IMG/VR virus record: IMGVR_UViG_3300023223_000599
Location: 1 to 64,000 of that record
Source of the DNA: a virus
Reading direction: 5' to 3' (one strand)
Length of the DNA: 64,000 nucleotides
In this document: piece after piece, positions 1 to 64,000 of the stretch
How positions within the stretch are numbered: the stretch's first letter is position 1
How the letters are laid out: each line of letters begins with the position of its first letter
The notes under the pieces: model-generated
Databases searched by the model: none
Seen by the model: only the letters and a program-made list of their open reading frames with translations
What the model was told of the DNA's origin: nothing
Made by a program: the position numbers and the translations under genes

Positions 1-675
1 AAGAATCTTATTTTCTCGCAACTCTCCGTGGATTGCTATTCTGTAATTTTTATCTGTTGACACCTCAATATCTGCAAAGTCATCACCTACAGATTCATTA
101 GTGTTTTCAATCGGCACCATAAACCCACCAGGGAGATTGAACCTATGTTTGATCCAATTAAATCCCTTACCATAGGGATTAGTTGTTGAACGAAACATTC
201 GAGGCATATTTGGCGTTGAAGATCTACAACAACTCATCATCATTAAGTATAAGGCGGGTGAAGACCAGTTAGATAATTCTTCGAAACCAATATAAGGCGC
301 CTCAAATCCGTGGTAATTCCAATAATCATTTTCTGTTCGTGCGTGTCTGAATAGGAGCTTTTCACCACCTGGAAACGTCCACGAATGGCTTGATTCATTG
401 TATTTTGCCTTTGGCCATATTTTCTTGAACCACTTTTTTGATTTTTTGATCATGTCTTGAAGCTGTGGATATGTTTCACGGAAAATGATGCCAAGCCAAG
501 CTTCACCATATCCTTTTCCGACATGTTGCGCATAAGACATAAGCAACACATCGCTTTTTCCGTTGCCCCTGGTTCCTGAGAATAAAACTTCAAAAAGTGG
601 GCATCCCATGAATGTTTCTTGGCTTCCAGCTTGTGGGGCCCATCCAATCTCGCGGCCATCAATTGTTGCTGTCAT
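1..675 (-). CDS. terL: terminase large subunit, N-terminal ATPase part (3' end beyond window edge)
   Basis: Absent from the ORF track because there is no stop in the window. The frame is open from ATG at 675 to base 1 (225 codons). My translation: MTATIDGREIGW...LFSGTRGNGKSD (P-loop-like), YIGFEELSNW (Walker-B-like), RSTTNPYGKGFNWIKHRF. It starts 4 nt after the upstream stop. Confidence 0.85.
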   Translation of the reverse strand, partial: MTATIDGREIGWAPQAGSQETFMGCPLFEVLFSGTRGNGKSDVLLMSYAQHVGKGYGEAWLGIIFRETYPQLQDMIKKSKKWFKKIWPKAKYNESSHSWTFPGGEKLLFRHARTENDYWNYHGFEAPYIGFEELSNWSSPALYLMMMSCCRSSTPNMPRMFRSTTNPYGKGFNWIKHRFNLPGGFMVPIENTNESVGDDFADIEVSTDKNYRIAIHGELRENKIL

Positions 676-678
676 GAA

Positions 679-1254
679 TTATTCTTCGTCAGCTTGTATT
701 TTCGCGTTTTTAGAAATCCAATCTTGCACCTTCGATAATGATGGGGCCACCAAAACAGCGCTTTGAACATTCAAATCAATCTCTGTTTTCTCACGATATG
801 CTGGATTAACACGCTTTAATTCCATTTGCATCATTGGATTGTTTGGGAAAACTTTTTCTATGACCTCTTTGCCATTGTGCATGACAACCTCGCCTTTATT
901 GACTTTGTAAGTGTCCAGGCCTTCGACGAATTGGCCACGGGCCTTGTTTTGTAGCCATGAGGCGTATTCTTCGAGAGATTCAGTCATCGCTGAAGCAAAT
1001 TCTTTTTCTTCTTTAGATGTTTGCTCAACGACTTGAACTGAAATGCCACAAAGCTCAGCGGCCCTTGTTTTAAGACCGCACCTTGAAAGCTCCCATAAAA
1101 AATCGCCTTTTACCTCACTTGTCAGCTTTTTATTCTTTTCAAGCCATCTTTCACGCCATAATTCTGGGTTCTTTGGTCGTGGAACTGGATTCATGATCGT
1201 ATCGGGCCAAGCTGTATCATCTCGGCCTGTTTTAATCACATCTTCATCTGACAT
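679..1254 (-). CDS. terS: terminase small subunit (positional call)
   Basis: 191-aa ORF ending 4 nt before the terL ATG. HTH-like stretch LWELSRCGLKTRAAELCGISVQVV. Size and position are typical of TerS. Confidence 0.6.
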   Translation of the reverse strand: MSDEDVIKTGRDDTAWPDTIMNPVPRPKNPELWRERWLEKNKKLTSEVKGDFLWELSRCGLKTRAAELCGISVQVVEQTSKEEKEFASAMTESLEEYASWLQNKARGQFVEGLDTYKVNKGEVVMHNGKEVIEKVFPNNPMMQMELKRVNPAYREKTEIDLNVQSAVLVAPSLSKVQDWISKNAKIQADEE

Positions 1255-1282
1255 ATAGGTATCTTTCGCTAACTTCGGTTAA

Positions 1283-1311
1283 ATAATACCTATTATGTTG
1301 ACAAAAAGCAA
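1283..1311 (-). promoter_or_regulatory. sigma70-like promoter candidate upstream of terS
   Basis: Coding strand reads TTGCTT-(17 nt)-TATTAT, 28 nt upstream of the terS ATG. The -35 lies in TTGCTTTTTGTCAA, a variant of the 14-nt motif shared by other promoters here. Confidence 0.45.
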
Positions 1312-1345
1312 TCTCGCGCATGGAAAAACAATTGTTGAGGTTGTT

Positions 1346-1738
1346 TTACGGGGTAAATACAACCTTTTTATCAAGTACTTGATTGCAAGCCCAACACCTT
1401 CTTTCAATTATCTTCTTGGTTCTTTGGATTATTTTTTTATCCATTCCTTCTTTGAAATCGCGCAAACAATGCTCTTTGCTTTGAAAAATGTGATATCTGG
1501 TCCTTATGAATCTTTCTTGAATCCTTCTTGACGTATAACTTTTGCAATATCTCTTCAAAAAGTTTCCTAATGATGTCTGCAAAGCTCTTTTAAGAGGCTC
1601 TCTTGGATAAGTACACCTCATCACGTTGTAATATTCATTAAGTAAGCTTTCTGAAAGAACCACCATTTCAAAGTTTTCTGATGATATTTTATCAAGCCAC
1701 CACTTTTCATCACGTTTCAACAATTTCACATCGTCCAT
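1346..1738 (-). CDS. stand-alone paralogue of the primase-helicase C-terminal domain
   Basis: 130 aa with AAGGAG Shine-Dalgarno upstream. TSLGNFLKRYCKSYTSRRIQERFIRTRYHIF aligns with TSLGLFLRKICPGIQTRRVQENFTRTRFHYF at the C-terminus of the 23558..25939 product; WW(L/F)(D/N)K is also shared. Confidence 0.7.
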   Translation of the reverse strand: MDDVKLLKRDEKWWLDKISSENFEMVVLSESLLNEYYNVMRCTYPREPLKRALQTSLGNFLKRYCKSYTSRRIQERFIRTRYHIFQSKEHCLRDFKEGMDKKIIQRTKKIIERRCWACNQVLDKKVVFTP

Positions 1739-1851
1739 ATTTAACTCCTTTTGCCCATACTATCAGACCTTTTATTGTTTTTGTAGCATGAGATGTTGAT
1801 TTTTTTAAAATAAAACGATTTTTGGCAACGGTGCCTGACCTATTATTTATC

Positions 1852-2141
1852 AGGTTCGTCATTATTCCTCAAAACCATACCATGACTTCTCAAAACCCAA
1901 CGATCATTTTTGAGGTTCGTAGCTGTAAGCTGTTACTATTATTATATTTATATTAAATAATATATATATACCATACCGCCAACCTCAATAGATCAACGCT
2001 ACCGCAGGCCAATTGTAGCAGCGAATGCCCTCCAAAGTCGGCACGTTCGGATTTGACGTTTTTTTCGGCAGTAAGTCTAAGCTATAAAAGAAGTTATATG
2101 ATGGGGAACGTTAGAAAATCCTGTTGGGCAGAACCCAACGA
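1852..2141. repeat. noncoding iteron-like repeats plus pure A/T tract (candidate ori/pac region)
   Basis: No convincing ORF between 1739 and 2316. Direct repeats: AGGTTCGT (1852, 1913), CTCAAAACC (1868, 1889), AACCCAACGA (1894, 2132), CCATACC x2. There is an 8-bp inverted repeat CCTCAAAA/TTTTGAGG (1867/1908) and an uninterrupted 34-nt A/T run at 1937-1970. Confidence 0.45.
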
Positions 2142-2316
2142 ATGTTCGTCACTGGCAATTTTAGGGGGGTGAATGCGATTTATTGGGTGTTTTTAGAGCG
2201 TTCAAGCAATTAAGCAAGAACAATATCCAGAATGGATTTATACATGGGCATATGATACCAAAGCCCAATCTTGTTTCAAGCGGATTATCAGAATAGTTAA
2301 AGTAAAGATTCAAATA

Positions 2317-2340
2317 GGCGCCCACCGCCACAAGGGCGCC
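2317..2340 (-). terminator. GC-rich hairpin, candidate intrinsic terminator
   Basis: GGCGCCC-(10 nt)-GGGCGCC is a perfect 7-bp stem 17 nt after the stop at 2357. On the coding strand it is followed by TATTTGAATCTTTACTTT. It stands out in AT-rich surroundings. Confidence 0.5.
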
Positions 2341-2356
2341 CACTTGGGCTATTTTT

Positions 2357-2575
2357 TCAAGACAAATCCAACCCATGCCTTGCCGCCATCACTCTCTCGA
2401 TATCTTTTATATAGAACATACGAGCCCTAGAAGACGTATATTGAGCAAACCAGACAAAGCGAAGATCCCCGCTTTTAATCTTTTGTTCGATGCTTGTGCG
2501 GCTTTTATAGCCCAAGAGCAACATGGCCTGCTTGATCGAGGTGAATTTATCCATATATTTTTGGTCATCCATCAC
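2357..2575 (-). CDS. small HTH DNA-binding protein (excisionase/MerR-like HTH_17 type)
   Basis: 72 aa. FTSIKQAMLLLGYKSRTSIEQKIKSGDL resembles Xis/AlpA-type helix-turn-helix. ATGA overlap with the upstream gene. Confidence 0.5.
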   Translation of the reverse strand: MMDDQKYMDKFTSIKQAMLLLGYKSRTSIEQKIKSGDLRFVWFAQYTSSRARMFYIKDIERVMAARHGLDLS

Positions 2576-2961
2576 TCTTTCCTATCTGTCAAATTATATT
2601 CAGCCTGCAGAGCAAGCCACCCATGGCGTTCAATGAATCGTTCAGTCATCTCTTTAATCGTGTAGTTATTATGAAAAACATAACAATCCCAAGCATCGTT
2701 CCGGGTTTTAAGCGCCACCAAACCGCTAACGCATTCATACTGAACATTTTTTCTTGTTGTCAGTATGCAAGATTCACATCTTGGCGGCATATCTGGGCTG
2801 CTGAAAACCATACAATAATTACATTCACCCTTATAAAATTTACCAACCGCATCTCTTTTATTATGATCACTTACCCCCTCATTTTCCAAAATCCCAATCA
2901 ACTTCTCATAGGCCCCCAAAGTCTTAGCGTGGGCAATCATCATCTTTTTAGAAAATTTCAT
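2572..2961 (-). CDS. hypothetical Cys-containing protein
   Basis: The track ORF 2572..3093 is trimmed to ATG 2961 (MKFSKKMM...), which lies just after the upstream stop at 2963. GAGGG is upstream. Confidence 0.55.
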   Translation of the reverse strand: MKFSKKMMIAHAKTLGAYEKLIGILENEGVSDHNKRDAVGKFYKGECNYCMVFSSPDMPPRCESCILTTRKNVQYECVSGLVALKTRNDAWDCYVFHNNYTIKEMTERFIERHGWLALQAEYNLTDRKE

Positions 2962-2962
2962 A

Positions 2963-3235
2963 TTACTTAACCCTCTCAATATCTGGCGCCGCCAAAAATC
3001 TATCCAAGATATCACGAAGCTGTTTAGCTTGGGGCTTCCCAAATCGAACGAATCCTTGATTTTCACCGTTGCAATCAACGATGCCCAATTCAAACAGTTG
3101 CAGCATCACAACATATTTCCCTTGGGCATCTTTTCGATCATATTGCATGCGAACAATCTCAGCTTCAACATAATTCCCTTCTTTGGCAATCATGTTCAAT
3201 TGGGTGTCTGTTTCTAATACGTTTTTGAATTTCAT
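2963..3235 (-). CDS. hypothetical protein
   Basis: The track ORF is trimmed to ATG 3235 (MKFKNVLE...), which is preceded by the conserved leader AGAAAAGGAGAACTGTATG. Confidence 0.6.
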   Translation of the reverse strand: MKFKNVLETDTQLNMIAKEGNYVEAEIVRMQYDRKDAQGKYVVMLQLFELGIVDCNGENQGFVRFGKPQAKQLRDILDRFLAAPDIERVK

Positions 3236-3260
3236 ACAGTTCTCCTTTTCTAAAAAAAAT

Positions 3261-3431
3261 CTAAGCATACCATTTTTCGATTTTACGATATTCCTCGACT
3301 AAATTTTTATAACCCAACGCTGTGAGGGCATCGCATAATATATCGTCAGCAATACCGTGAGCCATTTCCGTATCATCATTAAGTATCTGCTCTTCCATTT
3401 GAGCTAAATATTTTTGTTCATCCATATACAT
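3261..3431 (-). CDS. hypothetical acidic protein
   Basis: The ATG called in the track (3443) sits inside the leader TAGAAATGGAGAACTATATG. The start was moved to ATG 3431 (MYMDEQKY...). Confidence 0.55.
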   Translation of the reverse strand: MYMDEQKYLAQMEEQILNDDTEMAHGIADDILCDALTALGYKNLVEEYRKIEKWYA

Positions 3432-3463
3432 ATAGTTCTCCATTTCTAAATTCTTATAACAAT

Positions 3464-3492
3464 ATTATATGTTAAGATTAACACAAACACAA
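3464..3492 (-). promoter_or_regulatory. sigma70-like promoter candidate
   Basis: Coding strand reads TTGTGT-(17 nt)-TATAAT in the 87-nt gap upstream of the gene starting at 3431. Confidence 0.5.
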
Positions 3493-3530
3493 TAGAAAAA
3501 TGTTAATAATAACACTTTTTATAAAATTAT

Positions 3531-3710
3531 TTAGTTTACCGAACAATCCTCAGAATCAAGGACATATGATTTAAGAGTACGAACTTCATCAACTTTGAAG
3601 ATGTCGATGCCACCAAGTCGACATTTATTTTTAAGCTCAAACATGATGACAAGCTTAAAAATCTTAATATCCAGCTCATGTTTCGCCCGATCAAATGATG
3701 AATCGATCAT
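3531..3710 (-). CDS. hypothetical protein (59 aa, below track cutoff)
   Basis: ATG 3710 forms an ATGA overlap with the stop of 3707..4048. My translation: MIDSSFDRAKHELDIKIFKL...DCSVN. Confidence 0.5.
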   Translation of the reverse strand: MIDSSFDRAKHELDIKIFKLVIMFELKNKCRLGGIDIFKVDEVRTLKSYVLDSEDCSVN

Positions 3711-4048
3711 TTTCTATCACCCAACTCGTTTTCAAGCTTTCTTTTAATGCTCTTGAGTTTGACATAGATTTGCTGAATCTGATTAAGGTCTTGTATGGCG
3801 TGTTTGTTGTTTTTGATAGCTGCGGCCACATGTTCAAAGCATTGGTCAATTTCATCGTCAATTTGAATCTGTAAGCTCTGTAGTTTCATCCTAAACGATT
3901 TGAATTTTTTGTCGACAAGATTGTATTGATCAATATCATCTTTTGTGGCACTACGCTTATCCATTATCTTTTTAATGAGTTTGGCGCGTTCCTGGTAGCA
4001 GTTAAATTTTTCCACTTTTAAATTTTCTTCTTGTGTTTGTTGACCCAT
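3707..4048 (-). CDS. hypothetical coiled-coil protein
   Basis: 113 aa, charged heptad-like sequence. AAAAGGAGATTGGC precedes the ATG. Confidence 0.6.
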   Translation of the reverse strand: MGQQTQEENLKVEKFNCYQERAKLIKKIMDKRSATKDDIDQYNLVDKKFKSFRMKLQSLQIQIDDEIDQCFEHVAAAIKNNKHAIQDLNQIQQIYVKLKSIKRKLENELGDRK

Positions 4049-4129
4049 GCCAATCTCCTTTTGGTAATTGATACATTAGATCACTAAGGAGCGATTGGAG
4101 CGTTTATAATTTGTTGCATAGATTATAAT

Positions 4130-4160
4130 GCCCAAGCCTAAAAGAGAGTAAGGCTTGGGC
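4130..4160. other. perfect 9-bp stem-loop in intergenic region
   Basis: GCCCAAGCC-(13 nt)-GGCTTGGGC sits about 120 nt downstream of the 4281 stop. There is no U-tract on either strand, so terminator function is uncertain. Confidence 0.35.
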
Positions 4161-4280
4161 TGATAAAAAGAAACGGGCAATGAACCAGAACCACCAAGTT
4201 CATTAATTGTTTCTATTCGCGGGGCCTATCCCCAAGAATGTTAAACATGTATTTCACATACATCAAAGAGTTCAAGTGCG

Positions 4281-6221
4281 TCAACAAGATTCGTCGTTAA
4301 CTACACCATCACTCTTACATTTGGATAGTTCGCCACTGACGTATTCGATCTCATTGGAAAGCCTAAGCAAATGATTAAAATCTTCAGCACCATTATCACC
4401 AATTCCAAAGGAATGTTTTAGAACAAGATCACTAATTACCTTGCCAAGGTCTTTAATCCTATGCTCAAGCCAAATGAACCTCGGCATCATGCCAACCGTG
4501 GGCTTATGAGGCCGATGGGCAAAATCTTCATCTCTGATTGTACAATCACCTTCTGATAAAACGGTGGCAATACGATCTTGACTTGGCCTTGTAACAATTC
4601 CACCCTTGGCCATCCCAAGAGGCACTTCAACAGCATCTTTAAAAGCTTTATCCATATGAAAGTCGCAAATCATGCCCATATTGTGGCCTCTTTGACCACA
4701 CTCTATAATGCAACAAGTCTTTTGATACCTATGATCAACACAATAAGATTCACCCGGCGCCCAAGTGATCTTTTCGCATGCTTGACAGGTCACTCTTTGG
4801 GGCTTGTTGTCAACAATAAACATCCGATCCGGTCCACCATTATCTGGCCCGATGCTAACCGGCTCTTTCATAAGCGCACTATCGATCCCTCTAGGATCTG
4901 CACCAGGAGATTCAACAGCATTATCAATAGGCAACAGTTTATCAGATTCAACAACAACAGTTTTCCCACAATAATCACAAAACTTCACATGGCAATCACC
5001 AGTGGTGTCTATTTCTCCAACGCCGCAATACTTACACATCATTTTATTATCAACGGGCTCTTCTTCAACATCAGCCCCGCCTATACGAACACCAATATTT
5101 GAAATCTCACCAGCCAATTCGACTAATTGAGATTTATCAATTCCAGCCGTTAAAATCGCCATCTTTTTACGTTGTTGTTCAACAAAATCTTCTGAATGAC
5201 GCTTGCAATAAACAAACTCAGAAGATATATGCTCAGTGCATTGATCCCACTGGCAAATGGCACCACTATCATTAAAGAAAGCCTGTATCGCTCCTTCAAC
5301 CTTAAATTCAGCCTCTTCACCAGTGTCAAACCCACCAACCTTTGCAATCTCAGCATTTATTTCTGGAACCGTGGGCAGAATAGATAAATCAATTGAACCA
5401 GTCTGATGCTTTGCACAAAAGATGCTGTGCCCATGGTTACCATTAACCATATAATCACACCCTAATTCAGCGCATTTTTTCATAACAACTTTTCTTTGCA
5501 TATTATCCCAGTGATCCTTGCAAAATTTCATCCCATCGGACGCATGATTTTCACAACCTTCAAAGCTGCATGTATTTTGATGTTTCTTACATTTATAATC
5601 GCGGTGGTCATTCATGTATTTAGTTTTTTTAACGACTTCATTGCAGTCAACTCTTAGACATTTTACAAGTTCATCATGCTTATAACAAAAATCAATTCCT
5701 TTATCAATCCGCTCACAACAACCATCTTGACTACATAAATTAGGTTCATCATTATCCACTTCATCAATATGCTGAACACAATAATCACCCATGAAAGCAT
5801 TGTATGAGCAACCGTCTTTAGAGCATTTGGAAGCGTTGCCTTTACAAACATGATTTTCATTCTCAACGACAACACCATCACAAAAAATACATTTTGACGC
5901 TTTTCCATTATGTTCATCGCAAAACCAAAGGCCATCACAAACAACCTTGTTGTGACAATTTGGAACTTCACAATCTTTCATGCCGTCATCTTTTTTAGAC
6001 TTACAAACATGATTATCAATACCATCTTGGTCCAATATGATCATTCCACAATCATCACACTGAGCGCATATATGCATGAACGTGGGCAAGAATGACTGAT
6101 TGCACTTTTCACAAGTCACATAATCCTTCTTGTCAACGTGATCAATGCACCGCGTGGGCTTTTCAAGACCTGAAACAACGTCATTGTTGCAGTTTTCAAT
6201 CTCGCACTTGCTTGCTTTCAT
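4281..6221 (-). CDS. Cys/His-rich protein with tandem Cys3His knuckles
   Basis: Start moved to ATG 6221 (TAATG overlap with the ASCH gene stop). There are nine copies of C-x4-C-x9-17-C-x2-H (e.g. CSKDGCSYNAFMGDYCVQH, CSFEGCENHASDGMKFCKDH) plus CxxC pairs. Confidence 0.75.
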   Translation of the reverse strand: MKASKCEIENCNNDVVSGLEKPTRCIDHVDKKDYVTCEKCNQSFLPTFMHICAQCDDCGMIILDQDGIDNHVCKSKKDDGMKDCEVPNCHNKVVCDGLWFCDEHNGKASKCIFCDGVVVENENHVCKGNASKCSKDGCSYNAFMGDYCVQHIDEVDNDEPNLCSQDGCCERIDKGIDFCYKHDELVKCLRVDCNEVVKKTKYMNDHRDYKCKKHQNTCSFEGCENHASDGMKFCKDHWDNMQRKVVMKKCAELGCDYMVNGNHGHSIFCAKHQTGSIDLSILPTVPEINAEIAKVGGFDTGEEAEFKVEGAIQAFFNDSGAICQWDQCTEHISSEFVYCKRHSEDFVEQQRKKMAILTAGIDKSQLVELAGEISNIGVRIGGADVEEEPVDNKMMCKYCGVGEIDTTGDCHVKFCDYCGKTVVVESDKLLPIDNAVESPGADPRGIDSALMKEPVSIGPDNGGPDRMFIVDNKPQRVTCQACEKITWAPGESYCVDHRYQKTCCIIECGQRGHNMGMICDFHMDKAFKDAVEVPLGMAKGGIVTRPSQDRIATVLSEGDCTIRDEDFAHRPHKPTVGMMPRFIWLEHRIKDLGKVISDLVLKHSFGIGDNGAEDFNHLLRLSNEIEYVSGELSKCKSDGVVNDESC

Positions 6222-6583
6222 TAAACCCAAGCTCCCAATCTAGCTTCGATGATCTCGGGCGGGATAGTGAAGAGGTTTAGAGCTCCTTTGATTGGGAAGG
6301 GTTCGATGGGCACAACGTCATCAAGAACCCAAGACCAAAGGTCATCACTCCATGGGCAACAAGCGGCTACTTGATGCTGTTTCTCCATCTTGACGCAATC
6401 AATGATGGTGACAATGGCAACGGCCTGACCAAATGGCAAGCCCTCCATGACTGGCTTTTTGGAAGCGCATATAAGTACTTGCCCTCTGTAATGTGTTCTT
6501 CTTGTGCGTGTCTCGATTGTCTTTTTCCCTGAAACAATAAGCCCTGCCCAAGGTTGTTTGACTGATAATCCTTTAATGATCAT
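6221..6583 (-). CDS. ASCH domain protein
   Basis: MIIKGLSVKQPWAGLIVSGKKTIETRT...YRGQVLICASKK matches the ASCH/PUA-like N-terminal signature as I remember it. Confidence 0.65.
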   Translation of the reverse strand: MIIKGLSVKQPWAGLIVSGKKTIETRTRRTHYRGQVLICASKKPVMEGLPFGQAVAIVTIIDCVKMEKQHQVAACCPWSDDLWSWVLDDVVPIEPFPIKGALNLFTIPPEIIEARLGAWV

Positions 6584-6598
6584 AATTCTTATCTCTTT

Positions 6599-6967
6599 CT
6601 AATAGCTTTCTTTAATATTGGCAATAACGTTTTCAACAGAGATGCAATGCTCAAGTCTTACATTGTATTTTCTAAATTCACATTGCATGTAGCCACAATC
6701 AAGAACAACCATAACAATGGGACCATCTATTTCTATATGATCAAATCTTACGCTGTCATCATAACTTAATTTTAGATATTGTTGAAAAACACGATACATC
6801 ATTTGTTCTAGTGATGAGTGTGTAATTCTCATTCTTTGAAGATTTGATTTTGTGAGCCGTCCATAGTATTTATTCTTTAAGTTCTTAAAGAACTGAACAA
6901 TCGGGTTTCTCTTCTTCGCGCCTGACCACTTGCTTGTGTCAATGGTTATTCTTTCACTATCACTCAT
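6599..6967 (-). CDS. hypothetical protein
   Basis: 122-aa ORF, chained 2 nt after the upstream stop. No recognisable domain. Confidence 0.6.
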   Translation of the reverse strand: MSDSERITIDTSKWSGAKKRNPIVQFFKNLKNKYYGRLTKSNLQRMRITHSSLEQMMYRVFQQYLKLSYDDSVRFDHIEIDGPIVMVVLDCGYMQCEFRKYNVRLEHCISVENVIANIKESY

Positions 6968-6969
6968 CG

Positions 6970-7161
6970 TTAATTCTCATAAAACTTCCCCAAACATTCC
7001 CTATTCCTTTGACATTGATCACACAAATCATGATCATTTTGACTATAAACAATATTCCCACGGCACTTAATGCAAATGTGTCGAGTTCCTACAGCAAGCT
7101 TTCGCATCTTTACGAGGCTTAGCGGTGGGCCCAATGAATCAGCTAATTTATTTTTCATCAT
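6970..7161 (-). CDS. zinc-ribbon mini-protein
   Basis: 63 aa with CIKC...CDQC. Confidence 0.55.
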   Translation of the reverse strand: MMKNKLADSLGPPLSLVKMRKLAVGTRHICIKCRGNIVYSQNDHDLCDQCQRNRECLGKFYEN

Positions 7162-7303
7162 TCCACCCTGGCGTTACCTTACAGAAATAACAAATAGCAT
7201 TTTTATCATGGCCATAGATTACTCCGTAGTTGCAGCCTGAACAAATGTGACTTTCCCCCATGGATGCTTTGATTATTTCACCCATATCTTTATCACTAAT
7301 CAT
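7148..7303 (-). CDS. zinc-ribbon mini-protein
   Basis: The track ORF is trimmed to ATG 7303 (MISDKDMG...), which overlaps the stop of the upstream 58-aa ORF. Contains CSGC...CYFC. Confidence 0.45.
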   Translation of the reverse strand: MISDKDMGEIIKASMGESHICSGCNYGVIYGHDKNAICYFCKVTPGWNDEK

Positions 7304-7472
7304 TGATGATACCATCAACAATCTCATTCTTCTTAATAAGACTTTCAATTAACCTTTGATCAATGCTTTTAGCAAGAAGCACAGAGAACGTTTTAGTTCC
7401 AGACTTCAGACCTTTGACCGGCCTTGCATGGGCTTGAATAATTGTGGCGTGATCTTTGATATCGTTGCTCAC
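7296..7472 (-). CDS. hypothetical protein (58 aa, below track cutoff)
   Basis: GTG at 7472 is preceded by TAGAAAAGGAGAACTAA. My translation: MSNDIKDHATIIQAHARPVKGLKSG... Confidence 0.5.
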   Translation of the reverse strand: MSNDIKDHATIIQAHARPVKGLKSGTKTFSVLLAKSIDQRLIESLIKKNEIVDGIIND

Positions 7473-7493
7473 TTAGTTCTCCTTTTCTAATGA

Positions 7494-7567
7494 TGGAAGA
7501 GGTGGGACTTGAACCCACAACATCAACCGCGCCGGGCCAACCATTCTATCCTTGAATGTACTCTTCC
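7494..7567 (-). tRNA. tRNA-shaped element with non-canonical anticodon arm (tRNA, pseudo-tRNA or processing signal)
   Basis: 74 nt: GGAAGAG TA CATT CAAGGATAG AATG G TTGGCCCGGCGCGGTTG ATGTT GTGGG TTCAAGT CCCAC CTCTTCC A. It has a perfect 7-bp acceptor stem, a perfect T arm with a TTCAAGT loop, and a D arm with GG. The 17-nt anticodon segment only pairs through G-U wobbles or mismatches. No CCA is encoded. Confidence 0.5.
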
Positions 7568-7576
7568 AATACAATC

Positions 7577-7605
7577 ATCATAGGCGCCTTGTTGTCTTTT
7601 GTCTA
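7577..7605 (-). promoter_or_regulatory. sigma70-like promoter candidate driving the tRNA-like element
   Basis: Coding strand reads TAGACA-(17 nt)-TATGAT within the motif TAGACAAAAGACAAC. The -35 overlaps the stop of 7603..7818. The -10 ends 9 nt before the tRNA-like 5' end. Confidence 0.55.
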
Positions 7606-7818
7606 CCCCTCCATCGGAACAATTGTAAATAAAGGCTCTTTATTTTCCTGAACAATTTCCTTCATCCATCTATAGAATGGCATCTCTACCCAATCCCCAC
7701 CAATTTCAACGCGCTTACAAGGGACAAGCTTAGTTTCTGGCTTGCCCCTTATTCCCAATGCTTCCATAATCGCATCTTGATCAAAGTCTTCTTGTGTTTC
7801 GTCTATATAGTTGAACAT
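7603..7818 (-). CDS. hypothetical protein
   Basis: 71-aa ORF in the coding chain. Confidence 0.55.
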   Translation of the reverse strand: MFNYIDETQEDFDQDAIMEALGIRGKPETKLVPCKRVEIGGDWVEMPFYRWMKEIVQENKEPLFTIVPMEG

Positions 7819-7824
7819 TTTATT

Positions 7825-7914
7825 TTACTTACTAGGCTTATTAACAACCTTTTTCTTCCTTGCTTTCTTTTTCTTCTTCGGCGCTTTAGCCTGTCTAAGA
7901 ATGTGTTTTGACAT
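7825..7914 (-). CDS. possible 29-aa highly basic peptide
   Basis: ATG 7914 is preceded by TAGGAGATAACTAT. My translation: MSKHILRQAKAPKKKKKARKKKVVNKPSK. Confidence 0.3.
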   Translation of the reverse strand: MSKHILRQAKAPKKKKKARKKKVVNKPSK

Positions 7915-7953
7915 ATAGTTATCTCCTATTAAAGTTGATTCTATAGGATAACA

Positions 7954-8160
7954 TTAATCACTAAGAGATCCAACCATAATCAACCTGATGACCTCGCTGA
8001 GTGTTTTATTTTGATCACTATCTGTTTTAAGTGACAATTCCATGATTATGACGGCTTTGCTTAAAATTCCATTGACCTCATGGCAGTTGTAATAATCGCC
8101 GTCTTCATGCGTGATCATTTCCCCGTTTGAATCTGGATAGTATTTCTTCAAGTAGTTCAT
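7954..8160 (-). CDS. hypothetical protein, GxYYxCH(D/E)V family member
   Basis: 68 aa. HEDGDYYNCHEVNGIL is shared with the 8355..8699 and 8689..8856 products. Confidence 0.55.
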   Translation of the reverse strand: MNYLKKYYPDSNGEMITHEDGDYYNCHEVNGILSKAVIIMELSLKTDSDQNKTLSEVIRLIMVGSLSD

Positions 8161-8190
8161 GGGGAATACTTACCACTGATTTGGCGGTTG

Positions 8191-8358
8191 TCAAATCATA
8201 AATCCAAACCATTTTTTAAGCGCTTCACAGCATTTATTGCAAAGGTGGCCGCCAATATTACCCTGACCCGCAAAATATCCCCTTGTACCGACATCGTTTA
8301 CATCTGGAATATATTGTTCAATCTCTTTTTTGCATTTATCGCATATGTGCTTGATCAC
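8191..8358 (-). CDS. zinc-ribbon mini-protein (55 aa, below track cutoff)
   Basis: GTG 8358 forms a GTGA overlap with the upstream stop. Contains CDKC...CNKCC. Replaces the plus-strand track ORF 8188..8415. Confidence 0.4.
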   Translation of the reverse strand: MIKHICDKCKKEIEQYIPDVNDVGTRGYFAGQGNIGGHLCNKCCEALKKWFGFMI

Positions 8359-8699
8359 TTCTCTAATTCCTTTATTCTTTCATTCAATCTAACTATCTCA
8401 GCGTCAACATCGTGACAGTGATAATAATTACCCTCGTCATCATCATATTCTTCCATGGCGTCATAGCCATCTGGGCCATATTTTTGAAAAAAGTTAGTTT
8501 TATGATTCTTATTTTTTTCAACGAATTTATCAAGTTCAATAATTTCTTCAAATGTCAATATTGTGGAATTTCTTAACTCACCGTGTTTCAAGTGGGCAAT
8601 CTTTTTTGTCGTATAATTAAAATAATAACCATTTGTGAAAAGATAATGATTCCCCTGTCTTGTTTTTATTATGTCGCCCCATCTCAATTCAGTCATCAT
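8355..8699 (-). CDS. hypothetical protein, GxYYxCHDVD family member
   Basis: 114 aa; the C-terminus is DDEGNYYHCHDVDAEIVRLNERIKELEK. Confidence 0.6.
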   Translation of the reverse strand: MMTELRWGDIIKTRQGNHYLFTNGYYFNYTTKKIAHLKHGELRNSTILTFEEIIELDKFVEKNKNHKTNFFQKYGPDGYDAMEEYDDDEGNYYHCHDVDAEIVRLNERIKELEK

Positions 8700-8856
8700 C
8701 CACCCTTAAATCTTCGAGTTCTTTTTTTAGCTCTTCAATCTTTGATTCCAGCTCACCAACAAGAGAATCGACATCATCGACGTGATAGTATTGCCCGTGT
8801 TTATTGGGCTCTATAATGCCGTGTTTGTATGCGTCGTATTTTTCCATCTTTTTCAT
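8689..8856 (-). CDS. hypothetical protein (55 aa), GxYYxxDDVD family member
   Basis: ATG 8856 forms an ATGA overlap with the 8853 stop. My translation: MKKMEKYDAYKHGIIEPNKHGQYYHVDDVDSLVGELESKIEELKKELEDL... Confidence 0.5.
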   Translation of the reverse strand: MKKMEKYDAYKHGIIEPNKHGQYYHVDDVDSLVGELESKIEELKKELEDLRVDDD

Positions 8857-9125
8857 TTATAGTAATCTTTCTGCAACTCATTCCAATCAATGTCATAAGG
8901 TCTTTGTGATGAGCATCTAATAGCTACGCCTTTTTTAAGAGAAATGAAATCCCTTATTTCCTTAAGGTTTTTAAAGAAGTAGATTTTGTGATTGTTTTCA
9001 AGTGCGGTCATAAGATAGTAAGATCTTAGGCATCTTTTTTTATATCTTGCATTTTTTAGATAATAATATCTATAAAAGCTTGTGCCTCTGCCTGCTGAAA
9101 TTAGCATGAAATTAAATGTGTTCAT
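8853..9125 (-). CDS. hypothetical basic protein
   Basis: 90-aa ORF with ATGA overlap to the upstream gene. Confidence 0.55.
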   Translation of the reverse strand: MNTFNFMLISAGRGTSFYRYYYLKNARYKKRCLRSYYLMTALENNHKIYFFKNLKEIRDFISLKKGVAIRCSSQRPYDIDWNELQKDYYK

Positions 9126-9334
9126 AGTTCTCTCTTTCTATATAAAACGCTTTTTGAATTTGGCCATGAGTTAATGTTTTGCACTGCGTTCTTTGCGAAC
9201 AATTCCATTTTTTCAAAGAATTGTTTTCTTTGTGGGCATTTTGATTGATGTTCCATTGTTGCCCGTGAATCAAAACCGTTTATTGTGCAGCCACAATAAT
9301 GACACGCTGTCATGATGAATCCTATTTTCATCAT
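9122..9334 (-). CDS. Cys-containing mini-protein
   Basis: 70 aa with CHYCGC...H..KC. Confidence 0.55.
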   Translation of the reverse strand: MMKIGFIMTACHYCGCTINGFDSRATMEHQSKCPQRKQFFEKMELFAKNAVQNINSWPNSKSVLYRKREL

Positions 9335-9425
9335 TTACTCATCAATATGTAGAATGTGATTGTGTGACAAATAAATTGCACAACACACATTGCCATTAAG
9401 AAATAAATAGTTGTTTTGTCATTCA

Positions 9426-9695
9426 TCATGAAAAAGTCTCATGATGCACAGCTTCGACATTAACATCATAATCCATTAAGAATGTAGAGCCATATTCAAC
9501 AGCGACACAAGCGCACTTCCTTTTTTCACCACCATTTATTGAATGGTGTGGGAATTGTTTTGTTGAAATTTTCATATAAAGAATCCCACGATCATCAAAG
9601 TATTGGCCCTCGCCTATCATGTCAACTGGCTTCATTTGGTCCGTATTTTTAAGTATTATTGTTTTCATCTTTTTCCCATCTCCCATATCTACCAT
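9426..9695 (-). CDS. hypothetical protein
   Basis: 89-aa ORF. An alternative start at the third ATG (9668, MKTIILKN) has the better purine-rich upstream. Confidence 0.5.
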   Translation of the reverse strand: MVDMGDGKKMKTIILKNTDQMKPVDMIGEGQYFDDRGILYMKISTKQFPHHSINGGEKRKCACVAVEYGSTFLMDYDVNVEAVHHETFS

Positions 9696-9718
9696 TGATC
9701 ACGCAAGCGCAATCACTG

Positions 9719-10357
9719 CTAGATGATGTCAGCCCACTCAATCGGCTCAAGATCTTTCTTGAGATACAGCGGATGCGCGGGCTGGCCATCCTTATTCATT
9801 TTCAAATAGTACATGTTCTTTTTGAGGCCGGTCTTTTTCTTGTATGCCAAGATCAACCTTCTGAACTTTTCAGCTCTACCCATGAATTCGCCATCATTGC
9901 CCCATGCGCAGATTGTCATCCTGGACAATCCAAAGGCCATTTCAAGGGTGGCATCGTTACGACTAAAGAATCCATCTGCTTCAAGTCTGTTTTCACCCAC
10001 GGGGTTATGTGAGCATTTCATATCTATGGGCTTTGTGGCTCTAAAAGAGAATAGATTGACCATGCAAAGCTGACCGTAGCCCCACGCCTTAGCAAACCCC
10101 ATGCAGCGGCGAATCGTTGGGTCGTCGTCTGTTTCATCGGCTGTTGATGGATTGAGACCCACAAAGACTACAAGGGGCTTTGTCTGATCCCATGCGCGGC
10201 CAAGCGTGTATCTGAACAATCCACACTCCGAGAATGTGGCTGTCTTGATCACCCCATCATCACCAGTCGCATTCGCATCCTTCGCACTGGCATCATCGCC
10301 ATCACCGCCGCTTTGAATACCTTTAACAAGCTCCAAACCTTTTAGTTTTTTAGTCAT
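9719..10357 (-). CDS. DUF1643-like protein
   Basis: FRYTLGRAWDQTKPLVVFVGLNPSTADETDDDPTIRRCMGFAKAWGYGQLCMVNLFSFRATKP matches the NPSTAD...D.T...NLF signature of DUF1643 as I recall it. Confidence 0.7.
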   Translation of the reverse strand: MTKKLKGLELVKGIQSGGDGDDASAKDANATGDDGVIKTATFSECGLFRYTLGRAWDQTKPLVVFVGLNPSTADETDDDPTIRRCMGFAKAWGYGQLCMVNLFSFRATKPIDMKCSHNPVGENRLEADGFFSRNDATLEMAFGLSRMTICAWGNDGEFMGRAEKFRRLILAYKKKTGLKKNMYYLKMNKDGQPAHPLYLKKDLEPIEWADII

Positions 10358-10566
10358 CAGTCAACTTTCGGTTTTTTAAATTTTCTATAATTTCCATTTT
10401 CAAACACTTGCGGAACAAATGCTTCCTTGCCACAAAAAGGGCAAAACTTAAACCTATATGCCTTTGAACTACCATTCAATCTTTGCCCATGATCACCAAC
10501 ACATTCCGGCGTGTAATGACCGTCAAATTTAACCAAGATTCTACAAACATCTTTTCTATTGCCCAT
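10357..10566 (-). CDS. zinc-ribbon mini-protein
   Basis: The track ORF is trimmed to ATG 10566 (MGNRKDVCRILV...), overlapping the upstream stop by 11 nt. Contains C..HG...CPFCG. Confidence 0.5.
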   Translation of the reverse strand: MGNRKDVCRILVKFDGHYTPECVGDHGQRLNGSSKAYRFKFCPFCGKEAFVPQVFENGNYRKFKKPKVD

Positions 10567-10921
10567 TAAGCGCCGCCTCTTCCTCACGAATAAACTTAAT
10601 CTTCCTGGCCATTGTCTGAGCCACAAGGCGGTGAGCTCTTTGCTCACCAACTTTAGGCGCGACAAGTAAGTGTTCAACAAGATCTTCTGTTATAAATTCG
10701 ATTTCTTTGCACCTGTCAAGCACGTTGTTGAATTTCTGCTTTCTCAAATGAGCTTCTTCATCCAGCTTTTTCAATCGATTTAATTGATTTTTATATAGCT
10801 CATGATTAAGTTTTAAGTAATCGAACAAGAATGCTCTATCATGCTTCTCTAAGTAATCTTGTTTTAAGATCCATCTAACACGTGCCCACTTGGCTTCGTA
10901 CTTTGCTTTATTGCTCATCAT
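10556..10921 (-). CDS. hypothetical coiled-coil protein
   Basis: 121-aa ORF. Confidence 0.6.
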   Translation of the reverse strand: MMSNKAKYEAKWARVRWILKQDYLEKHDRAFLFDYLKLNHELYKNQLNRLKKLDEEAHLRKQKFNNVLDRCKEIEFITEDLVEHLLVAPKVGEQRAHRLVAQTMARKIKFIREEEAALNGQ

Positions 10922-10936
10922 TCAATCATCAATCTC

Positions 10937-11089
10937 TTACAAATAACTCTGACACAACCTACAAAAACAATCTCCACCCCATTCTTCAGGGTGTTCATCA
11001 ATATCTTTTGTTAATTTATAAACTTTTTCCGCACTAGTTTTTGGATCGGAAATTATTTTCTCCATTCTTTTGTTCCATTTTTTACTCAT
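10937..11089 (-). CDS. Cys-containing mini-protein (50 aa, below cutoff)
   Basis: ATG 11089 shares one base with the upstream TGA. My translation: MSKKWNKRMEKIISDPK...GGDCFCRLCQSYL. Confidence 0.4.
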   Translation of the reverse strand: MSKKWNKRMEKIISDPKTSAEKVYKLTKDIDEHPEEWGGDCFCRLCQSYL

Positions 11090-11244
11090 CAATCATCCCT
11101 CATACAATAACAAGGTGTTAATTCTTCATGGCAGTGATCACAAACAGTATCGATAAGCTGAAGAATCATGACCGCATCATGATTATCAAACCCAAGTTCA
11201 CTTTGTAGCAATCCCAATCTTAAGTCTTTGTCGTATTCACTCAT
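11089..11244 (-). CDS. Cys/His mini-protein (51 aa, below cutoff)
   Basis: ATG 11244 forms an ATGA overlap with the 11241 stop. My translation: MSEYDKDLRLGLLQSELGF...CDHCHEELTPCYCMRDD. Confidence 0.4.
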   Translation of the reverse strand: MSEYDKDLRLGLLQSELGFDNHDAVMILQLIDTVCDHCHEELTPCYCMRDD

Positions 11245-11720
11245 TTCTCAATAATCCCCATATCTCTTTTTATAAAAACCTGTTCCCTTGTTTGCAATGT
11301 CCCATCATCAAGATATGCATACCAGCCAAAGCGCACCGGGTCACCAATCAAATTTCTAATCTTAGGCTTCCAGAACTTCCAATGAAAATGCCATGAAACA
11401 ACTTTTGCAGGATTATCTTCAGGAAGCTTTATCTTTGGCCTGTTGGATTCTTCACATTTTATTCCGTTCAGCGCATCAAGGGCAATTTTCCTTGTAACAA
11501 ACATACTTTCATCTTCTGTAAGTTCGTTATAGTGTTCCATTTTAGAGATGGTTAGCAACGCATCCCTAAGATCAATAAGCTTTTCCAACATCTCAAGAAT
11601 AAGTTCTTCATTCGCTGTTGTGGTCTGTGCTTCAGTTTGGCGAATTAAGAACTTAAGAACCACAGCTTCTTGAATGATTTCTTCTAGTGTTTTTTCTTCG
11701 TTCACGACATCTCCATGCAT
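11241..11720 (-). CDS. hypothetical protein
   Basis: 159-aa ORF. An alternative GTG start at 11705 would give a GTGA overlap. Confidence 0.6.
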   Translation of the reverse strand: MHGDVVNEEKTLEEIIQEAVVLKFLIRQTEAQTTTANEELILEMLEKLIDLRDALLTISKMEHYNELTEDESMFVTRKIALDALNGIKCEESNRPKIKLPEDNPAKVVSWHFHWKFWKPKIRNLIGDPVRFGWYAYLDDGTLQTREQVFIKRDMGIIEK

Positions 11721-12298
11721 TCAGTACCACAAGAATCACAAATAAGATCTTTCTTGCGCTTATTATCATCAAGACAGTTTTCATTGCAACAAATGTATTT
11801 ACCATCCAAACAATCAAATATCTCATTAATCTGTCGAATAGCCCAATCAGGAATCTTTATGTCATCCTTATTCTTTTCATAATATTCCCTTGGGCTCCCT
11901 CCGAATTTATAAGACATGGCAAGCCAGTCGATGATCATGTGGGCGCAACAAAGCTCTTGATAGTAAGGGTGATGATGTTTTGGATCGGTCCAGTTTTGCC
12001 AATGGTGATCATTGTTTGCTTTATGATTGACCCAAGCAATGCCTAGTGGCTTTTTATCTTCACCCTTAAGAGGAAAGAAACAATCACGGTATTGAGTGAG
12101 CTCTTGGGCTGACATCTTTGAGCAATCATGCTCTTCAACCATACCTCTAAGAGTATGAAAGCAAAAATCATCCCAAATGAACCGCATGCCTTTGCACTTC
12201 TCTTCAACTTCTTTGAATGCCTTCCAAACATTGTTGAGATGTTCCTCAACATAATCAAGATAGGCCCGTGTTGTCATTATTAGTTCAAGTGCTTTCAT
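11702..12298 (-). CDS. HD-like metal-binding protein (DUF5662-like, tentative)
   Basis: The H...HDCSK motif (HTLRGMVEEHDCSKMS) and the His cluster NHKANNDHHWQNW...KHHHP suggest an HD-superfamily fold. The C-terminus is Cys-rich. Confidence 0.4.
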   Translation of the reverse strand: MKALELIMTTRAYLDYVEEHLNNVWKAFKEVEEKCKGMRFIWDDFCFHTLRGMVEEHDCSKMSAQELTQYRDCFFPLKGEDKKPLGIAWVNHKANNDHHWQNWTDPKHHHPYYQELCCAHMIIDWLAMSYKFGGSPREYYEKNKDDIKIPDWAIRQINEIFDCLDGKYICCNENCLDDNKRKKDLICDSCGTECMEMS

Positions 12299-12762
12299 GA
12301 CAACCCCCGACTTCTAATAAACTCAAGAGCTTCCCTGGCAGCTTTTGAAGGATCATTTGACATGCAACAATTATGATTATTAAATATTTCACCGTTATAG
12401 ATTTGTAAGGCTTTTTTCATCTTCTCAACAACGCCTTGATATCTTTCACCGGCATCAAACCATCCAGAAGTATAAGCATCACCTTCTTCTTCGGTTGATA
12501 GGTTTTGCATGGCGCCGTCTTTGATGTTTTTGAATTTGTTGTTTTCGGATTGTAAGGTGTTGATATGATTTTGCATATTACGTTCTACAATTAACAAAGC
12601 GGCGTACTTAAGTTGTATTTCAGACAGTTCTTTATTCTCTTTAATCAAACAGGCAAGCCGAGTTGTTGCTAATACAAACTTGGATTCAATTCCGACGACC
12701 ACCTGTCTATCCCTCATCTTTTTACCAAGCTCAATCAAATCATCTGATGGTGTTCTACTCAC
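12295..12762 (-). CDS. hypothetical protein
   Basis: 155-aa ORF with ATGA-type overlap. Confidence 0.6.
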   Translation of the reverse strand: MSRTPSDDLIELGKKMRDRQVVVGIESKFVLATTRLACLIKENKELSEIQLKYAALLIVERNMQNHINTLQSENNKFKNIKDGAMQNLSTEEEGDAYTSGWFDAGERYQGVVEKMKKALQIYNGEIFNNHNCCMSNDPSKAAREALEFIRSRGLS

Positions 12763-13222
12763 AATTAATCTTCTCCATCAATTCCCTAGATTCATTTATA
12801 ATTGAATCATAAATGTCTTCAAAATCGGTGCAGTGATATTCACCAACATCTTCTTCTTCAATCTCGTCAGCTGTTTTTTGTATACAAAGCATTTTGAGGA
12901 ATTGTTTCATCTTGTCGTTTTCAGAATTAACAATCTCAACAGCCATCAACATCTTTGTATTACTTTCTCTATAATGATTAATGGTATCTTCTGTTGGCTG
13001 GCACAATGCTATTGTTAATTTTAATTGGCTGTTTTCATCTATCAAAGATTCAATCCTCTTGGCAGCACGACCCAACACCAAATCAGCGTCTTTATTCGGC
13101 CTTGCGGGGATATGCATGTAGAACTCACTCAAACCATCTTTACCCAATGTCACGGCTTTTGCAAGCTCTCTGAGGCGGGTCACGATTACTTTATCGGTGG
13201 GCAATTCATTATCAGTTGGCAT
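12755..13222 (-). CDS. hypothetical acidic protein
   Basis: 155-aa ORF. Confidence 0.6.
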   Translation of the reverse strand: MPTDNELPTDKVIVTRLRELAKAVTLGKDGLSEFYMHIPARPNKDADLVLGRAAKRIESLIDENSQLKLTIALCQPTEDTINHYRESNTKMLMAVEIVNSENDKMKQFLKMLCIQKTADEIEEEDVGEYHCTDFEDIYDSIINESRELMEKINCE

Positions 13223-13442
13223 CTTTGACCCTCCATCTTATACGATATTTTTCTTCATGTTCAAAAACACAAGGTTCCATCTCCCACCAATAGCCTTCTT
13301 TCCATGAAAACCGAACAAGCCCAACAATAGGGGCGCCATGTTGTTCTGCATAAAACAAAACAGCTTGTTCATGATCTATGTGCCCTCTCGATTGTAAGAA
13401 CAAGTCATTGACTTCACGGGCTGTGATGAATATCTCTTTCAT
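13212..13442 (-). CDS. hypothetical protein
   Basis: 76-aa ORF. Confidence 0.55.
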   Translation of the reverse strand: MKEIFITAREVNDLFLQSRGHIDHEQAVLFYAEQHGAPIVGLVRFSWKEGYWWEMEPCVFEHEEKYRIRWRVKDAN

Positions 13443-13642
13443 TGGTTATCCCCTTGGCATTTCGGGCACATTTTAAGCACGATACTAGGTGGGTTTGGGT
13501 TCTCGTATCGCTCCTTATGCATGGCATACACAGTTTCTTCAAGCCTTAATATTTCTACCTTTAATTGAAAGACCTCTTCAGACATTCCCTGTTCTCTAAA
13601 GCGAAATAGCTGAGCCATTATTTCTTTCGCATTATCTCTCAC
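13439..13642 (-). CDS. hypothetical protein with C-terminal CxxC
   Basis: 67 aa, GTG start, ends CPKCQGDNQ. Confidence 0.5.
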   Translation of the reverse strand: MRDNAKEIMAQLFRFREQGMSEEVFQLKVEILRLEETVYAMHKERYENPNPPSIVLKMCPKCQGDNQ

Positions 13643-13781
13643 TTTTTCAACTTCCCCAATTCCAAATCAAACACCTTCTTAAAAACTTGGCCAAGTTTCT
13701 CAGGCTTGGCCCCTGTTTTTCTCTTCTTACTCGGACGCTTCTCTTGTGCTTTATCCATAATTCTGTGAATTGGCTGAATAA

Positions 13782-13958
13782 TCACTTCTTCGATTCTTTC
13801 GGTAAAATAGCGATGCCATCACCAAGGCAAAACGTGCATTCTTTAAACATGGAATAAAACATATTACCAGTGCCATCACACTCTTCACAAATCTCATTGC
13901 CCGCTGCGATGTTTTGGGCTTTTATTGCCTCATCTTCTTGAATGCCCCTATGCTTCAT
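13782..13958 (-). CDS. DnaJ-type zinc-finger mini-protein (58 aa, below cutoff)
   Basis: ATG 13958 lies downstream of the promoter candidate. CEECDGTG...CTFCLGDG gives two CxxCxGxG motifs. Confidence 0.5.
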   Translation of the reverse strand: MKHRGIQEDEAIKAQNIAAGNEICEECDGTGNMFYSMFKECTFCLGDGIAILPKESKK

Positions 13959-13979
13959 ATATCTTTTCTTTCTTTAAGC

Positions 13980-14008
13980 ATCATAAACAATTAGTTTACA
14001 AAAGACAA
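13980..14008 (-). promoter_or_regulatory. sigma70-like promoter candidate
   Basis: Coding strand reads TTGTCT-(17 nt)-TATGAT in GTTGTCTTTTGTAAA, then GCTTAA and a purine-rich leader. It begins right after the stop at 14012. Confidence 0.55.
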
Positions 14009-14011
14009 CAC

Positions 14012-14263
14012 TTAAAGATTGTTTTTTTCAATTTCATATAAAGAATTACAAGCTCTGCAAACTTCACCGCCACTCCTAAGATTCATGGGTGGGCACTCAC
14101 AAAAAGATTTCACAATCTTTATTAGATCTTCTTTCGTCTTAGTTTCTCGTCTATACCATTCAAATCTATGAGCGAACATGTCCCACTCGCACTTCTTATA
14201 TTTCCTTAACTTTTCAAGCTGATGCTTTTCAAAGTTTGGCCAGTTGGTGTGATCGTCACTCAT
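14012..14263 (-). CDS. hypothetical protein with C-terminal zinc ribbon
   Basis: 83 aa with CEC...CRAC. Confidence 0.55.
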   Translation of the reverse strand: MSDDHTNWPNFEKHQLEKLRKYKKCEWDMFAHRFEWYRRETKTKEDLIKIVKSFCECPPMNLRSGGEVCRACNSLYEIEKNNL

Positions 14264-14459
14264 CTTTGATTGGTCTTTCTAAAAATCCTTTGACGCCATC
14301 TATCATCTTTGCATAGCTTATTGAAATTTTTTCATGACATTTATAGCAAACGAAACGATAGGTAATCTTATCAAAGTCTTGGTCAATGTTTTCCTTTTTC
14401 TCCGGTCCATATACACCTAATTTATTGAATGGGTGCTTGCACTTAAAAAATCCCATCAC
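14256..14459 (-). CDS. zinc-ribbon mini-protein
   Basis: 67 aa with CKH...CYKCH. Confidence 0.55.
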   Translation of the reverse strand: MMGFFKCKHPFNKLGVYGPEKKENIDQDFDKITYRFVCYKCHEKISISYAKMIDGVKGFLERPIKDE

Positions 14460-14891
14460 CTATCTCAAATCCTCACCACAATCCCTACAAAAATTATTCA
14501 TATTATCGGGTAGGTGGTCGCGTTCGTAATCATCCTCGCTTATTTTAAAGTCGCAATCATGACAATGAATCTCAGGACATTTTCCAAGAACTGGGAATGA
14601 TTTACATGCAGCACATCCACACTTAGGACAGTTAAAATAACCGCCATTTTTATAAATCACATGTCTAGGGCAATTCTGCGGATCTCCTGGTGTTTTTATA
14701 TGATTAAGGAGTGCAGCGGCCTCATTTTTAGATGATGTTAATTCAGCCCTTAGTTCAATCTTTGACTGTATTTGAAAGTCAAACTCTTGTTTCAAATGAG
14801 CGTAATCATTCATAACTTTAAGCAATCGCGCTTTAGATTCGTTAATGTCTAATTCACCTATTGTTTTAGTTTTTTTGTTTCCGTCACTCAT
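14460..14891 (-). CDS. zinc-ribbon protein, CRDCGxDLR family
   Basis: 143 aa. The C-terminal YKNGGYFNCPKCG...EDDYERDHLPDNMNNFCRDCGEDLR is paralogous to the next gene upstream. Confidence 0.65.
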   Translation of the reverse strand: MSDGNKKTKTIGELDINESKARLLKVMNDYAHLKQEFDFQIQSKIELRAELTSSKNEAAALLNHIKTPGDPQNCPRHVIYKNGGYFNCPKCGCAACKSFPVLGKCPEIHCHDCDFKISEDDYERDHLPDNMNNFCRDCGEDLR

Positions 14892-15495
14892 CTCTCAAAT
14901 CTTTCCCGCAATCACGACAATAATTAGCCATATTATCAGGCAAGTGATCACGTTCATAATCTTCTCGCTTCATCTCCTTATGACAACTCCCGCATTGAAT
15001 AGTGCTATCTGATCGGCAAGTACTGAAGTTAGAAGATGAACAGTGAGGGCATTTGAAATAAGAACCGCTTTTATAAATCTCATGGACACAGTTTTCATCT
15101 ATGTTGCGAAGTGCTTCAACAATAGACTTGCCAACATCTTTCTTTTGTTCCTTCTCCGCGTTATTAAGCCCACCAAGAGAAATCTTTGCAAAGTTCAGCT
15201 GTTTAAGGGCCTCGACAACATCGTGATTTTCATCTGCTGCTTCAAGAGTTTCTTCAACACCCTCAATATAATCAATGGCCAACTCTGCAATTGTTTTATT
15301 CTTTTGATTTGCCAAGTCGATGAATGATTGCGTGTCTTTTTGTTTCAAAACAACGGTCAACCTCTCATGAATCTCACCACAATGAAAACATGTTTCCGAA
15401 TCAATTTGTTCAACTTCTAAGGAGTTTCCACAATTTACACAAATATAATAATCAATTTCTTGTTTTTCAATCTTCATAAATATCTGCTTCCCCAT
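14884..15495 (-). CDS. zinc-ribbon protein, CRDCGxDLR family
   Basis: 203 aa. The C-terminal YKSGSYFKCPHC...REDYERDHLPDNMANYCRDCGKDLRDE matches the family; there is an N-terminal CVNCG...CFHCG. Confidence 0.65.
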   Translation of the reverse strand: MGKQIFMKIEKQEIDYYICVNCGNSLEVEQIDSETCFHCGEIHERLTVVLKQKDTQSFIDLANQKNKTIAELAIDYIEGVEETLEAADENHDVVEALKQLNFAKISLGGLNNAEKEQKKDVGKSIVEALRNIDENCVHEIYKSGSYFKCPHCSSSNFSTCRSDSTIQCGSCHKEMKREDYERDHLPDNMANYCRDCGKDLRDE

Positions 15496-15589
15496 TCAAA
15501 TAAGCTAAGTCTTTTTTGGCGCATTCATCAGAGCAATAAGCGCTGTCCACAACCCAACCATCATTGCAATACTTGCATTTATTCATCAT
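15467..15589 (-). CDS. Cys-rich mini-protein (40 aa, below cutoff)
   Basis: ATG 15589 is preceded by AGGAGG. My translation: MMNKCKYCNDGWVVDSAYCSDECAKKDLAYLNGEADIYED. Confidence 0.45.
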   Translation of the reverse strand: MMNKCKYCNDGWVVDSAYCSDECAKKDLAYLNGEADIYED

Positions 15590-15830
15590 AACCTCCTGTT
15601 ATTGCTAGAAGGGTTGCACCATCACGAATAAAAAACTTCTTCCCATGATGATGAGGGTAATCACCATGTTTCCTATGCCACTTAGCCCAACGCCGCCAAA
15701 TAACATTAGGAACGTGATTGTTTGGGCTGCACATCCACTTGTCGTGATAGAAGCTTGGGCCTAAGTAAGGATGATGGTCAAGATAATATCGTTTTCTTTT
15801 AAAGACAAACACGGCGTCAAGACGGTTCAT
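15579..15830 (-). CDS. hypothetical His/Trp-rich basic protein
   Basis: The track ORF is trimmed to ATG 15830 (MNRLDAVFVFKRKRYY...) downstream of the 15871 stop. Confidence 0.45.
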   Translation of the reverse strand: MNRLDAVFVFKRKRYYLDHHPYLGPSFYHDKWMCSPNNHVPNVIWRRWAKWHRKHGDYPHHHGKKFFIRDGATLLAITGGYDE

Positions 15831-15870
15831 CGTCACCCTGGCACGCCCTGATTCAGAATAGAAATATCTT

Positions 15871-16053
15871 CTACTCACTCCTAGACCTCCACTCACCGCA
15901 CCAATCATCATTAACTTCTGGAAACATTGATTCAAATGTATCTGAATCTGAATCATAAACTACTTGAGGCGGAAACCTTCTACACTCCTTATTGAGCTGA
16001 TTGAACAAGCAAGTTCCACAATGATTTCTATCTTGAATTGCCATCTTTATCAT
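15871..16053 (-). CDS. hypothetical Cys-containing protein
   Basis: 60-aa ORF. Confidence 0.5.
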   Translation of the reverse strand: MIKMAIQDRNHCGTCLFNQLNKECRRFPPQVVYDSDSDTFESMFPEVNDDWCGEWRSRSE

Positions 16054-16131
16054 CCTTCACATCTAGTTTGTCATATATTCTCACAAAAGCTTGAAGCAGC
16101 AATTCAAGAATGTTCATTTTTCTTTGAAGCT

Positions 16132-16302
16132 TCAACATAATGTGTGTGTGTTTTGAACTAAATAAGCAAGAATCAAGAGCTGATAAATCGTTGGCCATCT
16201 GCCGCTATACCAATAACAAAGAGAAACGACTACACAGAAGCCAAACATTGTTCCCAGAAAATCAACAATACCTGCCGCATATTTTGAATTCTTCTTGCTC
16301 AA
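16132..16302 (-). CDS. small membrane protein (56 aa, below cutoff)
   Basis: TTG 16302 is preceded by TAGAAAAGGAGAACTAAA, the same leader and TTG start as the gene at 23471. Hydrophobic stretch GIVDFLGTMFGFCVVVSLCYWY. Confidence 0.45.
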   Translation of the reverse strand: MSKKNSKYAAGIVDFLGTMFGFCVVVSLCYWYSGRWPTIYQLLILAYLVQNTHTLC

Positions 16303-16326
16303 TTTAGTTCTCCTTTTCTATTAAGC

Positions 16327-16355
16327 ATCATATGACACTGACTTACAAAAGACAA
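16327..16355 (-). promoter_or_regulatory. sigma70-like promoter candidate
   Basis: Coding strand reads TTGTCT-(17 nt)-TATGAT in GTTGTCTTTTGTAAG, followed by GCTTAATAGAAAAGGAG. Confidence 0.6.
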
Positions 16356-16374
16356 CAGTTAATATTGATAAAAT

Positions 16375-16626
16375 TCATTTTCCTCTCCCACAAAAACTTG
16401 ACCTATGATTCTGACCACATTTCCTACAAAAATCTTCTTCAATAAAGTACTCTTTTGCTATTTCATGCACTGCATCCGCGAACGCCCTTAATTGTGCCGT
16501 TGTAGTATCAATATAGTCAACCTTACCACTGCCACCACATGACCCACAGCGCCCACCTGTCACTCTATCATCACCGCCTGAACCCTTGCAGTTATCACAT
16601 CTAACTTTGGCGGGGGTCCATATCAC
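16375..16626 (-). CDS. DnaJ-type zinc-finger protein
   Basis: 83 aa with CDNCKGSGG...CGSCGGSGKV (two CxxCxGxG motifs) plus C-terminal CRKCG. Confidence 0.6.
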   Translation of the reverse strand: MIWTPAKVRCDNCKGSGGDDRVTGGRCGSCGGSGKVDYIDTTTAQLRAFADAVHEIAKEYFIEEDFCRKCGQNHRSSFCGRGK

Positions 16627-16889
16627 AGAGTTTTAACAACTTCTTGGAGATATTCGATCACACTTAAAACAGATTTTTTATCCATATTGAAATCAATTGT
16701 TTCATCTAGGAGGGTTGAATGCTTGTTTTTCATGAAACCGCAAACACTGACAATAATTCTCTTGTGTTTGTCTTGGCCTTTTATAGGGGCCATTGAAACG
16801 CTCACCCGACTATCTACGCTGCTGATACTCATGACGTCCATAATGGTTAATTTATCATCAACAACATTTGTTATTATTGCTTGTTCCAT
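16623..16889 (-). CDS. hypothetical protein
   Basis: 88-aa ORF with TAATG coupling upstream. Confidence 0.55.
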   Translation of the reverse strand: MEQAIITNVVDDKLTIMDVMSISSVDSRVSVSMAPIKGQDKHKRIIVSVCGFMKNKHSTLLDETIDFNMDKKSVLSVIEYLQEVVKTL

Positions 16890-17062
16890 TATGACAAGCC
16901 TTCCAAAGTCTTTTTCAAGGCCTTCTTCTCAATCAATTCAAGCCTCAATTCTTTCATCTCTTCTTCAAGACTTTTAATCCTTGAATTTGTGATACTAAGT
17001 TCAAGCTCTGGGCTCATGTTATCTGTGCCCCATCCCCATTTTTTACTTTTTAAACCCATCAT
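16889..17062 (-). CDS. hypothetical coiled-coil protein (57 aa, below cutoff)
   Basis: ATG 17062 forms an ATGA overlap with the 17059 stop. My translation: MMGLKSKKWGWGTDNMSPELELSITNSRIKSLEEEMKELRLELIEKK... Confidence 0.45.
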   Translation of the reverse strand: MMGLKSKKWGWGTDNMSPELELSITNSRIKSLEEEMKELRLELIEKKALKKTLEGLS

Positions 17063-17271
17063 TCTTCACCTTCAAAATCCTTGCATGTTGAGCCCTTATT
17101 TAGGAATCCAACAATTTTGTCTTTTCCAACATTCATTTTATCGCTGACATCCCAATGACCCATTTCACATTTAAACTCGGCGCTCTCTCCGGGGGTGTAT
17201 TCACTATAAGCTGGACAACCACTATCAAAGACGCAAAACTTACAATCCAGGCATTTGTATTTTTCGTTCAT
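17059..17271 (-). CDS. Cys-rich mini-protein
   Basis: 70 aa with CLDCKFC...C...C...C. Confidence 0.55.
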   Translation of the reverse strand: MNEKYKCLDCKFCVFDSGCPAYSEYTPGESAEFKCEMGHWDVSDKMNVGKDKIVGFLNKGSTCKDFEGEE

Positions 17272-17477
17272 TATGAAGCCGCCTTACTAATAGCCCAAAT
17301 CATCATACAAGCCATAAACACCAAAAGAATCACTAATGAAAATTCACCAACTCCGTTTTTGATATATTCCCATCTCCTTATATCAATATCTTTTTCGTTA
17401 TCCAAACTTTTATAGTTCATATATTGAGCAAATAAACCACCAGAAACAAATCCTAAAAATAAATACAGTGCAATCAT
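17271..17477 (-). CDS. small membrane protein (2 predicted TM)
   Basis: 68 aa. Hydrophobic stretches IALYLFLGFVSGGLFA and FSLVILLVFMACMMIWAI. Confidence 0.55.
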   Translation of the reverse strand: MIALYLFLGFVSGGLFAQYMNYKSLDNEKDIDIRRWEYIKNGVGEFSLVILLVFMACMMIWAISKAAS

Positions 17478-17669
17478 TTATTCCTCCCACCCAATTGTGA
17501 CATTTCCAGGCTTAACACCCAAGGCATCAGCTATCTCTTGACATAAATTGATCTTCAATGATTTCCATGGACCATCTGAACCTGATTCAATAAATGATTT
17601 TATCAGCATTCTTTGAAAATCTGGCTCATCCATCAATTCAAACATTTGATCCTTTGTATAAGATATCAC
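17478..17669 (-). CDS. hypothetical acidic protein
   Basis: The track ORF is trimmed to GTG 17669 (GTGA overlap with the 30-aa ORF upstream). An alternative ATG lies at 17642. Confidence 0.4.
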   Translation of the reverse strand: MISYTKDQMFELMDEPDFQRMLIKSFIESGSDGPWKSLKINLCQEIADALGVKPGNVTIGWEE

Positions 17670-17758
17670 CTCGACCCCAACCCCATCTTCACGGCACAGA
17701 AGACGATAAAAGAAACAACGACAACCAACAATGTGAATGCTTCGATGTTGCTCATCAT
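17666..17758 (-). CDS. possible 30-aa hydrophobic peptide
   Basis: ATG 17758 forms an ATGA overlap with the 17755 stop. My translation: MMSNIEAFTLLVVVVSFIVFCAVKMGLGSR. Confidence 0.3.
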   Translation of the reverse strand: MMSNIEAFTLLVVVVSFIVFCAVKMGLGSR

Positions 17759-17967
17759 GATCTCCATATCCATCTAAACAATTCAAGAAGCCCATAAGAA
17801 ACCCCGCCAATTAATGCGATTGTGAATATCCACCCGCCAATGTCTCTCACAGCTCGTTTTATGGGCGTTCTATCTGGTATTTTATCCCACCAATCGGATG
17901 AGGTGCATATGGACATGCCAACAAGCAACCCGATTACATAGGCGGCGTACATTGATAAATAACTCAT
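17755..17967 (-). CDS. small membrane protein
   Basis: The track ORF is trimmed to ATG 17967 (ATGA overlap with the 17964 stop). Hydrophobic stretches YAAYVIGLLVGMSI and WIFTIALIGGVSYGLL. Confidence 0.5.
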   Translation of the reverse strand: MSYLSMYAAYVIGLLVGMSICTSSDWWDKIPDRTPIKRAVRDIGGWIFTIALIGGVSYGLLELFRWIWRS

Positions 17968-18161
17968 CGCCCAATCGCTCCCTTTGATAAAACAATGATG
18001 CATTTCTTACAAACTGTTTTGTCTGCAAATTGCAAACGGTCAAGTTTTGCCTTGTTGTTTTCATCAAAAGAGATGCCAACAAAATTTTTCATGAGCTTTT
18101 CCTCGTCACATAAAAAGCAATAATAACATTCTTCATGACTGTGCGTTTTACTGTTTGGCAC
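17964..18161 (-). CDS. zinc-ribbon mini-protein
   Basis: 65 aa with CYYCFLC...CKKC. Confidence 0.55.
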   Translation of the reverse strand: MPNSKTHSHEECYYCFLCDEEKLMKNFVGISFDENNKAKLDRLQFADKTVCKKCIIVLSKGAIGR

Positions 18162-18352
18162 TAGTTATCCTCCAATAAATCATCAACAAACTTATCAATC
18201 TTTTCAAAGTTATAAAGAGCCAAATCATCCGGCCTGACATTTCCCAATAATGGATTCGGTGTTGTCATCCAAAGATGAGCCTTTGCTTCATCACCTTGAA
18301 AAGCATTTTTGATCTTTTCATGCAGTTCATAGAATCGCTTTGGGCTACTCAT
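18161..18352 (-). CDS. MbcA/ParS-type antitoxin toxin-binding domain (DUF2384-like), stand-alone
   Basis: 63 aa. EAKAHLWMTTPNPLLGNVRPDDLALYNFEKIDKFVDDL matches the A..W...PNP.LGG..P..L signature of DUF2384 as I remember it. No RES-type partner is adjacent. Confidence 0.5.
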   Translation of the reverse strand: MSSPKRFYELHEKIKNAFQGDEAKAHLWMTTPNPLLGNVRPDDLALYNFEKIDKFVDDLLEDN

Positions 18353-18741
18353 CTCACATCCCTAAATAAAACCTTAAGACCGAGTAAAGTTTCTTTGTGA
18401 CAATCGTATATCTGCCCATAATGAACGGAGTGTATAATTGCATGGCGTTGATCGTGGGTAATGGCAACGTATTTAATTGACCCTTTTTTATCTCGCATTA
18501 AAATATTTCCTACAAGATTAACAAGTTCGACGCCTTGCTCTTTCTTACCTGTCACATCAAGAAGGTTTTCATCACCCTGTTCATCATTGAGGTATTCGTA
18601 AATTATTTTAAGCAATCTATGGTCAGACATATGCGTTTGCATTGGCCCAACTTCACCAAGCGGCGACGCTCTAATATCGAACCTATCAGAAAGCATTGTT
18701 TTTATTTCGGCAAATATTGGTTTCTTTTTACTCATCATCAC
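18349..18741 (-). CDS. hypothetical protein
   Basis: 130-aa ORF. Confidence 0.6.
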   Translation of the reverse strand: MMMSKKKPIFAEIKTMLSDRFDIRASPLGEVGPMQTHMSDHRLLKIIYEYLNDEQGDENLLDVTGKKEQGVELVNLVGNILMRDKKGSIKYVAITHDQRHAIIHSVHYGQIYDCHKETLLGLKVLFRDVR

Positions 18742-18979
18742 ACCAAGCCTTAAAAATCATCCCTGCAGTAAGCAATGGAAATACAAACATCCAAAGAAAA
18801 CAAATGCACAACCAAAGCCATCCAATACGCATGAAGAATTGATTGCAATAATCCCACGGTTCAACAAGGGTTATTGATATCAGCCAATGATGAGATTCAA
18901 TAGCCATTCCCAAGAGGAAATATGAAACGATGAACGATAACACAGCCTCAACAATAGTTTTTTCTTTTTTAGTCATCAT
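18728..18979 (-). CDS. membrane protein (about 3 TM)
   Basis: The track ORF is trimmed to ATG 18979 (MMTKKEKT...). Hydrophobic stretches VLSFIVSYFLLGMAI and WLWLCICFLWMFVFPLLTAGMIF. Confidence 0.5.
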   Translation of the reverse strand: MMTKKEKTIVEAVLSFIVSYFLLGMAIESHHWLISITLVEPWDYCNQFFMRIGWLWLCICFLWMFVFPLLTAGMIFKAWCDDE

Positions 18980-19214
18980 ATTCCCCACGCTTAACAAGTT
19001 CTGAGATTATCAAATCATCACGAATATATTTTAGATCTTTATAATAGATTTTATTACTAATGCGGCGTTCCTCAAGTTCGTTCTTGAGCCGCTTGGTGGG
19101 CATATCGACAATACTTGGGCCCCGTTTGTGACCCATTGCAAGAGCTGCCATAACTGCCAATTTGTTATAATTTTTATATTCAAGTGGCTTTGCTTCTTTT
19201 CTTTCTTCGTCCAT
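18969..19214 (-). CDS. hypothetical protein
   Basis: The track ORF is trimmed to ATG 19214 (TGATG overlap). Confidence 0.5.
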   Translation of the reverse strand: MDEERKEAKPLEYKNYNKLAVMAALAMGHKRGPSIVDMPTKRLKNELEERRISNKIYYKDLKYIRDDLIISELVKRGEYDD

Positions 19215-19441
19215 CACTTCATCTCCACCCATTTATTATCACCGATTCGGCGCCACATTGTGCCATTTTTTAACCTGACATAAAAACTACCAGAAGATCC
19301 GGTTTTCATTTCGACAACCTTTGATTTTGGCAGCGGTTGACCTGATGAAGCTTTATAAATCAATTCGCGGAACATCACGATAAAAAGAAGCCCCATGCCT
19401 AAAAACACACAAAACAATAATGTTTTCTGGCTCTTATCCAT
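19214..19441 (-). CDS. small N-terminally anchored membrane protein
   Basis: The track ORF is trimmed to ATG 19441 (TGATG overlap). Hydrophobic stretch TLLFCVFLGMGLLFIVMF. Confidence 0.5.
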   Translation of the reverse strand: MDKSQKTLLFCVFLGMGLLFIVMFRELIYKASSGQPLPKSKVVEMKTGSSGSFYVRLKNGTMWRRIGDNKWVEMK

Positions 19442-19845
19442 CAACCGCCCCTCAATCTTTTTCCGCAATCCCTACAAAAGTTACTATGCATTGAAGGATG
19501 ACTTCTTGCGCAACCTTGAACCCTAAACGGGATGACTTTGGAAGCATAAAACAATACATGGTCATCTTCATCATTAAATTCAGTGTGAACTTTAAAAGTT
19601 GTTTCGATATGTTTTAGGCCATCAATTTTATGCTCCGACATCACGGAACAAGTTTTTCTTGTTAGCCTTTGTTCGATAACATTATTCATTTCAGCTCTCA
19701 AAATCTTAATCATATCCGTGTGACCACCCTTGAGTCTGACAGAAGACCATATCTTTTCAACGTCTTTATCGCTAAGAAGATCAAGACTAACATCCTTATG
19801 ATTAACTCTTTCGTGCAATTCGCTAAAATTACTCACTTCACCCAT
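19441..19845 (-). CDS. hypothetical protein with CRDCGKRLR C-terminus
   Basis: 134 aa ending HSNFCRDCGKRLRGG, the same terminal motif as the 14460 and 14884 products. Confidence 0.6.
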   Translation of the reverse strand: MGEVSNFSELHERVNHKDVSLDLLSDKDVEKIWSSVRLKGGHTDMIKILRAEMNNVIEQRLTRKTCSVMSEHKIDGLKHIETTFKVHTEFNDEDDHVLFYASKVIPFRVQGCARSHPSMHSNFCRDCGKRLRGG

Positions 19846-20099
19846 CCAATCAATTTGTCAATGTATTCATCACTAAGCTTTGAGCAAGTGTATAGAAGAC
19901 CTTTGGCCGTCATTGGAGTGTTAAAATTCAAATCTTTATTGATTGAACCATCACGATTACAGAAGAACATGTCTAGCCCTGGCGTACTTGTCACCATTGC
20001 AGTTTTTCCACTTTTCCTATAGATTGGCAAATCAACAACACACCCTGCAATCATGGCATCAAGAACGGCTTTTAATTTTTCTGTGTCTGTGTATTTCAT
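19833..20099 (-). CDS. hypothetical protein
   Basis: The track ORF is trimmed to ATG 20099 (TAATG overlap; MKYTDTEKLK...). Confidence 0.55.
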   Translation of the reverse strand: MKYTDTEKLKAVLDAMIAGCVVDLPIYRKSGKTAMVTSTPGLDMFFCNRDGSINKDLNFNTPMTAKGLLYTCSKLSDEYIDKLIGWVK

Positions 20100-20635
20100 T
20101 AGAACCACAAAGAACAGAGATAAACACCACAAAGCTTGTCACCATGTTCAATATCATATTTTTCCAAGAACTGACAAATAACGCTTGTCATCTCACCCGA
20201 TTCATACGATCTCAAAATGAAATCGTCAACTGATTGAGGTTCATCCCAATCTCCGTGAACGCCCCAACCATTAAACGACAAGACAACCTCATAGGCGTCA
20301 CCGCTGCCACTCCAAATCTCGACAACTGGACAAAGACTTAACTTTTCTTTAAAATCTCTTTCAGCCGCATAATTTTCATCACTCAACCTATTGCGCAATT
20401 CAGTTATCTTAATCTGTTCGGTAGTTGTCGGATTTTCCCAATGTTTTAATCCATTGTCGTATTCAGGCAACCATTCGCCGTCATCGCCAAACAATTTATT
20501 AATTTCCTTATAACCGTTGACCTTAAGCCACCATTTATCCAGGTCACTATTCCCATCTTCATCTGTCCAAGGAAATTCAAACCCCTCTTCAAAAATCATT
20601 CCGTAACACAAATTACTACTAGCTCTGTTTCCCAT
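20099..20635 (-). CDS. hypothetical acidic Trp-rich protein
   Basis: 178 aa, the first gene after a promoter. Leader is TAGAAAAGGAGAACTATAAAATG. Confidence 0.65.
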   Translation of the reverse strand: MGNRASSNLCYGMIFEEGFEFPWTDEDGNSDLDKWWLKVNGYKEINKLFGDDGEWLPEYDNGLKHWENPTTTEQIKITELRNRLSDENYAAERDFKEKLSLCPVVEIWSGSGDAYEVVLSFNGWGVHGDWDEPQSVDDFILRSYESGEMTSVICQFLEKYDIEHGDKLCGVYLCSLWF

Positions 20636-20661
20636 TTTATAGTTCTCCTTTTCTATTAAGC

Positions 20662-20690
20662 ATCTTAAATAAGCTGTTGTCTTTTGTCAA
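20662..20690 (-). promoter_or_regulatory. sigma70-like promoter candidate
   Basis: Coding strand reads TTGACA-(17 nt)-TAAGAT in TTGACAAAAGACAAC (the motif in opposite orientation), then GCTTAATAGAAAAGGAG. The -35 overlaps the exonuclease stop. Confidence 0.6.
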
Positions 20691-21370
20691 GCCGCATTCT
20701 TATCTTTAAGAAACTTTTTATAAGTTTCAATTGCGTCTTCATGATTGGGGTTATTAAGAAGCGCCCACGTTTGCTTAAGTCGAATCGGAACCTTAACCCT
20801 CAAGCGTTGTTCTTTATTTACCGGGTCAATGATGCTTGGTGCATTCATGATCAAATCAAGCAATCTCCTTGTCAAGTTAACGTCTTGCAAACAATAATCA
20901 GTGGTGAGCCCAATCTTCCCACGCTGCCACCAGATAGGGGCATGGGCTCCGTTACCGTTCTTTTTCAGGCCGAGATTGGCAATAGATAATGGGTCTAATC
21001 CATATCCTTTATGCATCTTATGCTCACTCACTCCCTTTGCATCTGACACTGCAGCCCAAACAGCTCTCATGATGTCAAAGTTCTTTTCTTTGGGAATTGT
21101 GATACCAAAAACAGCTTCAATAACTTTGTTATCAAAGCGTTCATGATTGAATCCAATAATATATTCACGGCTTGCAACAAGTCTTGCAAATTCTTCAATA
21201 TTGTCACGCATGAAAATGCGGTATTGGCGCTCTACATAGTCATAGACAACCAAGACACTCATGCCCATACCTTTGTGATCACCCCACCCTTTGCAATATT
21301 CAATGCCTTCAATCTTCTTTTCACCTTTGGCAAGTATGGCCTTTTCAATTTCTAAGTCGTATACAAGCAT
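20687..21370 (-). CDS. DEDDy-type 3'-5' exonuclease (DnaQ/PolB-exo-like)
   Basis: Three motifs: Exo I VYDLEIE, Exo II IGFNHERFDNKVI, Exo III YCLQDVNLT. 227 aa. Confidence 0.7.
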   Translation of the reverse strand: MLVYDLEIEKAILAKGEKKIEGIEYCKGWGDHKGMGMSVLVVYDYVERQYRIFMRDNIEEFARLVASREYIIGFNHERFDNKVIEAVFGITIPKEKNFDIMRAVWAAVSDAKGVSEHKMHKGYGLDPLSIANLGLKKNGNGAHAPIWWQRGKIGLTTDYCLQDVNLTRRLLDLIMNAPSIIDPVNKEQRLRVKVPIRLKQTWALLNNPNHEDAIETYKKFLKDKNAA

Positions 21371-21384
21371 TCTTCTCTCCTGTT

Positions 21385-21603
21385 TTAAGATTTATCTTTT
21401 CTGTCAACATCGGCAATGATGGACACAACTCTATCAGTGGCTTTTTTCAAACATTTTAAAGCGTCTTCTTCTGTCATGAGACTGTCAGAGGCCATTTGCA
21501 GGATGACCAAACTGCTTATAGCGTATGCCAAGCTATTAATTTTATCTTTACGCACCCAAGCATTATAGAATTTATTGATGGGGTAGTCATTATTCATCAT
21601 CAA
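21385..21603 (-). CDS. hypothetical protein
   Basis: 72-aa ORF. Confidence 0.55.
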   Translation of the reverse strand: MMMNNDYPINKFYNAWVRKDKINSLAYAISSLVILQMASDSLMTEEDALKCLKKATDRVVSIIADVDRKDKS

Positions 21604-21844
21604 TCACCTTCACATCTTTATCCGTCAAATTCTTTGACGCTCCGTCAATCATGTTCATTGTGGTGATGTCATCACCTTTAAAGAATGCATCTACAAACAA
21701 TTCACGTGTTTCTTTTGGCCATTTCATTCTAGGGTGGCAGCAAGAGAAATCAGGGCAGCATTGCCCACCCTCAACACCGTCAAAGTCATGATCATGCATG
21801 CTTTCGCCCTCAAGCCATAGGGCTAATTGTTCGTTAGGCTTCAT
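21590..21844 (-). CDS. hypothetical Cys-containing acidic protein
   Basis: Start set to ATG 21844, one codon inside the track ORF. It is coupled to the upstream TGA. Confidence 0.55.
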   Translation of the reverse strand: MKPNEQLALWLEGESMHDHDFDGVEGGQCCPDFSCCHPRMKWPKETRELFVDAFFKGDDITTMNMIDGASKNLTDKDVKVIDDE

Positions 21845-22002
21845 CAAATCAACATCCCATCTTCAAAGAAGTTCGTATTGTCATCAAATAGTTCGATACA
21901 TTCAATACACTCACCACTGACAATCTCGTTCTTGTCCTTTTTGTCACCGCAACTATTACAGCGCCCGTTGAATGTCCACGCGGCTAAGTTTCTTTTATTC
22001 AT
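21844..22002 (-). CDS. zinc-ribbon mini-protein (52 aa, below cutoff)
   Basis: ATG 22002 overlaps the end of 21995..22894 by 8 nt. Contains CNSCG...CIEC. Confidence 0.4.
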   Translation of the reverse strand: MNKRNLAAWTFNGRCNSCGDKKDKNEIVSGECIECIELFDDNTNFFEDGMLI

Positions 22003-22894
22003 GGATGGGGCCTAAGTCGATGATTTCAGAAATTTCATTAAAGAAAGTGTCCTGATATGCCGGTATTGGATGCTGGTTAACAAGTGGTTTTAAAACAACG
22101 GCATTTCTATTTAATGATGATAGTTTAACTTTCATAAACAATCCACCTTCTTCCAATGTAAACTCATGACCAACCGGCAATTCACCAAAGGTGGTCTTCT
22201 TTTCATTAACATGGTCAACCTCTTTCTTGAAAGCTTGTGCAATATCATTGAATGCTGGAATAACATGTTTTTCAACAACTCCACCAACAAGGTTCACACA
22301 CTTTGCCGCCAATTCATAATCAACAATGGCCATTGGCACAACGTCAAGTGGGAATGAACCACCATTGGGCTTGTCACCCGCCTTCATAACTCTGTGAGTT
22401 TTATCTTTAATCCACGGTGTACCGGCTGGCTTTTCTTCATAAACATGTTTCTTAGGATCGAAGGCCGCGAACATTCCACGTTTGTCACGTTCAGCGGCGT
22501 CATTAAATTGATCCATAATTTTCTTTTTAAGGTTTGGTGTGTGTGGGGTTTTTTTGTTAATGTCGCCAGTAATCTTTTTTACTGCATTAGCAAGATGATA
22601 ATTGGCGGCGTCAAGTTCATGAGTTTCACTTTCTTCCTTCTTCATTTCAACACTGGCCAATTCAACAACGATGTCTTCAAAACGTGTTTCATCATCGCCT
22701 GGAACAATAGGCCCATCATCAACAAAGACCACCATGTGAAGATTTGCGAGACATCCTGATTCACGTGTGATTGACCATTCTGTGCAATGAATTTCTACTG
22801 ATGGATCTGCCACGTTAATAAATTGGTCATCAAGCCCTTCAGGATCAATGATTAGTTTGACGGCGCCTATTTTCATGAATTCTTTGTGTTTCAA
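21995..22894 (-). CDS. hypothetical protein
   Basis: 299-aa ORF. No domain recognised. Confidence 0.65.
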   Translation of the reverse strand: MKHKEFMKIGAVKLIIDPEGLDDQFINVADPSVEIHCTEWSITRESGCLANLHMVVFVDDGPIVPGDDETRFEDIVVELASVEMKKEESETHELDAANYHLANAVKKITGDINKKTPHTPNLKKKIMDQFNDAAERDKRGMFAAFDPKKHVYEEKPAGTPWIKDKTHRVMKAGDKPNGGSFPLDVVPMAIVDYELAAKCVNLVGGVVEKHVIPAFNDIAQAFKKEVDHVNEKKTTFGELPVGHEFTLEEGGLFMKVKLSSLNRNAVVLKPLVNQHPIPAYQDTFFNEISEIIDLGPIHE

Positions 22895-23223
22895 GACAAT
22901 TCCTCATCTCTGTTAGCAATTCGATTTGCCAAGTGCCCTAGAAGATCACGAATGCCTTTAGGATTTTGATCATGATGACTAAAATGGCTTTTTTCAACCA
23001 ATGGCGCAAGAACCCTAATCACATAAATCATGTCGTTGAAAAGCGTTGTTTCGTCATCTTCGACCACTTCACAATTCTTCACATCCCGATAAAGTTTTTT
23101 TACCCGATCAAAATCATCTTCATCAAATTCCGTATCACCAACGGCAACAGCGCTGCTAATAGATGCCAAATATCTTATGTCATTAATGACTGATTCGCCA
23201 ACAATATATTTCTTATCACTCAT
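22891..23223 (-). CDS. hypothetical protein
   Basis: 110-aa ORF with ATGA overlap. Confidence 0.6.
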   Translation of the reverse strand: MSDKKYIVGESVINDIRYLASISSAVAVGDTEFDEDDFDRVKKLYRDVKNCEVVEDDETTLFNDMIYVIRVLAPLVEKSHFSHHDQNPKGIRDLLGHLANRIANRDEELS

Positions 23224-23471
23224 TTATTCCCCCTCATTGCTATCAGTTTAGAGACATCGGCTAAAGCTTCTGCAACTGTTCGGCCTTTTAAAACTTCCAC
23301 CTCTAACCTTGTTCCGATTAGCGCATTTTCGTAGTTGATATTATGCGCGCGACAAAATCTAAATATTTCATTTTGATGAACGCATACTAGGGCATAATCT
23401 TTTTGCCTCTCTGCAGCCATGATAAGTGACATTTGGTCTAAACAATGATTTCTTTGTTCGTCTTGATTCAA
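23220..23471 (-). CDS. hypothetical protein
   Basis: 83 aa. TTG start preceded by TAGAAAAGGAGGACTAAA. Confidence 0.55.
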   Translation of the reverse strand: MNQDEQRNHCLDQMSLIMAAERQKDYALVCVHQNEIFRFCRAHNINYENALIGTRLEVEVLKGRTVAEALADVSKLIAMRGNK

Positions 23472-23495
23472 TTTAGTCCTCCTTTTCTAAAAACC

Positions 23496-23524
23496 ATAAT
23501 AACCAACTGGTTTACAAAAGACAA
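23496..23524 (-). promoter_or_regulatory. sigma70-like promoter candidate
   Basis: Coding strand reads TTGTCT-(17 nt)-TATTAT in GTTGTCTTTTGTAAA, in the gap after the primase-helicase stop. Confidence 0.55.
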
Positions 23525-23557
23525 CAACAAAATTGATATTTTTTAATATTTCTTTCA

Positions 23558-25939
23558 TTACAATTCTTGCTCAACACTTTCATCAAAATCAGCATCAATC
23601 GTTTCCCATTCAATTGGCCCAAATGCTTCAGCAAAGAAGGCGCGAGACATTTTAAGATCTGGGAAATAATGGAACCTTGTTCTTGTGAAGTTTTCTTGAA
23701 CACGCCGTGTTTGAATGCCTGGGCATATCTTTCTAAGAAACAAGCCCAAAGAAGTTTCGCATGCTCTCCTGGCCACGTTGAGGCGCTTAGTGTGATTTAT
23801 GTAATCATCAAGAATCATGTTTGATTCGCATCGTTCAAGCCATTGGTCGCTACTCTTGTCTTTTTCAAAGATTTGACCCTTTTGAAGCTTATTAAACCAC
23901 CACTCTTGCTCAACCGTCATTGATAGCATCTTTTGCTCCATCAATGCCTTTGTTTGTGGAACCTTGCGAACCTGAAATTCTGAGATGTCATAATTTAACA
24001 AATAGTGAAGCAATGCCTCTTGGCCGCCACTGTCCATCTGCTTCCTTATAGCGGCGAAATATGAAGAGTTTTGCTGTTGAGTGTCTTTGACATCAATCAC
24101 ACAGTAACGACGCTCATCGCCCCCTGCAGGCACCACGTGATCCTCGTTGCTGGCCATGATCAAGCTTATATAGTTCGGGCAAGCTTCAGCATCAATACCC
24201 TTGGCCTCAATGGTGAGCGTGGGCTCTGTAATCAACGCTTTCAGCACAGAAGCATTCTTTTTATCGTTGGCATAGAAAGCTTCATCAGCAAAAACACACA
24301 CAACATCCCTTAAATGACTGTTAAAGTTGCCAACAAGGTGTGAACTGTTCACAATTTGCATTCCGTGACGCCCAAACAGCTTCAAATACTCGTTAGCGAA
24401 CACGCCTTTTCCAACGCCTCGCTTGCCTTTTAAAACAAGGGCCACTTCACCGGGCCTATCTGGGAACTGAATGCCACGGGCAAGCCATGAAATCACATAA
24501 ATATAGATCTCTTCATCCCCACCACAAATATTTTTCTTAATGTGATCAAGATACAAAGAGCAATCACCCGCAATTGCCTGACAGCCAAAACCCTTCCAAA
24601 GATTGTAATGGCCGGGGGTATCAGCACCCGGTGAAAACACCAATGAATTGTATTGGCGGCGTAATTCGTGATTAATCCACCATTTGCCCACGGGCATCAT
24701 GATCGGCATCATCTTTGCATCCACACCAACTTGAATCTTCTTATTGCAATAACCTTGCGCAAAATCTTGAAAGCTCATTTTGGTGAACCGTGTCCGTTTC
24801 ATCGCTTGGTCATAAACTTCTTCAATTACACGGCATTTTCCGCCCATGTTCCTGATCACTGCAAATTGTTTGTTGAGTTTCTCAAGCCACGGGTCAATGA
24901 CGTGTTCCTTCGCCCTGGCAATCTGCCTTGTGGCGTACTTGTGGGCATTGGCACCCTTATCAATAACGCTTTCAGAAATTCCAAACTCTGGGTCAGTGAT
25001 AATTGAATACATTTTATCATCAGTGAATCCAGCCCTTGCCATTCCACATAAGGCATCAAAAAGCCACGCACTTCTTGAATCATCATCTTCTTTTCTTTCA
25101 TCAGGAAGACGGCCTTGAACAATAATAATCTTCGTTCGGTCACGCAAGTCAAGGTCATTGACATCATCAACACGCTCAATGTTTCCTGATATCTCGACAC
25201 TTACTGATGAAGGGGTTGAGATGCTTGTTTTGCCAACCTGTACTTCAGGCGCTTTTTGAAAAGCGTCTTCATCATAAGTCATACCCATATTCATCTTGTG
25301 AACTTCGGCTAATACAATCTTGCGGCCTTTTTTCCGCTTTTTTGCATCGGGAACATTCAATGTTCCAGGAAGACGGCACAACCTATCAATATTGTGGCAG
25401 TGGTCAGCCTGAAACACTGTTTCAAGCTGTTGGTTGTAGCGTTTGGCATCTTCAGCTAGTTCAAGCTTGCCATCAATTGGAATTGGATTATTGAGCTCCC
25501 AAAAGCCTTGATAACCACCACCTGAATAAATGATGATGGTGGGCTCTGGAATTCCTTCAGGCAGTTTGTCAGTCAAAAGCCCAAGACAACGCTGCTTCTC
25601 AGATTCTAAAAACGATTCTTTGAATTCTGTCGTGCTGTCTTCAGGCGGTGATTCTGGATCAATATCAATGTGAAAATAATTAACACTCTTAATATCGGTC
25701 CTGGCCGCCTTCTTGGTGACCTTGTGCTTGACTGGATTTATTTGAAAATAGAGGTTCCTTTGGCCATTATAAAGCTCAAGCCATTTTCGCATCTCCCCAA
25801 TTGTTGACTGGTAAAAAGTTCTAGTTTCGATTGCCTTTTTATCAGGCTGAATACACGTCAAACACCATGGGCCCTCTGCATAAATTGCTTCGAGGAATGA
25901 AAGTGATTGATCTATTGTGTCATTGTCGACATCATTCAC
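23558..25939 (-). CDS. primase-helicase: AEP (prim-pol/RepB'-like) primase fused to D5/P4-type SF3 helicase
   Basis: 793 aa. N-terminal motifs are NLYFQINPV, YFHIDIDPE (DxD), IIIYSGGGYQGFWEL and DRLCRLPGTLN. The central YNLWKGFG is VirE/D5-N-like. Walker A is LKGKRGVGKGVF and Walker B is VCVFADEA. Confidence 0.8.
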   Translation of the reverse strand: MNDVDNDTIDQSLSFLEAIYAEGPWCLTCIQPDKKAIETRTFYQSTIGEMRKWLELYNGQRNLYFQINPVKHKVTKKAARTDIKSVNYFHIDIDPESPPEDSTTEFKESFLESEKQRCLGLLTDKLPEGIPEPTIIIYSGGGYQGFWELNNPIPIDGKLELAEDAKRYNQQLETVFQADHCHNIDRLCRLPGTLNVPDAKKRKKGRKIVLAEVHKMNMGMTYDEDAFQKAPEVQVGKTSISTPSSVSVEISGNIERVDDVNDLDLRDRTKIIIVQGRLPDERKEDDDSRSAWLFDALCGMARAGFTDDKMYSIITDPEFGISESVIDKGANAHKYATRQIARAKEHVIDPWLEKLNKQFAVIRNMGGKCRVIEEVYDQAMKRTRFTKMSFQDFAQGYCNKKIQVGVDAKMMPIMMPVGKWWINHELRRQYNSLVFSPGADTPGHYNLWKGFGCQAIAGDCSLYLDHIKKNICGGDEEIYIYVISWLARGIQFPDRPGEVALVLKGKRGVGKGVFANEYLKLFGRHGMQIVNSSHLVGNFNSHLRDVVCVFADEAFYANDKKNASVLKALITEPTLTIEAKGIDAEACPNYISLIMASNEDHVVPAGGDERRYCVIDVKDTQQQNSSYFAAIRKQMDSGGQEALLHYLLNYDISEFQVRKVPQTKALMEQKMLSMTVEQEWWFNKLQKGQIFEKDKSSDQWLERCESNMILDDYINHTKRLNVARRACETSLGLFLRKICPGIQTRRVQENFTRTRFHYFPDLKMSRAFFAEAFGPIEWETIDADFDESVEQEL

Positions 25940-26288
25940 GACTTGCCCAATATTCAGTCAAGATTTCACATGGTTCTTTTGCAAGTTCCATCTTATTGAC
26001 CCAATAGCGGCAAACACCTAATTCGTTGGCGATTTCCTCTTGCTCTAAACATGCCCTTCTTCTCAAAATTGCGCATTTTTCAAAATCTTCTAATTTGTCA
26101 GAATAAACTTTTGGCATCCAAACGGGGAGTGAAACAATCTCTTTTGTGCCAAGTTCCCAAGATGAATAAGTGACTCTTGATACATGACACTTTCTAGACA
26201 TCTTTGCTTGCGTTAATCCTTTACGCCTTCTATAGATAAAAAGCTGTTCGGCTGCAGACAGTCGGCCAAGTTTTAATTTTACTCTCAT
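25932..26288 (-). CDS. HTH transcriptional regulator (XRE-like, two HTH-like segments)
   Basis: 118 aa with RRRKGLTQAKMSRKCHVSRVTYSSWELG and LEQEEIANELGVCRYWVNKME. Confidence 0.55.
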   Translation of the reverse strand: MRVKLKLGRLSAAEQLFIYRRRKGLTQAKMSRKCHVSRVTYSSWELGTKEIVSLPVWMPKVYSDKLEDFEKCAILRRRACLEQEEIANELGVCRYWVNKMELAKEPCEILTEYWASRE

Positions 26289-26578
26289 TAAGCCACCGCC
26301 AATTCAAGCTTGTCAGCAAGCCATTTCGGTATCTCAATATAATCAACAAAACTTGCTGAAATATCTGGATCTGGATTATCACGCAAATCATGAAGCGTTG
26401 GCAAATTCTTTGCTTCTTCAAGAATCATGTCGCCTCTCTTAGAGCAACACACCGTTCCAACCTGTGAGAATGGGATAACAACATCTTTGCCATCAGCATC
26501 TTGAAAGATGAATGATTTAGGACCTTTGTTTTTTAGTTTTGCTTCCAACACGCAAAACACCATTTCATCATTCGCCAT
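26288..26578 (-). CDS. hypothetical protein
   Basis: The track ORF is trimmed to ATG 26578 (MANDEMVF...). Confidence 0.5.
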   Translation of the reverse strand: MANDEMVFCVLEAKLKNKGPKSFIFQDADGKDVVIPFSQVGTVCCSKRGDMILEEAKNLPTLHDLRDNPDPDISASFVDYIEIPKWLADKLELAVA

Positions 26579-27101
26579 CTTTATTCGCTTTCTCAACATC
26601 TTCCCATGTTGTCACGTATTCCTGTAACTCTTCAGCAAGAGTTTGCATTGTGTGGGCCCTTGACCAAAAAGCACCGGCACCGTTAAGCATGGCACCCATT
26701 CTCATCAACCGATCCCTATCATCAGAATTAAAATCAAGATACGGAAACCAGAAAATCACACGGTTACCCCTGCCTTTATCAACAAGTTCACCATTTTCAT
26801 CTTCTTCCTTGAAGTGTTCAATGCAACGATGGTGATGTTCAATAATATCATCAAAATCATATCTATCTGTGTGATACTTTGAATTCACATAGAGAACAAC
26901 CGTATCAGGGTGAGTTAATAAAGCGGATTCAATAAGCAAGACTTCACTTTTTGCCCCCATTGCCCCCCTTGGGTATTTGTGCCAAAGGTTCTTCATTTCC
27001 CTTGATGGGTCATAGCATTTAATGTCCAAGATGTTCAACTCTCTTGCGAGTTTTTCCCGCCATGGTGAATCGTCAAAGCCTGCCAATAATAATTTCTTCA
27101 T
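26568..27101 (-). CDS. hypothetical protein (N-terminus faintly nucleoside 2-deoxyribosyltransferase-like)
   Basis: 177 aa. MKKLLLAGFDDSPWREKL...YDP resembles the K.YLAG...W start of that fold. This is a weak guess only. Confidence 0.55.
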   Translation of the reverse strand: MKKLLLAGFDDSPWREKLARELNILDIKCYDPSREMKNLWHKYPRGAMGAKSEVLLIESALLTHPDTVVLYVNSKYHTDRYDFDDIIEHHHRCIEHFKEEDENGELVDKGRGNRVIFWFPYLDFNSDDRDRLMRMGAMLNGAGAFWSRAHTMQTLAEELQEYVTTWEDVEKANKDGE

Positions 27102-27259
27102 TTGCTTTCCTTGTTAAAAATATCTCTACATGTTAAACATCCATTAAAGGATGAAAAGCCCAACAGCTTTAGGAACAATCTGACAATGAAATATGATTCT
27201 CTCATGGACGTATGACCACAAAGAGTTGTCTTTGAAGACTTCTTTTGCAAGTGGGTCAT
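27098..27259 (-). CDS. possible small protein
   Basis: The track ORF 27098..27301 is trimmed to ATG 27259, after the 27264 stop. Its stop forms an ATGA overlap with the next gene. Confidence 0.3.
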   Translation of the reverse strand: MTHLQKKSSKTTLCGHTSMRESYFIVRLFLKLLGFSSFNGCLTCRDIFNKESK

Positions 27260-27263
27260 TCCG

Positions 27264-27707
27264 TCAATTGTTACTGTCATTCTTAGATCCTCTAGTCTCA
27301 TAGTTCTCGTTTTCTAAGAAGCGAATTAATTCATCCCACTTCATACCCTTTGACCAATATTTAACGGTCAAATCAATGAGTTGTTCCCTTGTACACTTTC
27401 CAATGTTTTGAGCGGCGACATCTGCATAGAATAGAAGGTATTCTAAACGACATTGCAACAAAAGCCAACAATTACCTTTGCGAAATCCTCTTTTTCTGTG
27501 CCATAATCTTTGCTCTTTTGAATAGTGTTCAATGGTAATATTTGTATTAGATCTTACAGGCCAAGACCTTAACCATTTAAGTTCAATCCAACCTTCAATG
27601 TAATTAACATCCGGTGTTCCTGGGCATGCAGGATTTTCAACAGACACGGCATCCAATTTCTTAAGCTTAGATGTTAGTTTTCCTCTTAAATCTGATTCAC
27701 TCATCAT
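27264..27707 (-). CDS. VRR-NUC family nuclease
   Basis: ENPACPGTPDVNYIEGWIELKW fits the G.PD...(E).K PD-(D/E)XK core of VRR-NUC. 147 aa. Confidence 0.55.
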   Translation of the reverse strand: MMSESDLRGKLTSKLKKLDAVSVENPACPGTPDVNYIEGWIELKWLRSWPVRSNTNITIEHYSKEQRLWHRKRGFRKGNCWLLLQCRLEYLLFYADVAAQNIGKCTREQLIDLTVKYWSKGMKWDELIRFLENENYETRGSKNDSNN

Positions 27708-28032
27708 TAGCCCAATCAGCCATTGTTTTATCTGGAATGCCTTCTATGAGGAATAGGGCACTATAAGGGGCAAACAATTTGTCAACTTCATTTATCTTCG
27801 CATATGGATCAACAATGTTATTTAAACACTCAATTTTAGAATCCTTGTCAACAGCGCATTCTTTATTCACTGGAAGAATTTCAACATATGATTTCATAAC
27901 ATGGTATTGACGACAATCACGACATTTAATAATTCCTACATTAGGGTGTATTCTTTTAGGAATTGGACTATTTGCCATAGTCTCCATTGCTTTAATAAAT
28001 TTTTCAGCGCTTATCATGTCGTTATTACTCAT
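27697..28032 (-). CDS. hypothetical protein
   Basis: 111-aa ORF. Confidence 0.6.
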   Translation of the reverse strand: MSNNDMISAEKFIKAMETMANSPIPKRIHPNVGIIKCRDCRQYHVMKSYVEILPVNKECAVDKDSKIECLNNIVDPYAKINEVDKLFAPYSALFLIEGIPDKTMADWANDE

Positions 28033-28390
28033 GATACATCCTAAACACAGCGTCAGAAACTTTTATTGAATTCTTAAGATCTTTATAGTTTTTTTTAAGC
28101 TGTTTAATCGTATCTTTATGAATCTTGATTTTCCTTTTCAATTTTGAATAATCACACCCATCAAAGAATATGCATTGTTGCACTGTAATTATTCGCCTCA
28201 TCCAAATAATATCATCTGACATCTTCATCTGATCAAGCCAATCAATCGCCCTCATGTTACTTTTTTTATTATTACAATCACGGCAACACTTAACCTTATT
28301 ATGCGGATGGTTACAGCCACCTTTTGATATGGCGATAAAGTGATCTGTTGTGGCATCCTTCATGGGCTCACGGCAATAAGTGCAAATCAC
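28025..28390 (-). CDS. HNH endonuclease
   Basis: CTYCREPMKDATTDHFIAISKGGCNHPHNKVKCCRDCNNKKSN is a classical C..C...DH...GG...N...C..CN..K pattern. Confidence 0.75.
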   Translation of the reverse strand: MICTYCREPMKDATTDHFIAISKGGCNHPHNKVKCCRDCNNKKSNMRAIDWLDQMKMSDDIIWMRRIITVQQCIFFDGCDYSKLKRKIKIHKDTIKQLKKNYKDLKNSIKVSDAVFRMYHE

Positions 28391-29019
28391 CCGTGTTCAA
28401 CTTTAATCAATTCCAACTCACCACCATGAACATAAACAGGTGAGCCGCAATTAGTATCAAACTTGCAAGAGGCTTCAGCGCCCATCTGAGCAATCTCTTT
28501 TGCGTTTCTACCATTCTCAAAACTGTCATCCATTGCAACCTCCATTGCACCAAGAGCGTATTCATCACCGCTACCAATGGCCCAGAACTTTTCATGTTCG
28601 TACACGTCACGATGTTCCCCCACACTCCAGATTCCGTATTTATTCGCTATCATGTAAGTGAATTGCCCACACTCAGTTGGTTGATCCGTGTTCTGCGATT
28701 GAGTTGTTAAGTGATAGTTTGCTTTTAAAACGACATGGACAGTGTTAGAAAATTCCATGACATCAGACCACGATTTAAGACATAGATTTTTTATTAAATC
28801 CGGCAATCCTTGAATTGTTTTTCTATTTTCCATAAGATGTCTGAAAGCATCACAAGAGGCCGCCCAACTGCCACAAGCAAAATAATTGCCATCGGCCTCA
28901 ATAATCTTAGATGCATATCTATTATGAGAATCACCAAGTCTTGTTGGGCCAAAAGTAGTTTGGCTATCAGTGGCAATTGCAAAATGATCATCAAATTTAA
29001 CAGCGGTAATTATTGTCAT
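28387..29019 (-). CDS. Ntn hydrolase, HslV/proteasome beta-subunit-like
   Basis: M-TIITAVKFDDHFAIATDSQTTFG puts the Thr nucleophile right after Met. WAIGSGDEYALGAMEVAM parallels the HslV GSGG.YA motif. 210 aa. Confidence 0.6.
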   Translation of the reverse strand: MTIITAVKFDDHFAIATDSQTTFGPTRLGDSHNRYASKIIEADGNYFACGSWAASCDAFRHLMENRKTIQGLPDLIKNLCLKSWSDVMEFSNTVHVVLKANYHLTTQSQNTDQPTECGQFTYMIANKYGIWSVGEHRDVYEHEKFWAIGSGDEYALGAMEVAMDDSFENGRNAKEIAQMGAEASCKFDTNCGSPVYVHGGELELIKVEHG

Positions 29020-29639
29020 GATGTTTGTTCTTTCTGTTTTAGTTTTGATTCAAGAAGTGAAAGCATTTCATTTAATCTAATTATAGTGGCATCTGACACG
29101 TTTCTATTCTCTTCAAAAATCATCAATCTTCTTGCTGATTCATAGCAAATAGCTTCAACTTTTGAATTCATCCTGTCGCCAATCCCCCTTAGATTGTGGG
29201 CTAGATTTGAAGTTTCTCTTTTTTTAGCAACCATATATTCTTCTGTTTGTGGCTGTTGATCAATCGTGCCACCGTGTGACAATGCTTTTCCGGTTAATTT
29301 TTCAATCACTTTTTCCGATTGTTTTTTATCGTCAATCGTTATGAATGATTCACATTTTCCACAAAATATAGTGACTTCATTATCAGTCTCTTTGGTAGGA
29401 TCAACACCCATTGTCAATCTTTCATAAGGATGGGAACAGGGTTTGTTTTTAACAGCTAATTTTTGCTGATCGTTTAATAAGTAGGCCATGATTTCAGCTT
29501 CATAGCGCACTTCATAATTATCCATGATGCAATCAACATGAACAAAGGTGTCAAACTCTGAATCAAACACAAGGTTATCATCTTGCACCTGACAGAACCA
29601 ACATCCACCGCTGGCTGGCGTTGTTTTATTTTTTTCCAC
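29016..29639 (-). CDS. hypothetical protein with N-terminal Cys cluster and C-terminal coiled coil
   Basis: 207 aa, GTG start. Contains CWFC...H.DC and C...CGKC. Confidence 0.6.
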   Translation of the reverse strand: MEKNKTTPASGGCWFCQVQDDNLVFDSEFDTFVHVDCIMDNYEVRYEAEIMAYLLNDQQKLAVKNKPCSHPYERLTMGVDPTKETDNEVTIFCGKCESFITIDDKKQSEKVIEKLTGKALSHGGTIDQQPQTEEYMVAKKRETSNLAHNLRGIGDRMNSKVEAICYESARRLMIFEENRNVSDATIIRLNEMLSLLESKLKQKEQTS

Positions 29640-29865
29640 AAAATACCTTTACATTTTTCAATAAGTTAAATAAAGATTTAAAAAATCCACACTCTGACCA
29701 AATAGGATTCAATGCGTTCACTGTGTGTTTTGTTCCGACTTTATCAATCAAATAAGCTTTATCAAATACAATACTGATTAATTTATACTTTTTACCATTC
29801 GGAACGCATTTAATTGAAACCCGTGGGCCTGTCCAAATTTCTTTGAGTGATTGCGGGTCTTTCAT
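29626..29865 (-). CDS. hypothetical protein
   Basis: 79 aa, the first gene after a promoter. Leader is AGAAAAGAGAGAATAATG. Confidence 0.55.
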   Translation of the reverse strand: MKDPQSLKEIWTGPRVSIKCVPNGKKYKLISIVFDKAYLIDKVGTKHTVNALNPIWSECGFFKSLFNLLKNVKVFCGKK

Positions 29866-29887
29866 TATTCTCTCTTTTCTGCTTAAT

Positions 29888-29916
29888 ATTATATTCTGCG
29901 TGTTGTCTTTTGTCTA
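29888..29916 (-). promoter_or_regulatory. sigma70-like promoter candidate
   Basis: Coding strand reads TAGACA-(17 nt)-TATAAT in TAGACAAAAGACAAC. It overlaps the 3' end of the upstream gene. Confidence 0.55.
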
Positions 29917-30158
29917 CATCTATGTCCTGAAGATCTTAATTTAATGTATGTTTTTCTGAAATATTCAGTTGTTTTACAAACATTTGATTCACAAATGATG
30001 TCAACTTCATTTGGGTACATTTCAACATTCGCAACACCGTCACCATTGGCACATACTTCATAGCTTATTTTTCTTATACTTGGAATAATATCACCTGTTT
30101 GAGCATCAGTTATTTTTGTGCCCATGACATGGCCGTTGCTTTCGATTCTAATCATCAT
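29889..30158 (-). CDS. hypothetical protein
   Basis: The track ORF is trimmed to ATG 30158 (ATGA overlap; MMIRIESNGH...). Confidence 0.5.
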   Translation of the reverse strand: MMIRIESNGHVMGTKITDAQTGDIIPSIRKISYEVCANGDGVANVEMYPNEVDIICESNVCKTTEYFRKTYIKLRSSGHRCRQKTTRRI

Positions 30159-30559
30159 GTTTTCAAACGTCCTTGTTGATATCGCCTCACAAAATCTTGG
30201 CAAGGCGTGGGCATTTTATCCCAGTTTGTTTTTAGAATGTTTTCAATGCTTTCAATTTCTTCCTTGACAAGCGTGTTTCCAACTTGCAATTCATCATAAT
30301 GTGCAATGTGAACACAGATATAATAAATAGATGTCAACCATGGAGTTGCGCTAAAATCATCTAAGATAGCATAGTCATCTGAATGAGCCCAAAGGCACCA
30401 CTCGATCATCTCTTTTGGTGGATCTGGATGGAGAATCATTAACAAAGTAACCATTGAATAACCGTGTTTGGCCTTAGTATATTCTTTTATTTGTGGCAAT
30501 TTATAAAACATACGCTCTTCACCGTATTCACGGTAATATTTTATTTTATCAATGTTCAT
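30155..30559 (-). CDS. hypothetical protein
   Basis: 134-aa ORF with ATGA overlap. Confidence 0.6.
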   Translation of the reverse strand: MNIDKIKYYREYGEERMFYKLPQIKEYTKAKHGYSMVTLLMILHPDPPKEMIEWCLWAHSDDYAILDDFSATPWLTSIYYICVHIAHYDELQVGNTLVKEEIESIENILKTNWDKMPTPCQDFVRRYQQGRLKT

Positions 30560-30789
30560 GATTTATCATTCATTCTCTCTCTCATGTTTATATATTTTTG
30601 AAGCATTAATTCATTTTCCATGATGCCCACAACTTCATCATTCGTGCCCTTGAAAATAACAGACTTTCTTTGTCCTTTTTCATTTGAAAACGTCAATATA
30701 ATCACGCCACGAATTGACCTCTTAAGAAGCTCTAATTCAAGTTCTTCATTTGTATAACCACTAAGGCCAAGGGGTGTTCCATCTTCCAC
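30556..30789 (-). CDS. hypothetical protein
   Basis: 77 aa, GTG start 3 nt after the upstream stop. Confidence 0.5.
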   Translation of the reverse strand: MEDGTPLGLSGYTNEELELELLKRSIRGVIILTFSNEKGQRKSVIFKGTNDEVVGIMENELMLQKYINMRERMNDKS

Positions 30790-30792
30790 TAT

Positions 30793-31296
30793 TTATTTTA
30801 TAGGACCGATTGGGGTGCCAATTTTATTTGCCAATCTGTTATCTTCCTCAAGTTGAACCAGTCGGGCAAAGCGTTCACCAGCTTGAGCTTTTTTAAATGT
30901 CATGTTGTGATTTACCGGCATCAATGTTAGATGCTTGTTTTTAATGCCCACAAGCTTCATTGTGACTTTCCCAATAGGGAATTCAATGCCCAAGGGGATC
31001 ACGTATTGAGCGCGTACAACATCCCAATCAACGTTTTCAGCGAATCCTTCAAGACTTTTGCCGTTGTTCACATTCGCCATCACTGACTTTGAAATCTGGC
31101 TGTATTCCTTCCAATGGCGCTCACAAGCTTGGGCCTGCTCAAAGCGTGGTTCATGACACATCACAACGCAACAAGCTTCAACAGCTTCTTTCATTCCAGG
31201 CTCATCTTTTGTTTCTATACCACTTGGCTTTTCATCCATTAGATTTCCAATCATTGCTTCATGCTGTTCATTTGTCACTGGTTGATCGTTGTTCAT
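30793..31296 (-). CDS. hypothetical protein
   Basis: 167-aa ORF. Confidence 0.6.
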   Translation of the reverse strand: MNNDQPVTNEQHEAMIGNLMDEKPSGIETKDEPGMKEAVEACCVVMCHEPRFEQAQACERHWKEYSQISKSVMANVNNGKSLEGFAENVDWDVVRAQYVIPLGIEFPIGKVTMKLVGIKNKHLTLMPVNHNMTFKKAQAGERFARLVQLEEDNRLANKIGTPIGPIK

Positions 31297-31490
31297 TGCG
31301 ATTCCCTACCTTTTCTTATCTCGTTTAATTTTTTAATAGCATAATCAATCTGACCATCATCCCAACCCGTATGCTCAAACACTTCTGCAATGACATCGTC
31401 AACAGCACAAAGGCAGCAATAAGAATCACTGTAATCTATTGTGATATGTGGGTGGGTGTCGCACTGAAAAGCCCCCGTGTCGTCGTTCAC
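31293..31490 (-). CDS. hypothetical acidic protein
   Basis: 65 aa, GTG start sharing one base with the upstream TAG. Confidence 0.5.
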   Translation of the reverse strand: MNDDTGAFQCDTHPHITIDYSDSYCCLCAVDDVIAEVFEHTGWDDGQIDYAIKKLNEIRKGRESQ

Positions 31491-31966
31491 TATAATTCCT
31501 TTATATTTCTTAAGTGATGTCTGTATGCCAAGTTCTTGAACACTCTAAAAAACTCTTTGTCATCAAGCCTTCTTGGTGATAAGAGCCTTGGCGCTTTCCT
31601 AATCTCTTCAAAAACAACCCTGCCCGATAGGTCAATCTCATACTCAATAAGCCCACAATAAAGAGGAACTTCTTCACGTTTGACAATTCCCTTTATAAGA
31701 ACGAATGTGAATGTTGCAAGGCCTGAACGCCCGTTTTCGATCTTCTTATGCTTCATCCCATGGTTCTTATGGAAATCTGCAAGATAATCTTTTCGAGTGC
31801 ATTTTATTTCATATTCGTGGACGTGCCTTACTGGTGTTATTCTGGCAAAATCACATTCTTTGAATGTGTCATAAACATAACAATGCTCAAGGCAGATATT
31901 TTGACTTTTAAGTTTGTTGTATTTTAAGCTGAGCGCGTGTGATACATTGTGGGCTATTGTTTTCAT
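31490..31966 (-). CDS. PD-(D/E)XK nuclease-like protein (MmcB-like, tentative)
   Basis: 158 aa. CDFARITPVRHVHEYEIKCTRKDYLADF contains a D...E.K arrangement. Confidence 0.35.
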   Translation of the reverse strand: MKTIAHNVSHALSLKYNKLKSQNICLEHCYVYDTFKECDFARITPVRHVHEYEIKCTRKDYLADFHKNHGMKHKKIENGRSGLATFTFVLIKGIVKREEVPLYCGLIEYEIDLSGRVVFEEIRKAPRLLSPRRLDDKEFFRVFKNLAYRHHLRNIKEL

Positions 31967-32184
31967 ACATTATCCCATCTAATTTTTATTTGTTCGCTTA
32001 GATACTCTTTTTGATCACCTGTCAAATTGTCAATAAACAAATCAATTGAACAAGATTGACAGCCATCGTTTTCATCATAAAATTGATCATGATCATCACA
32101 TTTTTGTGGACATGGAGAACAGGCAAGGCCGCTTCCATTATCTAGGCCGCAATTAGGGCACGAATCATTTTCAGGTTGTGACAT
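31963..32184 (-). CDS. Cys-rich acidic mini-protein
   Basis: The track ORF is trimmed to ATG 32184 (MSQPENDSCPNCG...), preceded by AGAAAGAGAGAACTATT. Confidence 0.55.
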   Translation of the reverse strand: MSQPENDSCPNCGLDNGSGLACSPCPQKCDDHDQFYDENDGCQSCSIDLFIDNLTGDQKEYLSEQIKIRWDNV

Positions 32185-32208
32185 AATAGTTCTCTCTTTC
32201 TGAAAACC

Positions 32209-32237
32209 ATTATGCAAAACTGTCATACAAAAGACAA
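32209..32237 (-). promoter_or_regulatory. sigma70-like promoter candidate
   Basis: Coding strand reads TTGTCT-(17 nt)-CATAAT in CTTGTCTTTTGTATG. Confidence 0.5.
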
Positions 32238-32262
32238 GCTTTAACTTTGTTAAATTAGATTT

Positions 32263-32697
32263 TTAAGTTGCGGTTGTACATGCCTGTTTGACATCTTGCC
32301 AAAGTGTCGGGCTCTTAAGAATAAACTGTGCGCCCATAGATTCAACACGTTGCATTTCATGTTCACTAATTTTTGCGGCTGATACAAATATTAATTTATC
32401 CGCACGATCTTTCAAATTCATTTTTTCAGCAAGAGAAATACCCGTGATATCAGGCATACGGACATCAATGATCAATCTTGACTTTCCGTTTTCACGCAAG
32501 ATGACATTTAAATATTTTGTATCGGTTAATGTTTTAATGTTGACATCGGGGCCCGCTGATCGTTCTAGAATTTTGAGCCAATCCTTGTCATCGTCAATAA
32601 ACAAATATAATTCTGCCGGCTTACAACCCAAACTCTCCATGTCGGTTTGGATATCATTCATTAGATCACGAACTTCTTGCCTCATTTGCTTAATCAA
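32263..32697 (-). CDS. stand-alone response-regulator receiver (CheY-like REC) domain protein
   Basis: All REC landmarks are present: LYLFIDDD (acidic pair), RLIIDVRMPDITG (phospho-acceptor Asp followed by MP...G), KLIFVSA (Ser/Thr) and AQFILKSP (Lys). There is no output domain. TTG start; an alternative ATG lies at 32685. Confidence 0.7.
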   Translation of the reverse strand: MIKQMRQEVRDLMNDIQTDMESLGCKPAELYLFIDDDKDWLKILERSAGPDVNIKTLTDTKYLNVILRENGKSRLIIDVRMPDITGISLAEKMNLKDRADKLIFVSAAKISEHEMQRVESMGAQFILKSPTLWQDVKQACTTAT

Positions 32698-33101
32698 CCT
32701 CCACCTTTTATATAGGTTACCACTATAGCGGTGATTATGGAAACAACAAGGGAAACGATTACAGCATTTTTTGCAACCTTCAAATGAATGGCATTAACTT
32801 TGTCATCAATTTTCATCATTTTGTCATCAACTTTTGTCATCTTGTCGTCAATATGACTGTATAAGTCGCTATCTCCCTTTACCCTCTTTGATTCAAGTGT
32901 TTCTTTCAAGTCATCAAGGTCTTTCCCAACCTCCTTTTCAAAGGCTCTAAAGGCCTTTTCAAGGTCTGTTTCTGTCACTTTATTTGAAAGCTTTTCTTCA
33001 CTCACCGCAATTTCAGTGAATAGTTTTGACAATCTGTCATTAATTTTAGTCAACAACTCGTTGACGGCATCTGTCACCTCACCCAATTTTAAGCCTTCCA
33101 T
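32694..33101 (-). CDS. tail-anchored coiled-coil membrane protein
   Basis: 135 aa with the repeat DDKMTKVDDKMMKIDDKVN and the C-terminal TM segment AVIVSLVVSIITAIVVTYI. Its stop overlaps the REC gene start. Confidence 0.6.
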   Translation of the reverse strand: MEGLKLGEVTDAVNELLTKINDRLSKLFTEIAVSEEKLSNKVTETDLEKAFRAFEKEVGKDLDDLKETLESKRVKGDSDLYSHIDDKMTKVDDKMMKIDDKVNAIHLKVAKNAVIVSLVVSIITAIVVTYIKGGG

Positions 33102-33173
33102 TAAGATGACTTATTGTAATAAAAGATGACACTATAAACCATGATAGCCTACCCCAAAAATGAATGCAGTTAT

Positions 33174-33201
33174 AAAAAAAGCCCAACTTTATAAGTCGGG
33201 C
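33174..33201 (-). terminator. rho-independent terminator
   Basis: Coding strand reads GCCCGAC-TTATAAA-GTTGGGC, a 7-bp stem including one G-U pair, followed by seven T. It lies 35 nt after the stop at 33236. Confidence 0.75.
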
Positions 33202-33235
33202 TCTTAGATTTGATCAATTGAGGCAGTTGGGCACC

Positions 33236-33691
33236 CTAGCCTGTGTCTTTTTTCTGTTCATCTTTCTGTACAGTTTCTTCTTTTCCCCGGTTAAGGAATT
33301 CTTGACACATTTCCCTTGAACGTTGTAGGCCATTGTGAACACTGTCCAAATTGTCATATGAAAGATTTAATATATTTAGAATATCATTTGGAGTAAAATC
33401 AAATTCACCAAATAGTTTTTGAAGATTCCCAATTTCAACAAGAATCTTTGCAGAGTGAACGCGCAAATCTTCAATCACATTCAACGAATCCTTGCAAAGA
33501 TTATTCATTTCATGAATTGGTTTGACCTTCAAATTATATGGTTTTCCATAAGAAAAAATTGATGAGAACATATCACCAAAATTATCCGATCCTTCACCTT
33601 CACGATGTAGAATTATTTCATCATCATCATGCTTGCCTTCGCACATCTTGAGAATGTTTTTCACGGTTAATGACTTTCCCTCACTCATCAT
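33236..33691 (-). CDS. hypothetical protein
   Basis: The track ORF is trimmed to ATG 33691 (MMSEGKSL...), overlapping the upstream stop. Confidence 0.55.
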   Translation of the reverse strand: MMSEGKSLTVKNILKMCEGKHDDDEIILHREGEGSDNFGDMFSSIFSYGKPYNLKVKPIHEMNNLCKDSLNVIEDLRVHSAKILVEIGNLQKLFGEFDFTPNDILNILNLSYDNLDSVHNGLQRSREMCQEFLNRGKEETVQKDEQKKDTG

Positions 33692-35180
33692 CAACACCGT
33701 TGAACTCATTGGTTTTCCAATAGGCCCAGATATGAGGAACGTCACCATTTTCAATTGCATCAATAACTGTTGCGGCCGCGTCTTCAGTAATCCCAAGAAT
33801 ATCATTCATTCCAGCAATCGCCGCCTTGCGCATGTCTGAAATCTTCAATGACAACTCGTTAGCCTTGGCTGTTTCATCTTCTTCTTTTTGTTTGGCGGCG
33901 GCTTCTTTTTCAATTGCGCCTTTGATTTTGGCGTCGAGAAGGGCAATGAGCTTTTTCTTTTCATTGTCGGCCCTGTCTTGAAAGTCTTCATCAACACTTG
34001 CTGAACAACCCTCAAAAATAATCTTTGCTTTTTTAAGAGCTTCAGAATCAAGATTGTCAACGGTTGACAATGATTGTCTCATCTCAAGAATGGCAGCTTC
34101 ATTCTTTTCTTTGCGACGATATTCTTCACGCTCTTTGGCTTGGTTCTTTTTGCGTTCGATTTCTTCGCTTTCTTCTTTCAGGCGTTTTGCTTCGGCTGCT
34201 TGTTTTTTTCGTGTTTCCTCTTGTTCAGCCTGTTGCTCTTCAACACGTTGTCTTCGGTTTTGATCTTCTTTGATATCATCAATACGCTGATTTAAGACGA
34301 TTTCAGCGGCGGCAATCATGTCAAAGACTTCTTGCTCAAATTCTTGAAAGTCAAGATCATTATATATTTTCTTTGCACTGTCTAAGCAAACACCAACAGC
34401 AACTTCATTGATTGCAATCTTGCCCTTGTTCAAAAACTCTTTAACTCTATCAATATTTCTTTTATGCATATCAAATCTGTTTGCCTCTTTTTCCTTCTTG
34501 GCATCTTCTTCAGCCTGTTTGGCTTTCTCAGCCTCGAACTTTTTTCGGTCTTCTTCAAGGCGCTTTGTTTCTTCTTCATTGGCAAGTGTCTGCTTATAAA
34601 GGTTTTCCATATTTTCAATGGTTCCTTGACGCTTGATCACTGCTTGATTTTTGAATTCTTGAAAAAACTCTTCATCAATAACGATTTCTTCAAGCGTTAC
34701 AATTATAGATTTTATTTGAACTGCTGATTTTCCTTGAGCCTCAATAAAGAATTGGCCGATATCTTCAATTTCATCAGTGATCTTTTTGACGCGGGTTGCT
34801 TCAGCAAGTTTCTTCTTCAGCTTTTCTTCTTCTTTGACATTGTCAAAGGTCTTCTTGACTTCTTTCAAGGGATCTTCAAGGCTGCGAATCTGGCCCGTTC
34901 TTTTATTGGCTTCATTGTTTACCGCATCAATATAATCACGGTGTAGTTTTGTCTTTTCTTTTTTGTGATTTTCAAGACCCGTTCTTAATCCGACTAATTT
35001 GCGAATGCCTAAACGGGCAAACTCATATTCTTCTTTATTTGACAAATCCAATGCTTCAGGATTTTTGAATTCTTCTGCAAGTTCAACCATGAATTTATCG
35101 GTCACATTGTTGATGATTATCTCGTTTGGGTCAATTACTTCGGGCAAACCTGCTTGTTCTGCCTGCTTTGTCTCGCTCAC
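33681..35180 (-). CDS. Lys/Glu-rich coiled-coil protein
   Basis: 499 aa. GTG start preceded by AAGAAAAGGAGAACTAA. The long KE-rich low-complexity core generates several shadow ORFs. Confidence 0.7.
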   Translation of the reverse strand: MSETKQAEQAGLPEVIDPNEIIINNVTDKFMVELAEEFKNPEALDLSNKEEYEFARLGIRKLVGLRTGLENHKKEKTKLHRDYIDAVNNEANKRTGQIRSLEDPLKEVKKTFDNVKEEEKLKKKLAEATRVKKITDEIEDIGQFFIEAQGKSAVQIKSIIVTLEEIVIDEEFFQEFKNQAVIKRQGTIENMENLYKQTLANEEETKRLEEDRKKFEAEKAKQAEEDAKKEKEANRFDMHKRNIDRVKEFLNKGKIAINEVAVGVCLDSAKKIYNDLDFQEFEQEVFDMIAAAEIVLNQRIDDIKEDQNRRQRVEEQQAEQEETRKKQAAEAKRLKEESEEIERKKNQAKEREEYRRKEKNEAAILEMRQSLSTVDNLDSEALKKAKIIFEGCSASVDEDFQDRADNEKKKLIALLDAKIKGAIEKEAAAKQKEEDETAKANELSLKISDMRKAAIAGMNDILGITEDAAATVIDAIENGDVPHIWAYWKTNEFNGVDDE

Positions 35181-35482
35181 TTAGTTCTCCTTTTCTTATC
35201 TTTACATTTACAAATATGATACTTTGAATGAGTTGTGCCACAATGAGGGCAATCTCTTAATTTTAAGCTCTGCATATGCTTCTTCCAATGACTTTCAAGG
35301 TTTTTTCGCCTCTTCTCTGGATCGGTTGAATCATAACTCAATTCAACAACCTTTGAAACTGATCACTTGTCAGCTTCGATAATTCAATGCCCAATGCATG
35401 ACCGCCAAAGAATGGTTCCCATTGAACCCTTGCCCCACCGTGGGCTTTCTGCAGCTTGAAGACGTTCTTAAGAATCTTCTTT

Positions 35483-35704
35483 TTAGAAAGTCGGAGCATG
35501 CGACCTCTGCTTTTCTGTGCTTTTCAAGGTCTTAATTTCAAACGCGAAACTTTCACCTGGAAATTGCCTTTGCATTGCGCTAGAAATCTCAATGGCTTCA
35601 TCATGATCTGATGAAAAATCAACATCGCAAACCATGCCAAGATTATGTGTTGTTATCTCATAAAAGAATCCAACGAATTTCTTTGGTCTGTTACTCTCAC
35701 TCAT
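35483..35704 (-). CDS. hypothetical protein
   Basis: 73 aa. Leader is CAGAAAAGGAGAACTATATG. Confidence 0.6.
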   Translation of the reverse strand: MSESNRPKKFVGFFYEITTHNLGMVCDVDFSSDHDEAIEISSAMQRQFPGESFAFEIKTLKSTEKQRSHAPTF

Positions 35705-35727
35705 ATAGTTCTCCTTTTCTGTTAAGT

Positions 35728-35756
35728 ATTATGCAACACCACTTAACAAAAGACAA
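35728..35756 (-). promoter_or_regulatory. sigma70-like promoter candidate
   Basis: Coding strand reads TTGTCT-(17 nt)-CATAAT in GTTGTCTTTTGTTAA, 14 nt after the helicase stop. Confidence 0.55.
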
Positions 35757-35769
35757 CAACAAACTTCAA

Positions 35770-37071
35770 TTACATCAAAATAATTCTAACATTCTTGGCG
35801 GCTCTGGTAATCCCAGTATATAGCCATTTCCACCTGTCTTTTTTAAAGACCGCGCTTTGATCAAAAAGGGCTACATGATCCCATTGAGAACCCTGAGACT
35901 TATGAACAGTCAAGGCATATCCATAATCAAACTCTTCAGCTTCTTTTTTCTCCCACCATTGAAGGTTTTTTTCCTTTCCTTCAAAATAATGCGTGTGAGT
36001 GATCAAGTGTTGAATATCAGTGCCAGATTCAGATTTTACCGTGATTCCAATCTTATCTTCAAGATTTACACGTGCTTCATCAAACGGATCAAAATCTTCA
36101 CCTTCCGGATTGTTGAGTTGGGCTATCTGCCCATCACTTAGAATGTCTTTGACAGTCCATAGGCCGCCATTTAAGAGCCCAAGCTCATGATTGTTGCGTA
36201 AACACACCAACTTGTCGTTTCTAATCGGCATTAGGCCCTCAAAGCCTTTTAAAGCTCGTATCCTTTTATTGGTGGCTGATCTAGTGGTATTCTTGCCCAC
36301 AAGGATCTGGTCAGCGGCCAAGGCTTCTTCAGGCTCAATCTTATTGACAACGAGGCATTCACCATAATTGCCCAAAGAAAGCGCTTCCTGGTTGCGCACC
36401 TTCGTTGCAAGGGCAATGATTGGGCTATCTTTAGCCTGTCTGTGAATCTGGGTCAACATAACATCGGGGGGCCCATTTTTGGCGGCTGTAAAGAAACCGG
36501 CACCACCCACCGGTGGCAACTGTGCAGGGTCGCCCAAGACAAGAACCTTTGTGCCGAATGAAAGAAGGTCTTCACCCATTTTCTCACCAACCATTGAACA
36601 TTCATCAATAATTATCAACGCTGCATGTTTGACTTCACTGTCTGGATTCAATTCAAATATTGGCCTTTTCATGTTGGCTTGTTCATCTTCGACTGTGAGG
36701 GTTAATTGTTGAACCTCCATGTCGTTTGCCAATGCATCATCGTCACAGCCTTGCAAAGACAATTCTGCTTTACGATTTGTCAATTCTTCTTGCGCTTTGT
36801 TAAGCTTGCGCTGACTTTTACCTTTAGGCAAATAAATCATTGAATGAATCGTGGTTGCATTGTTGCAACCCTTTGATTGCAAAACATATGCGGCTTTACC
36901 AGTGAAGGCCCCGAATAATACGGTTCCATTAACACCTTCGGCAAAATGCTTTGCTAGTGTGGTTTTACCTGTTCCAGCATAACCAAATAATTTGAATACT
37001 TGCTGATCACTTCTTGTGATCCAATCATTAACACGTTTTAACGCTCTCTCTTGCTCCGGTGGAAAATCCAT
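35770..37071 (-). CDS. SF1 DNA helicase, RecD/Dda/PIF1-like
   Basis: Motifs present: GYAGTGKTT (Walker A), LIIIDECSMV, LVLGDPAQLPPV, LTQIHRQ and YALTVHKSQGSQWD. Confidence 0.85.
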   Translation of the reverse strand: MDFPPEQERALKRVNDWITRSDQQVFKLFGYAGTGKTTLAKHFAEGVNGTVLFGAFTGKAAYVLQSKGCNNATTIHSMIYLPKGKSQRKLNKAQEELTNRKAELSLQGCDDDALANDMEVQQLTLTVEDEQANMKRPIFELNPDSEVKHAALIIIDECSMVGEKMGEDLLSFGTKVLVLGDPAQLPPVGGAGFFTAAKNGPPDVMLTQIHRQAKDSPIIALATKVRNQEALSLGNYGECLVVNKIEPEEALAADQILVGKNTTRSATNKRIRALKGFEGLMPIRNDKLVCLRNNHELGLLNGGLWTVKDILSDGQIAQLNNPEGEDFDPFDEARVNLEDKIGITVKSESGTDIQHLITHTHYFEGKEKNLQWWEKKEAEEFDYGYALTVHKSQGSQWDHVALFDQSAVFKKDRWKWLYTGITRAAKNVRIILM

Positions 37072-37100
37072 CTTTAATAGTTCTCTCTTTCTCTTTTAAT

Positions 37101-37124
37101 GGCTTAGCTCTCAAATTCTAAGCC
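37101..37124. other. perfect 7-bp hairpin spanning a stop codon
   Basis: GGCTTAG-(10 nt)-CTAAGCC. The T-rich run TTTTCTTTC follows it only on the plus strand, so it could block antisense transcription. Function is unclear. Confidence 0.3.
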
Positions 37125-37411
37125 TTTTCTTTCAGTTCATTAAAAACAGCAATTGCCAATTTTCCTTGAACGATTTCACAATTTTCATATTGCGCGTATG
37201 CTTCTGAATCATTACCGTGACCACAACAAGCGTTCATCACTCCGATAAGTTCGCCTAAACAAGCATCATGACCCTCGGGCGTGTTTGCCTTGTCACACTT
37301 TCCGCAAACTCTTGTTTTCCAAGTTTCAGAAACTTTTTCATTGTTGTCATAATAAAACCATTCGCCATTTATTTCTTTTATAGCATGGCCTTTTAGCATG
37401 TCTAATTTCAT
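37118..37411 (-). CDS. hypothetical Cys/His-containing protein
   Basis: 97 aa with CGKC...H.AC...CCGH. Confidence 0.6.
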   Translation of the reverse strand: MKLDMLKGHAIKEINGEWFYYDNNEKVSETWKTRVCGKCDKANTPEGHDACLGELIGVMNACCGHGNDSEAYAQYENCEIVQGKLAIAVFNELKEKA

Positions 37412-37572
37412 TATTCAGGCGCTTTGATATATTCAGGGTCAACGCCTTCCATTGTTGCCACGGCCAAAATCATTCCATTAGCCATACCACGCATGTATTC
37501 GTCATAATCATAATTGCCTTTTGAACATTGAATTTCTGTTAATTGTTTTAATATTTCAACTTTTGTTTCCAT
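37411..37572 (-). CDS. hypothetical protein (53 aa, below cutoff)
   Basis: ATG 37572 is preceded by TAGAAAAGGAAAATGTA, and its stop forms a TAATG overlap with the next gene. My translation: METKVEILKQLTEIQCSKGNYDYDEYMRG... Confidence 0.5.
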   Translation of the reverse strand: METKVEILKQLTEIQCSKGNYDYDEYMRGMANGMILAVATMEGVDPEYIKAPE

Positions 37573-37586
37573 TACATTTTCCTTTT

Positions 37587-37913
37587 CTAGACCTTTTCAT
37601 ATGTCATATCAAATATGTCAGGTTTGCAAGGATAATACTCACCCTTTACGCCTGTAATAATCCAATCACCCGCACAAACAATATGACCACCTTCTAATGT
37701 ATCGATCCAACCATGTAATCGCATTAAACCCCTGCAGATTGGACATGGAGCATTTGACGGAACGTCTGGATGATTGAATCGTCGAACAATTTTCCCTTCA
37801 CTCAAAAAATCATCAGCAACACCTTCGATCATTTCACAATCATCTTTTGGATGGTCCCCGTTTTGATGCCATTGCGTGGCATTAATAACAACTGGTTTTT
37901 TTCTATATTTCAT
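37587..37913 (-). CDS. hypothetical protein (KKPV.I.A.QW-type small phage protein)
   Basis: The track ORF is trimmed to ATG 37913 (MKYRKKPVVINATQWHQNGDHP...), because the upstream part of the ORF is the terminator hairpin. Confidence 0.6.
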   Translation of the reverse strand: MKYRKKPVVINATQWHQNGDHPKDDCEMIEGVADDFLSEGKIVRRFNHPDVPSNAPCPICRGLMRLHGWIDTLEGGHIVCAGDWIITGVKGEYYPCKPDIFDMTYEKV

Positions 37914-37931
37914 AATTACTTTCTTGAAAAT

Positions 37932-37961
37932 GAGGGAGACAGTCGGGCAACCGTCCCCCTC
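37932..37961 (-). terminator. candidate rho-independent terminator
   Basis: Coding strand reads GAGGGGGAC-(12 nt)-GTCTCCCTC, a 9-bp stem with one mismatch, then ATTTTC. It lies 35 nt after the stop at 37996. Confidence 0.5.
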
Positions 37962-37995
37962 TGTGGTGCTGAAACATCCCTGAGAGGGGATCTTT

Positions 37996-38958
37996 TTAGA
38001 ATGCAGGCTTTTCGCCAACCACTTCACCATTCATGGTTTCAGCGGCTTTCCTGGCCGCTTCACTATCTTCTTGAGCTTCTGAATCGCTCATGGCTGAATA
38101 GTTGACTGTAATTTTGCCTTCTTTAACAAGGTTGAAAAGCTGAAATCCAGCATCGGCAATTGCCTTTTCTTCTGGATTATTCAAATCAAAACGGCAATCT
38201 TTCCAATCTTTACCAAGGGGTGTCACCTTGATTTCATAGGAATCTTTACCCTTTTTGTTGGCTGTAAGCAATGTTTTCACATTTGCTTTGTAGATAAACA
38301 ATGCTGGATTTCTTGTTGCGGTCATCATGGATGTGTACCAATTTTTCCATGGTCGCAAATTCTTTGAACTGAGTTCAAAAACAGCATAGCCATCAACAGC
38401 CTTACATTCTTCATCAAGAATCAAGCAATACAAATACATTGATTCACTCAATTCATGCTTCCCACCGGCCACTGACATTTTTCCATAATGCTTTCCACCG
38501 TTAGCTTTGATTGCAGCCTTCACGAAATCACTTTCAGCTTTGTGAAGAGCCACAAAACTATTCACGCCCTTACAATCTTCATAAGGCACACGCTCAACAA
38601 AATATTGTTCGCGCTTACAAACAACAAGGTTCAAACCAGGGGCATCTTCACCACATGCGGGGATAGCAATTCCAGTTACGGAATTATAAATTCCACCTTT
38701 TGGCATTCCTTCCTCAACTTTTTTGCTCGCTGTGTCGAGAACATTGAGATAGGGCATAGAAAGCTCTTCAAGATTGGCACTTTCTGAGGCCGCGCCGTAA
38801 TTGCCATAATCATAATTGGCAACTGCTTCGCCGTTGTCTGAGGGTTTGGCAACACTTGTGCCAGTTTTGTCTTTAGCCACGATAGGCTCCTTTTTAAACA
38901 ATAGGCGCTGAAAGTTTATGTCATCATGCGCTTCTGACATCCCTATAACCAAGGGCAT
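37996..38958 (-). CDS. hypothetical protein; possible ssDNA-binding/annealing role (speculative)
   Basis: 320 aa in the helicase/recombination neighbourhood. It has an acidic C-terminal tail ending in an aromatic residue (SDSEAQEDSEAA...EKPAF). Confidence 0.6.
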   Translation of the reverse strand: MPLVIGMSEAHDDINFQRLLFKKEPIVAKDKTGTSVAKPSDNGEAVANYDYGNYGAASESANLEELSMPYLNVLDTASKKVEEGMPKGGIYNSVTGIAIPACGEDAPGLNLVVCKREQYFVERVPYEDCKGVNSFVALHKAESDFVKAAIKANGGKHYGKMSVAGGKHELSESMYLYCLILDEECKAVDGYAVFELSSKNLRPWKNWYTSMMTATRNPALFIYKANVKTLLTANKKGKDSYEIKVTPLGKDWKDCRFDLNNPEEKAIADAGFQLFNLVKEGKITVNYSAMSDSEAQEDSEAARKAAETMNGEVVGEKPAF

Positions 38959-38993
38959 GGTTCACCACGTTTGCCGGTGATCACAAATCTTTT

Positions 38994-39536
38994 CTATTTT
39001 AGCTTACAAGTTCTCTTTTTAGCAACGTTGAACTTGTCTTGAGGAACATCAACACCATCTTTCATCATGTTTGAAATACATGATGACAATGATGAATGGT
39101 GGACGCTTCTATCATGCTTGAATTCATGGCCACATTCTTCAAGATGCTTTGTTAGGTCGATACTGCCTTGTTTATCAAGGTTATCAACTTCAACAGTGAA
39201 TTTATTCTTAATTAACCTACCCTCACCATTCATTTCAAGCCATTTGAAAGCGGGATAAGGATTATCTTTTGGAACACTGGCAAAAATTCTTTCGTTAAGA
39301 TTGAATCGAATTTTTCCATCTTGAGATGAAAACACATCTTGGCCTGCTTCATCCATCAATCCGGGAAGCTCTTCCTCAATATTGAATTTCAAAGATGATT
39401 TGGCTTGGTCAAGCCTAAGTGTCAACATGGCCACTTCGGCCTTTAGGTCAACTTGTTCTTCTGCTGTTTTGATGATACGACTTACTAGGTCATCCGTTGG
39501 TTTTTCTTTATACGCTGAATAGTCGGGTTCCGACAT
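38994..39536 (-). CDS. hypothetical protein with N-terminal coiled coil
   Basis: 180 aa. Leader is TAGAAAAGGAGAACTAAATG. Confidence 0.65.
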   Translation of the reverse strand: MSEPDYSAYKEKPTDDLVSRIIKTAEEQVDLKAEVAMLTLRLDQAKSSLKFNIEEELPGLMDEAGQDVFSSQDGKIRFNLNERIFASVPKDNPYPAFKWLEMNGEGRLIKNKFTVEVDNLDKQGSIDLTKHLEECGHEFKHDRSVHHSSLSSCISNMMKDGVDVPQDKFNVAKKRTCKLK

Positions 39537-39558
39537 TTAGTTCTCCTTTTCTACTTTA

Positions 39559-39586
39559 ATTATCTTCAAGTGTTGTCTTATGTCAA
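39559..39586 (-). promoter_or_regulatory. sigma70-like promoter candidate
   Basis: Coding strand reads TTGACA-(16 nt)-GATAAT in TTGACATAAGACAAC. The -35 overlaps the TGA of the upstream gene. Confidence 0.5.
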
Positions 39587-39966
39587 GCCATCCTATTGAT
39601 TTCATTAAAAAGATCATTCACTTCAAGAGGAATATATTTTTGATCTTTTCCATGCCATTGTAGGGATTTTAGATTGCCTTCATTGTATTCTGCAGCGATT
39701 GCACCGGCCATTACAATAAAAAGAGGATTTCCGATAAATAAAATGTAGTCATTTGCCGAAAAGTATTTGAGCTTCTCATGTAACTCCCGCTTAATTGGCT
39801 TGCTGTCAAAGGGCTTTGCTGTTGGGCTCAACAAGAAAACGATTTCGCCGTATTCTTTAGCTGATGACAAATCGAAACGAGGAACAAATTTTCCCTGTTC
39901 TTTGTCGTATTTTGTTTGCTCTTGTACCACATAAACCGTCATTTTATATCCATTCTTTAAGCTCAT
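39583..39966 (-). CDS. hypothetical protein
   Basis: 127-aa ORF. An alternative ATG at 39942 lies 1 nt after the helicase stop. Confidence 0.55.
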   Translation of the reverse strand: MSLKNGYKMTVYVVQEQTKYDKEQGKFVPRFDLSSAKEYGEIVFLLSPTAKPFDSKPIKRELHEKLKYFSANDYILFIGNPLFIVMAGAIAAEYNEGNLKSLQWHGKDQKYIPLEVNDLFNEINRMA

Positions 39967-42322
39967 CGCCTCTTATCTGTGCGGCTACATCATACTTGTT
40001 TCTTAATGCATCCGCAATCTTTTCGTCACCTGTTCCAGGACAAACAACGTCATTATATGTCACGGCGTTGTGCTGTCCTATGCGGTGATTTCTGTCTTCA
40101 CTTTGAAGTCTCATCTCAAGACTGTATGAGTTTGAGTGATAGATTGATTCCGTAGCATTGATAACCGTGATGCCCGTGGCACCCTTCTGAGGATTGGCCA
40201 CAAAGTGTTGTTTATCACCACGCCTGAACGCCTCTAATGAAATAGCTGCATCTTCACTAGTCATTTTCCCATCGTATCGTGCGCCCCTATCGCCCAACCG
40301 CTCCATCAGCACATCAATCTCGGGGCTGAATCGTGCCCATATAATCGCTTGGTGCGTGGCATCTTCCAGGTGGGCAATTGTTGCATCAATCCGTGGGTTG
40401 TTCTTGCCAATAAAGACTAAAGGTTCGTCTGGTCCTGTGGAAGCATACCCACAAGTGATTTGTTGCAGCCTCATCATCCTGACAATGGGCAAGGCTGCAT
40501 CAACCATCATGCCTTCACCATCTTCCTCACCCGTTTCAATAATTGTCATGTATTCTTCTTTAAGTTGATTGTAGGCCCTCCACTGCTCCGGGTTCATATC
40601 AAAGTAAATCTTTGAATACAATTTATCAGGAATGCCCAACCCCGCACTGTCTTTCGTGACACGTGATGAGATGGTTTTAATAATGTCGCGCAATTTATCG
40701 AGGTTCTTATATGACAACAATTTATCATAGCCCGGATCATAGCCATACTCATCAATGACTTGTTGCCTCTTCTGCCAAACGCCAAAGAACGACTTATATG
40801 CCGCAAAACTTCCCAAGTGGTGACGTTTCCAAAACTCTGGATCAAGGAACTTCATTGGCGTGTATAAATCAAACGGACCTTCAGCGCCCAAGGTTCCAGA
40901 TAACACACGCTTATAAGTTGCGTAACGCCCAGAAGCAACAATTGATTTTGTGCGCTTGGCGCCTGGGCTCTTAATTTTTTGTGCTTCATCAAGAACATAA
41001 TAACATTTACGCTTTGTCAAAAAGTCCCATGCAAGCTTCTTGCCTGCCTTCGTCATAAAGCCTTCATAAGTCATGGCTAAAATAGATAGCCCTTTATAAT
41101 TCAGCACATCAGCGCAAGCTTGTTTATGCCACTTTGTCTTGGCTCGTTTCGATTCATAAAAATGAACCTCCGCTTTTTCCAATAATTCAGGCGGCAAATG
41201 TGCCGGTAATTCATCAGTGATCCAATTGCGATGGACGCCATTAGGGGCCACAACAAAAAGAGAATCAACTTCACCTTTGTCATATAGGTATTGAAACTCA
41301 TCAATATTTAATTTTGATTTGCCGGTGTTCCCCGTAATAAAAACACGTCCACTTCTTCTTAAAACAAGAAATGTTGTTGGCACTTTAAAACAATATTTAA
41401 AACCATCTGAAGAATATTCTGGATAAATATCTTCAATACACTTAAGTTTGGGAAGTTTTGTGCCGTTATTAGAGATAACCCAACCCTTTTCTTGTCGCCT
41501 CTTGGAGTACGAAAAAAAACCTTGGGAACAAGCAATGAATTGTATGAAGTCAGCATTTTCTTCTGTGTCTGTATAGAGTTGATTATCTTGTGTGAGCGTC
41601 CATCTAAAGGCCTCATCAACAATTATATCGCGCTCTTTGTTGGTGATCTTATTCCACCATGTATGATCAAAGCCATCGTAGGCCTTTTTCACTTGATATC
41701 TTTTACCCGCTGTTCGTGTCGTGCTGTAGGTGCTTTTTGTTCCTGTCAGCTTTAAAAATCGAATCAATCGGTCTTGGCGATCTTCCGGCCATGAGGCCCT
41801 AAATCTCACATCAGTTCCATTTGTAGAGGTTCTACGGCCTTGAATGATAAGAATAGTCATCAATCTAAGCTCTGGTTCGGTCATGCCCAAGCCTTCGCCT
41901 GTCATATCGTATTTGAATAATCGTGGCATATAAACATCTTTGCCATCATCACAAATATCTGTAACTGATTTTATAAACATCAATGGATAATTTTGATATT
42001 TTGACGCTGAAAACAACACCCGATGATTCGGTGTCAACATTTGATCAATTTCTTTATTATAGAAATGAACCATCTTTTCACACGGCTCTTTAATGTATTC
42101 AACAGGCTCAACAAAATTAATTTTTCCTGTTCCACTATCATACTGAGCCACCGGCTCACCACGATATCTATCTATACGGCGCCAACCAGAAGGGCTTAAA
42201 TATTCAGTTTCGGCATCAACGCATCCTTGTTCCCATAAATGGGCATATGCTTTAATGTCTTTTGAATTGTCAAACTCTTCTTTTTGATATGGGAATGGTT
42301 TTGTGTGGAATTTGAATGTCAA
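39944..42322 (-). CDS. SNF2-family (SF2) helicase precursor containing an intein
   Basis: 792 aa. TTG start preceded by TAGAAAAGGAGAACTAGAGA. The extein motifs are LWEQG|TGKSK (split P-loop), LDEAQKIK (motif II) and LQSEDRNHRIGQ (motif VI). Confidence 0.8.
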   Translation of the reverse strand: MTFKFHTKPFPYQKEEFDNSKDIKAYAHLWEQGCVDAETEYLSPSGWRRIDRYRGEPVAQYDSGTGKINFVEPVEYIKEPCEKMVHFYNKEIDQMLTPNHRVLFSASKYQNYPLMFIKSVTDICDDGKDVYMPRLFKYDMTGEGLGMTEPELRLMTILIIQGRRTSTNGTDVRFRASWPEDRQDRLIRFLKLTGTKSTYSTTRTAGKRYQVKKAYDGFDHTWWNKITNKERDIIVDEAFRWTLTQDNQLYTDTEENADFIQFIACSQGFFSYSKRRQEKGWVISNNGTKLPKLKCIEDIYPEYSSDGFKYCFKVPTTFLVLRRSGRVFITGNTGKSKLNIDEFQYLYDKGEVDSLFVVAPNGVHRNWITDELPAHLPPELLEKAEVHFYESKRAKTKWHKQACADVLNYKGLSILAMTYEGFMTKAGKKLAWDFLTKRKCYYVLDEAQKIKSPGAKRTKSIVASGRYATYKRVLSGTLGAEGPFDLYTPMKFLDPEFWKRHHLGSFAAYKSFFGVWQKRQQVIDEYGYDPGYDKLLSYKNLDKLRDIIKTISSRVTKDSAGLGIPDKLYSKIYFDMNPEQWRAYNQLKEEYMTIIETGEEDGEGMMVDAALPIVRMMRLQQITCGYASTGPDEPLVFIGKNNPRIDATIAHLEDATHQAIIWARFSPEIDVLMERLGDRGARYDGKMTSEDAAISLEAFRRGDKQHFVANPQKGATGITVINATESIYHSNSYSLEMRLQSEDRNHRIGQHNAVTYNDVVCPGTGDEKIADALRNKYDVAAQIRGDELKEWI
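41327..42223 (-). mobile_element. intein (299 aa, Cys34 to Asn332 of the helicase precursor)
   Basis: It begins with CVDAETEYLSPSGW (block A, Cys1) and contains MLTPNHRVLF (block B, T..H). It ends KYCFKVPTTFLVLRRSGRVFITGN followed by Thr+1. Codons were checked: 42221-42223 gca gives TGC, and 41327-41329 gtt gives AAC. Removal restores GTGKS. Confidence 0.7.
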
Positions 42323-42351
42323 TCTCTAGTTCTCCTTTTCTATGCCATTTT

Positions 42352-42394
42352 CATGAGCAAGTAAAATATTAATCGATTCACTTGCTCATGTCAA
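42352..42394 (-). promoter_or_regulatory. consensus-like promoter bracketed by an 11-bp inverted repeat (candidate operator)
   Basis: Coding strand reads TTGACA (42389-42394)-(17 nt)-TAATAT (42366-42371). The arms CATGAGCAAGT and ACTTGCTCATG (42380-42390 and 42352-42362) are separated by 17 nt. One arm covers the -35 and spacer, the other the start-site region. Confidence 0.6.
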
Positions 42395-42409
42395 TGGTTG
42401 TCTTATGTC

Positions 42410-42898
42410 TTAAGTCTTCGGTCTTTCTTCATCAGGGGATAATATGCTGAAAATAGAACCTGTTCTTTTTAGAAATCCGCCAAAATATTGTTTGAATTTC
42501 TTTCTGAATTCAAATATATGGTTTCCTTGCCAAACTATGAATAATGTTATCAGTAAAACGAGAACGCCCATTTTGCCTTCCGTTCGATACGTTTCCATGA
42601 CAAGCGCTAGGAATCCACCACTACTCACGCCTTTTTTCATCTCTTCTTCAGACACTTTGCCGTCTTTGTTTGTGTCAAAAATCTTGACAACAACAGCCGT
42701 TTTCTTCTCGGCTGCAGCAAATACTTCATCAGCTTTTTCATAAACCTTTGTGGCTTTGGCATGATGTTGCTTGCCTTCAGCGGCAAACACTTGAGCTTGA
42801 TTCAATAGAGCTGTGGCTTTTTCCAATTGGCTACAAGAGCTAAAGAAACCCCCAAGGCTTATCAGAATTATCATTTTTATCATCAGTGCGTTTCGCAT
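42410..42898 (-). CDS. secreted/membrane protein with EF-hand Ca-binding loop and C-terminal TM
   Basis: 162 aa. It has a signal-like N-terminus with a possible lipobox (FFSSC), a canonical EF-hand loop DTNKDGKVSEEE, and the TM segment GVLVLLITLFIVW. It overlaps the upstream gene by up to 59 nt, and the start is uncertain. Confidence 0.6.
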   Translation of the reverse strand: MRNALMIKMIILISLGGFFSSCSQLEKATALLNQAQVFAAEGKQHHAKATKVYEKADEVFAAAEKKTAVVVKIFDTNKDGKVSEEEMKKGVSSGGFLALVMETYRTEGKMGVLVLLITLFIVWQGNHIFEFRKKFKQYFGGFLKRTGSIFSILSPDEERPKT

Positions 42899-43064
42899 CT
42901 GTTCCTCCTTCTGGGTACTTAAAAGCCCCTACTTTTACATGTATATCTATATCAGCAACCCATGAAATCAGGCCGCCAAGTTTAATCCCACCCTCAAAGC
43001 CCACGTTATCAAAGCCGAAACAGCCCGATAACATAAAGAGTGAAACAAGGGCCCAACGCTTCAT
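42840..43064 (-). CDS. small lipoprotein
   Basis: The track ORF is trimmed to ATG 43064 (ATGA overlap). MKRWALVSLFMLSGC carries a canonical lipobox LSGC. Confidence 0.6.
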   Translation of the reverse strand: MKRWALVSLFMLSGCFGFDNVGFEGGIKLGGLISWVADIDIHVKVGAFKYPEGGTDAKRTDDKNDNSDKPWGFL

Positions 43065-43501
43065 GATGGTTCCGTGGGCCAACTGATTGTGCCGGGGAAA
43101 GATCCTTGTTGTGGAACATCTCGCAAGGCCTGTCTATAGGTGGCCCATTCAGTCACTTTTGAAGCAATCAAGGCTGTGTCATTCATTTGTGTCCAATCGC
43201 TAACATTCAATAAATTATCACGGTCAGTCCTTGCTAAAGCTGCCAAAATATAATCCGGTGGATCTGCAACAAGTGAAGCATGAAGCGCTAACAAATCAGA
43301 AAATAGATTTGGATCATTAAACTTTTGCTTTGACCCATCTTGATAAGTTATTAGGCCTGTTCCATATTCAGCACCGTTTGTAAATTTAACAATAGCAATA
43401 TTTGGTTGAACTGCATCAAGCACGGCATCAATATTAACACCAACAAATTGGATTGAATTCTTGGCAATAAAACCATCGGCACGTATTCCAAAGAAATTCA
43501 T
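43061..43501 (-). CDS. tail fibre assembly/chaperone-like protein
   Basis: The C-terminus NLLNVSDWTQMNDTALIASKVTEWATYRQALRDVPQQGSFPGTISWPTEP matches the sDW...W..YRq.LrD.p...WP signature of tail-fibre assembly proteins. Confidence 0.6.
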   Translation of the reverse strand: MNFFGIRADGFIAKNSIQFVGVNIDAVLDAVQPNIAIVKFTNGAEYGTGLITYQDGSKQKFNDPNLFSDLLALHASLVADPPDYILAALARTDRDNLLNVSDWTQMNDTALIASKVTEWATYRQALRDVPQQGSFPGTISWPTEPS

Positions 43502-43869
43502 TAAGTATCACCAGGGATCTGAGGCATTGCCAACTGTTGACCAACGGCGGCGATGACTTCACGTGTTTTGTTCTGTGATTCAGTCAGGCTATTGACCGCA
43601 TTAACCATTTCTTTTGTCACAGCTTCATTGATTCCATTTGCCTTATCAATAACGTTTCTCATGCTGTCGATTGAAGCACAAGCGCCACGTTGTTGACCTG
43701 AATTCTCAATGATTAACACAGGCGTGAATGCAATCGCGCATCCAAATTGATCAACGGGTTGACCTGTTTGAGGGTTTGAACCCATCATATGCATATACAT
43801 CGAACATTCATCACCAACACATGGCTTCATTCTCATATAAGGGCAACCCTTCATGTCTTTTTTATTCAT
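43501..43869 (-). CDS. hypothetical Cys/Met-rich protein
   Basis: 122 aa. Leader is AAGAAAGAGAGAACTATATG. Confidence 0.6.
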   Translation of the reverse strand: MNKKDMKGCPYMRMKPCVGDECSMYMHMMGSNPQTGQPVDQFGCAIAFTPVLIIENSGQQRGACASIDSMRNVIDKANGINEAVTKEMVNAVNSLTESQNKTREVIAAVGQQLAMPQIPGDT

Positions 43870-43884
43870 ATAGTTCTCTCTTTC

Positions 43885-44820
43885 TTAATTTTTAACAGCG
43901 ATTATTATATCAACATGGTCAACATCGATATCGACTTGGGCACCTGTCAAAGTCAATGATGTTGTGTGTGTGTGACTATTTCCGCTACCTGTTGAACTTG
44001 TGTTTACTTGTTGCGTTGCCGTTCCCACTGAGTTTTGCTTCGGTGTCGTGCCTCCTGTTGTGGAATCAGTACGTCCCCCAATAGTGTGATTGTGTGATGG
44101 TAATTCAGCAACAGTCAATGCGTGACCGTCAATTGTGCCGCCAATCGTACCCGTTACCGCCCTATTGGTCACAAAGACTGTTGAAAAGGGAACCGTTCCA
44201 CCTGTTCCCACCGTTCCAGTGACAAGCCTTAATGCTTTGTCATTATGAATGGCTTCTTTTGTCCATCCAGTAGGCGCCGCTGTTTGTTGGAACAGCATTC
44301 TTGTTCCAGAAGGAAATTCTTCGCCAACGCCTGGGGCCAATTTATCAGCCGTTATTGTTGCGGATGCAATCTTTGCCCCTGTCACAGCTAAGTTTTTAAT
44401 TTTAGCCGTTTCCACCGCGTCAACTGCAAGCTTGGCGGCGGTCACTGCTAACGCCTGCAATTTATTTGTTGATATTGAATCGTCAATGATTTCAGCTGTG
44501 TCAACAGCGGATAAAATAGCTAAAGCACCTAAACCAAGATTCGTTCTTGCACCGGCTGCAGTGGTTGAACCTGTTCCACCCTCAGCAACGATAACAGGGA
44601 CGCCCAATAGGATTTGCTTCCAAACATCAGGGCCGATTTCAGTCAACAAATGCAGTTTTGTTTGATCTGTTCGATATGAAGGCATACCAATGACAAGGTC
44701 AGTTGTCGGAAAAACTGTACCTGAGAAACTACTTTTTAAAGTTTCATCACGATTTAATATTAATTGGCGACTATCTCTAAGTGTGTCAGTCGCTAATATG
44801 TCATCCCAATTTTGTGCCAT
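43885..44820 (-). CDS. tail fibre protein
   Basis: The track ORF is trimmed to ATG 44820 (MAQNWDDIL...). It has repeats of the type AVTAAKLAVDAVETAKIKNLAVTGAKIASATITADKLA. The C-terminal FQQTAAPTGWTK...LPSHNHT is tail-collar-like. Confidence 0.7.
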   Translation of the reverse strand: MAQNWDDILATDTLRDSRQLILNRDETLKSSFSGTVFPTTDLVIGMPSYRTDQTKLHLLTEIGPDVWKQILLGVPVIVAEGGTGSTTAAGARTNLGLGALAILSAVDTAEIIDDSISTNKLQALAVTAAKLAVDAVETAKIKNLAVTGAKIASATITADKLAPGVGEEFPSGTRMLFQQTAAPTGWTKEAIHNDKALRLVTGTVGTGGTVPFSTVFVTNRAVTGTIGGTIDGHALTVAELPSHNHTIGGRTDSTTGGTTPKQNSVGTATQQVNTSSTGSGNSHTHTTSLTLTGAQVDIDVDHVDIIIAVKN

Positions 44821-44821
44821 C

Positions 44822-45511
44822 TTAAAATCCCTTCGCCGCCCAACCAATTACACCGGCCACTGGTTGATCATTTTGTGATTTGAATAATTGAACATCAAAG
44901 CCTGTTATTGATAAATTTGAAACCTCAACAGAAGTTGCGTCTGTGGCTGATTGTCCACTAACTGTAATATTAGGAATAACATTGAATGTTTTTTCAAAAG
45001 TTATTGTTGTCCCACTAATGGGAACCGGATCAATTGCGGAATCGTTCACATTTGGAACATCAACATTTAAAACTGTTTTACCAGCTCCCAAACGGTCACC
45101 ACTTAAAGGGTCGACCACTCTTAAAGCAATTCTCAGCAAAGCCTTTTGATATTCTCTATCCCCTGGCTTTAATTGTGTAAATCTATCAAATCCTATTGGT
45201 TGATCGGCTGAAGATAATTCAGTAAATAAGAATTCATCAAGGGCAACATTCAATAATTGAAGGTCCGAAAAAACAGCATCGGCATTAAACGGCAACGATT
45301 CTTTTATGTTCAATGATTCCAAAATATCTTGAATCTCTTGGGTTGTCATCGCTTCCACAAAACTAAGTACTTCAGCAATATTTATGAGTGGATTTTGTTG
45401 TGCTGCTTCAACAATACCAATTGATTCACTATAAAAAGTATCCATGTCACCACTAAGAACTTCAGCGAAATTTAATGTTTCTGATAGTTCCAGCGGTGAC
45501 AGTATAGCCAT
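44822..45511 (-). CDS. virion-associated hypothetical protein
   Basis: 229-aa ORF between the gpJ-like and fibre genes, with TAATG coupling. Confidence 0.6.
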   Translation of the reverse strand: MAILSPLELSETLNFAEVLSGDMDTFYSESIGIVEAAQQNPLINIAEVLSFVEAMTTQEIQDILESLNIKESLPFNADAVFSDLQLLNVALDEFLFTELSSADQPIGFDRFTQLKPGDREYQKALLRIALRVVDPLSGDRLGAGKTVLNVDVPNVNDSAIDPVPISGTTITFEKTFNVIPNITVSGQSATDATSVEVSNLSITGFDVQLFKSQNDQPVAGVIGWAAKGF

Positions 45512-46005
45512 TATGAGAGCGTAAAGGTAAATTTCACAGTTAACTCATCTGGCGCCGCTTTATTTTTCACAGGGAACACAACCCTATCAAGCATGATTCC
45601 ACCAACGGCATTATTGAAAACACCGGCTTCTGTCAAGGCACCTGTGGCTTCACCGGCTAAAAATGTCGCTGTCATTGTAAAAACTTTTGTTGAAGCAGTG
45701 TGGAAGTATGTAGCCGCTTTTCTTAATAAAGCAGTTTCTAAAGCAGTGTCGGCGGCATCAGCGGCGGTTGTTCCCGTTCCCACTTCAATGTGTGACATTT
45801 CAGAAGGTTGTGTTGGATTTCCCATGACATCAGTGATGAAATCAAAGCCAACATCAACAATTAAGTTGTCTTTGGCAAACACGCTGACAGAACCATCTTT
45901 ATGACGCATTGTAAAATCCATACGGCCATGAATCTTGAAGCTATCCCTGCCTTTTAAAGCATTCATTGCATTCAATAATCTTTTGATAAATTCCTTGTAT
46001 TTCAT
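45511..46005 (-). CDS. virion-associated hypothetical protein
   Basis: 164-aa ORF directly after the gpJ-like gene. Confidence 0.6.
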   Translation of the reverse strand: MKYKEFIKRLLNAMNALKGRDSFKIHGRMDFTMRHKDGSVSVFAKDNLIVDVGFDFITDVMGNPTQPSEMSHIEVGTGTTAADAADTALETALLRKAATYFHTASTKVFTMTATFLAGEATGALTEAGVFNNAVGGIMLDRVVFPVKNKAAPDELTVKFTFTLS

Positions 46006-46015
46006 TTTTTCTCTC

Positions 46016-49000
46016 CTATACGGCGTGTAGTGCTATGGTGTCAATTGATCCAATAGACCCAATAAGACCCGAATCAGTTAATGTTGTTCCAGTTTCTATT
46101 TCTCTAACAAACAATCTTCTTGTTGTCGCATCTTGTGACATTCCAACGATTGCAAATTGGTCAACTGTGATCTGTGGAATGACAGCCAATCTATTGCCTA
46201 ATTCATCCTCAAGATAAATTTCACTTGTTGAAGCGTCAAAACCAAGCTCAATCCAACCCGTTGGGCTATTAAGCGAATAATAAACAACATCGTTAATTGG
46301 TATTTCATCATATTTTATCGTCATAACCAAGCTAAAAACAGTAGGAATAGCAAATGTCCAAGCTACCTTTGTAAATGGTGTCATTTGAAGGCCATCTCGA
46401 TATCTAGCGGTCACATGAGAAACGCCAAGGCTTTCTATTGGCGCGGTAGCTGAAACCACCCCAATTAAATCACTTTCAAGTTTCCAGCCTTCAGCAAGAC
46501 TTGCAGGTAAAGGGCCTTCTGGCGCCAATGATGCAATCAATGTTCCCGCCTCAAGGTCAGCCGTGGGCAACCATGGAACATTGGCCTGTGGTGAATCCCA
46601 TGAAAATGTGGCGTCATCCCAAATAAGAGCACCGGCTGCAACAAGAATTGCACGTGTTTCAATCCAGTTTCTTGCCCTCCAATTTTGACCCAAATCAACC
46701 AACACTGAATATTCACCATAAACAGAAGATACCCCTGGGGAAATTTCTTTAAGAAGAAGGTTTGTTGATACAACCTCAACATTGTTTTTGATTCCAGGCC
46801 ATCCAAGGGCTTGTTCATCTCTTTGTAAAATTTCATTTCTATTGACAACTGGCGCCACTCCTAAAACAAAGAAAGCGGCATCATCACTGAACAACCCTGC
46901 AGTGCTAATTGATTTAATATGAAATCTGACTTGACCAACATCTTTTATTGGAAACAATGTTGTTAGCTCTGTGGAATTTGTTCTTAATAAAAATTGCCCA
47001 GATTCCCATGTTTCACCGAATCTTATTTCATATTCAATCAAAGATCCTGGAACAGCTGACCACGTACCGTAAACATTTGAATCTTGTGATAGCATGAAAA
47101 AATCTTGAACACCTGGAGGCGGTGAAACTGTCGTGTTCACCGATGTCACATTAATTGAAAGAATTCCTAATGTGTCTTTGGCACGAATAAGAAAAATCTC
47201 TTGGGCATTTGAATCAAGTGGAACGAATAGAGTTGTTGCAACAAGACCTTCAACAATTATCTTTGCCGTCTCCCAATCAGCACCTTGTCGAATGTCATAG
47301 CCCACCAAGTCAATATCGTCGACGGCGTCCCATGTCAGCAAGATTCCATTATCTCTACGATCACCCACAAAGTTCTGAACATCTGGGGGCGGGGCTGTCT
47401 TTCCAAAAACTTCAAAATCTAAAACCTCAACCCTTGATGAATCAGAACCAAATTCATTTCCATCTGCAAGCGCTGTCACCGCAATGTCCCAAAGGCCAAT
47501 CTCGGCATCAAGAAACTCAGCCGTACTTGCTGGAGATATTTGAAGTATCTGAAAATTATTTTCTGGCTTCTTAATCTCTACACGGTAAATCGTGGCCCGT
47601 GGGTCAATGCTTGGTGTGAATGAAATGCTCAACCGTGTCTTAATTGCATTGTTTGATTTATACAAACTTTCGGTCACAGTTAAATTCGTGACCGGCAACA
47701 ATGCACCTTTTGGAAATAAACTTGTTGGCGCTGGATCAAGATTAATTCCTAATTCAATGCGATCATATTTTGTTTCATCATGTCTTAAGGCGACAATTTC
47801 ATATTGATTATCCTCAATTTGACGGTTGCTAATTATTTTCCATTCTTCGGGAACTGCTGTTGTTTTCTTGATCAAAAACATTGAGTTGATGACAGTTGTT
47901 GCCGTTGGTGGTGATGCAAGAGTGACAATGTTTGGCGCTGAGTTTCCAGACAATGTAATTGTTTCAATGGTGTCATCATCCATCTGAAGCAATATTTCAT
48001 CACCTGTGTCAACGTCATAATTTCTATCAAGTGTCACATCGGTTCCAGAAATCGAAACAATGCGCCCGCCAAGTTGAGCCCCTGCTCTCACCGGATCTGA
48101 TATTGCAATTATTTCCCCTGGCTGAGTGTCAGCGTGATCAAAACCGGCGACATAGCGAACAGTCTCAGTTTCATTTTTCTCACTGTCAAGAATCCATTTG
48201 CCCATTCTAGCCGCTTGGCCTCTTGAAGTTGTTCCATAGGCCGCAACTTCTACCGGGCGCCAACCTCTACCGGCCTGAATCAAAACTTGATCTTCAACAA
48301 CTTCAATTGCTGGCCTGTAGTTGTCGGCTGGATCATTCCATGTCACAAGGGCGGCTGTGTGTTGCGCTCTTAGTGATGATCCTTCATAAACAAAGTCACC
48401 ATTTAGAACATCGGCGGGGGCAACAAGCCTTGAAACATCTTTGGGTGCATCTTGGGAAGCTGTCACTGCACCAGCTGACCAAAAAGCCATTCCCCTAAAC
48501 ACTGAAGCAATCGCATTAACAAGAGCGTAAGCTTCTTGCCTTGTGTTGATCATTCCATTGAAAACAAATCTTGGTTCTGTTCCACCGAATCCATCGGGAA
48601 CAAGTTCATCACAATATTGTGCAATTTCAAACAACGCAAATTTATCAACTTGGTCAAGATCAATAAAATCGCCCAAACCATAACGGCGTTCAACAAGGAT
48701 ATCATGAAAAACCCATGCAGGGTTGTCGGTCCATTCGACTTTAAAAGTTCCATCCCAAAAGCTTGGGCTGTAAACCCTCGTTAGTGGGTCATAGTTTGTT
48801 GGAATCCTTATCTTGACGCCTTTGATTTTATACGAACGCCTTGGAAGTCTTCCCCCAAATAATTGGCTATCTAATTTCAAGGCCACAAGGGCACTATCTG
48901 GATAAACAAGTTTTGCTTCAATAACTTCCGTATAACCTGGAAGGCTCAACGCATTCTTCAATTTTGGATCTGTGGAATCTGGTGTAATTCTTGATACCCT

Positions 49001-49561
49001 TACTGTCCATGGCGCGGTGCCAGTCAATGGCACTCTGTGTTGTTGTTCATAAGGGCCAACAGTTTTTCCATCAATAATTGGCTGACTGACAACCGCAAAT
49101 GATCCGCCAAAGGGCTGAAGCTCAATCTTAAATTGAACACTTGTGCCAACAATATCACCTTTTTCTGTTTGTAAAAACAAGCCACTTGTTGCAATCTTTA
49201 CCCTTACGGCATCAATGTCCTGATCAATAACGGTAAAAACAGCGGGTGAACTATCCGTGATAGCTTGGCCAACGGCCACTTCTGATTCACTGTCAGCGAA
49301 TCCGGGAATAGGGTCTTGGTCAGAGGCGCCCACACGCTCGATGAGTTCAACGCCATCAAAATTAAATGAGTTGTCTGGATTTTGTAGAGGTACTTCATCG
49401 AAAAAAACTCCCTTAGCTCCATCAATGAGCCCATCAATTTCACCTTCGGAAATCAAATCAATTATACGTGCAACAGATTTTGATCTGAGCGTGTTGGGCG
49501 CTTCTTGTGGGACATATGGCGCTTGTGTCCGGCCACTGCTTCCTTTAGATCCTTTTATCAT
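46016..49561 (-). CDS. host-specificity / central tail fibre protein (lambda gpJ-like)
   Basis: 1181 aa. The N-terminus GSKGSSGRTQAPYVPQEAPNTLRSKSVARIIDLISEGEIDGL is typical of gpJ. It follows the gpI-like gene. Confidence 0.85.
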   Translation of the reverse strand: MIKGSKGSSGRTQAPYVPQEAPNTLRSKSVARIIDLISEGEIDGLIDGAKGVFFDEVPLQNPDNSFNFDGVELIERVGASDQDPIPGFADSESEVAVGQAITDSSPAVFTVIDQDIDAVRVKIATSGLFLQTEKGDIVGTSVQFKIELQPFGGSFAVVSQPIIDGKTVGPYEQQHRVPLTGTAPWTVRVSRITPDSTDPKLKNALSLPGYTEVIEAKLVYPDSALVALKLDSQLFGGRLPRRSYKIKGVKIRIPTNYDPLTRVYSPSFWDGTFKVEWTDNPAWVFHDILVERRYGLGDFIDLDQVDKFALFEIAQYCDELVPDGFGGTEPRFVFNGMINTRQEAYALVNAIASVFRGMAFWSAGAVTASQDAPKDVSRLVAPADVLNGDFVYEGSSLRAQHTAALVTWNDPADNYRPAIEVVEDQVLIQAGRGWRPVEVAAYGTTSRGQAARMGKWILDSEKNETETVRYVAGFDHADTQPGEIIAISDPVRAGAQLGGRIVSISGTDVTLDRNYDVDTGDEILLQMDDDTIETITLSGNSAPNIVTLASPPTATTVINSMFLIKKTTAVPEEWKIISNRQIEDNQYEIVALRHDETKYDRIELGINLDPAPTSLFPKGALLPVTNLTVTESLYKSNNAIKTRLSISFTPSIDPRATIYRVEIKKPENNFQILQISPASTAEFLDAEIGLWDIAVTALADGNEFGSDSSRVEVLDFEVFGKTAPPPDVQNFVGDRRDNGILLTWDAVDDIDLVGYDIRQGADWETAKIIVEGLVATTLFVPLDSNAQEIFLIRAKDTLGILSINVTSVNTTVSPPPGVQDFFMLSQDSNVYGTWSAVPGSLIEYEIRFGETWESGQFLLRTNSTELTTLFPIKDVGQVRFHIKSISTAGLFSDDAAFFVLGVAPVVNRNEILQRDEQALGWPGIKNNVEVVSTNLLLKEISPGVSSVYGEYSVLVDLGQNWRARNWIETRAILVAAGALIWDDATFSWDSPQANVPWLPTADLEAGTLIASLAPEGPLPASLAEGWKLESDLIGVVSATAPIESLGVSHVTARYRDGLQMTPFTKVAWTFAIPTVFSLVMTIKYDEIPINDVVYYSLNSPTGWIELGFDASTSEIYLEDELGNRLAVIPQITVDQFAIVGMSQDATTRRLFVREIETGTTLTDSGLIGSIGSIDTIALHAV

Positions 49562-50217
49562 GTTGCTATATCCTCTGAATTGAGGCTTGCATTGATAACC
49601 ACTGAGCCCACCAACATTTCACCGTAGACAAGTGGAACGGGGCCCCCTTGCTCAACGTTGTTGACGGCTCCATTGAAAATAAAACTTGCCCGTTCTTCTG
49701 GTCGCTCACGATTCGTTATTGATTGCGCCCTTAAGCTTGGCACCTTTGTCAACATGGTGGCCACGCCTGATAAGGCAAGGCTAACACCAATGGCCGCAAC
49801 TGTTCCAGTTTCAACGCCAAGAATCGTTGCCGTAACACCTGCAGCCGCACCACCTGAAACAATGGTTGCTGCTACAATTAAAGCCACACCAACAATCAAT
49901 TGAATGGCACCTTTTTTCTTACCATCGCCACCGCCACCGGAACCCTGCAAAACGGGTTCAATATGAATCTCATCACAACCTGATTTCATTGCAAGGAAAT
50001 CTTCATGGGAAGGCTTAAAATCTGATGAATAGGAATGACCCTTGCCCTTTGAAGATCTCTTTTCAACCTTGTAAAGACCATCTTCAATAGCCTTATAAAA
50101 TTTACCTGAAAAATTAGCTTCCATCGCTCTAATGGCTTGGGCAACAGAATTCACATCAATCATGAATTCTTTGCCAAACTCCTTAGCAAGTCTTCCATAG
50201 AGAACTATTTTTTTCAT
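49558..50217 (-). CDS. tail assembly protein (lambda gpI-like)
   Basis: 219 aa with a Gly/Ala-rich hydrophobic centre. The C-terminus is FIFNGAVNNVEQGGPVPLVYGEMLVGSVVI. Confidence 0.75.
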   Translation of the reverse strand: MKKIVLYGRLAKEFGKEFMIDVNSVAQAIRAMEANFSGKFYKAIEDGLYKVEKRSSKGKGHSYSSDFKPSHEDFLAMKSGCDEIHIEPVLQGSGGGGDGKKKGAIQLIVGVALIVAATIVSGGAAAGVTATILGVETGTVAAIGVSLALSGVATMLTKVPSLRAQSITNRERPEERASFIFNGAVNNVEQGGPVPLVYGEMLVGSVVINASLNSEDIAT

Positions 50218-50921
50218 CCCTCATACCTTAAGCAGTATTTACAATATTTTAGCCAGCGACCAATGGGGTCACGTTTGCTTAGTCGGTCATATAAATGATG
50301 CAAAACAAGGCCTTTGCCAACATAGATCCCAACATGATTCACTGTGTTGCACAAAATTGTTGCCGCTACAACATCGCCAATTTGCAATTCATTCTGTGGA
50401 ATAACTCTAAACCCGGCATCTTTGAAATTTTCTACATTTAGTAAATCTCCGCCATTGTACCACCATTCCTCATCACGGGGAAATTGAGGAATTGTTATAT
50501 TTTTTTTCAATCTATAATAATCACGCACAAGACCAAAACAATCATAAACGCCATGGATAAATGGCCTTCCCAACAATGGCTGAATGGGACACTCATCACC
50601 AAACCATGAAATTCCTGTGCATTCTTTACCATCTGTTGAAAATACTCCCCAAGGAACAGCGCTTTCTATTTGTGAAATCATATCATGCGAAGAAGGTGAT
50701 GCTGTGCCATCTGGATGACTGTGAATAACTGCTTCAAGAATCCCGCCGGCAAACTCTTCGATCTCGGCCTGCGACATGCCTATTTTAAAAGTATTCTCTG
50801 GATCGTCCGACATATTGATAAGTTCAAAGTAATTCCCTTGAACAACAACGCCACAACACTCTTCAGGGTATCTTTTTAATGCGTGTCTGTGGGCATTGTC
50901 CACAACTGCCTGTGTAAACAT
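50214..50921 (-). CDS. tail tip protein (lambda gpK-like; JAB/MPN + NlpC/P60)
   Basis: ECCGVV...HSHP is the MPN part. VYDCFGLVRDYY...NHVGIYV is the NlpC/P60 Cys-His part. Confidence 0.8.
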   Translation of the reverse strand: MFTQAVVDNAHRHALKRYPEECCGVVVQGNYFELINMSDDPENTFKIGMSQAEIEEFAGGILEAVIHSHPDGTASPSSHDMISQIESAVPWGVFSTDGKECTGISWFGDECPIQPLLGRPFIHGVYDCFGLVRDYYRLKKNITIPQFPRDEEWWYNGGDLLNVENFKDAGFRVIPQNELQIGDVVAATILCNTVNHVGIYVGKGLVLHHLYDRLSKRDPIGRWLKYCKYCLRYEG

Positions 50922-51661
50922 TATCTTGTTCTCGCAACGGATGGGAAAAATCGACCCGGAATTCTACCATCAGCAATATCGTCAAATCTAAGCTTGCAAT
51001 CTGACAATTTCTTGCCACAAGCATCTTCATTAGGATCTGCTGTTGATGAGCCATCGGCTCTAAAAAATGGGTCTTCAGCACCGCCTTGAACCTCATCCCT
51101 TCCAACATATGGGCATGTAGCGCATGAATAATCAAAAGAGTTTTGTGATATCACAAACTTTCTATATTCATGGGTGCATGTATCCCGCAAGATTTGCCTA
51201 GCTGGAAGAAGCCGCCCTTCTTGGTCCATGGCCGCCGATAATTCAAACTCAACAAATATCTTGTTTTGACTTTTCTTTCTTTCGACCACGAAAACATCAG
51301 GAATAAAATGTTCATCTGGGTCCGGTGTGGCCCCGTCATCAAGATATGTTTCAAATGTAACCCAACGGGTCACCTTAGCGCCCAACGGGTCACCAATGGC
51401 GTTAATCACAGCGCTAGGTAGCAATAAGACATTAGATATTCTAAGAACAGGTGTTGGCAAAGACCCACGCCCCGATCTCTCGAACCCTTCGGCATCAATA
51501 GGAATTGGGCTGTAAGCATTGCCCTTCCAATTTAGCGGCTGTGGTTCTTGAAAACCTGAAACGAAACGAAAAAATGACCCACCCAAAGCAGTGGCATCAA
51601 AGTCGAACAATTCAATCCTTCTTCCTGGATTGAGTTTTTGCTTATCTGCTGCAATAGCCAT
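50921..51661 (-). CDS. minor tail protein (lambda gpL-like)
   Basis: The Cys cluster DTCTHEYRKF...CATCPYVG...CGKKLSDCKLRF is typical of gpL. Confidence 0.8.
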   Translation of the reverse strand: MAIAADKQKLNPGRRIELFDFDATALGGSFFRFVSGFQEPQPLNWKGNAYSPIPIDAEGFERSGRGSLPTPVLRISNVLLLPSAVINAIGDPLGAKVTRWVTFETYLDDGATPDPDEHFIPDVFVVERKKSQNKIFVEFELSAAMDQEGRLLPARQILRDTCTHEYRKFVISQNSFDYSCATCPYVGRDEVQGGAEDPFFRADGSSTADPNEDACGKKLSDCKLRFDDIADGRIPGRFFPSVARTR

Positions 51662-52024
51662 TTAAAATTGATCCTCTCCGAACCACCTTTTAAACGTTGC
51701 TGAGAATGTTGATGAAAATCCTGCATCAGGGTCAACGCCATAGCCTTCATTGACGCGCCAAAGCTTTGGCGTTACTTCGCCGGGGGGAATCCAAAAGAAT
51801 GTTTTGTGACCGGCAAGGTCATCAAAAAATGTTGTCAGAAAATCAACGTCAACTTGGTCTTCATTCTGCCAAACCAAATCCCATGATTCCCTAATGTTAT
51901 TGATTCCATCGGCTGCAGCTTGTTCATATCCATCACCAAATTCTGATTCAAGAACTTTGAATGTCACGCTTCTTCCTGGTGAAGCTTGATGAGGCGGCGG
52001 GTTTAAGAATGTTGGTGATGCCAT
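51662..52024 (-). CDS. minor tail protein (lambda gpM-like)
   Basis: 120 aa with FGDGYEQAAADGINN...W.LVW. It sits between the tape measure and the gpL-like gene. Confidence 0.75.
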   Translation of the reverse strand: MASPTFLNPPPHQASPGRSVTFKVLESEFGDGYEQAAADGINNIRESWDLVWQNEDQVDVDFLTTFFDDLAGHKTFFWIPPGEVTPKLWRVNEGYGVDPDAGFSSTFSATFKRWFGEDQF

Positions 52025-54955
52025 TTAAAATTGCTCCTGTTGATTCATCATGCCACCGGGTCGCATCTGCTCTCTCATCAATCGTGTGAATTCTTTTGTG
52101 ATTGTTCCCTTGATAACTTTTGCAACCCGTTCATTTGCAGCTCTGTCTTCTGATGCTGACCCACTACTGCCTTCAGTCGTTACATTGATCACGGGGGCAA
52201 ATACAATATTTGAACCACCTTGTTTCGATCTGACCGGCGCTGTCAATGCGGGGGCGCTTGTTGGGAAGTTTCTGCCCTTGCCTGAATTAATAGCTTGCAA
52301 CAAAGGCTTGAATTTCTGGGCTGATTCAGCGTTGATAACAAATTCTTTATTGCTCAAGAAAGCGGGGATGCTGTCAGAGGTTCCCGATCCTTTCCCTATG
52401 ACTTCGCCACCATCTCTAAAACCAAATACACCGCCTGGGCCAAAGAGATCAGAAATCCCACCTCCTGGAACTGCTTGTATAGATGTTTCCGGTTTCCCAC
52501 CACCAAATCCAATAGCGGTCAAAAGGTTTTTGAAGATCAAAGTTCTAACAACAAGCCTTGTCAAATCTTCTGAAAGAGATTGCGCAAACTGTGAAAAATT
52601 AAACTTACCTGTCTTAGTGAATTCAACAATGGCATTCTCAGCATTTCCAAAAGCTCTTGTAATCACACTTTCAATTTGATCCGCGAAATCACTATACGAT
52701 CTAGAAAGTTTCAATAAGCTTCTTTCAATACCGGCACCAAAATCTGTTTGAGTTTCTAAGAGTGTAATTCTTAAATCTCTTTGAGCTTCGGTAAATTCTT
52801 CAGCGCTTATCGCTCCCAGTTGATATAAGGTGTTGATAGCTGCAAGGTCTTCTTTGTATGTTTCCATTGGCCCGCGTAGATCATTGATGATATCGGTTTG
52901 TCTTGCAATCCCTTGATTGGTCAACAGCAACTTTCTGAATCCGTCTTCTTCAACGTCATTTAATTCACGCTTCAAAGCTTTTGATATTTTCAACAATGCG
53001 TTTTCAATTTGTCTTTCACTGTTTGTTAATCTTAACAAATCACCCCGAATCAAAAGAGAATCGATTTCTTTATCAAGAACGGCGCCTTCAGCAAGTGCTC
53101 TTTTAGCACTTGCTTCCTTGGCTTCTTTTGCAGTTCTTAATTTAGCAGCATTTTTTGCACGTTCTAACAACGAATCAATACTTTTTTCAAATGTATCACT
53201 AAATTTAAGGGAATTTGTAAAGCTCTCGACTATAGCCGAAGCAAGTTTTGAAGCCTTACCTTTTGCAGTGTTTTCCAATTGGGTGAGGTCAACAAGTTCG
53301 ATACTTACTTTTGGTAATCTGTTAAGAAGCTTGATCACTCCATTGACTGTATCTGTAACAATTCTAAGAACGCCATTGAAAGCTTGAAAGAAAAGATCTT
53401 GCAATGCAGGAATCAACAATTTGTAATTGTCTATTATTATTAATACAGGTGAGACAATAAGACCGATGAATTTATCCATTGTTCGAGCAACGAATCTTAA
53501 GAAATTCCCGAAATTTAATTCAGTATCTGTGAAAAAATCTACAATTGACCTTCCTAGATTTCCAAAAATATCAATGAAGAGTTTTCCAAATAATTCAATT
53601 GATTTTTTTAAATCATCAATTATGACACCGAAAAGATCGCCTAAATTGGCAACGCCATCTCCACTCAACTTTATCTGTTTTTGAAATAGAATCAATGCAG
53701 CGATAACAGCCGTCAAAACAACAAGTAAAATCCCTATTGGATTAGCTAAAATAACAGCTTTCAATGCTATCCATCCTTTAATAAGAAGTGCAAGAATTCC
53801 CCCTTGCGTGACAAGTGAAACCGAAACTGTTATAATTGCCAACCTAAGTGCGACGAATATTTGAACGTTAGATATTATTACAAAATATGCAGTTGTTGCC
53901 ACTGCAACAACTATCAATACTTTTGCAAGTTTGGCAAAGTTTTCAGCGAGAAAAATAATGGCTTTAGAAATAGTTCTTGAAACCCCTGTTAACTCATCAA
54001 ACTCACCAATGAATTTTGTTACATTGTTTCCTAACACCGTGAAAGCTTGGCCAATTGTTGAAACTGTTTTATTAAATTTTGTCTGAAGCTCAACACGGGC
54101 TTCCTTAAAGGCTTTTAAAATGACATCTGCAGTGATCTTACCTTCTGCGCCCATCTCTCTTAATTGGCCTCTTGTGATGCCCAAACTCTTAGAGATGACA
54201 TCAGCAACCGCGGGCAATTGCTCCAACACTGAACGCAATTCATCACCACGTAAAGCGCCGGATGCAAGGCCCTGTGATAACTGGATCAATCCAGCGTTTG
54301 CTTCTTGGGCACTGGCACCAGACAAAACAACGGCTTGGTTCAAACTCTCAGTGAAATCTAAAGTTTGTTTCTGTGATATGCCCAAATCTTTCACGGCCAA
54401 AGCAGTTCTTGAAAAAACTTCAGCTGTACCCGCAAAACTGATTCTTGTTTTATTCGATATCTGAAATAATCTATCCGTGACATCGGCAAGTTCAGCTGTT
54501 CCAGTTGTCACAAGCTTTAATCTGTTTTGAATGTTTGTGAATGTGTCAGCGAGGCGAATTGTTCCGCGAATGATTGCAGCGCCACCAAGAGCGATGAGCC
54601 CACGCCTTAAAAATCTTGTGAGCCCCGATGATTCTTTTGCTTTTTTACCCAATCTCTCAACGGAATCAGATACTTTGTCAACACCGCCTGCAGTTGTGGC
54701 AACCTTCCTTGTGGCAAGGCCCAAACCAGCCATCTTCTTAGTTGAAAGATCGGCGCTTGAAGCAATACCCCTCACGTTTTTTTGAATCATCCCAATTGCC
54801 GTAGCTGTTCCGCCGCCAATAGATTTCAATGTTTTATTTAATTGATCAACTTCATTTTGTGACTGAAGTGCAGCTTTACCAATAGAACGAATGTTGCGCT
54901 CAACAACTCTTGCACCTTGTTCGTTAATGATGATATCAGCACGTTTTTCAACCAT
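52025..54955 (-). CDS. tail tape measure protein
   Basis: 976 aa, helical and Ala/Leu-rich, with a hydrophobic central block (VVAVATTAYFVIISNV...ILLVVLTAVIAALILF). It lies downstream of the chaperone genes. Confidence 0.9.
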   Translation of the reverse strand: MVEKRADIIINEQGARVVERNIRSIGKAALQSQNEVDQLNKTLKSIGGGTATAIGMIQKNVRGIASSADLSTKKMAGLGLATRKVATTAGGVDKVSDSVERLGKKAKESSGLTRFLRRGLIALGGAAIIRGTIRLADTFTNIQNRLKLVTTGTAELADVTDRLFQISNKTRISFAGTAEVFSRTALAVKDLGISQKQTLDFTESLNQAVVLSGASAQEANAGLIQLSQGLASGALRGDELRSVLEQLPAVADVISKSLGITRGQLREMGAEGKITADVILKAFKEARVELQTKFNKTVSTIGQAFTVLGNNVTKFIGEFDELTGVSRTISKAIIFLAENFAKLAKVLIVVAVATTAYFVIISNVQIFVALRLAIITVSVSLVTQGGILALLIKGWIALKAVILANPIGILLVVLTAVIAALILFQKQIKLSGDGVANLGDLFGVIIDDLKKSIELFGKLFIDIFGNLGRSIVDFFTDTELNFGNFLRFVARTMDKFIGLIVSPVLIIIDNYKLLIPALQDLFFQAFNGVLRIVTDTVNGVIKLLNRLPKVSIELVDLTQLENTAKGKASKLASAIVESFTNSLKFSDTFEKSIDSLLERAKNAAKLRTAKEAKEASAKRALAEGAVLDKEIDSLLIRGDLLRLTNSERQIENALLKISKALKRELNDVEEDGFRKLLLTNQGIARQTDIINDLRGPMETYKEDLAAINTLYQLGAISAEEFTEAQRDLRITLLETQTDFGAGIERSLLKLSRSYSDFADQIESVITRAFGNAENAIVEFTKTGKFNFSQFAQSLSEDLTRLVVRTLIFKNLLTAIGFGGGKPETSIQAVPGGGISDLFGPGGVFGFRDGGEVIGKGSGTSDSIPAFLSNKEFVINAESAQKFKPLLQAINSGKGRNFPTSAPALTAPVRSKQGGSNIVFAPVINVTTEGSSGSASEDRAANERVAKVIKGTITKEFTRLMREQMRPGGMMNQQEQF

Positions 54956-55386
54956 TAGAGAAGTTTAATCCTGTCGCCTGCTTTCATTCCATTTAAAATC
55001 GCTGCCTCAATAAAGAACTTGGGCGCCTGCGCCGATGTTCCGTTATTCAAATCAAGGATGTAATCAACATTGTTTGAAATATAAATGGCATCACCTTCTT
55101 TGCTCGATCTAATCACAGATTTCCCATGATCTAATGCGGCCTTTGCGTTTTGCGTTTCACCTTTTCCAAGGCCTGAACCAGGGGCAAATGGCGCCCTTAC
55201 AAGTCTTGGGAAGTCTACCGTTGAAACAATCCAGTTTGAACGGGCCCTTCCTGTGTCAACCGGCGTGCTTATAACCAACTGTTGATCAATCGCCAATGCA
55301 ATCAATCGAATGATTTTATTTACATTCTTAGGTATGTTATCCGCTGTCTTGAATAAGTCTCTTCCCAAGTCGGAAAGATCGCCCAT
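54955..55386 (-). CDS. HK97 gp10-like head-tail/tail-completion family protein
   Basis: 143 aa. LVISTPVDTGRARSNWIV matches the VDTG.lR.S motif of that family. Its position between GT and the tape measure is unusual. Confidence 0.55.
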   Translation of the reverse strand: MGDLSDLGRDLFKTADNIPKNVNKIIRLIALAIDQQLVISTPVDTGRARSNWIVSTVDFPRLVRAPFAPGSGLGKGETQNAKAALDHGKSVIRSSKEGDAIYISNNVDYILDLNNGTSAQAPKFFIEAAILNGMKAGDRIKLL

Positions 55387-55718
55387 TAGCCACTCTTCTC
55401 TCCATAATGTTTTAAGTAAACCTCGTCCATCATTCTAATATAATAGTACATGTCGTCGGCTTGATTTTCTGAAATATCAACCATTCGGCAATAATCATTA
55501 ATCGCTGTCCAAGGTATTTGTCCTTGATCCATGCCAATTGGTCGGCAAGTGCTTAATTCCATAAAAGCATCATAAAAAAGCCCCAAAGTAAAATCTAACT
55601 CTGGGGCGTTTTGAATTGCTTCAGGATATGGCATGCCCTGCCTTATACACTGATTGATAATGAATTCTTCGGTGGGCCCTTGCTCTAATCCATAGGCAAG
55701 AACCGCCGTTAGTTTTTT
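55386..55718 (-). CDS. T-frame extension of the tail assembly chaperone (GT fusion made by -1 frameshift)
   Basis: The -1 frame relative to G is open from 55721 and passes through the slippery site. It runs in frame into the track ORF 55386..55634 (reads ...KKLTAVLAYGLEQGPTEEFIINQCIRQGMPYPEAIQ...). Confidence 0.75.
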   Translation of the reverse strand, partial: KKLTAVLAYGLEQGPTEEFIINQCIRQGMPYPEAIQNAPELDFTLGLFYDAFMELSTCRPIGMDQGQIPWTAINDYCRMVDISENQADDMYYYIRMMDEVYLKHYGEKSG

Positions 55719-56155
55719 GCGTTAGCCTCGCGTACTGATGCCAAAAACAAGTTTTCTTTTTCAGCCTGACTTCTAATGTCTTGAAAAACATCAGGAAGAT
55801 TCTTGAATGTCTTCAAGAGATTTTCCTTGTTGACAGTTAGCAATTCATCAGTTCCTTCTTGCTCAATACCAGAAACCCAAGTGTCTTTTTCTTTGTCTGT
55901 GCATGTTTCCCAGTTCACAACGATTGCTTCAGCATATGCTTCCATCAAGATTGCTGTGGCTGTTTCGAGATCGATTTTCTCTGTTTGAATCGCTCTCTTA
56001 TGTGGTGTTCTGATACGGTCAAGGGCTTTTTCAAACCTCTTATTGGCGCCTCCTGCACGTGCAACTGTCACACGGAAATTGTCGGCGCTGTAGTTTAAAA
56101 TGACGCCTTTTTTCTCAGCGTCTTTATCTGTTTTGAATGCGGAATATAAACCCAT
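55709..56155 (-). CDS. tail assembly chaperone (lambda gpG-like)
   Basis: 148 aa between the tube gene and the tape measure. It ends GCA AAA AAC TAA. Confidence 0.75.
   Translation of the reverse strand: MGLYSAFKTDKDAEKKGVILNYSADNFRVTVARAGGANKRFEKALDRIRTPHKRAIQTEKIDLETATAILMEAYAEAIVVNWETCTDKEKDTWVSGIEQEGTDELLTVNKENLLKTFKNLPDVFQDIRSQAEKENLFLASVREANAKN
55712..55718 (-). promoter_or_regulatory. -1 programmed ribosomal frameshift slippery heptamer A AAA AAC
   Basis: The plus strand reads gtttttt at 55712-55718. On the coding strand A_AAA_AAC lies immediately before the G stop codon and fits X_XXY_YYZ. Confidence 0.75.
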
Positions 56156-56180
56156 TATATAGTTCTCCTTTTATGGTGTT

Positions 56181-56210
56181 AAAAATACTCGCCGATTATT
56201 AAGCGGCGAG
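56181..56210 (-). terminator. rho-independent terminator after the tube gene
   Basis: Coding strand reads CTCGCCG-CTTAATAAT-CGGCGAG, a 7-bp stem whose loop contains the TAA stop, followed by TATTTTT. Confidence 0.65.
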
Positions 56211-57767
56211 GTTTGGTAAAAAGTCATAGAAGACCATCATTAAAGTATGGTCTAAGTTTGCATCGATCTTGGCACCACTGGCGGCTTCTGTCACCAAGGG
56301 CAAGATCACGGGTTGATCTTTCTCAACCGTTGGCCGTCCATCGCCAAGAGCAATCAAGGGAAGGTCAACACTAATCCCTTTGTTTTGTTTCACAAGTGAA
56401 TAATCAAGTGTGATGTCATCGTTGTTGTTGACGGCGTCAACCGCTGTCACACTGGCGAAATAAGCGCTGATGTTTCCATTCACAACAAAGTCACCGGCAC
56501 TCACATCGAAGGCACCCAAAACAGCAAGCGCCTTATTGGGAATGATTCCGTTGTTGATTGTCAAAGTGAAATCTGTCAAGAAGGCAAACAAAGGTGTTGG
56601 CGCTTCATCTCCAGGTGTCACAATGGACATCTTGAATCGTGAATAATCTGAAGTTGTGTTGAATGCATCTGCTTCAACAAGTGCGGGGCGGTCACCGGGC
56701 TTAAAGCCAACGGCGCCGGTTCTTGTTGTGCTGTTCGTTGCAACAAATGACAAATCAGCGGTCAACTTATCAGCGGTTGGTGAATTCAAAGTGAGCTCAT
56801 TGGCCACGGCGCCTTCAAGATATTCAGATTGAATTTCTGAGGGCAATGCTTGATCGGGAACGCCAAGTGTTCTTTCAAGGTTGTAAGAACGGCGCTTGAT
56901 TAATGTTGGGTCACTTTCGTTTTTGAGGACACGGCCAAGGAACAAGCGAATGTCTAAAGCCGTTCCTGTTTCAACTACCATTGTTTTATCTGACTTATCA
57001 AAAGTCAAAAGGTTTGTAGCGATTGAACGAATGCGCTTGAAACCATTGTTTTCAGCGTTCACAAATTGATTTACACCGGCATCTCCGCCAATAAAAATTG
57101 TTTCACCTTCGGTCAATCCCAAAGTTGTGAAATCAAGAATTGTTGATGAAAGTGCGGGAAGAGTTCCGGATACATCAACATCAATATCGGCTGTAGCTCC
57201 TTCATGGCCCACAACAACAATCTGTGCATCAGAAGGGGGCGATGCCTCGGCAGCAAGAACGCCATCCGCAACTTCAACGCTTGTGTCAGCGACAATTGCC
57301 GTCACAACATTAACGCTATTATTTGCTGAATCAGCAAAGTTTTGACCTTGAATAAGTGAACCAACAAAGAAGCCAGTTGTAGATGCCACTTCGTATTCAT
57401 CGGGGTTACCCGCATCAATATCAACAGCGGTCACCAATTCTTCACCTTTACGGCGGAAATCAGCGAAGAAGAAACCTTGAAGAAGGTCTTGAATATTTGT
57501 TTGGGTCAAGTCGGTGTTGAATCCACCTGAAGCATCCAAGTCGACAACCACACCCTTTTTTCTTTGACGTGAAGGGTTGATGGGGGCACGTGCAACAAGG
57601 CTGCGTTGGCCACCAAAATCTGAATAACTGTTGGGCTCTAAAGGACGCCAAACAGAAGCACCCGCTGTTGGAGGTGATGTTTCTTCATTCAACTGTCCAA
57701 TGCAGGCTTCTTCAGCATAACGAAGTCCTGTTGTATTACTATCAATTTTGTTTACTACACCAACCAT
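56199..57767 (-). CDS. major tail tube protein (positional call; unusually large)
   Basis: 522 aa, between the tail-terminator-like gene and the G/GT chaperones, and followed by a terminator. Good AGGAGA Shine-Dalgarno. Confidence 0.6.
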   Translation of the reverse strand: MVGVVNKIDSNTTGLRYAEEACIGQLNEETSPPTAGASVWRPLEPNSYSDFGGQRSLVARAPINPSRQRKKGVVVDLDASGGFNTDLTQTNIQDLLQGFFFADFRRKGEELVTAVDIDAGNPDEYEVASTTGFFVGSLIQGQNFADSANNSVNVVTAIVADTSVEVADGVLAAEASPPSDAQIVVVGHEGATADIDVDVSGTLPALSSTILDFTTLGLTEGETIFIGGDAGVNQFVNAENNGFKRIRSIATNLLTFDKSDKTMVVETGTALDIRLFLGRVLKNESDPTLIKRRSYNLERTLGVPDQALPSEIQSEYLEGAVANELTLNSPTADKLTADLSFVATNSTTRTGAVGFKPGDRPALVEADAFNTTSDYSRFKMSIVTPGDEAPTPLFAFLTDFTLTINNGIIPNKALAVLGAFDVSAGDFVVNGNISAYFASVTAVDAVNNNDDITLDYSLVKQNKGISVDLPLIALGDGRPTVEKDQPVILPLVTEAASGAKIDANLDHTLMMVFYDFLPNLAA

Positions 57768-57790
57768 GATTTTCTCCTATCGGATTTACT

Positions 57791-58216
57791 TCACTTTACT
57801 TCGTTATACTCAAATTCAACTGAGAAATTGAACTGATAAAATTCCCCCACTGGGTCAATCTCTCTTATTGTGCCGTTGCGAAACCAAACATCACACGGTG
57901 TTCGTATTCCTGCATAAGCATCGTCCATTATCTTACCAAGTGCATATCCAGAATCCAAGCCATCGCCCACACTTATGAATATTTGAACAACTAACATTCC
58001 AAATCTATCATATGATTTGACATCATCACCCATGGCAGCCTGCCCACCATCTAAGTGCTTAATAATTACACGGGCCCAGTCACCTCTTCCAGCGGGCACC
58101 TTCTTCTGTATGTTCGGAAAGATAACCCTGTCGATATCTTTACCCGCTGTTGTTGCCCATGCAACTCTGAACACAGCTAAGATATCGTCAACCGCTTGCT
58201 TATATGTCGCGCTCAT
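57791..58216 (-). CDS. tail terminator-like protein (gpU position; DUF4128-like)
   Basis: 141 aa immediately upstream of the tube gene. The pattern W.RVIIKH..G......RFGMLVVQIF resembles that family. Confidence 0.5.
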   Translation of the reverse strand: MSATYKQAVDDILAVFRVAWATTAGKDIDRVIFPNIQKKVPAGRGDWARVIIKHLDGGQAAMGDDVKSYDRFGMLVVQIFISVGDGLDSGYALGKIMDDAYAGIRTPCDVWFRNGTIREIDPVGEFYQFNFSVEFEYNEVK

Positions 58217-58623
58217 CGTTTGACACCTATGAAATATAAAAGCGTTCTATCGGCTGGCCTCAATTTCTGAACGCCAACAATCTTCCATTCTGTATCACCA
58301 TCAATCACTTCGCTGAAATCTTCAAGGTCATCAGTAATATCGTTGCCTGGGGCAACCTGCAAAATTTGTTGAGATTTGATAACTAAATCATCACTAATTG
58401 TCATAAGGCCCAATTGAACAAGGCTTGATGGGTTCACAAATATAGCCTTTGTGGTCACCTTTTTATCAGGGTTGTCACGTGATGACAGTGGGCCCTCCCA
58501 TTCTTTACCAACTGTTTTTGGCGTCTTGCCAAATTCAATAATGTCTACAGTACGCCCACCCGTATCAATCTCTTCCCTGGCAAACAGGGCCATTTCCTCG
58601 TATTCTTCGGCGGTGAAGCTCAT
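58213..58623 (-). CDS. head-tail joining protein (positional)
   Basis: 136-aa ORF with ATGA overlaps on both sides, between the adaptor and the terminator-like genes. Confidence 0.5.
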   Translation of the reverse strand: MSFTAEEYEEMALFAREEIDTGGRTVDIIEFGKTPKTVGKEWEGPLSSRDNPDKKVTTKAIFVNPSSLVQLGLMTISDDLVIKSQQILQVAPGNDITDDLEDFSEVIDGDTEWKIVGVQKLRPADRTLLYFIGVKR

Positions 58624-60251
58624 GCTCTTATCGTTCTAAAACCACCTGATTTCAAAATTGGCTTTAAGATCTCATTCACTTTTTGGAAAGATTTCTTCTG
58701 AACAACTCCGCTTTGATAATGAATCTCTTTTTCAAGTGATGCAACCTTCTTGCGCTCCTGAATAACTAGGCCTTGTTGAGTTAAATCAACATTAAAGATG
58801 TCAGTCGTGATTGCTCTCACAGACATCTCAATTGTTGCCGTTTTCAATTCCTGGGGAATCTCATCAGTGTCAATTGTAAATCCGTTTTTACTGAAGGCGC
58901 CAACACGGGGCCAATTAAGTGCCTGTTCTTTTGTGCCTTGACTGCCTACCCATTTTGAAAAGAATGTTGTGTCGATGTATTGTGTGGCTTCTCTCAAAGC
59001 TGTTTCCCTGTTGTCTTCACCGCCTTCTAAAGTGGCAGTTGCGAAGGTTGTCAAACCATCAGAGGCGGCGACGACTGTCACAACACTATTTGCCGTTGTG
59101 CCTCCTACAAGGGCCTCAATATTTAAATCGCCTGATGTTTGATCAACACTCAAGCAGGTCACATTAGGATCTGGAGTTGTTGCCGCTGGCAATCCTGGGT
59201 TGTTTATTGTGTCGCCAACAATCGCATCACAAAGATTTTGCCTTGATGTAGCCAAGTCACCACCAATAGGAATGAGGCCGTCAAAGTTATGAATAGGCGC
59301 TGTGTGCCAGTAATAAAATTTTGATCCTATTTGGATTTCATCACCATTCACTCCAAGTGTTGTTGTTCCCAGTGTACCCGCGTCAAATTTATTGTTTCCA
59401 CTTGTAAATGCTGAAGTTGTCACTAAGGCATTGCCTAATACTCCACGAACAGAGGCGGTAATGACAAGATCGTTTCCTGAGAATGGGTTGTCAAAAGCTA
59501 CATCAGAAGGTGAAACAGTTCCCGCTGAATACTCAACACCCTCGGTTCCTGTTAAAGTAAGCGCCTTGAATATGTTGCTTTGAGTTGTCGCTACGTCAGC
59601 GCCTATTTCAATATGATTAGGGTTTGAAGACAATTCTCCATTTGTGTCCAACTCATATTGAATATCATTTATTGTGAATTTGTCGCCATCAGATCCGCCT
59701 GTCAAAGTCGCGCCTGACTGGCCTATATTTGCCCCACTCGATGCGAGTGTCACAGAGTTCGCGGCCACACCTCCGTTTAAAGCTGTGAGAGATGCGTCAT
59801 TGCCTGCACGTGCGCCAGAAACTTTTGGATGAGGTGTTGTGCCCGGGCCTACAGTTGAAAGATTAAGTCCTAAAACAGCATCAGCTAAGTTTTGAGCTGA
59901 AAAGCCCGCGCCTGATGAAAGTTCGACATCAAATGCAACTGAAACTGAAGATCGAAACGTATAAACCACTCCGTCAATTGTAGCCGTGTCACCATCAAAA
60001 GTTTCACCACTAAATTGTATGGCTCCTGTTGCCTTCACATTACCCACTGGCTGATCAACAACTGTCAACGTTCCTTCGGCATGTGTTTGTGGTGTTGGCT
60101 GTGAATTAATGGTGAGCTTGTTGGATGCCTTCACATCTACAAATGTTGATGGAATGCCGCCGTGTAACGCCAAATAGGCTTCTGCCTCCGCTACGCTTGA
60201 GTAACTTTCAGAATCAATTTTTCCTGTGCCATCTTCAGCTATTAATGTCAT
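58620..60251 (-). CDS. head-tail adaptor (gp6/DnaT_2-like ends) with a large internal repeat insertion
   Basis: Start set to ATG 60251 (ATGA overlap). The N-terminus is DSESYSSVAEAEAYLALHG. The C-terminus is EALREATQYIDTTFFSKWVGSQGTKEQALNWPRVGA...IPQELKTATIEMSVRA. Between them lie three copies of a roughly 60-90-aa Gly/Thr-rich repeat. Confidence 0.6.
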   Translation of the reverse strand: MTLIAEDGTGKIDSESYSSVAEAEAYLALHGGIPSTFVDVKASNKLTINSQPTPQTHAEGTLTVVDQPVGNVKATGAIQFSGETFDGDTATIDGVVYTFRSSVSVAFDVELSSGAGFSAQNLADAVLGLNLSTVGPGTTPHPKVSGARAGNDASLTALNGGVAANSVTLASSGANIGQSGATLTGGSDGDKFTINDIQYELDTNGELSSNPNHIEIGADVATTQSNIFKALTLTGTEGVEYSAGTVSPSDVAFDNPFSGNDLVITASVRGVLGNALVTTSAFTSGNNKFDAGTLGTTTLGVNGDEIQIGSKFYYWHTAPIHNFDGLIPIGGDLATSRQNLCDAIVGDTINNPGLPAATTPDPNVTCLSVDQTSGDLNIEALVGGTTANSVVTVVAASDGLTTFATATLEGGEDNRETALREATQYIDTTFFSKWVGSQGTKEQALNWPRVGAFSKNGFTIDTDEIPQELKTATIEMSVRAITTDIFNVDLTQQGLVIQERKKVASLEKEIHYQSGVVQKKSFQKVNEILKPILKSGGFRTIRA

Positions 60252-60976
60252 TGTAAAAACCAATACGCTCGAACAGTGTTGCCCTTTTTACCATCAGCCA
60301 ATGCGGCCTTCATGCCACCCATGCCACGTGCTGCGGGGCCTGGATGAGTTACGCCACCACCAGAAATATCAAGCATTGTACCGGGATCGTATTCAAGAGT
60401 TTTGCTTATGCCACCACCCAAGCTTGAATAAAGTCTTGTCGAGGTTCCACCAACATCTTCAACAATCTGTTGGTTATTTGTTGATGTCGTTACACCATCA
60501 CCTGATTGATTGACAAAAGCCCTACTCATTTTATACATTTTTTGATTGCTTGAGTTATCCGCATCTACATGATACATCTGATTTCCAACAAAGCCAACGC
60601 CACGTGGCTGTGTGGATACAGAAGTGACACCAGATCCCGACAAGTTTAAAAGAGTGTCTTTGTCAAACTCATAGAATTTATTACCAGTGTTCTCACATAT
60701 GGCAAGCATGTCATAAGTGGCACCAACTCCAGTAACGTCATTATTTGGAAGACTTGCGCCACCGCCAGACAAATCAAGAAGCGTGTCAGGATCAATTTCA
60801 AGAATTTTATTGTTAGATGAAGTGGCTGTCCAAAGACGTGTTTCATCTCCGCCAATGCCACGTGGATCTTCAAACGGGGCGACAACACCGCCGCCTGTCA
60901 AATCAAGAAGAGTATCTAAATCAAGCTCATAGATTTTATCATTGCTTTCATCAGTCGTGAAAAGTCTATCAGACAT
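60248..60976 (-). CDS. repeat protein, propeller-like (five ~45-aa repeats)
   Basis: Recurring K(I/F/M)YE.D.DTLL.LSGGGV....P.G(I/V)G units, for example KIYELDLDTLLDLTGGGV, KILEIDPDTLLDLSGGGA, KFYEFDKDTLLNLSGSGV and TLEYDPGTMLDISGGGV. Confidence 0.65.
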   Translation of the reverse strand: MSDRLFTTDESNDKIYELDLDTLLDLTGGGVVAPFEDPRGIGGDETRLWTATSSNNKILEIDPDTLLDLSGGGASLPNNDVTGVGATYDMLAICENTGNKFYEFDKDTLLNLSGSGVTSVSTQPRGVGFVGNQMYHVDADNSSNQKMYKMSRAFVNQSGDGVTTSTNNQQIVEDVGGTSTRLYSSLGGGISKTLEYDPGTMLDISGGGVTHPGPAARGMGGMKAALADGKKGNTVRAYWFLQ

Positions 60977-60978
60977 TT

Positions 60979-61290
60979 TTAAGCATTTCTTACTGCAATA
61001 ATGTCAGCCTTTATAATGTCTGCAGCGGCTTCTTCAATAATTTCAATTGAATCATTGGCATATGTGTTTGTGTCGATAAGTTCTTGAAGTTTGTCCATGC
61101 GATTGTTCAAAACTGTCTCATTATCGAGGGGTAGTACTTGGGCATAATCTCCATTGCTGTCATTTCCCTGTGAAGACAAACGGCCTAAGTCACTCTTTTT
61201 GAATCCATAGGCAGACCATAAAACGGCCCCTTTGTGTTTTTCAAGAAACAAATCTTTTAAAGGTACGTTTTTAACAAGAACATATTTCAT
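60979..61290 (-). CDS. hypothetical head-module protein
   Basis: 103-aa ORF. Confidence 0.55.
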   Translation of the reverse strand: MKYVLVKNVPLKDLFLEKHKGAVLWSAYGFKKSDLGRLSSQGNDSNGDYAQVLPLDNETVLNNRMDKLQELIDTNTYANDSIEIIEEAAADIIKADIIAVRNA

Positions 61291-61291
61291 A

Positions 61292-61642
61292 TTAAATCAT
61301 TCCTAATTCTGCAGTTTTTGATTCTGCAACACTTTGCTTGAGCTTGATAAAAGGACATGCTGCGGCCTCTGTTATATCAAGTGAATTATCTGTTGCTGAA
61401 TCAAGAGAAACGCCTTGTATCAATCTGAATGTTCCGCCTGGAGTTTGAGCGCCCAACAATGTGTAAACCGCCGTTCCGGTTGGAACCGACAAGCATAGAA
61501 GGCCAAAGTTTTGTTTTTCAATAACTGTAGAAGTGTCACCGGCACCATCAAACACAATCTGATCTGAACGTGAAGGCCTACGTGTCGGCTGCTTTGGTTC
61601 AGCTTTGACTTCTCTTAATTTTGTTACAACGGCATCTGCCAT
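61292..61642 (-). CDS. hypothetical head-module protein
   Basis: 116-aa ORF with AGGAGAACACC before the ATG. Confidence 0.6.
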   Translation of the reverse strand: MADAVVTKLREVKAEPKQPTRRPSRSDQIVFDGAGDTSTVIEKQNFGLLCLSVPTGTAVYTLLGAQTPGGTFRLIQGVSLDSATDNSLDITEAAACPFIKLKQSVAESKTAELGMI

Positions 61643-61655
61643 GGTGTTCTCCTAT

Positions 61656-62327
61656 TTATTGGCCGGGGGCAATTGTGCGAGTTGATCGGGGCCTGTCAGC
61701 AAGGGCTTTATCAAGCGCCGATGGGGCAACTTTTCCAGTAATACCAAGAACTTTTTGGGCTCCTTGTTGCTTCAAATATCTGTCCCTGCGTTGCTTCTTT
61801 TGGCTTTCAATATATGCCATTCTTGCTTTTTGGTCATCAATATGACTGTTTTGCATGACTGTTTGATTTGCTTCGATTTGCGCTTGTTGGGCTTCTGCAA
61901 GCTCAGCATCAATCGCTGCTTTTTTGGCTGAGATATCATCAACCTTTTTGTTTGCAATGGCCAAATTTTCTTTGCGCCTTTTAGCTTCATCAACCATGGC
62001 TTGGCCTTCGTCTTCTGCATCTTGTTCAGAGGCAACAGGGGCTTCTTCTGTGGCTTCTGGCGCTGTTTCAACAGGTGGAATGGGGCTTTCACTGTCTTCT
62101 TCAACCTGTTCTTCAGGAGTTGTTTCTTCTTCTGGTTTTTCATCACCAGGAAACTCTAAATTTGTTCGACAAAAACGAGGGGCCACGGCAAGGACATCGT
62201 CACGATTGATTGAGCTTGTGCCCACCAACTCTTCAACGGCCTTCATGGCAGCATCGCCGTCATTCGTCCAATGATCATCATTTGATGGGTCGAGTAGTTT
62301 TAAAGCTTCAATAATTTTCATGGTCAT
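61656..62327 (-). CDS. acidic Pro/Glu-rich coiled-coil protein
   Basis: 223 aa. EEQVEEDSESPIPPVETAPEATEEAPVASEQDAEDEG is followed by a coiled coil. Confidence 0.6.
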   Translation of the reverse strand: MTMKIIEALKLLDPSNDDHWTNDGDAAMKAVEELVGTSSINRDDVLAVAPRFCRTNLEFPGDEKPEEETTPEEQVEEDSESPIPPVETAPEATEEAPVASEQDAEDEGQAMVDEAKRRKENLAIANKKVDDISAKKAAIDAELAEAQQAQIEANQTVMQNSHIDDQKARMAYIESQKKQRRDRYLKQQGAQKVLGITGKVAPSALDKALADRPRSTRTIAPGQ

Positions 62328-62350
62328 AAATATCCTTTATTCTCTTATTC

Positions 62351-63160
62351 TTATACCAAGGTGTCGATATCTGACGTGGCTTGGATTGTTTCATAATGGT
62401 TTGTCTTCAATAATTCGTGCATGTCGTGATCAACTCCACCCTTCACAAGGCTGTGTGTTCCGGTTCCCGTGTCAGTAATGACCTCCTTGGGCCCACCTCT
62501 TTCACGTGACAATGTGAAGTCATTGGCATCAATAACATTCACCCAATAATCTGTGCTTGCGGCCAAAAGACCTGCAGGCAATGTTGTTGTTGAGCTTAAA
62601 TGATACGGGCCTTCACTTTCTGTGATTCCGTGTGATGCAGCGGTTAATTTTCCATCAATACCACCTGATAAAGTAGCGCCTCCCCAAGATCCGTTGGTTA
62701 AACCTTCGGTTGTCACGATAGAGTTTGATGCTGTGCCAAATAGTTTTGCTGTGACATCCATGGTGTCACCGGCACCAGCGGCGGCAATCACATCTTTATT
62801 GATTGTCATGCGGTCAGCGTAAAGAGTGCCGAAACCAGCACCAAGAACAATGGCCGCAATAAGGTTGTCAAGCGAATCAGTGGCCGCGGCGCCAATAAGC
62901 ACATTGCCGTCTTCGTTTGTTAAAACTGTTTGAAATTTGTATACCCTATCGCCAATGGTTACAATTTCATTGTTAAGGGGCTGGCCGGTCAAAGTCAACG
63001 TTTCCGCTGCCTGAACATCGGCGGTTGCTACGAAATCATCAGAAGTTCCGGTTCCACCAATGGCTGTCACAATACGGGCAAGCCATGCCTTGATCTTTCT
63101 ACCATGACGAATACGGGGAAATCTTCCGTGTCTTTTGTGCTTTTGTCTTGTTACAGTCAT
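62351..63160 (-). CDS. virion-associated protein carrying one copy of the adaptor repeat module
   Basis: 269 aa. GGAGAGG lies 7 nt before ATG 63160. It has a basic N-terminus. NEIVTIGDRVYKFQTVLTNEDGNVLIGAAATDSLDNLIAAIVLG matches the repeats in the 58620..60251 product. Confidence 0.65.
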   Translation of the reverse strand: MTVTRQKHKRHGRFPRIRHGRKIKAWLARIVTAIGGTGTSDDFVATADVQAAETLTLTGQPLNNEIVTIGDRVYKFQTVLTNEDGNVLIGAAATDSLDNLIAAIVLGAGFGTLYADRMTINKDVIAAAGAGDTMDVTAKLFGTASNSIVTTEGLTNGSWGGATLSGGIDGKLTAASHGITESEGPYHLSSTTTLPAGLLAASTDYWVNVIDANDFTLSRERGGPKEVITDTGTGTHSLVKGGVDHDMHELLKTNHYETIQATSDIDTLV

Positions 63161-63188
63161 GATAAAACCTCTCCAAAATAACAGCGAT

Positions 63189-63220
63189 AAAAAAGAGGGA
63201 GAGGCGCGTGGCCTCTCCCT
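63189..63220 (-). terminator. strong rho-independent terminator after the capsid gene
   Basis: Coding strand reads GGGAGAGGC-CACGC-GCCTCTCCC, a 9-10-bp GC-rich stem, followed by TCTTTTTTAT. It lies 19 nt after the stop at 63239. Confidence 0.8.
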
Positions 63221-63238
63221 TGGTTCTTTTGGTTTTTC

Positions 63239-64000
63239 TTAAGCTTCTGTTGTGATCAAACGGGCAATCTTGATTTGCTTGCGCTCTGGGAACACTCGGC
63301 TCCAAGTAGCGGCTGCGGCAAGAGTGGCGTTTGAAGGGTTGGCGCCTGCAGCGATGTAGGCGTGGCCTACAGGGTGCATTGACCAAGCAACTCGGTTGTG
63401 AAGAATGCTTTGACCACCACCGTCACCAGAAGCGGGTTTTCTGTCAAGTTCGGTTGCAATCTTGGGGGCACCAACACCCATTCTCATGGCACCGGCACCA
63501 AAAATCCAACTTTCATAGTTGTTTCCAGATTTGGGCATACTGTCATCTTTGATCACAAGGCGGTTTTGAAAGAAGGGAATCTCAACCTTGGCTTCAGAAT
63601 CGACAATGAAGTCAATCAAGTTGTTTTTCTTCATACGTGCAAAAACAGTTGAGTGAACCATCAAGATTCCAAGGCCATCTTCAGAATCACCCATGGTCAA
63701 AAGGGTGTCAATGAAGGCATCAGCTGAGAAATCAGTGACACCAGGGGCATATGCACCAGTGATATCAACGGTCAAGTCACTTTGAATGTGAGTGTCACCA
63801 CCAGTTGGGGCAGCATCATTGTCTGCGAACACACCGGCCATTGTGTTGATGAAAAGAGCCTGTTCACGGCGCTTCCAATAGTTTTCAACACGGCTTTCAA
63901 TGGCGCCAAGAGGGTCATCCCCTGAAATCATTGCGGCAAGATCCATCTCTGCCCATGACTGGTTACGGTCCAAACGAACCGCGATTTCATTAGAGGTGCC
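63239..64000 (-). CDS. major capsid protein, C-terminal part (5' end beyond window edge)
   Basis: The frame stays open to base 64000 (GTSNEIAVRLDRNQSW...); the track start is an internal TTG. The call rests on its position as the last gene before a strong terminator and ahead of the head-tail genes. It also rests on my recollection that stretches like VIKDDSMP...GAGAMRMG...GGGQSILHNR resemble HK97-fold coat proteins. Confidence 0.55.
   Translation of the reverse strand, partial: GTSNEIAVRLDRNQSWAEMDLAAMISGDDPLGAIESRVENYWKRREQALFINTMAGVFADNDAAPTGGDTHIQSDLTVDITGAYAPGVTDFSADAFIDTLLTMGDSEDGLGILMVHSTVFARMKKNNLIDFIVDSEAKVEIPFFQNRLVIKDDSMPKSGNNYESWIFGAGAMRMGVGAPKIATELDRKPASGDGGGQSILHNRVAWSMHPVGHAYIAAGANPSNATLAAAATWSRVFPERKQIKIARLITTEA

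Follow-up and report, generated by a model that had tools for sequence, protein, structure and literature searches.

A putative promoter family in a novel siphovirus carries a 13-bp element to which a phage-encoded factor probably binds

The middle promoters of phage T4 carry a MotA box, (a/t)(a/t)(a/t)TGCTTtA, at -30 in a single orientation, where MotA and AsiA appropriate sigma. At the lambda CII and P22 C1 promoters, TTGC-N6-TTGC direct repeats straddle the -35; each chain of the CII homotetramer has a single helix-turn-helix (HTH), and the few CII promoters that a genome has serve lysogeny control. Operators of the Cro/cI type, such as ACAA-N6-TTGT of phage 434, are palindromes bound by homodimers, and the 20-bp marbox, which is read by regulators of the AraC type and is placed at the -35 or farther upstream, activates in both orientations. 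Closest to the promoters described here are those of YuA, which GenBank (NC_010116) annotates as “putative sigma70 promoter requiring phage-encoded cofactor”; nine transcription starts were mapped to their motif, which was inactive without the phage (Putzeys et al. 2024, PMC10914365).

We analysed a window of 64,000 nt (the whole stretch of DNA studied) from a novel, uncultured siphovirus that is distantly related to the Pseudomonas phages YuA, M6, and Ab18, and whose genes in this window all lie on the minus strand. One block, the 13-mer TGTTGTCTTTTGT, is conserved throughout its copies here, and the bases flanking it vary. There are seven exact and two near copies (Table 1), against about 0.002 exact copies expected by chance. 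Allowing at most one mismatch to TTGTCTTTTGTNA gave nine matches versus 1.23 ± 1.25 in shuffled sequence, and none of 100 shuffles reached nine. An earlier, sequence-only reading had proposed a promoter family of shared geometry, and these counts bear it out; the position it had given each site is also exact and marks the low-coordinate end of the -35 hexamer. Its site at 1306 does have a class-A-like layout, but is degenerate. Every copy of the element is intergenic or overlaps the upstream gene's stop codon. Of the nine strong copies, seven fall within the 2,223 nt (3.5%) of the gene strand outside ORFs of 50 aa or more, and the other two sit on the 3′ end of an upstream ORF. The overlap with stop codons was likewise correctly read, with TGA inside TTGACA (20690 and 39586 sites) and TAG inside TAGACA (7605 site) ending upstream ORFs, as does the TAA within TATAAT at the 29916 site.

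Table 1 Putative promoters and associated features in the window (strand of the promoter sites, that of the 13-mer)
Feature	Position	Strand	Match to 13-mer	-35	-10	Downstream gene or remark
Class A	13998..14010	-	exact, TGTTGTCTTTTGT	TTGTCT 14008-14003	TATGAT 13985-13980	putative promoter for ORF from 13958
Class A	16345..16357	-	exact	16355-16350	TATGAT 16332-16327	start codon 16302
Class A	23514..23526	-	exact	23524-23519	TATTAT 23501-23496	directly past primase stop; start codon 23471
Class A	32227..32239	-	2 mismatches, GCTTGTCTTTTGT	32237-32232	CATAAT 32214-32209	start codon 32184
Class A	35746..35758	-	exact	35756-35751	CATAAT 35733-35728	start codon 35704
Possible class A promoter	27458..27470	-	TGTTGGCTTTTGT		TAGAAT 27445-27440, after 12 nt	within ORF 27264-27707
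Degenerate, class-A-like	1301..1313	-	3 mismatches, GATTGCTTTTTGT	TTGCTT 1311-1306	TATTAT 1288-1283	start codon 1254
Class B	7590..7602	+	exact; gene strand reads ACAAAAGACAACA	TAGACA 7605-7600	TATGAT 7582-7577	tRNA-like gene 7494-7567
Class B	20675..20687	+	exact	TTGACA 20690-20685	TAAGAT 20667-20662	-35 holds TGA stop of ORF 20687-21370; start codon 20635
Class B	29901..29913	+	exact	TAGACA 29916-29911	TATAAT 29893-29888	start codon 29865
Class B	39571..39583	+	1 mismatch	TTGACA 39586-39581	GATAAT 39564-39559	16-nt spacer; -35 holds TGA stop of ORF 39583-39966; start codon 39536
Three tandem heptads, AGACTTA AGACATA AGACAAC (gene strand)	42396..42418	-	last two form an inverted copy (42396-42408), 2 mismatches
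Candidate trans-acting factor, 118-aa single-chain tandem HTH, XRE (Cro/cI-like) type	25932..26288	-				directly upstream of primase

On the gene strand, the copies fall into two classes. In class A (five sites), the 13-mer, with TTGTCT as the -35 hexamer, is followed after 12 nt by the -10 hexamer; in class B (four sites), its reverse complement is followed after 7 nt, and an extra T(T/A)G yields TTGACA or TAGACA as the -35. The spacer to the -10-like hexamer is 17 nt at eight sites and 16 nt at 39586, just as had been read, with TATGAT three times, CATAAT twice, and TATTAT, TAAGAT, TATAAT, and GATAAT once each. A start codon preceded by a ribosome-binding site lies 21-26 nt beyond the -10 except at the 7605 site, which has a tRNA-like gene downstream. 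Class B matches the promoter consensus at 10-11 of 12 positions and class A at 9 of 12. The conserved 13-mer spans -37 to -25 in class A versus -32 to -20 in class B, and the two forms do not share one -35 position, contrary to what had been supposed. Since inversion comes with a 5-bp shift of register and the added T(T/A)G, which gives a near-consensus -35, the two forms are distinct promoter classes, and the element is not orientation-independent, contrary to the earlier view. Around 7590, 20675, 29901, and 39571, the sequence offers no usable -10 on the opposite strand of the class B sites. Nor do the GCTTAA box and leader belong to the element: the leader AGAAAAGGAGAACTA occurs 16 times, in many cases without a promoter, and is an extended ribosome-binding site independent of the promoter.

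Judging from sequence comparison, the element appears to be a local version of a promoter signal common to many YuA/Ab18-like phages. Its core TGTTGYCTTYTGY, 12 nt ahead of a -10-like hexamer, is found again in front of genes in distant relatives spanning 36-66% GC, in which the primase is ~45-55% identical and flanks, leaders, and -10 hexamers differ, and it is also found in the cultured phages Ab18 (a Pseudomonas phage) and Simon. Over 39 sites in relatives, similarity to a -10 has a single peak, 12 nt past the 13-mer (mean 2.9 of 6, with at least four matches at 15 of the 39 sites), other offsets giving means of 0.9-2.2 and 0-4 such sites. In loci with a tandem-HTH gene, intergenic DNA totalling 59 kb has 38 copies of the 9-mer core, versus 26 in 914 kb of ORF DNA. 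We found no description in the literature searched of the TTGYCTTYTGY version shared by the window, Ab18, Simon, and many metagenomic relatives.

This conservation bears on whether the sites could be plain host sigma-70 promoters that need no phage factor, the 13-mer reflecting what the host polymerase prefers at the -35 and spacer or a cassette spread by copy and paste within the genome. Hexamers and spacing are compatible with such an origin, the entire cassette including the leader is repeated, and the 13-mer stands in promoter-like context on a few unrelated viral contigs; those matches, however, are single-copy, number about as many as chance would give, and lie on contigs without protein homology to the window. 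Recent copying cannot account for a 13-mer that is kept in relatives despite their differing flanks, leaders, and -10 hexamers. Moreover, the spacer positions of the element are conserved as strongly as the -35 hexamer, and the YuA version is inactive without the phage. The window’s consensus promoter, TTGACA-17-TAATAT (42394-42366), has no element inside it, the tandem heptads stopping 1 nt short of its -35. We consider plain sigma-70 promoters improbable.

In the related YuA/M6 clade (Yuavirus), whose primase and tail tube are 42% and 53% identical to those of the window, an intergenic motif is likewise repeated on the gene strand of the non-structural region, with a pyrimidine-rich 13-14-nt box at the -35, a -10-like box, and the same (C/T)AGAAAAGGAG leader. 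On its purine-rich strand, the asymmetric window element reads ACAA-AAG-ACAA-CA, two RCAA direct repeats 7 bp apart, and YuA has two 4-nt direct repeats at the same distance (CGAA-GAA-GTAA); an orthologous tandem-HTH gene (gp25) adjoins the YuA primase. The YuA motif, CTTTACTTCTTCGG, nevertheless lacks both G positions conserved in the window, making homology between the two probable rather than proven. Its box is also repeated in the -10 region (CTATACTTCTTC), and neither YuA nor M6 showed an inverted copy within a promoter on the gene strand.

The YuA data also weigh on an alternative that we judge unlikely, namely that the element serves purely as an operator over ordinary host promoters, for a repressor with a shut-off or immunity-like role, be it the tandem-HTH protein or some other protein. 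Steric occlusion of the -35 and spacer would be indifferent to orientation, and the two registers would then arise because the orientations offer different partial -35 mimics, TTGTCT versus (TTG)ACA. Consistent with this, in both classes the element overlaps -35 and spacer, both have a good -10 and usable -35 hexamers in this phage, the YuA and Ab18 HTH orthologues are annotated “putative repressor”, and XRE-type HTH proteins are often repressors. Yet the YuA promoters, silent without the phage and active during infection, behave in the opposite way to a repressed host promoter, and relatives have weak class A hexamers (TTGCCT paired with AAGAAT or GAGAAT), which points to a need for an activator.

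Almost only this phage has class B sites with promoter geometry. Inverted copies in relatives are found where promoter geometry is absent (L016:1966, L009:2788) or beside class A copies (L014, L033), indicating that the site has uses outside the model proposed below. Inverted copies 6-40 nt away from a class A copy, as in L014, L033, and L027, would suit a role at the RNA level, in which base pairing in read-through transcripts joins the U-rich class A copy to an inverted copy or to the purine-rich leader, sequestering the ribosome-binding site or forming a terminator or processing hairpin. At 16355, 23524, and 35756, the element does pair with the Shine-Dalgarno leader in minimum-energy folds, but with energies that are not distinctive (z = -1.05 to +0.02); among the five class A sites, a value of z = -2.9 is reached at 32237 alone. 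Class B copies are unable to pair with the leader, the fixed distance to the -10 across the clade would go unexplained, and we regard an RNA role as very improbable. Just as improbable is a DNA signal unrelated to transcription (a site-specific nick, a site for replication or primase loading, or a target or boundary of DNA modification) that is intergenic merely for room. All T residues of the 13-mer, 9 of 13 positions, lie on one strand, the candidate binding protein’s gene adjoins the primase, relatives carry thymidine-hypermodification genes, and the sequence-specific nicks of some Pseudomonas phages (PMC4482731) offer a precedent. Such a signal, however, would leave the fixed -10 register of both classes and the clade unaccounted for, and the YuA version maps to transcript starts. 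Moreover, at the primase loci of L007-L009, the window ORFs match only the primase, the HTH protein, and a 147-aa protein; the window thus has no counterpart of the genes for thymidylate synthase, hmU kinase, and DNA polymerase A that lie in those loci.

Our preferred reading, and the most likely one, is that the element is a probable binding site of a phage-encoded factor working with host RNA polymerase. We think it quite likely that the promoters carry a site for some trans-acting factor, and on balance probable that they form a family embedding the site of a phage factor. A phage-specific regulator or sigma-appropriator site at the -35 had been proposed earlier; the constant distance of the 13-mer to the -10 in relatives, the cofactor promoters of YuA, and the co-occurrence with a clade-specific tandem-HTH protein speak for it indirectly, whereas the argument from orientation independence falls away.

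A candidate for this factor is the 118-aa protein listed in Table 1. Its two halves are HTH modules homologous to each other (hhalign probability 98.8%, E = 6e-17), its single modules match XRE-type HTH domains, and an AlphaFold2 model built from an alignment of 46 sequences has two three-helix modules (pLDDT 94.6, pTM 0.84); the PHROG “CII-like regulator” is a weak match (E = 0.001). The gene adjoins the primase in nearly all relatives, a position that would also fit a replication role. Its presence appears to track the motif, in a comparison with only seven HTH-negative loci that is confounded by phylogeny: their 18 kb of intergenic DNA gave no core match, and the motifs they use are different ones. 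The recognition helices showed no obvious co-variation with motif variants, and for a pair of HTH modules, repeats 7 bp apart are an unusual spacing. We name the tandem-HTH protein as a possible factor, at somewhat less than an even chance.

Set beside the T4 middle promoters, an analogy already drawn by the sequence-only reading, the window promoters likewise combine a good -10 with a phage-specific box centred near -30, in place of the -35 or overlapping it; in T4, this box is read by a phage protein that acts together with host sigma-70, the window’s reader being a candidate. The MotA box is unrelated in sequence, the candidate is an XRE-type tandem HTH, and a scan of ~45 window proteins showed no homologue of MotA or AsiA. 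In the CII and C1 activator sites, too, short TTGC-type direct repeats overlap a -35 that is poor (the sequence is TTGCC-TT-TTGC in relatives and GTTGCGTTTTGT, which we take to resemble lambda pRE, in L083), but the repeat period is 10 in CII sites and 7 bp here, and CII tetramers differ from a single-chain tandem HTH. MarA, SoxS, and Rob are monomers whose two HTH modules read an asymmetric site, with an orientation that varies by promoter class and is tied to core-promoter distance; their fold is of the AraC rather than the XRE type, and the marbox differs in its length, its position, and its activation in both orientations. Cro/cI operators share 4-bp ACAA-type half-sites for XRE-type modules and overlap the -35 and spacer, in contrast to which the window element is an asymmetric direct repeat with a single-chain, two-module candidate reader.

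We propose that some ten putative host sigma-70-type promoters (-35, 16-17 nt, -10) in the non-structural half each carry one asymmetric 13-bp element, transcription being predicted to start a few bases ahead of the conserved ribosome-binding leader. Class A would be the ancestral arrangement, in which the element, centred near -31, supplies the weak -35 TTGTCT and, by analogy with YuA, the promoter needs the factor for activation; the host enzyme by itself might suffice for class A here (TTGTCT, 17 nt, TATGAT). Class B would be lineage-specific, its inverted element centred near -26 within the spacer of a near-consensus promoter (TTGACA/TAGACA) that the host enzyme could use unaided and that the same factor would most likely repress or damp. 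Each HTH module of the 118-aa protein would read one RCAA repeat. Activation of class A together with repression of class B, the sign of which we infer, is a tentative and rather doubtful assignment. As a separate observation, the possible class A promoter at 27458..27470 lies upstream of the operon carrying the tandem-HTH gene and the primase.

The sequence-only reading described a 14-nt motif that recurs between genes of the window in either orientation, and the pattern does recur: it matches nine times against 1.2 expected, at coordinates that proved exact when rechecked. The frame TTG.C....G..A is indeed common to both forms, but the conserved unit is an asymmetric 13-mer, TGTTGTCTTTTGT, with no conservation in the bases on either side. 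It is found in seven exact copies, three on the plus strand and four on the minus strand, with near copies at 39571, 32239 and 42396. Seven of the nine strong copies fall within the 3.5% of the gene strand that is free of ORFs of at least 50 aa; the remaining two extend over the final codons of the gene upstream. We rejected a palindromic operator (TTGNC-N4-GNCAA), since the non-symmetric positions are equally conserved and invert as a block. Only 8 of the 14 positions are self-complementary, which falls short of Cro/cI-type two-fold symmetry; the asymmetric positions flip together in the inverted form, and the right half of the forward form reads GTAAA, not GACAA.

With the −10 hexamer numbered −12 to −7 and all sequences given for the gene strand, we distinguish two classes of putative promoters. 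In class A, which carries the element in forward orientation, the 13-mer is followed by 12 nt and then by TATGAT, TATTAT or CATAAT; the −35 hexamer, TTGTCT, consists of element bases 3–8, and the core spans −37 to −25. In class B, the reverse complement ACAAAAGACAACA is followed by 7 nt (6 nt at 39586, where the spacer is 16 nt) and a −10 hexamer of TATGAT, TAAGAT, TATAAT or GATAAT. Here, an added T(T/A)G joins the first three bases of the element, ACA, to form a −35 of TTGACA or TAGACA, and the core lies at −32 to −20. The two forms had been thought to share one common position, but inversion is accompanied by a 5-bp shift. That copies overlap the stop codon of the upstream gene was borne out: at each of the four class B sites, the stop lies inside one of the two hexamers, −35 or −10. 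Start codons lie 21–26 nt downstream of the −10, and transcription beginning a few bases past the −10 would place the 5′ end of the mRNA almost at the ribosome-binding leader described below.

All nine sites display sigma-70-type geometry, with 9–11 of 12 hexamer matches and a spacer of 17 or 16 nt. As at YuA-type promoters, a repeated, conserved box at the −35 position is paired with a −10-like box; these gene-strand pairs are intergenic and belong to the early/DNA-metabolism region of a YuA-related siphovirus. With 10–11 of 12 consensus matches, class B could be used by the host enzyme unaided. Plain host promoters that involve no factor are the second most likely of four alternatives to the factor-binding sites that we favor. 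A generic sigma-70 scan of the whole window did not exceed chance; the hexamers alone therefore prove nothing, and it is the 13-mer that marks out the sites. We also considered whether the class B copies might be −35 boxes of antisense promoters, and rejected this because a usable −10 is missing from the plus strand at the spacing seen in class A. Sigma-54 promoters, as in the late genes of YuA, were likewise rejected, their matches in the window being not above chance.

Element copies, putative promoters and leaders (window coordinates, unless a relative's primase locus is named)
Feature	Position	Strand	Remark
Class A promoter	14008		
Class A promoter	16355		
Class A promoter	23524		
Class A promoter	32237		
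Class A promoter	35756		
Class B promoter	7605		
Class B promoter	20690		
Class B promoter	29916		
Class B promoter	39586		
Site with class A geometry	27470	−	inside ORF 27264–27707, upstream of HTH–primase operon
Degenerate element site	1311–1283	−	
Three tandem heptads (AGACTTA AGACATA AGACAAC)		gene strand	abut −35 of consensus promoter 42394
Leader (examples)	42341, 39552, 35720, 35196, 20654, 16319, 7488	−	
Paired inverted and class A copies, L014	6117–6146, 10189–10240, 12830–12880		
Paired inverted and class A copies, L083	2717–2790		
Paired inverted and class A copies, L033	17131–17165		

All credible genes of the window are on the minus strand, and protein matches identify the phage as a siphovirus related to the Pseudomonas phages YuA, M6 and Ab18. 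Compared with phages of this type, the tail tube protein is 53% identical and the DUF5906 primase 42–52%; other proteins include a lambda J-like tail protein, a Dda-like helicase and a PhoH–helicase fusion. Megablast against a phage collection returned no DNA-level match, the closest primase homologue among 5.8 billion proteins was only 55% identical, and scans for close relatives by peptide patterns in viral contigs and by exact patterns in metagenome contigs found none. Six single exact-pattern matches in viral contigs, approximately the number expected by chance, had no protein homology to the window and were therefore rejected as relatives. The contig carrying the window measures 70,144 nt. 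Structural genes occupy approximately 43–64 kb of the window, and the element sites are in the non-structural 1–43 kb, which is rich in small ORFs with no assigned function; the two largest non-structural ORFs, 4281–6230 (649 aa) and 33681–35180 (499 aa), gave no Pfam match. A 144-aa protein (32263–32697, minus strand) matches the Pfam Response_reg receiver domain (E = 9e-9) and has no output domain; the stop of its ORF is 24 nt upstream of the class A promoter 32237.

The primase loci examined came from 80 related viral contigs, together with loci from cultured phages and several metagenomic contigs. A de novo k-mer search of whole high-GC loci was swamped by codon bias, and restriction to intergenic DNA succeeded. 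The core TGTTGYCTTYTGY was present in many relatives, on the gene strand and just upstream of genes, at GC contents of 36–66% and with unrelated flanks. It takes the form TGTTGCCTTTTGC in loci L007 and L016, TGTTGTCTTCTGC in L009, TGTTGTCTTTTTC in L014, TGTTGCGTTYTGT in L083, TGTTGTCTTCCTC in L013, GATAARTAGAACTTGTC... in L054, L062 and L085, TGCTTGCCTTTTGC-N12-(G/C)AGAAT in phage Ab18 and CTTGCCTTTTTGY in Simon. The Ab18 sites lie near 8273, 23889 and 37497 of NC_026594. Resemblance to TATAAT peaked only 12 nt past the 13-mer, where the mean was 2.9 of 6 and at least four bases matched at 15 of 39 relative sites; at all other offsets of these 39 sites, means ranged from 0.9 to 2.2, and zero to four sites had at least four matches. 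This peak reflects selection for promoter geometry rather than recent copying. A DNA signal unconnected with transcription is the least likely of the four alternatives.

Inverted cores on the gene strand are less common in the relatives, with 12 intergenic matches against 38 forward ones, and class B promoter geometry was seen only at L007:1392 (ACGGCA-17-TATGAG). In L016 and L009, the copy at the orthologous position stops approximately 25 nt short of the ATG, too close for a −10 and a start to fit in between, and 40–50 kb examined in Ab18, YuA and M6 contained no class B promoter. Given this rarity in relatives, class B is essentially an innovation of the window phage’s lineage. Inverted copies in L014, L027 and L033 accompany a class A copy at a distance of 6–40 nt; they either precede it or fall between the −10 and the ribosome-binding site. 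Judging by these placements, the element behaves like a protein-binding site usable in several arrangements. An upstream inverted copy forms with the class A copy a hairpin-like GAAAAAGACAA-N6-TTGTCTTTTTC, and one located between the −10 and the ribosome-binding site leaves the −10 bracketed by an inverted repeat.

Among known systems, we compared the element foremost with the promoters of YuA, whose GenBank record annotates CTTTACTTCTTCGG-N7-CACTATA, present five times, with the label “putative sigma70 promoter requiring phage-encoded cofactor”. ONT-cappable-seq mapped nine YuA transcription starts with a shared CTTTACTTCTTCGG-type motif; four of these nine promoters were known earlier and had no in vivo promoter activity, which the authors took to mean that additional, probably phage-encoded, factors are needed (PMC10914365). 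As in the window, the YuA box stands at an equal position and comprises two 4-nt direct repeats 7 bp apart (CGAA-GAA-GTAA in YuA, ACAA-AAG-ACAA in the window and GCAA-AAG-GCAA in Ab18). However, it differs from the window and its relatives at both G positions conserved elsewhere, and the YuA consensus is not matched by TGTTGTCTTTTGT, only layout and position being in common; the nearest variant among relatives, TTGTCTTCTGC in L009, agrees with the YuA box at 8 of 11 positions. The YuA box is probably a diverged homologue of the window element, and the YuA promoters the closest known system. T4 middle promoters have a MotA box around −30, (a/t)(a/t)(a/t)TGCTTtA, that is unrelated in sequence, and Pfam or PHROGs revealed no MotA or AsiA homologues among the approximately 45 window proteins scanned. 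Lambda CII-type sites (TTGC-N6-TTGC) flank the −35 with a repeat period of 10 bp, whereas the repeats in the window and all relatives recur every 7 bp.

To our knowledge, YuA-like phages (Mesyanzhinovviridae and many uncultured relatives) encode no RNA polymerase of their own, and we know of no identification of the “phage cofactor” of YuA/Ab18-like phages since 2008. Window ORFs match the 22-kb L007 and L009 primase loci only at the primase, a 147-aa protein and a helix-turn-helix (HTH) protein (tblastn, E < 1e-5), so a factor that is shared and close to the primase must be one of these three. The 147-aa protein (27264–27707), whose identity to relatives looked higher in motif-bearing loci, was rejected as the factor: it falls in PHROG 2165, “DNA helicase”, and has no DNA-binding signature. 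The candidate that we favor is the 118-aa HTH protein (25932–26288, minus strand), which matches HTH_31 and HTH_3 and, weakly, Sigma70_r4. It is an internal duplication, its halves matching each other with 98.8% probability (E = 6e-17, 23-sequence alignment). AlphaFold2, given 46 sequences, predicts two three-helix modules and a C-terminal helix (pLDDT 94.6, pTM 0.84); a single-sequence model (pLDDT 55) was not usable. Foldseek found no whole-chain counterpart in the PDB, and single modules superpose on XRE domains such as those of P22 c2, SinR, HipB and DdrO. Two modules on one chain are a good match for an asymmetric site composed of two direct repeats. Protein and element resemble the MarA/SoxS marbox regulon in logic only, as there the two HTH modules belong to an AraC-family monomer, whereas the candidate is of XRE type.

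The HTH gene lies directly upstream of the primase gene in nearly all relatives. Across 51 loci that carry it, 59 kb of intergenic DNA contains 38 copies of the 9-mer core, against 26 copies in 914 kb of ORF DNA, and in seven loci without it (Pam3, RHph_I65, L067, L078, L082, L088 and L089) there were no core matches in 18 kb of intergenic DNA, a suggestive co-occurrence that involves small numbers and is confounded by phylogeny. Co-variation of the recognition helices with motif variants showed no clear pattern. Loci lacking the HTH gene carry other motifs, for example TTATCCCCGG after consensus promoters: in Pseudanabaena phage Pam3 (L095) and Rhizobium phage RHph_I65 (L094), repeated (G)TTATCCCCGG(T/G), presumably the site of another regulator, directly follows consensus-like promoters CTTGACTT...TATATTGTAG. 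When the window is compared with L007, L009, L093 and L095, relatives are seen to encode DNA polymerase A, a thymidylate-synthase homologue, an hmU DNA kinase and further thymidine-hypermodification functions immediately upstream of the HTH–primase pair.

We propose that the sites are promoters for the host sigma-70 polymerase, each with a putative site for a phage-encoded factor. Class A would be the ancestral form, activated by the factor much like T4 MotA boxes or lambda CII sites, which overlap a poor −35; the weak hexamers in relatives and the silence of YuA promoters without the phage point to activation. In class B, the spacer contains the inverted site; protein bound there should impede the polymerase, suggesting repression or damping. 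The class B promoter 29916 is upstream of the operon containing the HTH gene, and the class-A-like 27470 is just upstream of the HTH gene itself; these positions suggest a self-consistent circuit, in which the factor could shut off the early promoter 29916 and maintain itself from 27470. A pure repressor operator is the most likely of the four alternatives, and the orthologues YuA gp25 and Ab18 ORF21 are both annotated “putative repressor”. Our dual-mode proposal is that one tandem-HTH protein reads the 13-bp site both ways: forward at about −31, it would replace a weak −35 and switch promoters on, and inverted at about −26, inside consensus promoters, it would switch them off. Orientation would then act as an early-to-middle switch, and the forward mode would be common to the large, widespread YuA/Ab18-like clade. 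We advance this tentatively, at a probability well short of even.

Host-polymerase-dependent, phage-specific promoters with a conserved −35 box were already known. New are the widespread TTGYCTTYTGY core with its fixed 12-nt geometry, the inverted, register-shifted class within consensus promoters, and a concrete candidate for the long-missing YuA-type cofactor; we found no literature description of the TTGYCTTYTGY version or of the inverted form. These results bear on the question of the YuA-like activator: the core, 12 nt before the −10, is common to hosts of 36–66% GC, its occurrence goes together with that of a conserved tandem-HTH gene next to the primase, and one lineage has re-used the same site, inverted, in consensus promoters. 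The candidate protein–DNA pair is now testable in cultured phages (Ab18 ORF21 and YuA gp25), and the window offers a natural experiment relating the orientation and register of a factor site to the sign of regulation. For a large group of phage genomes known from metagenomes, the motif also aids promoter and transcription-unit annotation.

The leader, (T)AGAAAAGGAGAACTA, had been listed as a frequent companion of the element but is not part of it: it is an extended ribosome-binding site, present in 16 copies on the gene strand only and often without a promoter. Its core, (C/T)AGAAAAGGAG, is conserved in relatives of 36–66% GC, including YuA, Ab18 and Simon. The leader resembles the purine-rich strand of the element, ACAAAAGACAACA. 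A role at the RNA level, in which the element pairs with the ribosome-binding site, ranks third among the four alternatives; the pairing energy is, however, not distinctive except at 32237, and class B has no pairing.

Several further signals were observed in the window. Downstream of the class B promoter 7605 is a tRNA-like gene (7494–7567, minus strand; Rfam tRNA, 35.1 bits against a gathering score of 29), which ARAGORN did not call. Its acceptor, D and T arms are normal, but the anticodon arm folds into a 7-bp stem closed by six loop nucleotides, CGGCGC. The product may be a tRNA of non-canonical type or a decoy. Directly upstream of the heptad repeats, a 162-aa ORF (42410–42898, minus strand) shows a weak resemblance to EF-hands that falls short of the Pfam cut-off (E = 5e-5). 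The helicase gene is preceded by an element-free consensus promoter (TTGACA at 42394–42389, 17 nt, TAATAT at 42371–42366), flanked at 42345–42397 by a 21-nt inverted repeat that occurs once in the window. Its arms are separated by 11 nt and are 86% complementary, with ATGAGCAAGT/ACTTGCTCAT as the core; this looks like the operator of a different, dimeric regulator at a probable early promoter. Finally, a promoter-like site at 3464–3492 (minus strand; TTGTGT-17-TATAAT), upstream of a leader at 3447, has in its −35 region a direct repeat of 6-bp period, TTGTGTTTGTGT, and is possibly a degenerate variant related to the element.

Follow-up and report, generated by a model that had tools for sequence, protein, structure and literature searches.

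Bacteria sense their surroundings mainly through two-component systems, which also govern phage receptors, the response to envelope stress and part of the defence repertoire. The receiver of one protein, FrzS of Myxococcus, is degenerate and joined to a coiled coil in a single polypeptide. Among phage proteins, only PIT4 of the Pseudomonas phage LSL4 (Nankokuvirus), which has no recognisable fold, has been shown to touch two-component systems directly. This early protein of 131 aa binds histidine-kinase domains and interferes with the host systems (PMC10714779), and our literature search turned up no other phage strategy of this kind with an experimental description. Jumbo phages encode cREC domains, whose definition rests on linkage to genes for NAD+/ADP-ribose processing and for cyclic nucleotides (Iyer, Anantharaman, Krishnan, Burroughs, Aravind 2021; PMC7824862). 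In Escherichia coli, the membrane protein BcsF recruits BcsE through the N-terminal domain of BcsE and not through its receiver (PMC7840130); because recruitment takes that route, we rejected BcsF–BcsE as a precedent for a membrane protein that recruits a receiver. PMC12802240 gives an example of a single-domain regulator that acts directly on a membrane enzyme. Here we set beside these systems a pair of phage genes that encode a stand-alone receiver and, directly upstream, a tail-anchored membrane protein that may hold it at the host membrane.

The pair lies in a stretch of DNA of 64,000 nucleotides from an uncultivated tailed phage, hereafter the window (positions 1–64,000 of IMG/VR record IMGVR_UViG_3300023223_000599). 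The original prediction, made from the letters alone, had described this locus as an insulated cassette of two translationally overlapping genes, one for a coiled-coil protein with a C-terminal membrane helix and the other for a CheY-like receiver. The features that we assign to the locus are as follows.

33174–33201, minus strand: Rho-independent terminator upstream of the pair, with a GC-rich stem and U7.
32694–33101, minus strand: gene 1, predicted tail-anchored, all-helical (coiled-coil-like) membrane protein, the partner of the receiver; assigned from its ORF and from the homologous partners at L001 (P0005) and L003–L008.
32931–33023, minus strand: conserved N-terminal core of the partner, residues 27–57, LFTEIAVSEEKLSNKVTETDLEKAFRAFEKE; almost unchanged from the window to L001 and still discernible in L003, L004, L007 and L008.
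32799–32852, minus strand: 21-nt tandem repeat that encodes the heptads DDKMTKV, DDKMMKI and DDKVNAI (TRF: period 21, 2.6 copies, 81% matches).
32709–32765, minus strand: C-terminal transmembrane helix of the partner, residues 113–131, followed only by KGGG (mean Kyte–Doolittle hydropathy 2.67 over 19 residues).
32263–32685, minus strand: gene 2, which encodes a stand-alone receiver (REC) protein; translation from the ATG at 32685 gives 140 aa, and a possible alternative start, the TTG at 32697, would give 144 aa.
32632–32682, minus strand: extra, family-specific N-terminal helix of the receiver, residues 2–18, ahead of β1 (DSSP on the model, low pLDDT).
32464–32466, minus strand: codon of Asp74, the predicted phospho-acceptor, equivalent to D57 in an alignment to E. 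coli CheY and kept in 17 of 18 family members.
32209–32237, minus strand: sigma-70-like promoter element (TTGTCT-17-CATAAT) just past the receiver stop and before the next gene (31963–32226).

Two minus-strand ORFs are present in the window, at 32694–33101 (135 aa from ATG) and 32263–32697 (144 aa from TTG), and both are real genes. Purifying selection acts on both, with dN/dS against the related locus L001 of 0.17 for gene 1 and 0.23 for gene 2. An antisense ORF at 32288–32728 on the plus strand (146 aa), slightly longer than the receiver ORF, was rejected as an artefact because the minus frame has a Pfam match, homologues and purifying selection. A public gene call for gene 1 (P0004) has 130 aa, a length consistent with a start at the TTG at 33086. 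The receiver most likely starts at the ATG at 32685, because six relatives begin with ‘MR’ (P0001–P0003, P0006, P0007 and P0019) and because one of these, the public gene call on the window’s own contig (P0001), starts at this very codon. The ATG stands 8 nt beyond the TGA of gene 1, and the genes are therefore tightly coupled, with a short gap in place of the overlap that had been predicted.

The terminator ahead of the pair is real, as the original prediction held. Together with flanking A–U pairs it forms a 13-bp hairpin (−16.9 kcal/mol, z = −4.27) that none of 200 shuffles folds as well as, and that a simple terminator scan did not pick up. The promoter-like element that was predicted past the receiver is likewise present. 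In an extended form, TTGTCTTTTGT-N9-TTGCATAAT, it has exactly two copies in the window, where about 0.01 are expected by chance; the second copy is at 35728–35756. In L001, too, a TTGTCTTTTGT...CATAAT element comes after the receiver gene, and L003 carries TTGGAA-16-TATAAT in the equivalent place. ‘Insulated’ was nonetheless an overstatement: consensus scans, which non-canonical promoters could escape, detected no sigma-70-like promoter between the terminator and gene 1, and no terminator was found in the window between the receiver stop and the next promoter. A phage moron has its own promoter upstream and its own terminator downstream, whereas here the terminator is upstream. A terminator directly upstream and no detectable promoter suggest that the pair is expressed at a low level.

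By sequence and predicted structure, the second protein is a genuine stand-alone receiver whose acidic pocket is intact. Its match to the Pfam Response_reg profile (PF00072) reaches 35.9 bits (gathering cut-off 30.2, E = 9.2e-9), with residues 32–128 aligned to profile positions 2–99 of 111. The AlphaFold model, built from only 3 sequences, is a (βα)5 fold with β1-α1 through β5-α5 in order (pLDDT 69.6, pTM 0.67), and its Foldseek matches in the PDB are dominated by receivers (XynC, Spo0A, CheY and PhoP; TM about 0.55–0.63, probability about 1.0). The receivers of XynC and Spo0A are also its sequence matches in the PDB. In an alignment to E. coli CheY, residues D31/D32, D74, S102, F121 and K124 correspond to D12/D13, D57, T87, Y106 and K109; an additional acidic residue, D33, stands beside D31/D32, and the D-x-x-M-P-x-x-x-G loop is complete and canonical. 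Profile, model and alignment all bear out the original prediction of a stand-alone CheY-like receiver with every landmark in place. The receiver fold takes up residues 25–137 of the 140 in the model, with no output domain in the same polypeptide, which is the architecture of a single-domain response regulator. It is not a CheY proper: identity to E. coli CheY is 17%, and searches of the window and of related loci turned up no che genes. NCBIfam returned only generic regulator matches, below threshold. The segment that forms the extra N-terminal helix is conserved in an alignment of P0001–P0003.

The product of gene 1 is predicted to be a helical protein of the inner membrane that faces the cytoplasm and is held by a C-terminal tail anchor. 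The single transmembrane helix of the original prediction is found at residues 113–131 of 135, with four residues after it; the protein has no N-terminal hydrophobic segment, and hydropathy elsewhere, in the first 40 residues, peaks at 0.38. The same predicted layout is shared by the five partners for which it was computed (the window, L001 and L003–L005), with only 1–8 residues outside the membrane, and is visible in the translations from L006–L008. An AlphaFold model of the partner has three helices of about 30 residues and the transmembrane helix, at a low confidence (pLDDT 53) that is too poor for a fold search. The conserved core at residues 27–57 is a candidate receiver-binding or functional site. 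The predicted coiled-coil heptad repeat is present, as the 21-nt repeat of 2.6 copies, but it is not conserved in relatives and sits in a spacer that differs by about 0–75 aa among partners.

Searches of PADLOC, NCBIfam, Pfam and the PDB placed the partner in no known effector, exclusion or defence family. Matches that would make it a defence, exclusion or division protein (GajA, LeoA, ZorA, apolipoprotein, EzrA and ZapG) were rejected as coiled-coil noise. In PADLOC, the receiver had no match and the partners had only partial coiled-coil-type matches (best E 4.6e-5) that were inconsistent between homologues. The partner was also rejected as a His-less DHp domain or H-box mimic: it has no conserved His (the L001 partner contains none at all), no match to HisKA or Hpt at E ≤ 1 and no kinase among its 51 PDB profile matches up to E = 10.

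An exhaustive search placed the receiver in a small and distinct family of stand-alone proteins, here called N-helix + REC, with 16 further cluster representatives (100–151 aa, E ≤ 1e-10) that separate from generic REC matches. In 11 of these 16 the alignment begins somewhere in the first 20 profile positions, complete members have 134–161 aa, and the family is less than 30% identical to any cellular receiver. Of 18 members, 17 retain the acceptor Asp and the Lys, 15 the Ser and all the aromatic residue; about 12 have the full catalytic quintet, and in about a third acidic or Ser positions are eroded. The Pro that follows the conserved Lys of CheY occurs in one member only, many members have an eroded MP loop after the Asp, and P0018 and P0012 lack the Ser. 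The original prediction had named the loss of Asp or Lys in homologues as evidence against itself. Such a loss is seen in one close syntenic relative, P0019 of L003, which has Ala at the acceptor position and lacks the Lys, the Ser and most of the acidic pair while retaining a fold-length ORF and its partner, whereas all the other members keep both residues. That this Asp and Lys are so widely kept makes it probable that phosphorylation has a role in most of the family. Since the pair persists in one syntenic relative although the pocket there is dead, the core activity that is conserved seems to be binding more than phosphate draining.

The description of the pair as not a standard phage module agrees with its distribution. 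Receivers are rare in deposited phages: a CheY query matched just 88 of 50,697 records, many of them unannotated fragments or bacterial-looking contigs. The N-helix + REC family is absent from the same 50,697 records (tblastn with the window receiver, P0011 and P0007), and a megablast of the region against deposited phages returned no close relative. Pattern scans found the receiver trio neither in IMG/VR nor in JGI metagenomes, and found no partner pair in IMG/VR. A profile of four partners recovered just the contig of L008 itself from IMG/VR and nothing from 185,579 species genomes, which therefore offer no prophage copy and no clue to the host; the tail proteins point only to Proteobacteria. 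L002, which carries P0003, was rejected as an independent third locus, and its divergent C-terminus was disregarded, because the contig is a chimera in which GC-rich flanks enclose an AT-rich receiver fragment, with the start of a serine recombinase.

A tail-anchored helical protein is encoded directly upstream of the receiver at eight of nine distinct loci (the window, L001 and L003–L008), with junctions of −19 to +8 nt, and the receivers of these eight loci are 22–55% identical. At the exception, L010, the upstream gene encodes a different small protein with an N-terminal transmembrane helix. The loci are spread over at least four different phage backbones, for example SNF2/Pam3-like/Dda, DnaB/DUF1376 and RecT/YqaJ/LPD38, and in every case the pair is located in an early or replication region. 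A search of the 122 ORFs of the window for kinase, Hpt and phosphatase families found none, in agreement with the original prediction for histidine kinases and Hpt. NAD+/ADP-ribose, Macro, NADAR or WYL neighbours were found neither in a scan of the window nor among the called genes of L003, L007, L008 and L010.

We tentatively favour, with confidence that falls a little short of even, the reading that the pair is a conserved phage module for a membrane-tethered single-domain response regulator, which acts as a decoy for host kinases in the first place and as a phosphate sink in the second. The module is previously undescribed, and we infer its function as decoy, sink or switch. The upstream position of the partner at eight of nine loci and the close junctions lend strong, if indirect, support to the original idea that it tethers the receiver at the membrane. 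The conserved N-terminal core of the partner would bind the receiver, possibly through the receiver’s extra helix, and would keep it close to the membrane on the cytoplasmic side, with the variable coiled-coil spacer fixing how far away it sits. In that position the receiver would encounter host membrane sensor kinases, and Asp74 could be phosphorylated by a host kinase, an Hpt protein or acetyl phosphate. Once it occupies a kinase, the receiver would compete with the cognate regulator of the host, mainly as a decoy and secondarily as a phosphate sink, so that a host two-component response, for example in envelope stress, receptor expression, motility or defence, might be blunted early in infection. 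The module probably gives the phage a way into host two-component signalling at the membrane. That phages use a membrane-tethered receiver as a plug for host sensor kinases and hijack phosphotransfer, either to blind an envelope or defence response or to read the host’s signalling state, is a proposition that we regard as doubtful.

Because the family is so distant from every cellular receiver, it shows no visible mimicry of a particular host regulator. Such a visible likeness might be expected of a specific decoy, and its absence counts against the decoy reading. The missing Pro after the Lys, the eroded pockets, P0019, the other upstream gene of L010 and the suggested low expression were counted against it as well.

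The pair could instead form a split response regulator, in which the output would be the tail-anchored protein, with the receiver as its phosphorylation-dependent switch. A host kinase or acetyl phosphate, as a signal of host physiology, would toggle the receiver, which would then alter how the membrane protein oligomerises or how active it is, for instance in superinfection exclusion, in interference with pili, division or transport, or in infection timing. Small membrane proteins of early phage regions are often exclusion factors, and the direct action of single-domain regulators on membrane enzymes has the example given at the outset. A strictly kept gene order and translational coupling imply that the two proteins form a stoichiometric complex, and the highly conserved core of the partner would be unnecessary for anchoring alone. 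What weakens this reading is that the partner matches none of the effector, exclusion or defence families searched, that its spacer varies by up to about 75 aa, as is expected of a tether and not of an enzyme-like effector, and that so few of its residues lie outside the membrane; we consider a split regulator possible, if less than likely. P0019 would fit another reading, in which the REC fold is a phosphorylation-independent binding scaffold at the membrane, a pseudo-receiver adaptor of the FrzS/BcsE type with Asp and Lys as structural leftovers: the ORF and partner outlast the pocket there, in a phage syntenic with the window. Such an adaptor also agrees with the Ser-less P0018 and P0012, with the eroded MP loops and with a Pro after the Lys that is missing from all but one of the 18 members. 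Yet Asp74 and Lys124 persist in all members but one despite identities of 22–55%, and the aromatic switch in every one, which is hard to explain without selection on the pocket, and the window protein has the full canonical loop. We therefore think a pure adaptor unlikely.

Two further readings carry little weight. Phage receiver-like domains of the cREC type are never linked to kinases and keep their catalytic Asp (PMC7824862), and the N-helix + REC family is likewise kinase-free, as would suit a divergent enzyme, a receiver-fold phosphoesterase that acts on cyclic nucleotides or ADP-ribose derivatives and not in signalling. The window protein, however, scores above the cut-off of the classical Response_reg model and carries the loop motifs of a classical receiver, its conserved neighbour is a membrane protein, and the neighbours that define cREC are absent from every locus scanned, all of which makes an enzyme of this kind very improbable. 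We give least credence to incidental adjacency, that is, two unrelated accessory genes with no joint function. L010 lacks a tail-anchored coiled-coil partner directly upstream, and the case for joint function is one of gene order; the same order and tight junction in eight distinct loci, with diverged receivers and differing backbones, already make chance adjacency unlikely.

If the proposition of a plug for sensor kinases is true, the pair would be the first case of a virus that turns the kinase’s own substrate fold on two-component signalling, by means of a mobile module of two genes. A conserved phage module of that domain and a membrane tether would open a new route, transparent in its mechanism, by which viruses interfere with host signalling or eavesdrop on it, and would offer a compact, portable tool for kinase inhibition at the membrane. 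The N-helix + REC family is invisible in cultured-phage databases and shows what metagenomic phage accessory genes still hide.

Compared with the systems described so far, the window receiver is of similar size to PIT4 and shares with it the interference with two-component systems that we propose here. No relationship in sequence was found between the two, the window receiver having no tblastn match in the phage collection; PIT4 has neither a recognisable domain nor a membrane partner, whereas the mechanism proposed here uses the receiver fold, the kinase’s natural substrate. With the cREC domains of jumbo phages the protein has in common a phage-encoded receiver fold, the lack of linkage to a kinase and the retained catalytic Asp residues. 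It differs in its classical receiver score and in its neighbour, which is a membrane anchor in place of NAD+/ADP-ribose or cyclic-nucleotide genes. Other stand-alone or small receivers occur sporadically in phages, all functionally uncharacterised: in BFVD and PHROGs we found a 149-aa protein of Alteromonas phage vB_AmeM_PT11-V22, a ‘CheY-like receiver’ of an uncultured Caudovirales phage, and PHROGs 731, 5982 and 37855. Their similarity to the window receiver is at the level of fold or domain only (Foldseek E ≥ 1e-2 for the named phages, PHROG E ≥ 5e-6), and they are not members of the N-helix + REC family.

FrzS and BcsE–BcsF likewise bring together a receiver fold and a coiled coil or a small membrane protein in recruitment to the membrane, and the degenerate P0019 resembles such pseudo-receivers; neither system is viral, however, and most members of the phage family keep an intact pocket. 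Single-domain response regulators of the class of CheY, Spo0F, DivK and CpdR have PF00072 only: like them, the window protein is a stand-alone (βα)5 receiver with the acidic pair, the Asp, the Ser/Thr, the aromatic residue and the Lys, has no output domain and would be expected to act by protein–protein interaction. Unlike them, it is encoded by a phage, with no cognate kinase in the window and no context of chemotaxis, sporulation or the cell cycle, and its family has the extra N-terminal helix and, with one exception, no Pro after the Lys. What sets the phage receiver apart from this class above the level of the single protein is its pairing, at all but one of the nine loci, with a tail-anchored membrane protein.

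The two genes predicted at this locus are both present as minus-strand ORFs, gene 1 encoding a tail-anchored helical protein (the partner) and gene 2 a receiver (REC), with the following layout.

32694-33101, minus strand: gene 1, ORF read from the window
32263-32697, minus strand: gene 2, ORF read from the window
33174-33201: terminator, a GC-rich hairpin followed by U7
32237->32209, minus strand: promoter-like element TTGTCT-17-CATAAT, from a promoter scan

Judged by its sequence and predicted structure, the gene 2 product is a true receiver. It scores 35.9 bits against Pfam Response_reg (gathering cut-off 30.2), and phmmer against PDB sequences leads to the receiver domains of XynC and Spo0A. 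The AlphaFold model (pLDDT 69.6, pTM 0.67; three-sequence alignment) has an N-terminal helix and then the complete β1-α1 to β5-α5 order, and Foldseek against the PDB returned mostly receivers (XynC, Spo0A, CheY, PhoP, ArlR and others) at a probability of ~1.0. Residues D31/D32, D74, S102, F121 and K124 align with D12/D13, D57, T87, Y106 and K109 of Escherichia coli CheY, and the D-V-R-M-P-x-x-x-G loop is canonical. Profile search, model and alignment thus bear out the original prediction of a stand-alone CheY-like receiver with all its catalytic landmarks. Only one position departs systematically from CheY: the Lys is followed by Ser here and by Pro in CheY, and only 1/18 family members has Pro there. 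The protein is a member of the receiver superfamily and, by its architecture, a single-domain regulator; it is not CheY proper (17% identity, no che context).

A word-indexed search with the receiver found only two relatives. Searching 1.84 billion cluster representatives exhaustively by profile yielded 16 further proteins at E ≤ 1e-10, all stand-alone and 100-151 aa long. In eleven of these 16 the alignment begins within the first 20 positions of the profile and so covers the N-terminal helix. The family is sharply set off, with generic receiver domains of multi-domain proteins ranking only below it. Although overall identity among family receivers is 22-55%, the acceptor Asp (CheY D57) and the Lys (K109) are each kept in 17/18 members, the Ser (T87) in 15/18, the aromatic switch (Y106) in 18/18 and the full canonical quintet in about 12/18. 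Because the pocket residues persist at such divergence, this pattern argues for selection on phosphorylation chemistry. The C-terminal Lys loss in P0003 is an assembly artefact, since its contig, L002, is chimeric; this ENA contig (1-844) holds an AT-rich receiver fragment (about 85-430) within GC-rich DNA, and a serine-recombinase-like ORF begins at 517.

Loss of the Asp and Lys was seen in one relative, P0019, at the locus most syntenic with the window (L003 6891-7781). In P0019, Ala replaces the Asp and Gly the Ser, G-T stands in place of the acidic pair (reading G-T-D), and the Lys is replaced by Ile or Glu, depending on the alignment. P0019 nevertheless retains a full-length ORF and a clearly homologous tail-anchored partner ending in KGGG, so the function common to all members is more likely to be binding than phosphate turnover. 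This single dead-pocket relative weakens a phosphate sink as a universal explanation.

Contigs were retrieved for ten family members, and the chimeric L002 was left out; L008, L009 and L011 are copies of one locus, L011 being L008's own contig. In eight distinct loci (the window, L001, L003, L004, L005, L006, L007 and L008), the gene directly upstream of the receiver encodes a helical protein (81-168 aa) whose only transmembrane helix is C-terminal, with partner/receiver junctions of -19 to +8 nt. These eight loci make chance adjacency very unlikely and, by comparison of sequences, strengthen the earlier idea of a membrane partner. The ninth locus, L010 (9309-10423), is the exception: the gene before the receiver P0016 encodes a 59-aa protein whose transmembrane helix is N-terminal. 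A coiled-coil protein that is soluble and DivIC/ZapB-like is encoded two genes upstream of P0016 and may be the partner in rearranged or split form. Both genes have a dN/dS of ~0.2 between the window and L001, with dS near saturation.

The single C-terminal transmembrane helix predicted for the gene 1 protein maps to residues 113-131 (19 residues, mean hydropathy 2.67) and is followed by KGGG; hydropathy detected no N-terminal hydrophobic segment. Outside the helix the protein is ~42% charged, and its fold is predicted, with low confidence, as three helices of ~30 residues each. Profile searches of Pfam, PHROGs, PADLOC, NCBIfam and the PDB gave only coiled-coil/apolipoprotein-type noise. The coiled-coil repeat singled out earlier is real, in that its DDKM heptads are encoded by a 21-nt repeat, but it lies in a spacer that is not conserved. 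What the partners share is a core near the N terminus, L..EIAV.EEKL.N.VT..L.KA.R...KE, which is separated from the anchor by a spacer of variable length (differences of roughly 0-75 residues). The L001 partner lacks histidine altogether, which rules out a phosphotransfer protein.

The cassette is less self-contained than first described. The receivers of six relatives have 'MR' as their first residues, and in the window's own contig the public gene call (P0001, 140 aa) takes the ATG at 32685 as the start codon, so the receiver most likely starts 8 nt 3′ of the partner stop codon and the supposed translational overlap disappears. The terminator ahead of the pair stands (-16.9 kcal/mol with flanking A-U pairs, z = -4.3), as does the promoter-like element after the pair, which the scan detects and which recurs in the window and in L001. 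'Insulated' is too strong, because the scan detected no sigma-70-type promoter in the stretch from the terminator to gene 1, and gene 2 is not followed by a terminator. The window contains exactly two copies of the extended element TTGTCTTTTGT-N9-TTGCATAAT (32209-32237 and 35728-35756, both minus strand), the second copy preceding a gene cluster at 35704. A close copy lies 3′ of the receiver gene in L001 (about 1362-1390), and the equivalent place in L003 holds a near-consensus TTGGAA-16-TATAAT. The element probably represents a class of middle or early promoters specific to the phage. Both window copies have a ribosome-binding site and ATG ~20-30 nt downstream.

Around the pair, an antisense ORF (32288-32728, plus strand, 146 aa) slightly exceeds in length the receiver ORF that it overlaps; it has no support as a gene and would mislead a longest-ORF gene caller. 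Upstream of the terminator, 33681-35180 (minus strand) encodes a 499-aa Lys/Glu-rich coiled-coil protein (phrog_16469, weak TolA-like match), whose C-terminal motif ...GD(V/I)PH(I/V)(W/Y)A.W is conserved in L001, in the gene that precedes the pair; L003 lacks the gene. A 189-aa ORF (33236-33805, minus strand) overlaps it by 125 nt, and no homologue or family was found for it.

The window comes from a tailed phage, with 118 of its 123 picked ORFs on the minus strand. Its lambda-like tail genes (tape measure, J, L, M and K-like NlpC/JAB) lie at 46-58 kb, and it also encodes Pam3-like proteins and the following replication region.

23558-25939: primase
35770-37071: Dda-like helicase
39944-42322: SNF2 helicase

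Its tail proteins match cultured phages at up to ~53% identity, all of them phages of Proteobacteria, and it has no nucleotide-level relative among 50,697 deposited phage records. Elsewhere in the window, a 210-aa ORF (28387-29019, minus strand) matches Pfam Proteasome (PF00227; 24.8 bits against a cut-off of 22.4, E = 1.9e-5) over residues 130-167 only, and could be a phage HslV/proteasome-like subunit or a marginal match. Small early ORFs (243 to 43869) include one with EF-hand matches (E = 4.9e-5), two with DnaJ-type CXXCXGXG zinc-finger matches, and one each with an Xre/MbcA/ParS antitoxin C-terminal domain, ASCH and HNH.

Backbones differ between the loci: SNF2, Pam3-like proteins and Dda in the window and L003; DnaB and DUF1376 in L007; RecT, YqaJ and a 2094-aa LPD38 protein in L008; RecT and IstB in L010. 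As GC content also varies (0.34 to 0.49), the pair behaves like an accessory module that is mobile and belongs to early or replication regions. The L008 phage is of a different type, and its LPD38 large polyvalent protein (12975-19259, minus strand) is encoded on the strand opposite to the receiver module, 2.5 kb downstream of it.

Three different members used as tblastn queries had no match in the 50,697 deposited phage records, in keeping with the original view that this is not a standard phage module. Among 185,579 species genomes of bacteria and archaea the partner motif had no match, and in IMG/VR it matched only L008's own contig. With E. coli CheY as query, receivers appeared in only 88 of the phage records, many of them unannotated fragments or resembling bacterial contigs, and BFVD does hold a few other small phage receivers, alike at the level of the fold. 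In the literature we came across no description of a phage receiver with a tail-anchored partner. The pair is an undescribed, rare but recurrent phage module.

As first noted, no histidine kinase or Hpt emerged from the window. HisKA, HATPase_c, Hpt, CheZ, CheC and Spo0E-type families were absent from the top 25 families listed in Pfam scans of 122 ORFs and of 80 small ORFs, and from the scan of the ten longest unannotated ORFs. The analysis establishes the receiver fold and its pocket, the tail-anchor topology of the partner, the conserved coupling of the two genes, their mobility among phages and the absence of a phage kinase from these scans. The reading that fits best is that of a membrane-tethered single-domain response regulator. 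The partner's conserved core would bind the receiver and hold it under the inner membrane, where it would meet host sensor kinases or be phosphorylated by acetyl phosphate; it would compete with cognate regulators, as a decoy first and a sink only secondarily.

The main rival, possible if rather doubtful, inverts this logic: the receiver would serve as a switch for the membrane protein, which would be the effector. A role as a phosphorylation-independent adaptor is unlikely, although P0019 and the members with eroded positions speak for it. The membrane-tethered regulator can also be set against known systems. Jumbo-phage cREC (PMC7824862) is a very unlikely identity for the receiver, as it does not fit the context. 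In function the closest precedent is PIT4 from phage LSL4 (PMC10714779), an early phage protein that acts against host two-component systems through binding to histidine-kinase domains; it has neither a recognisable domain nor a partner, whereas the window pair combines a receiver domain with a membrane partner.
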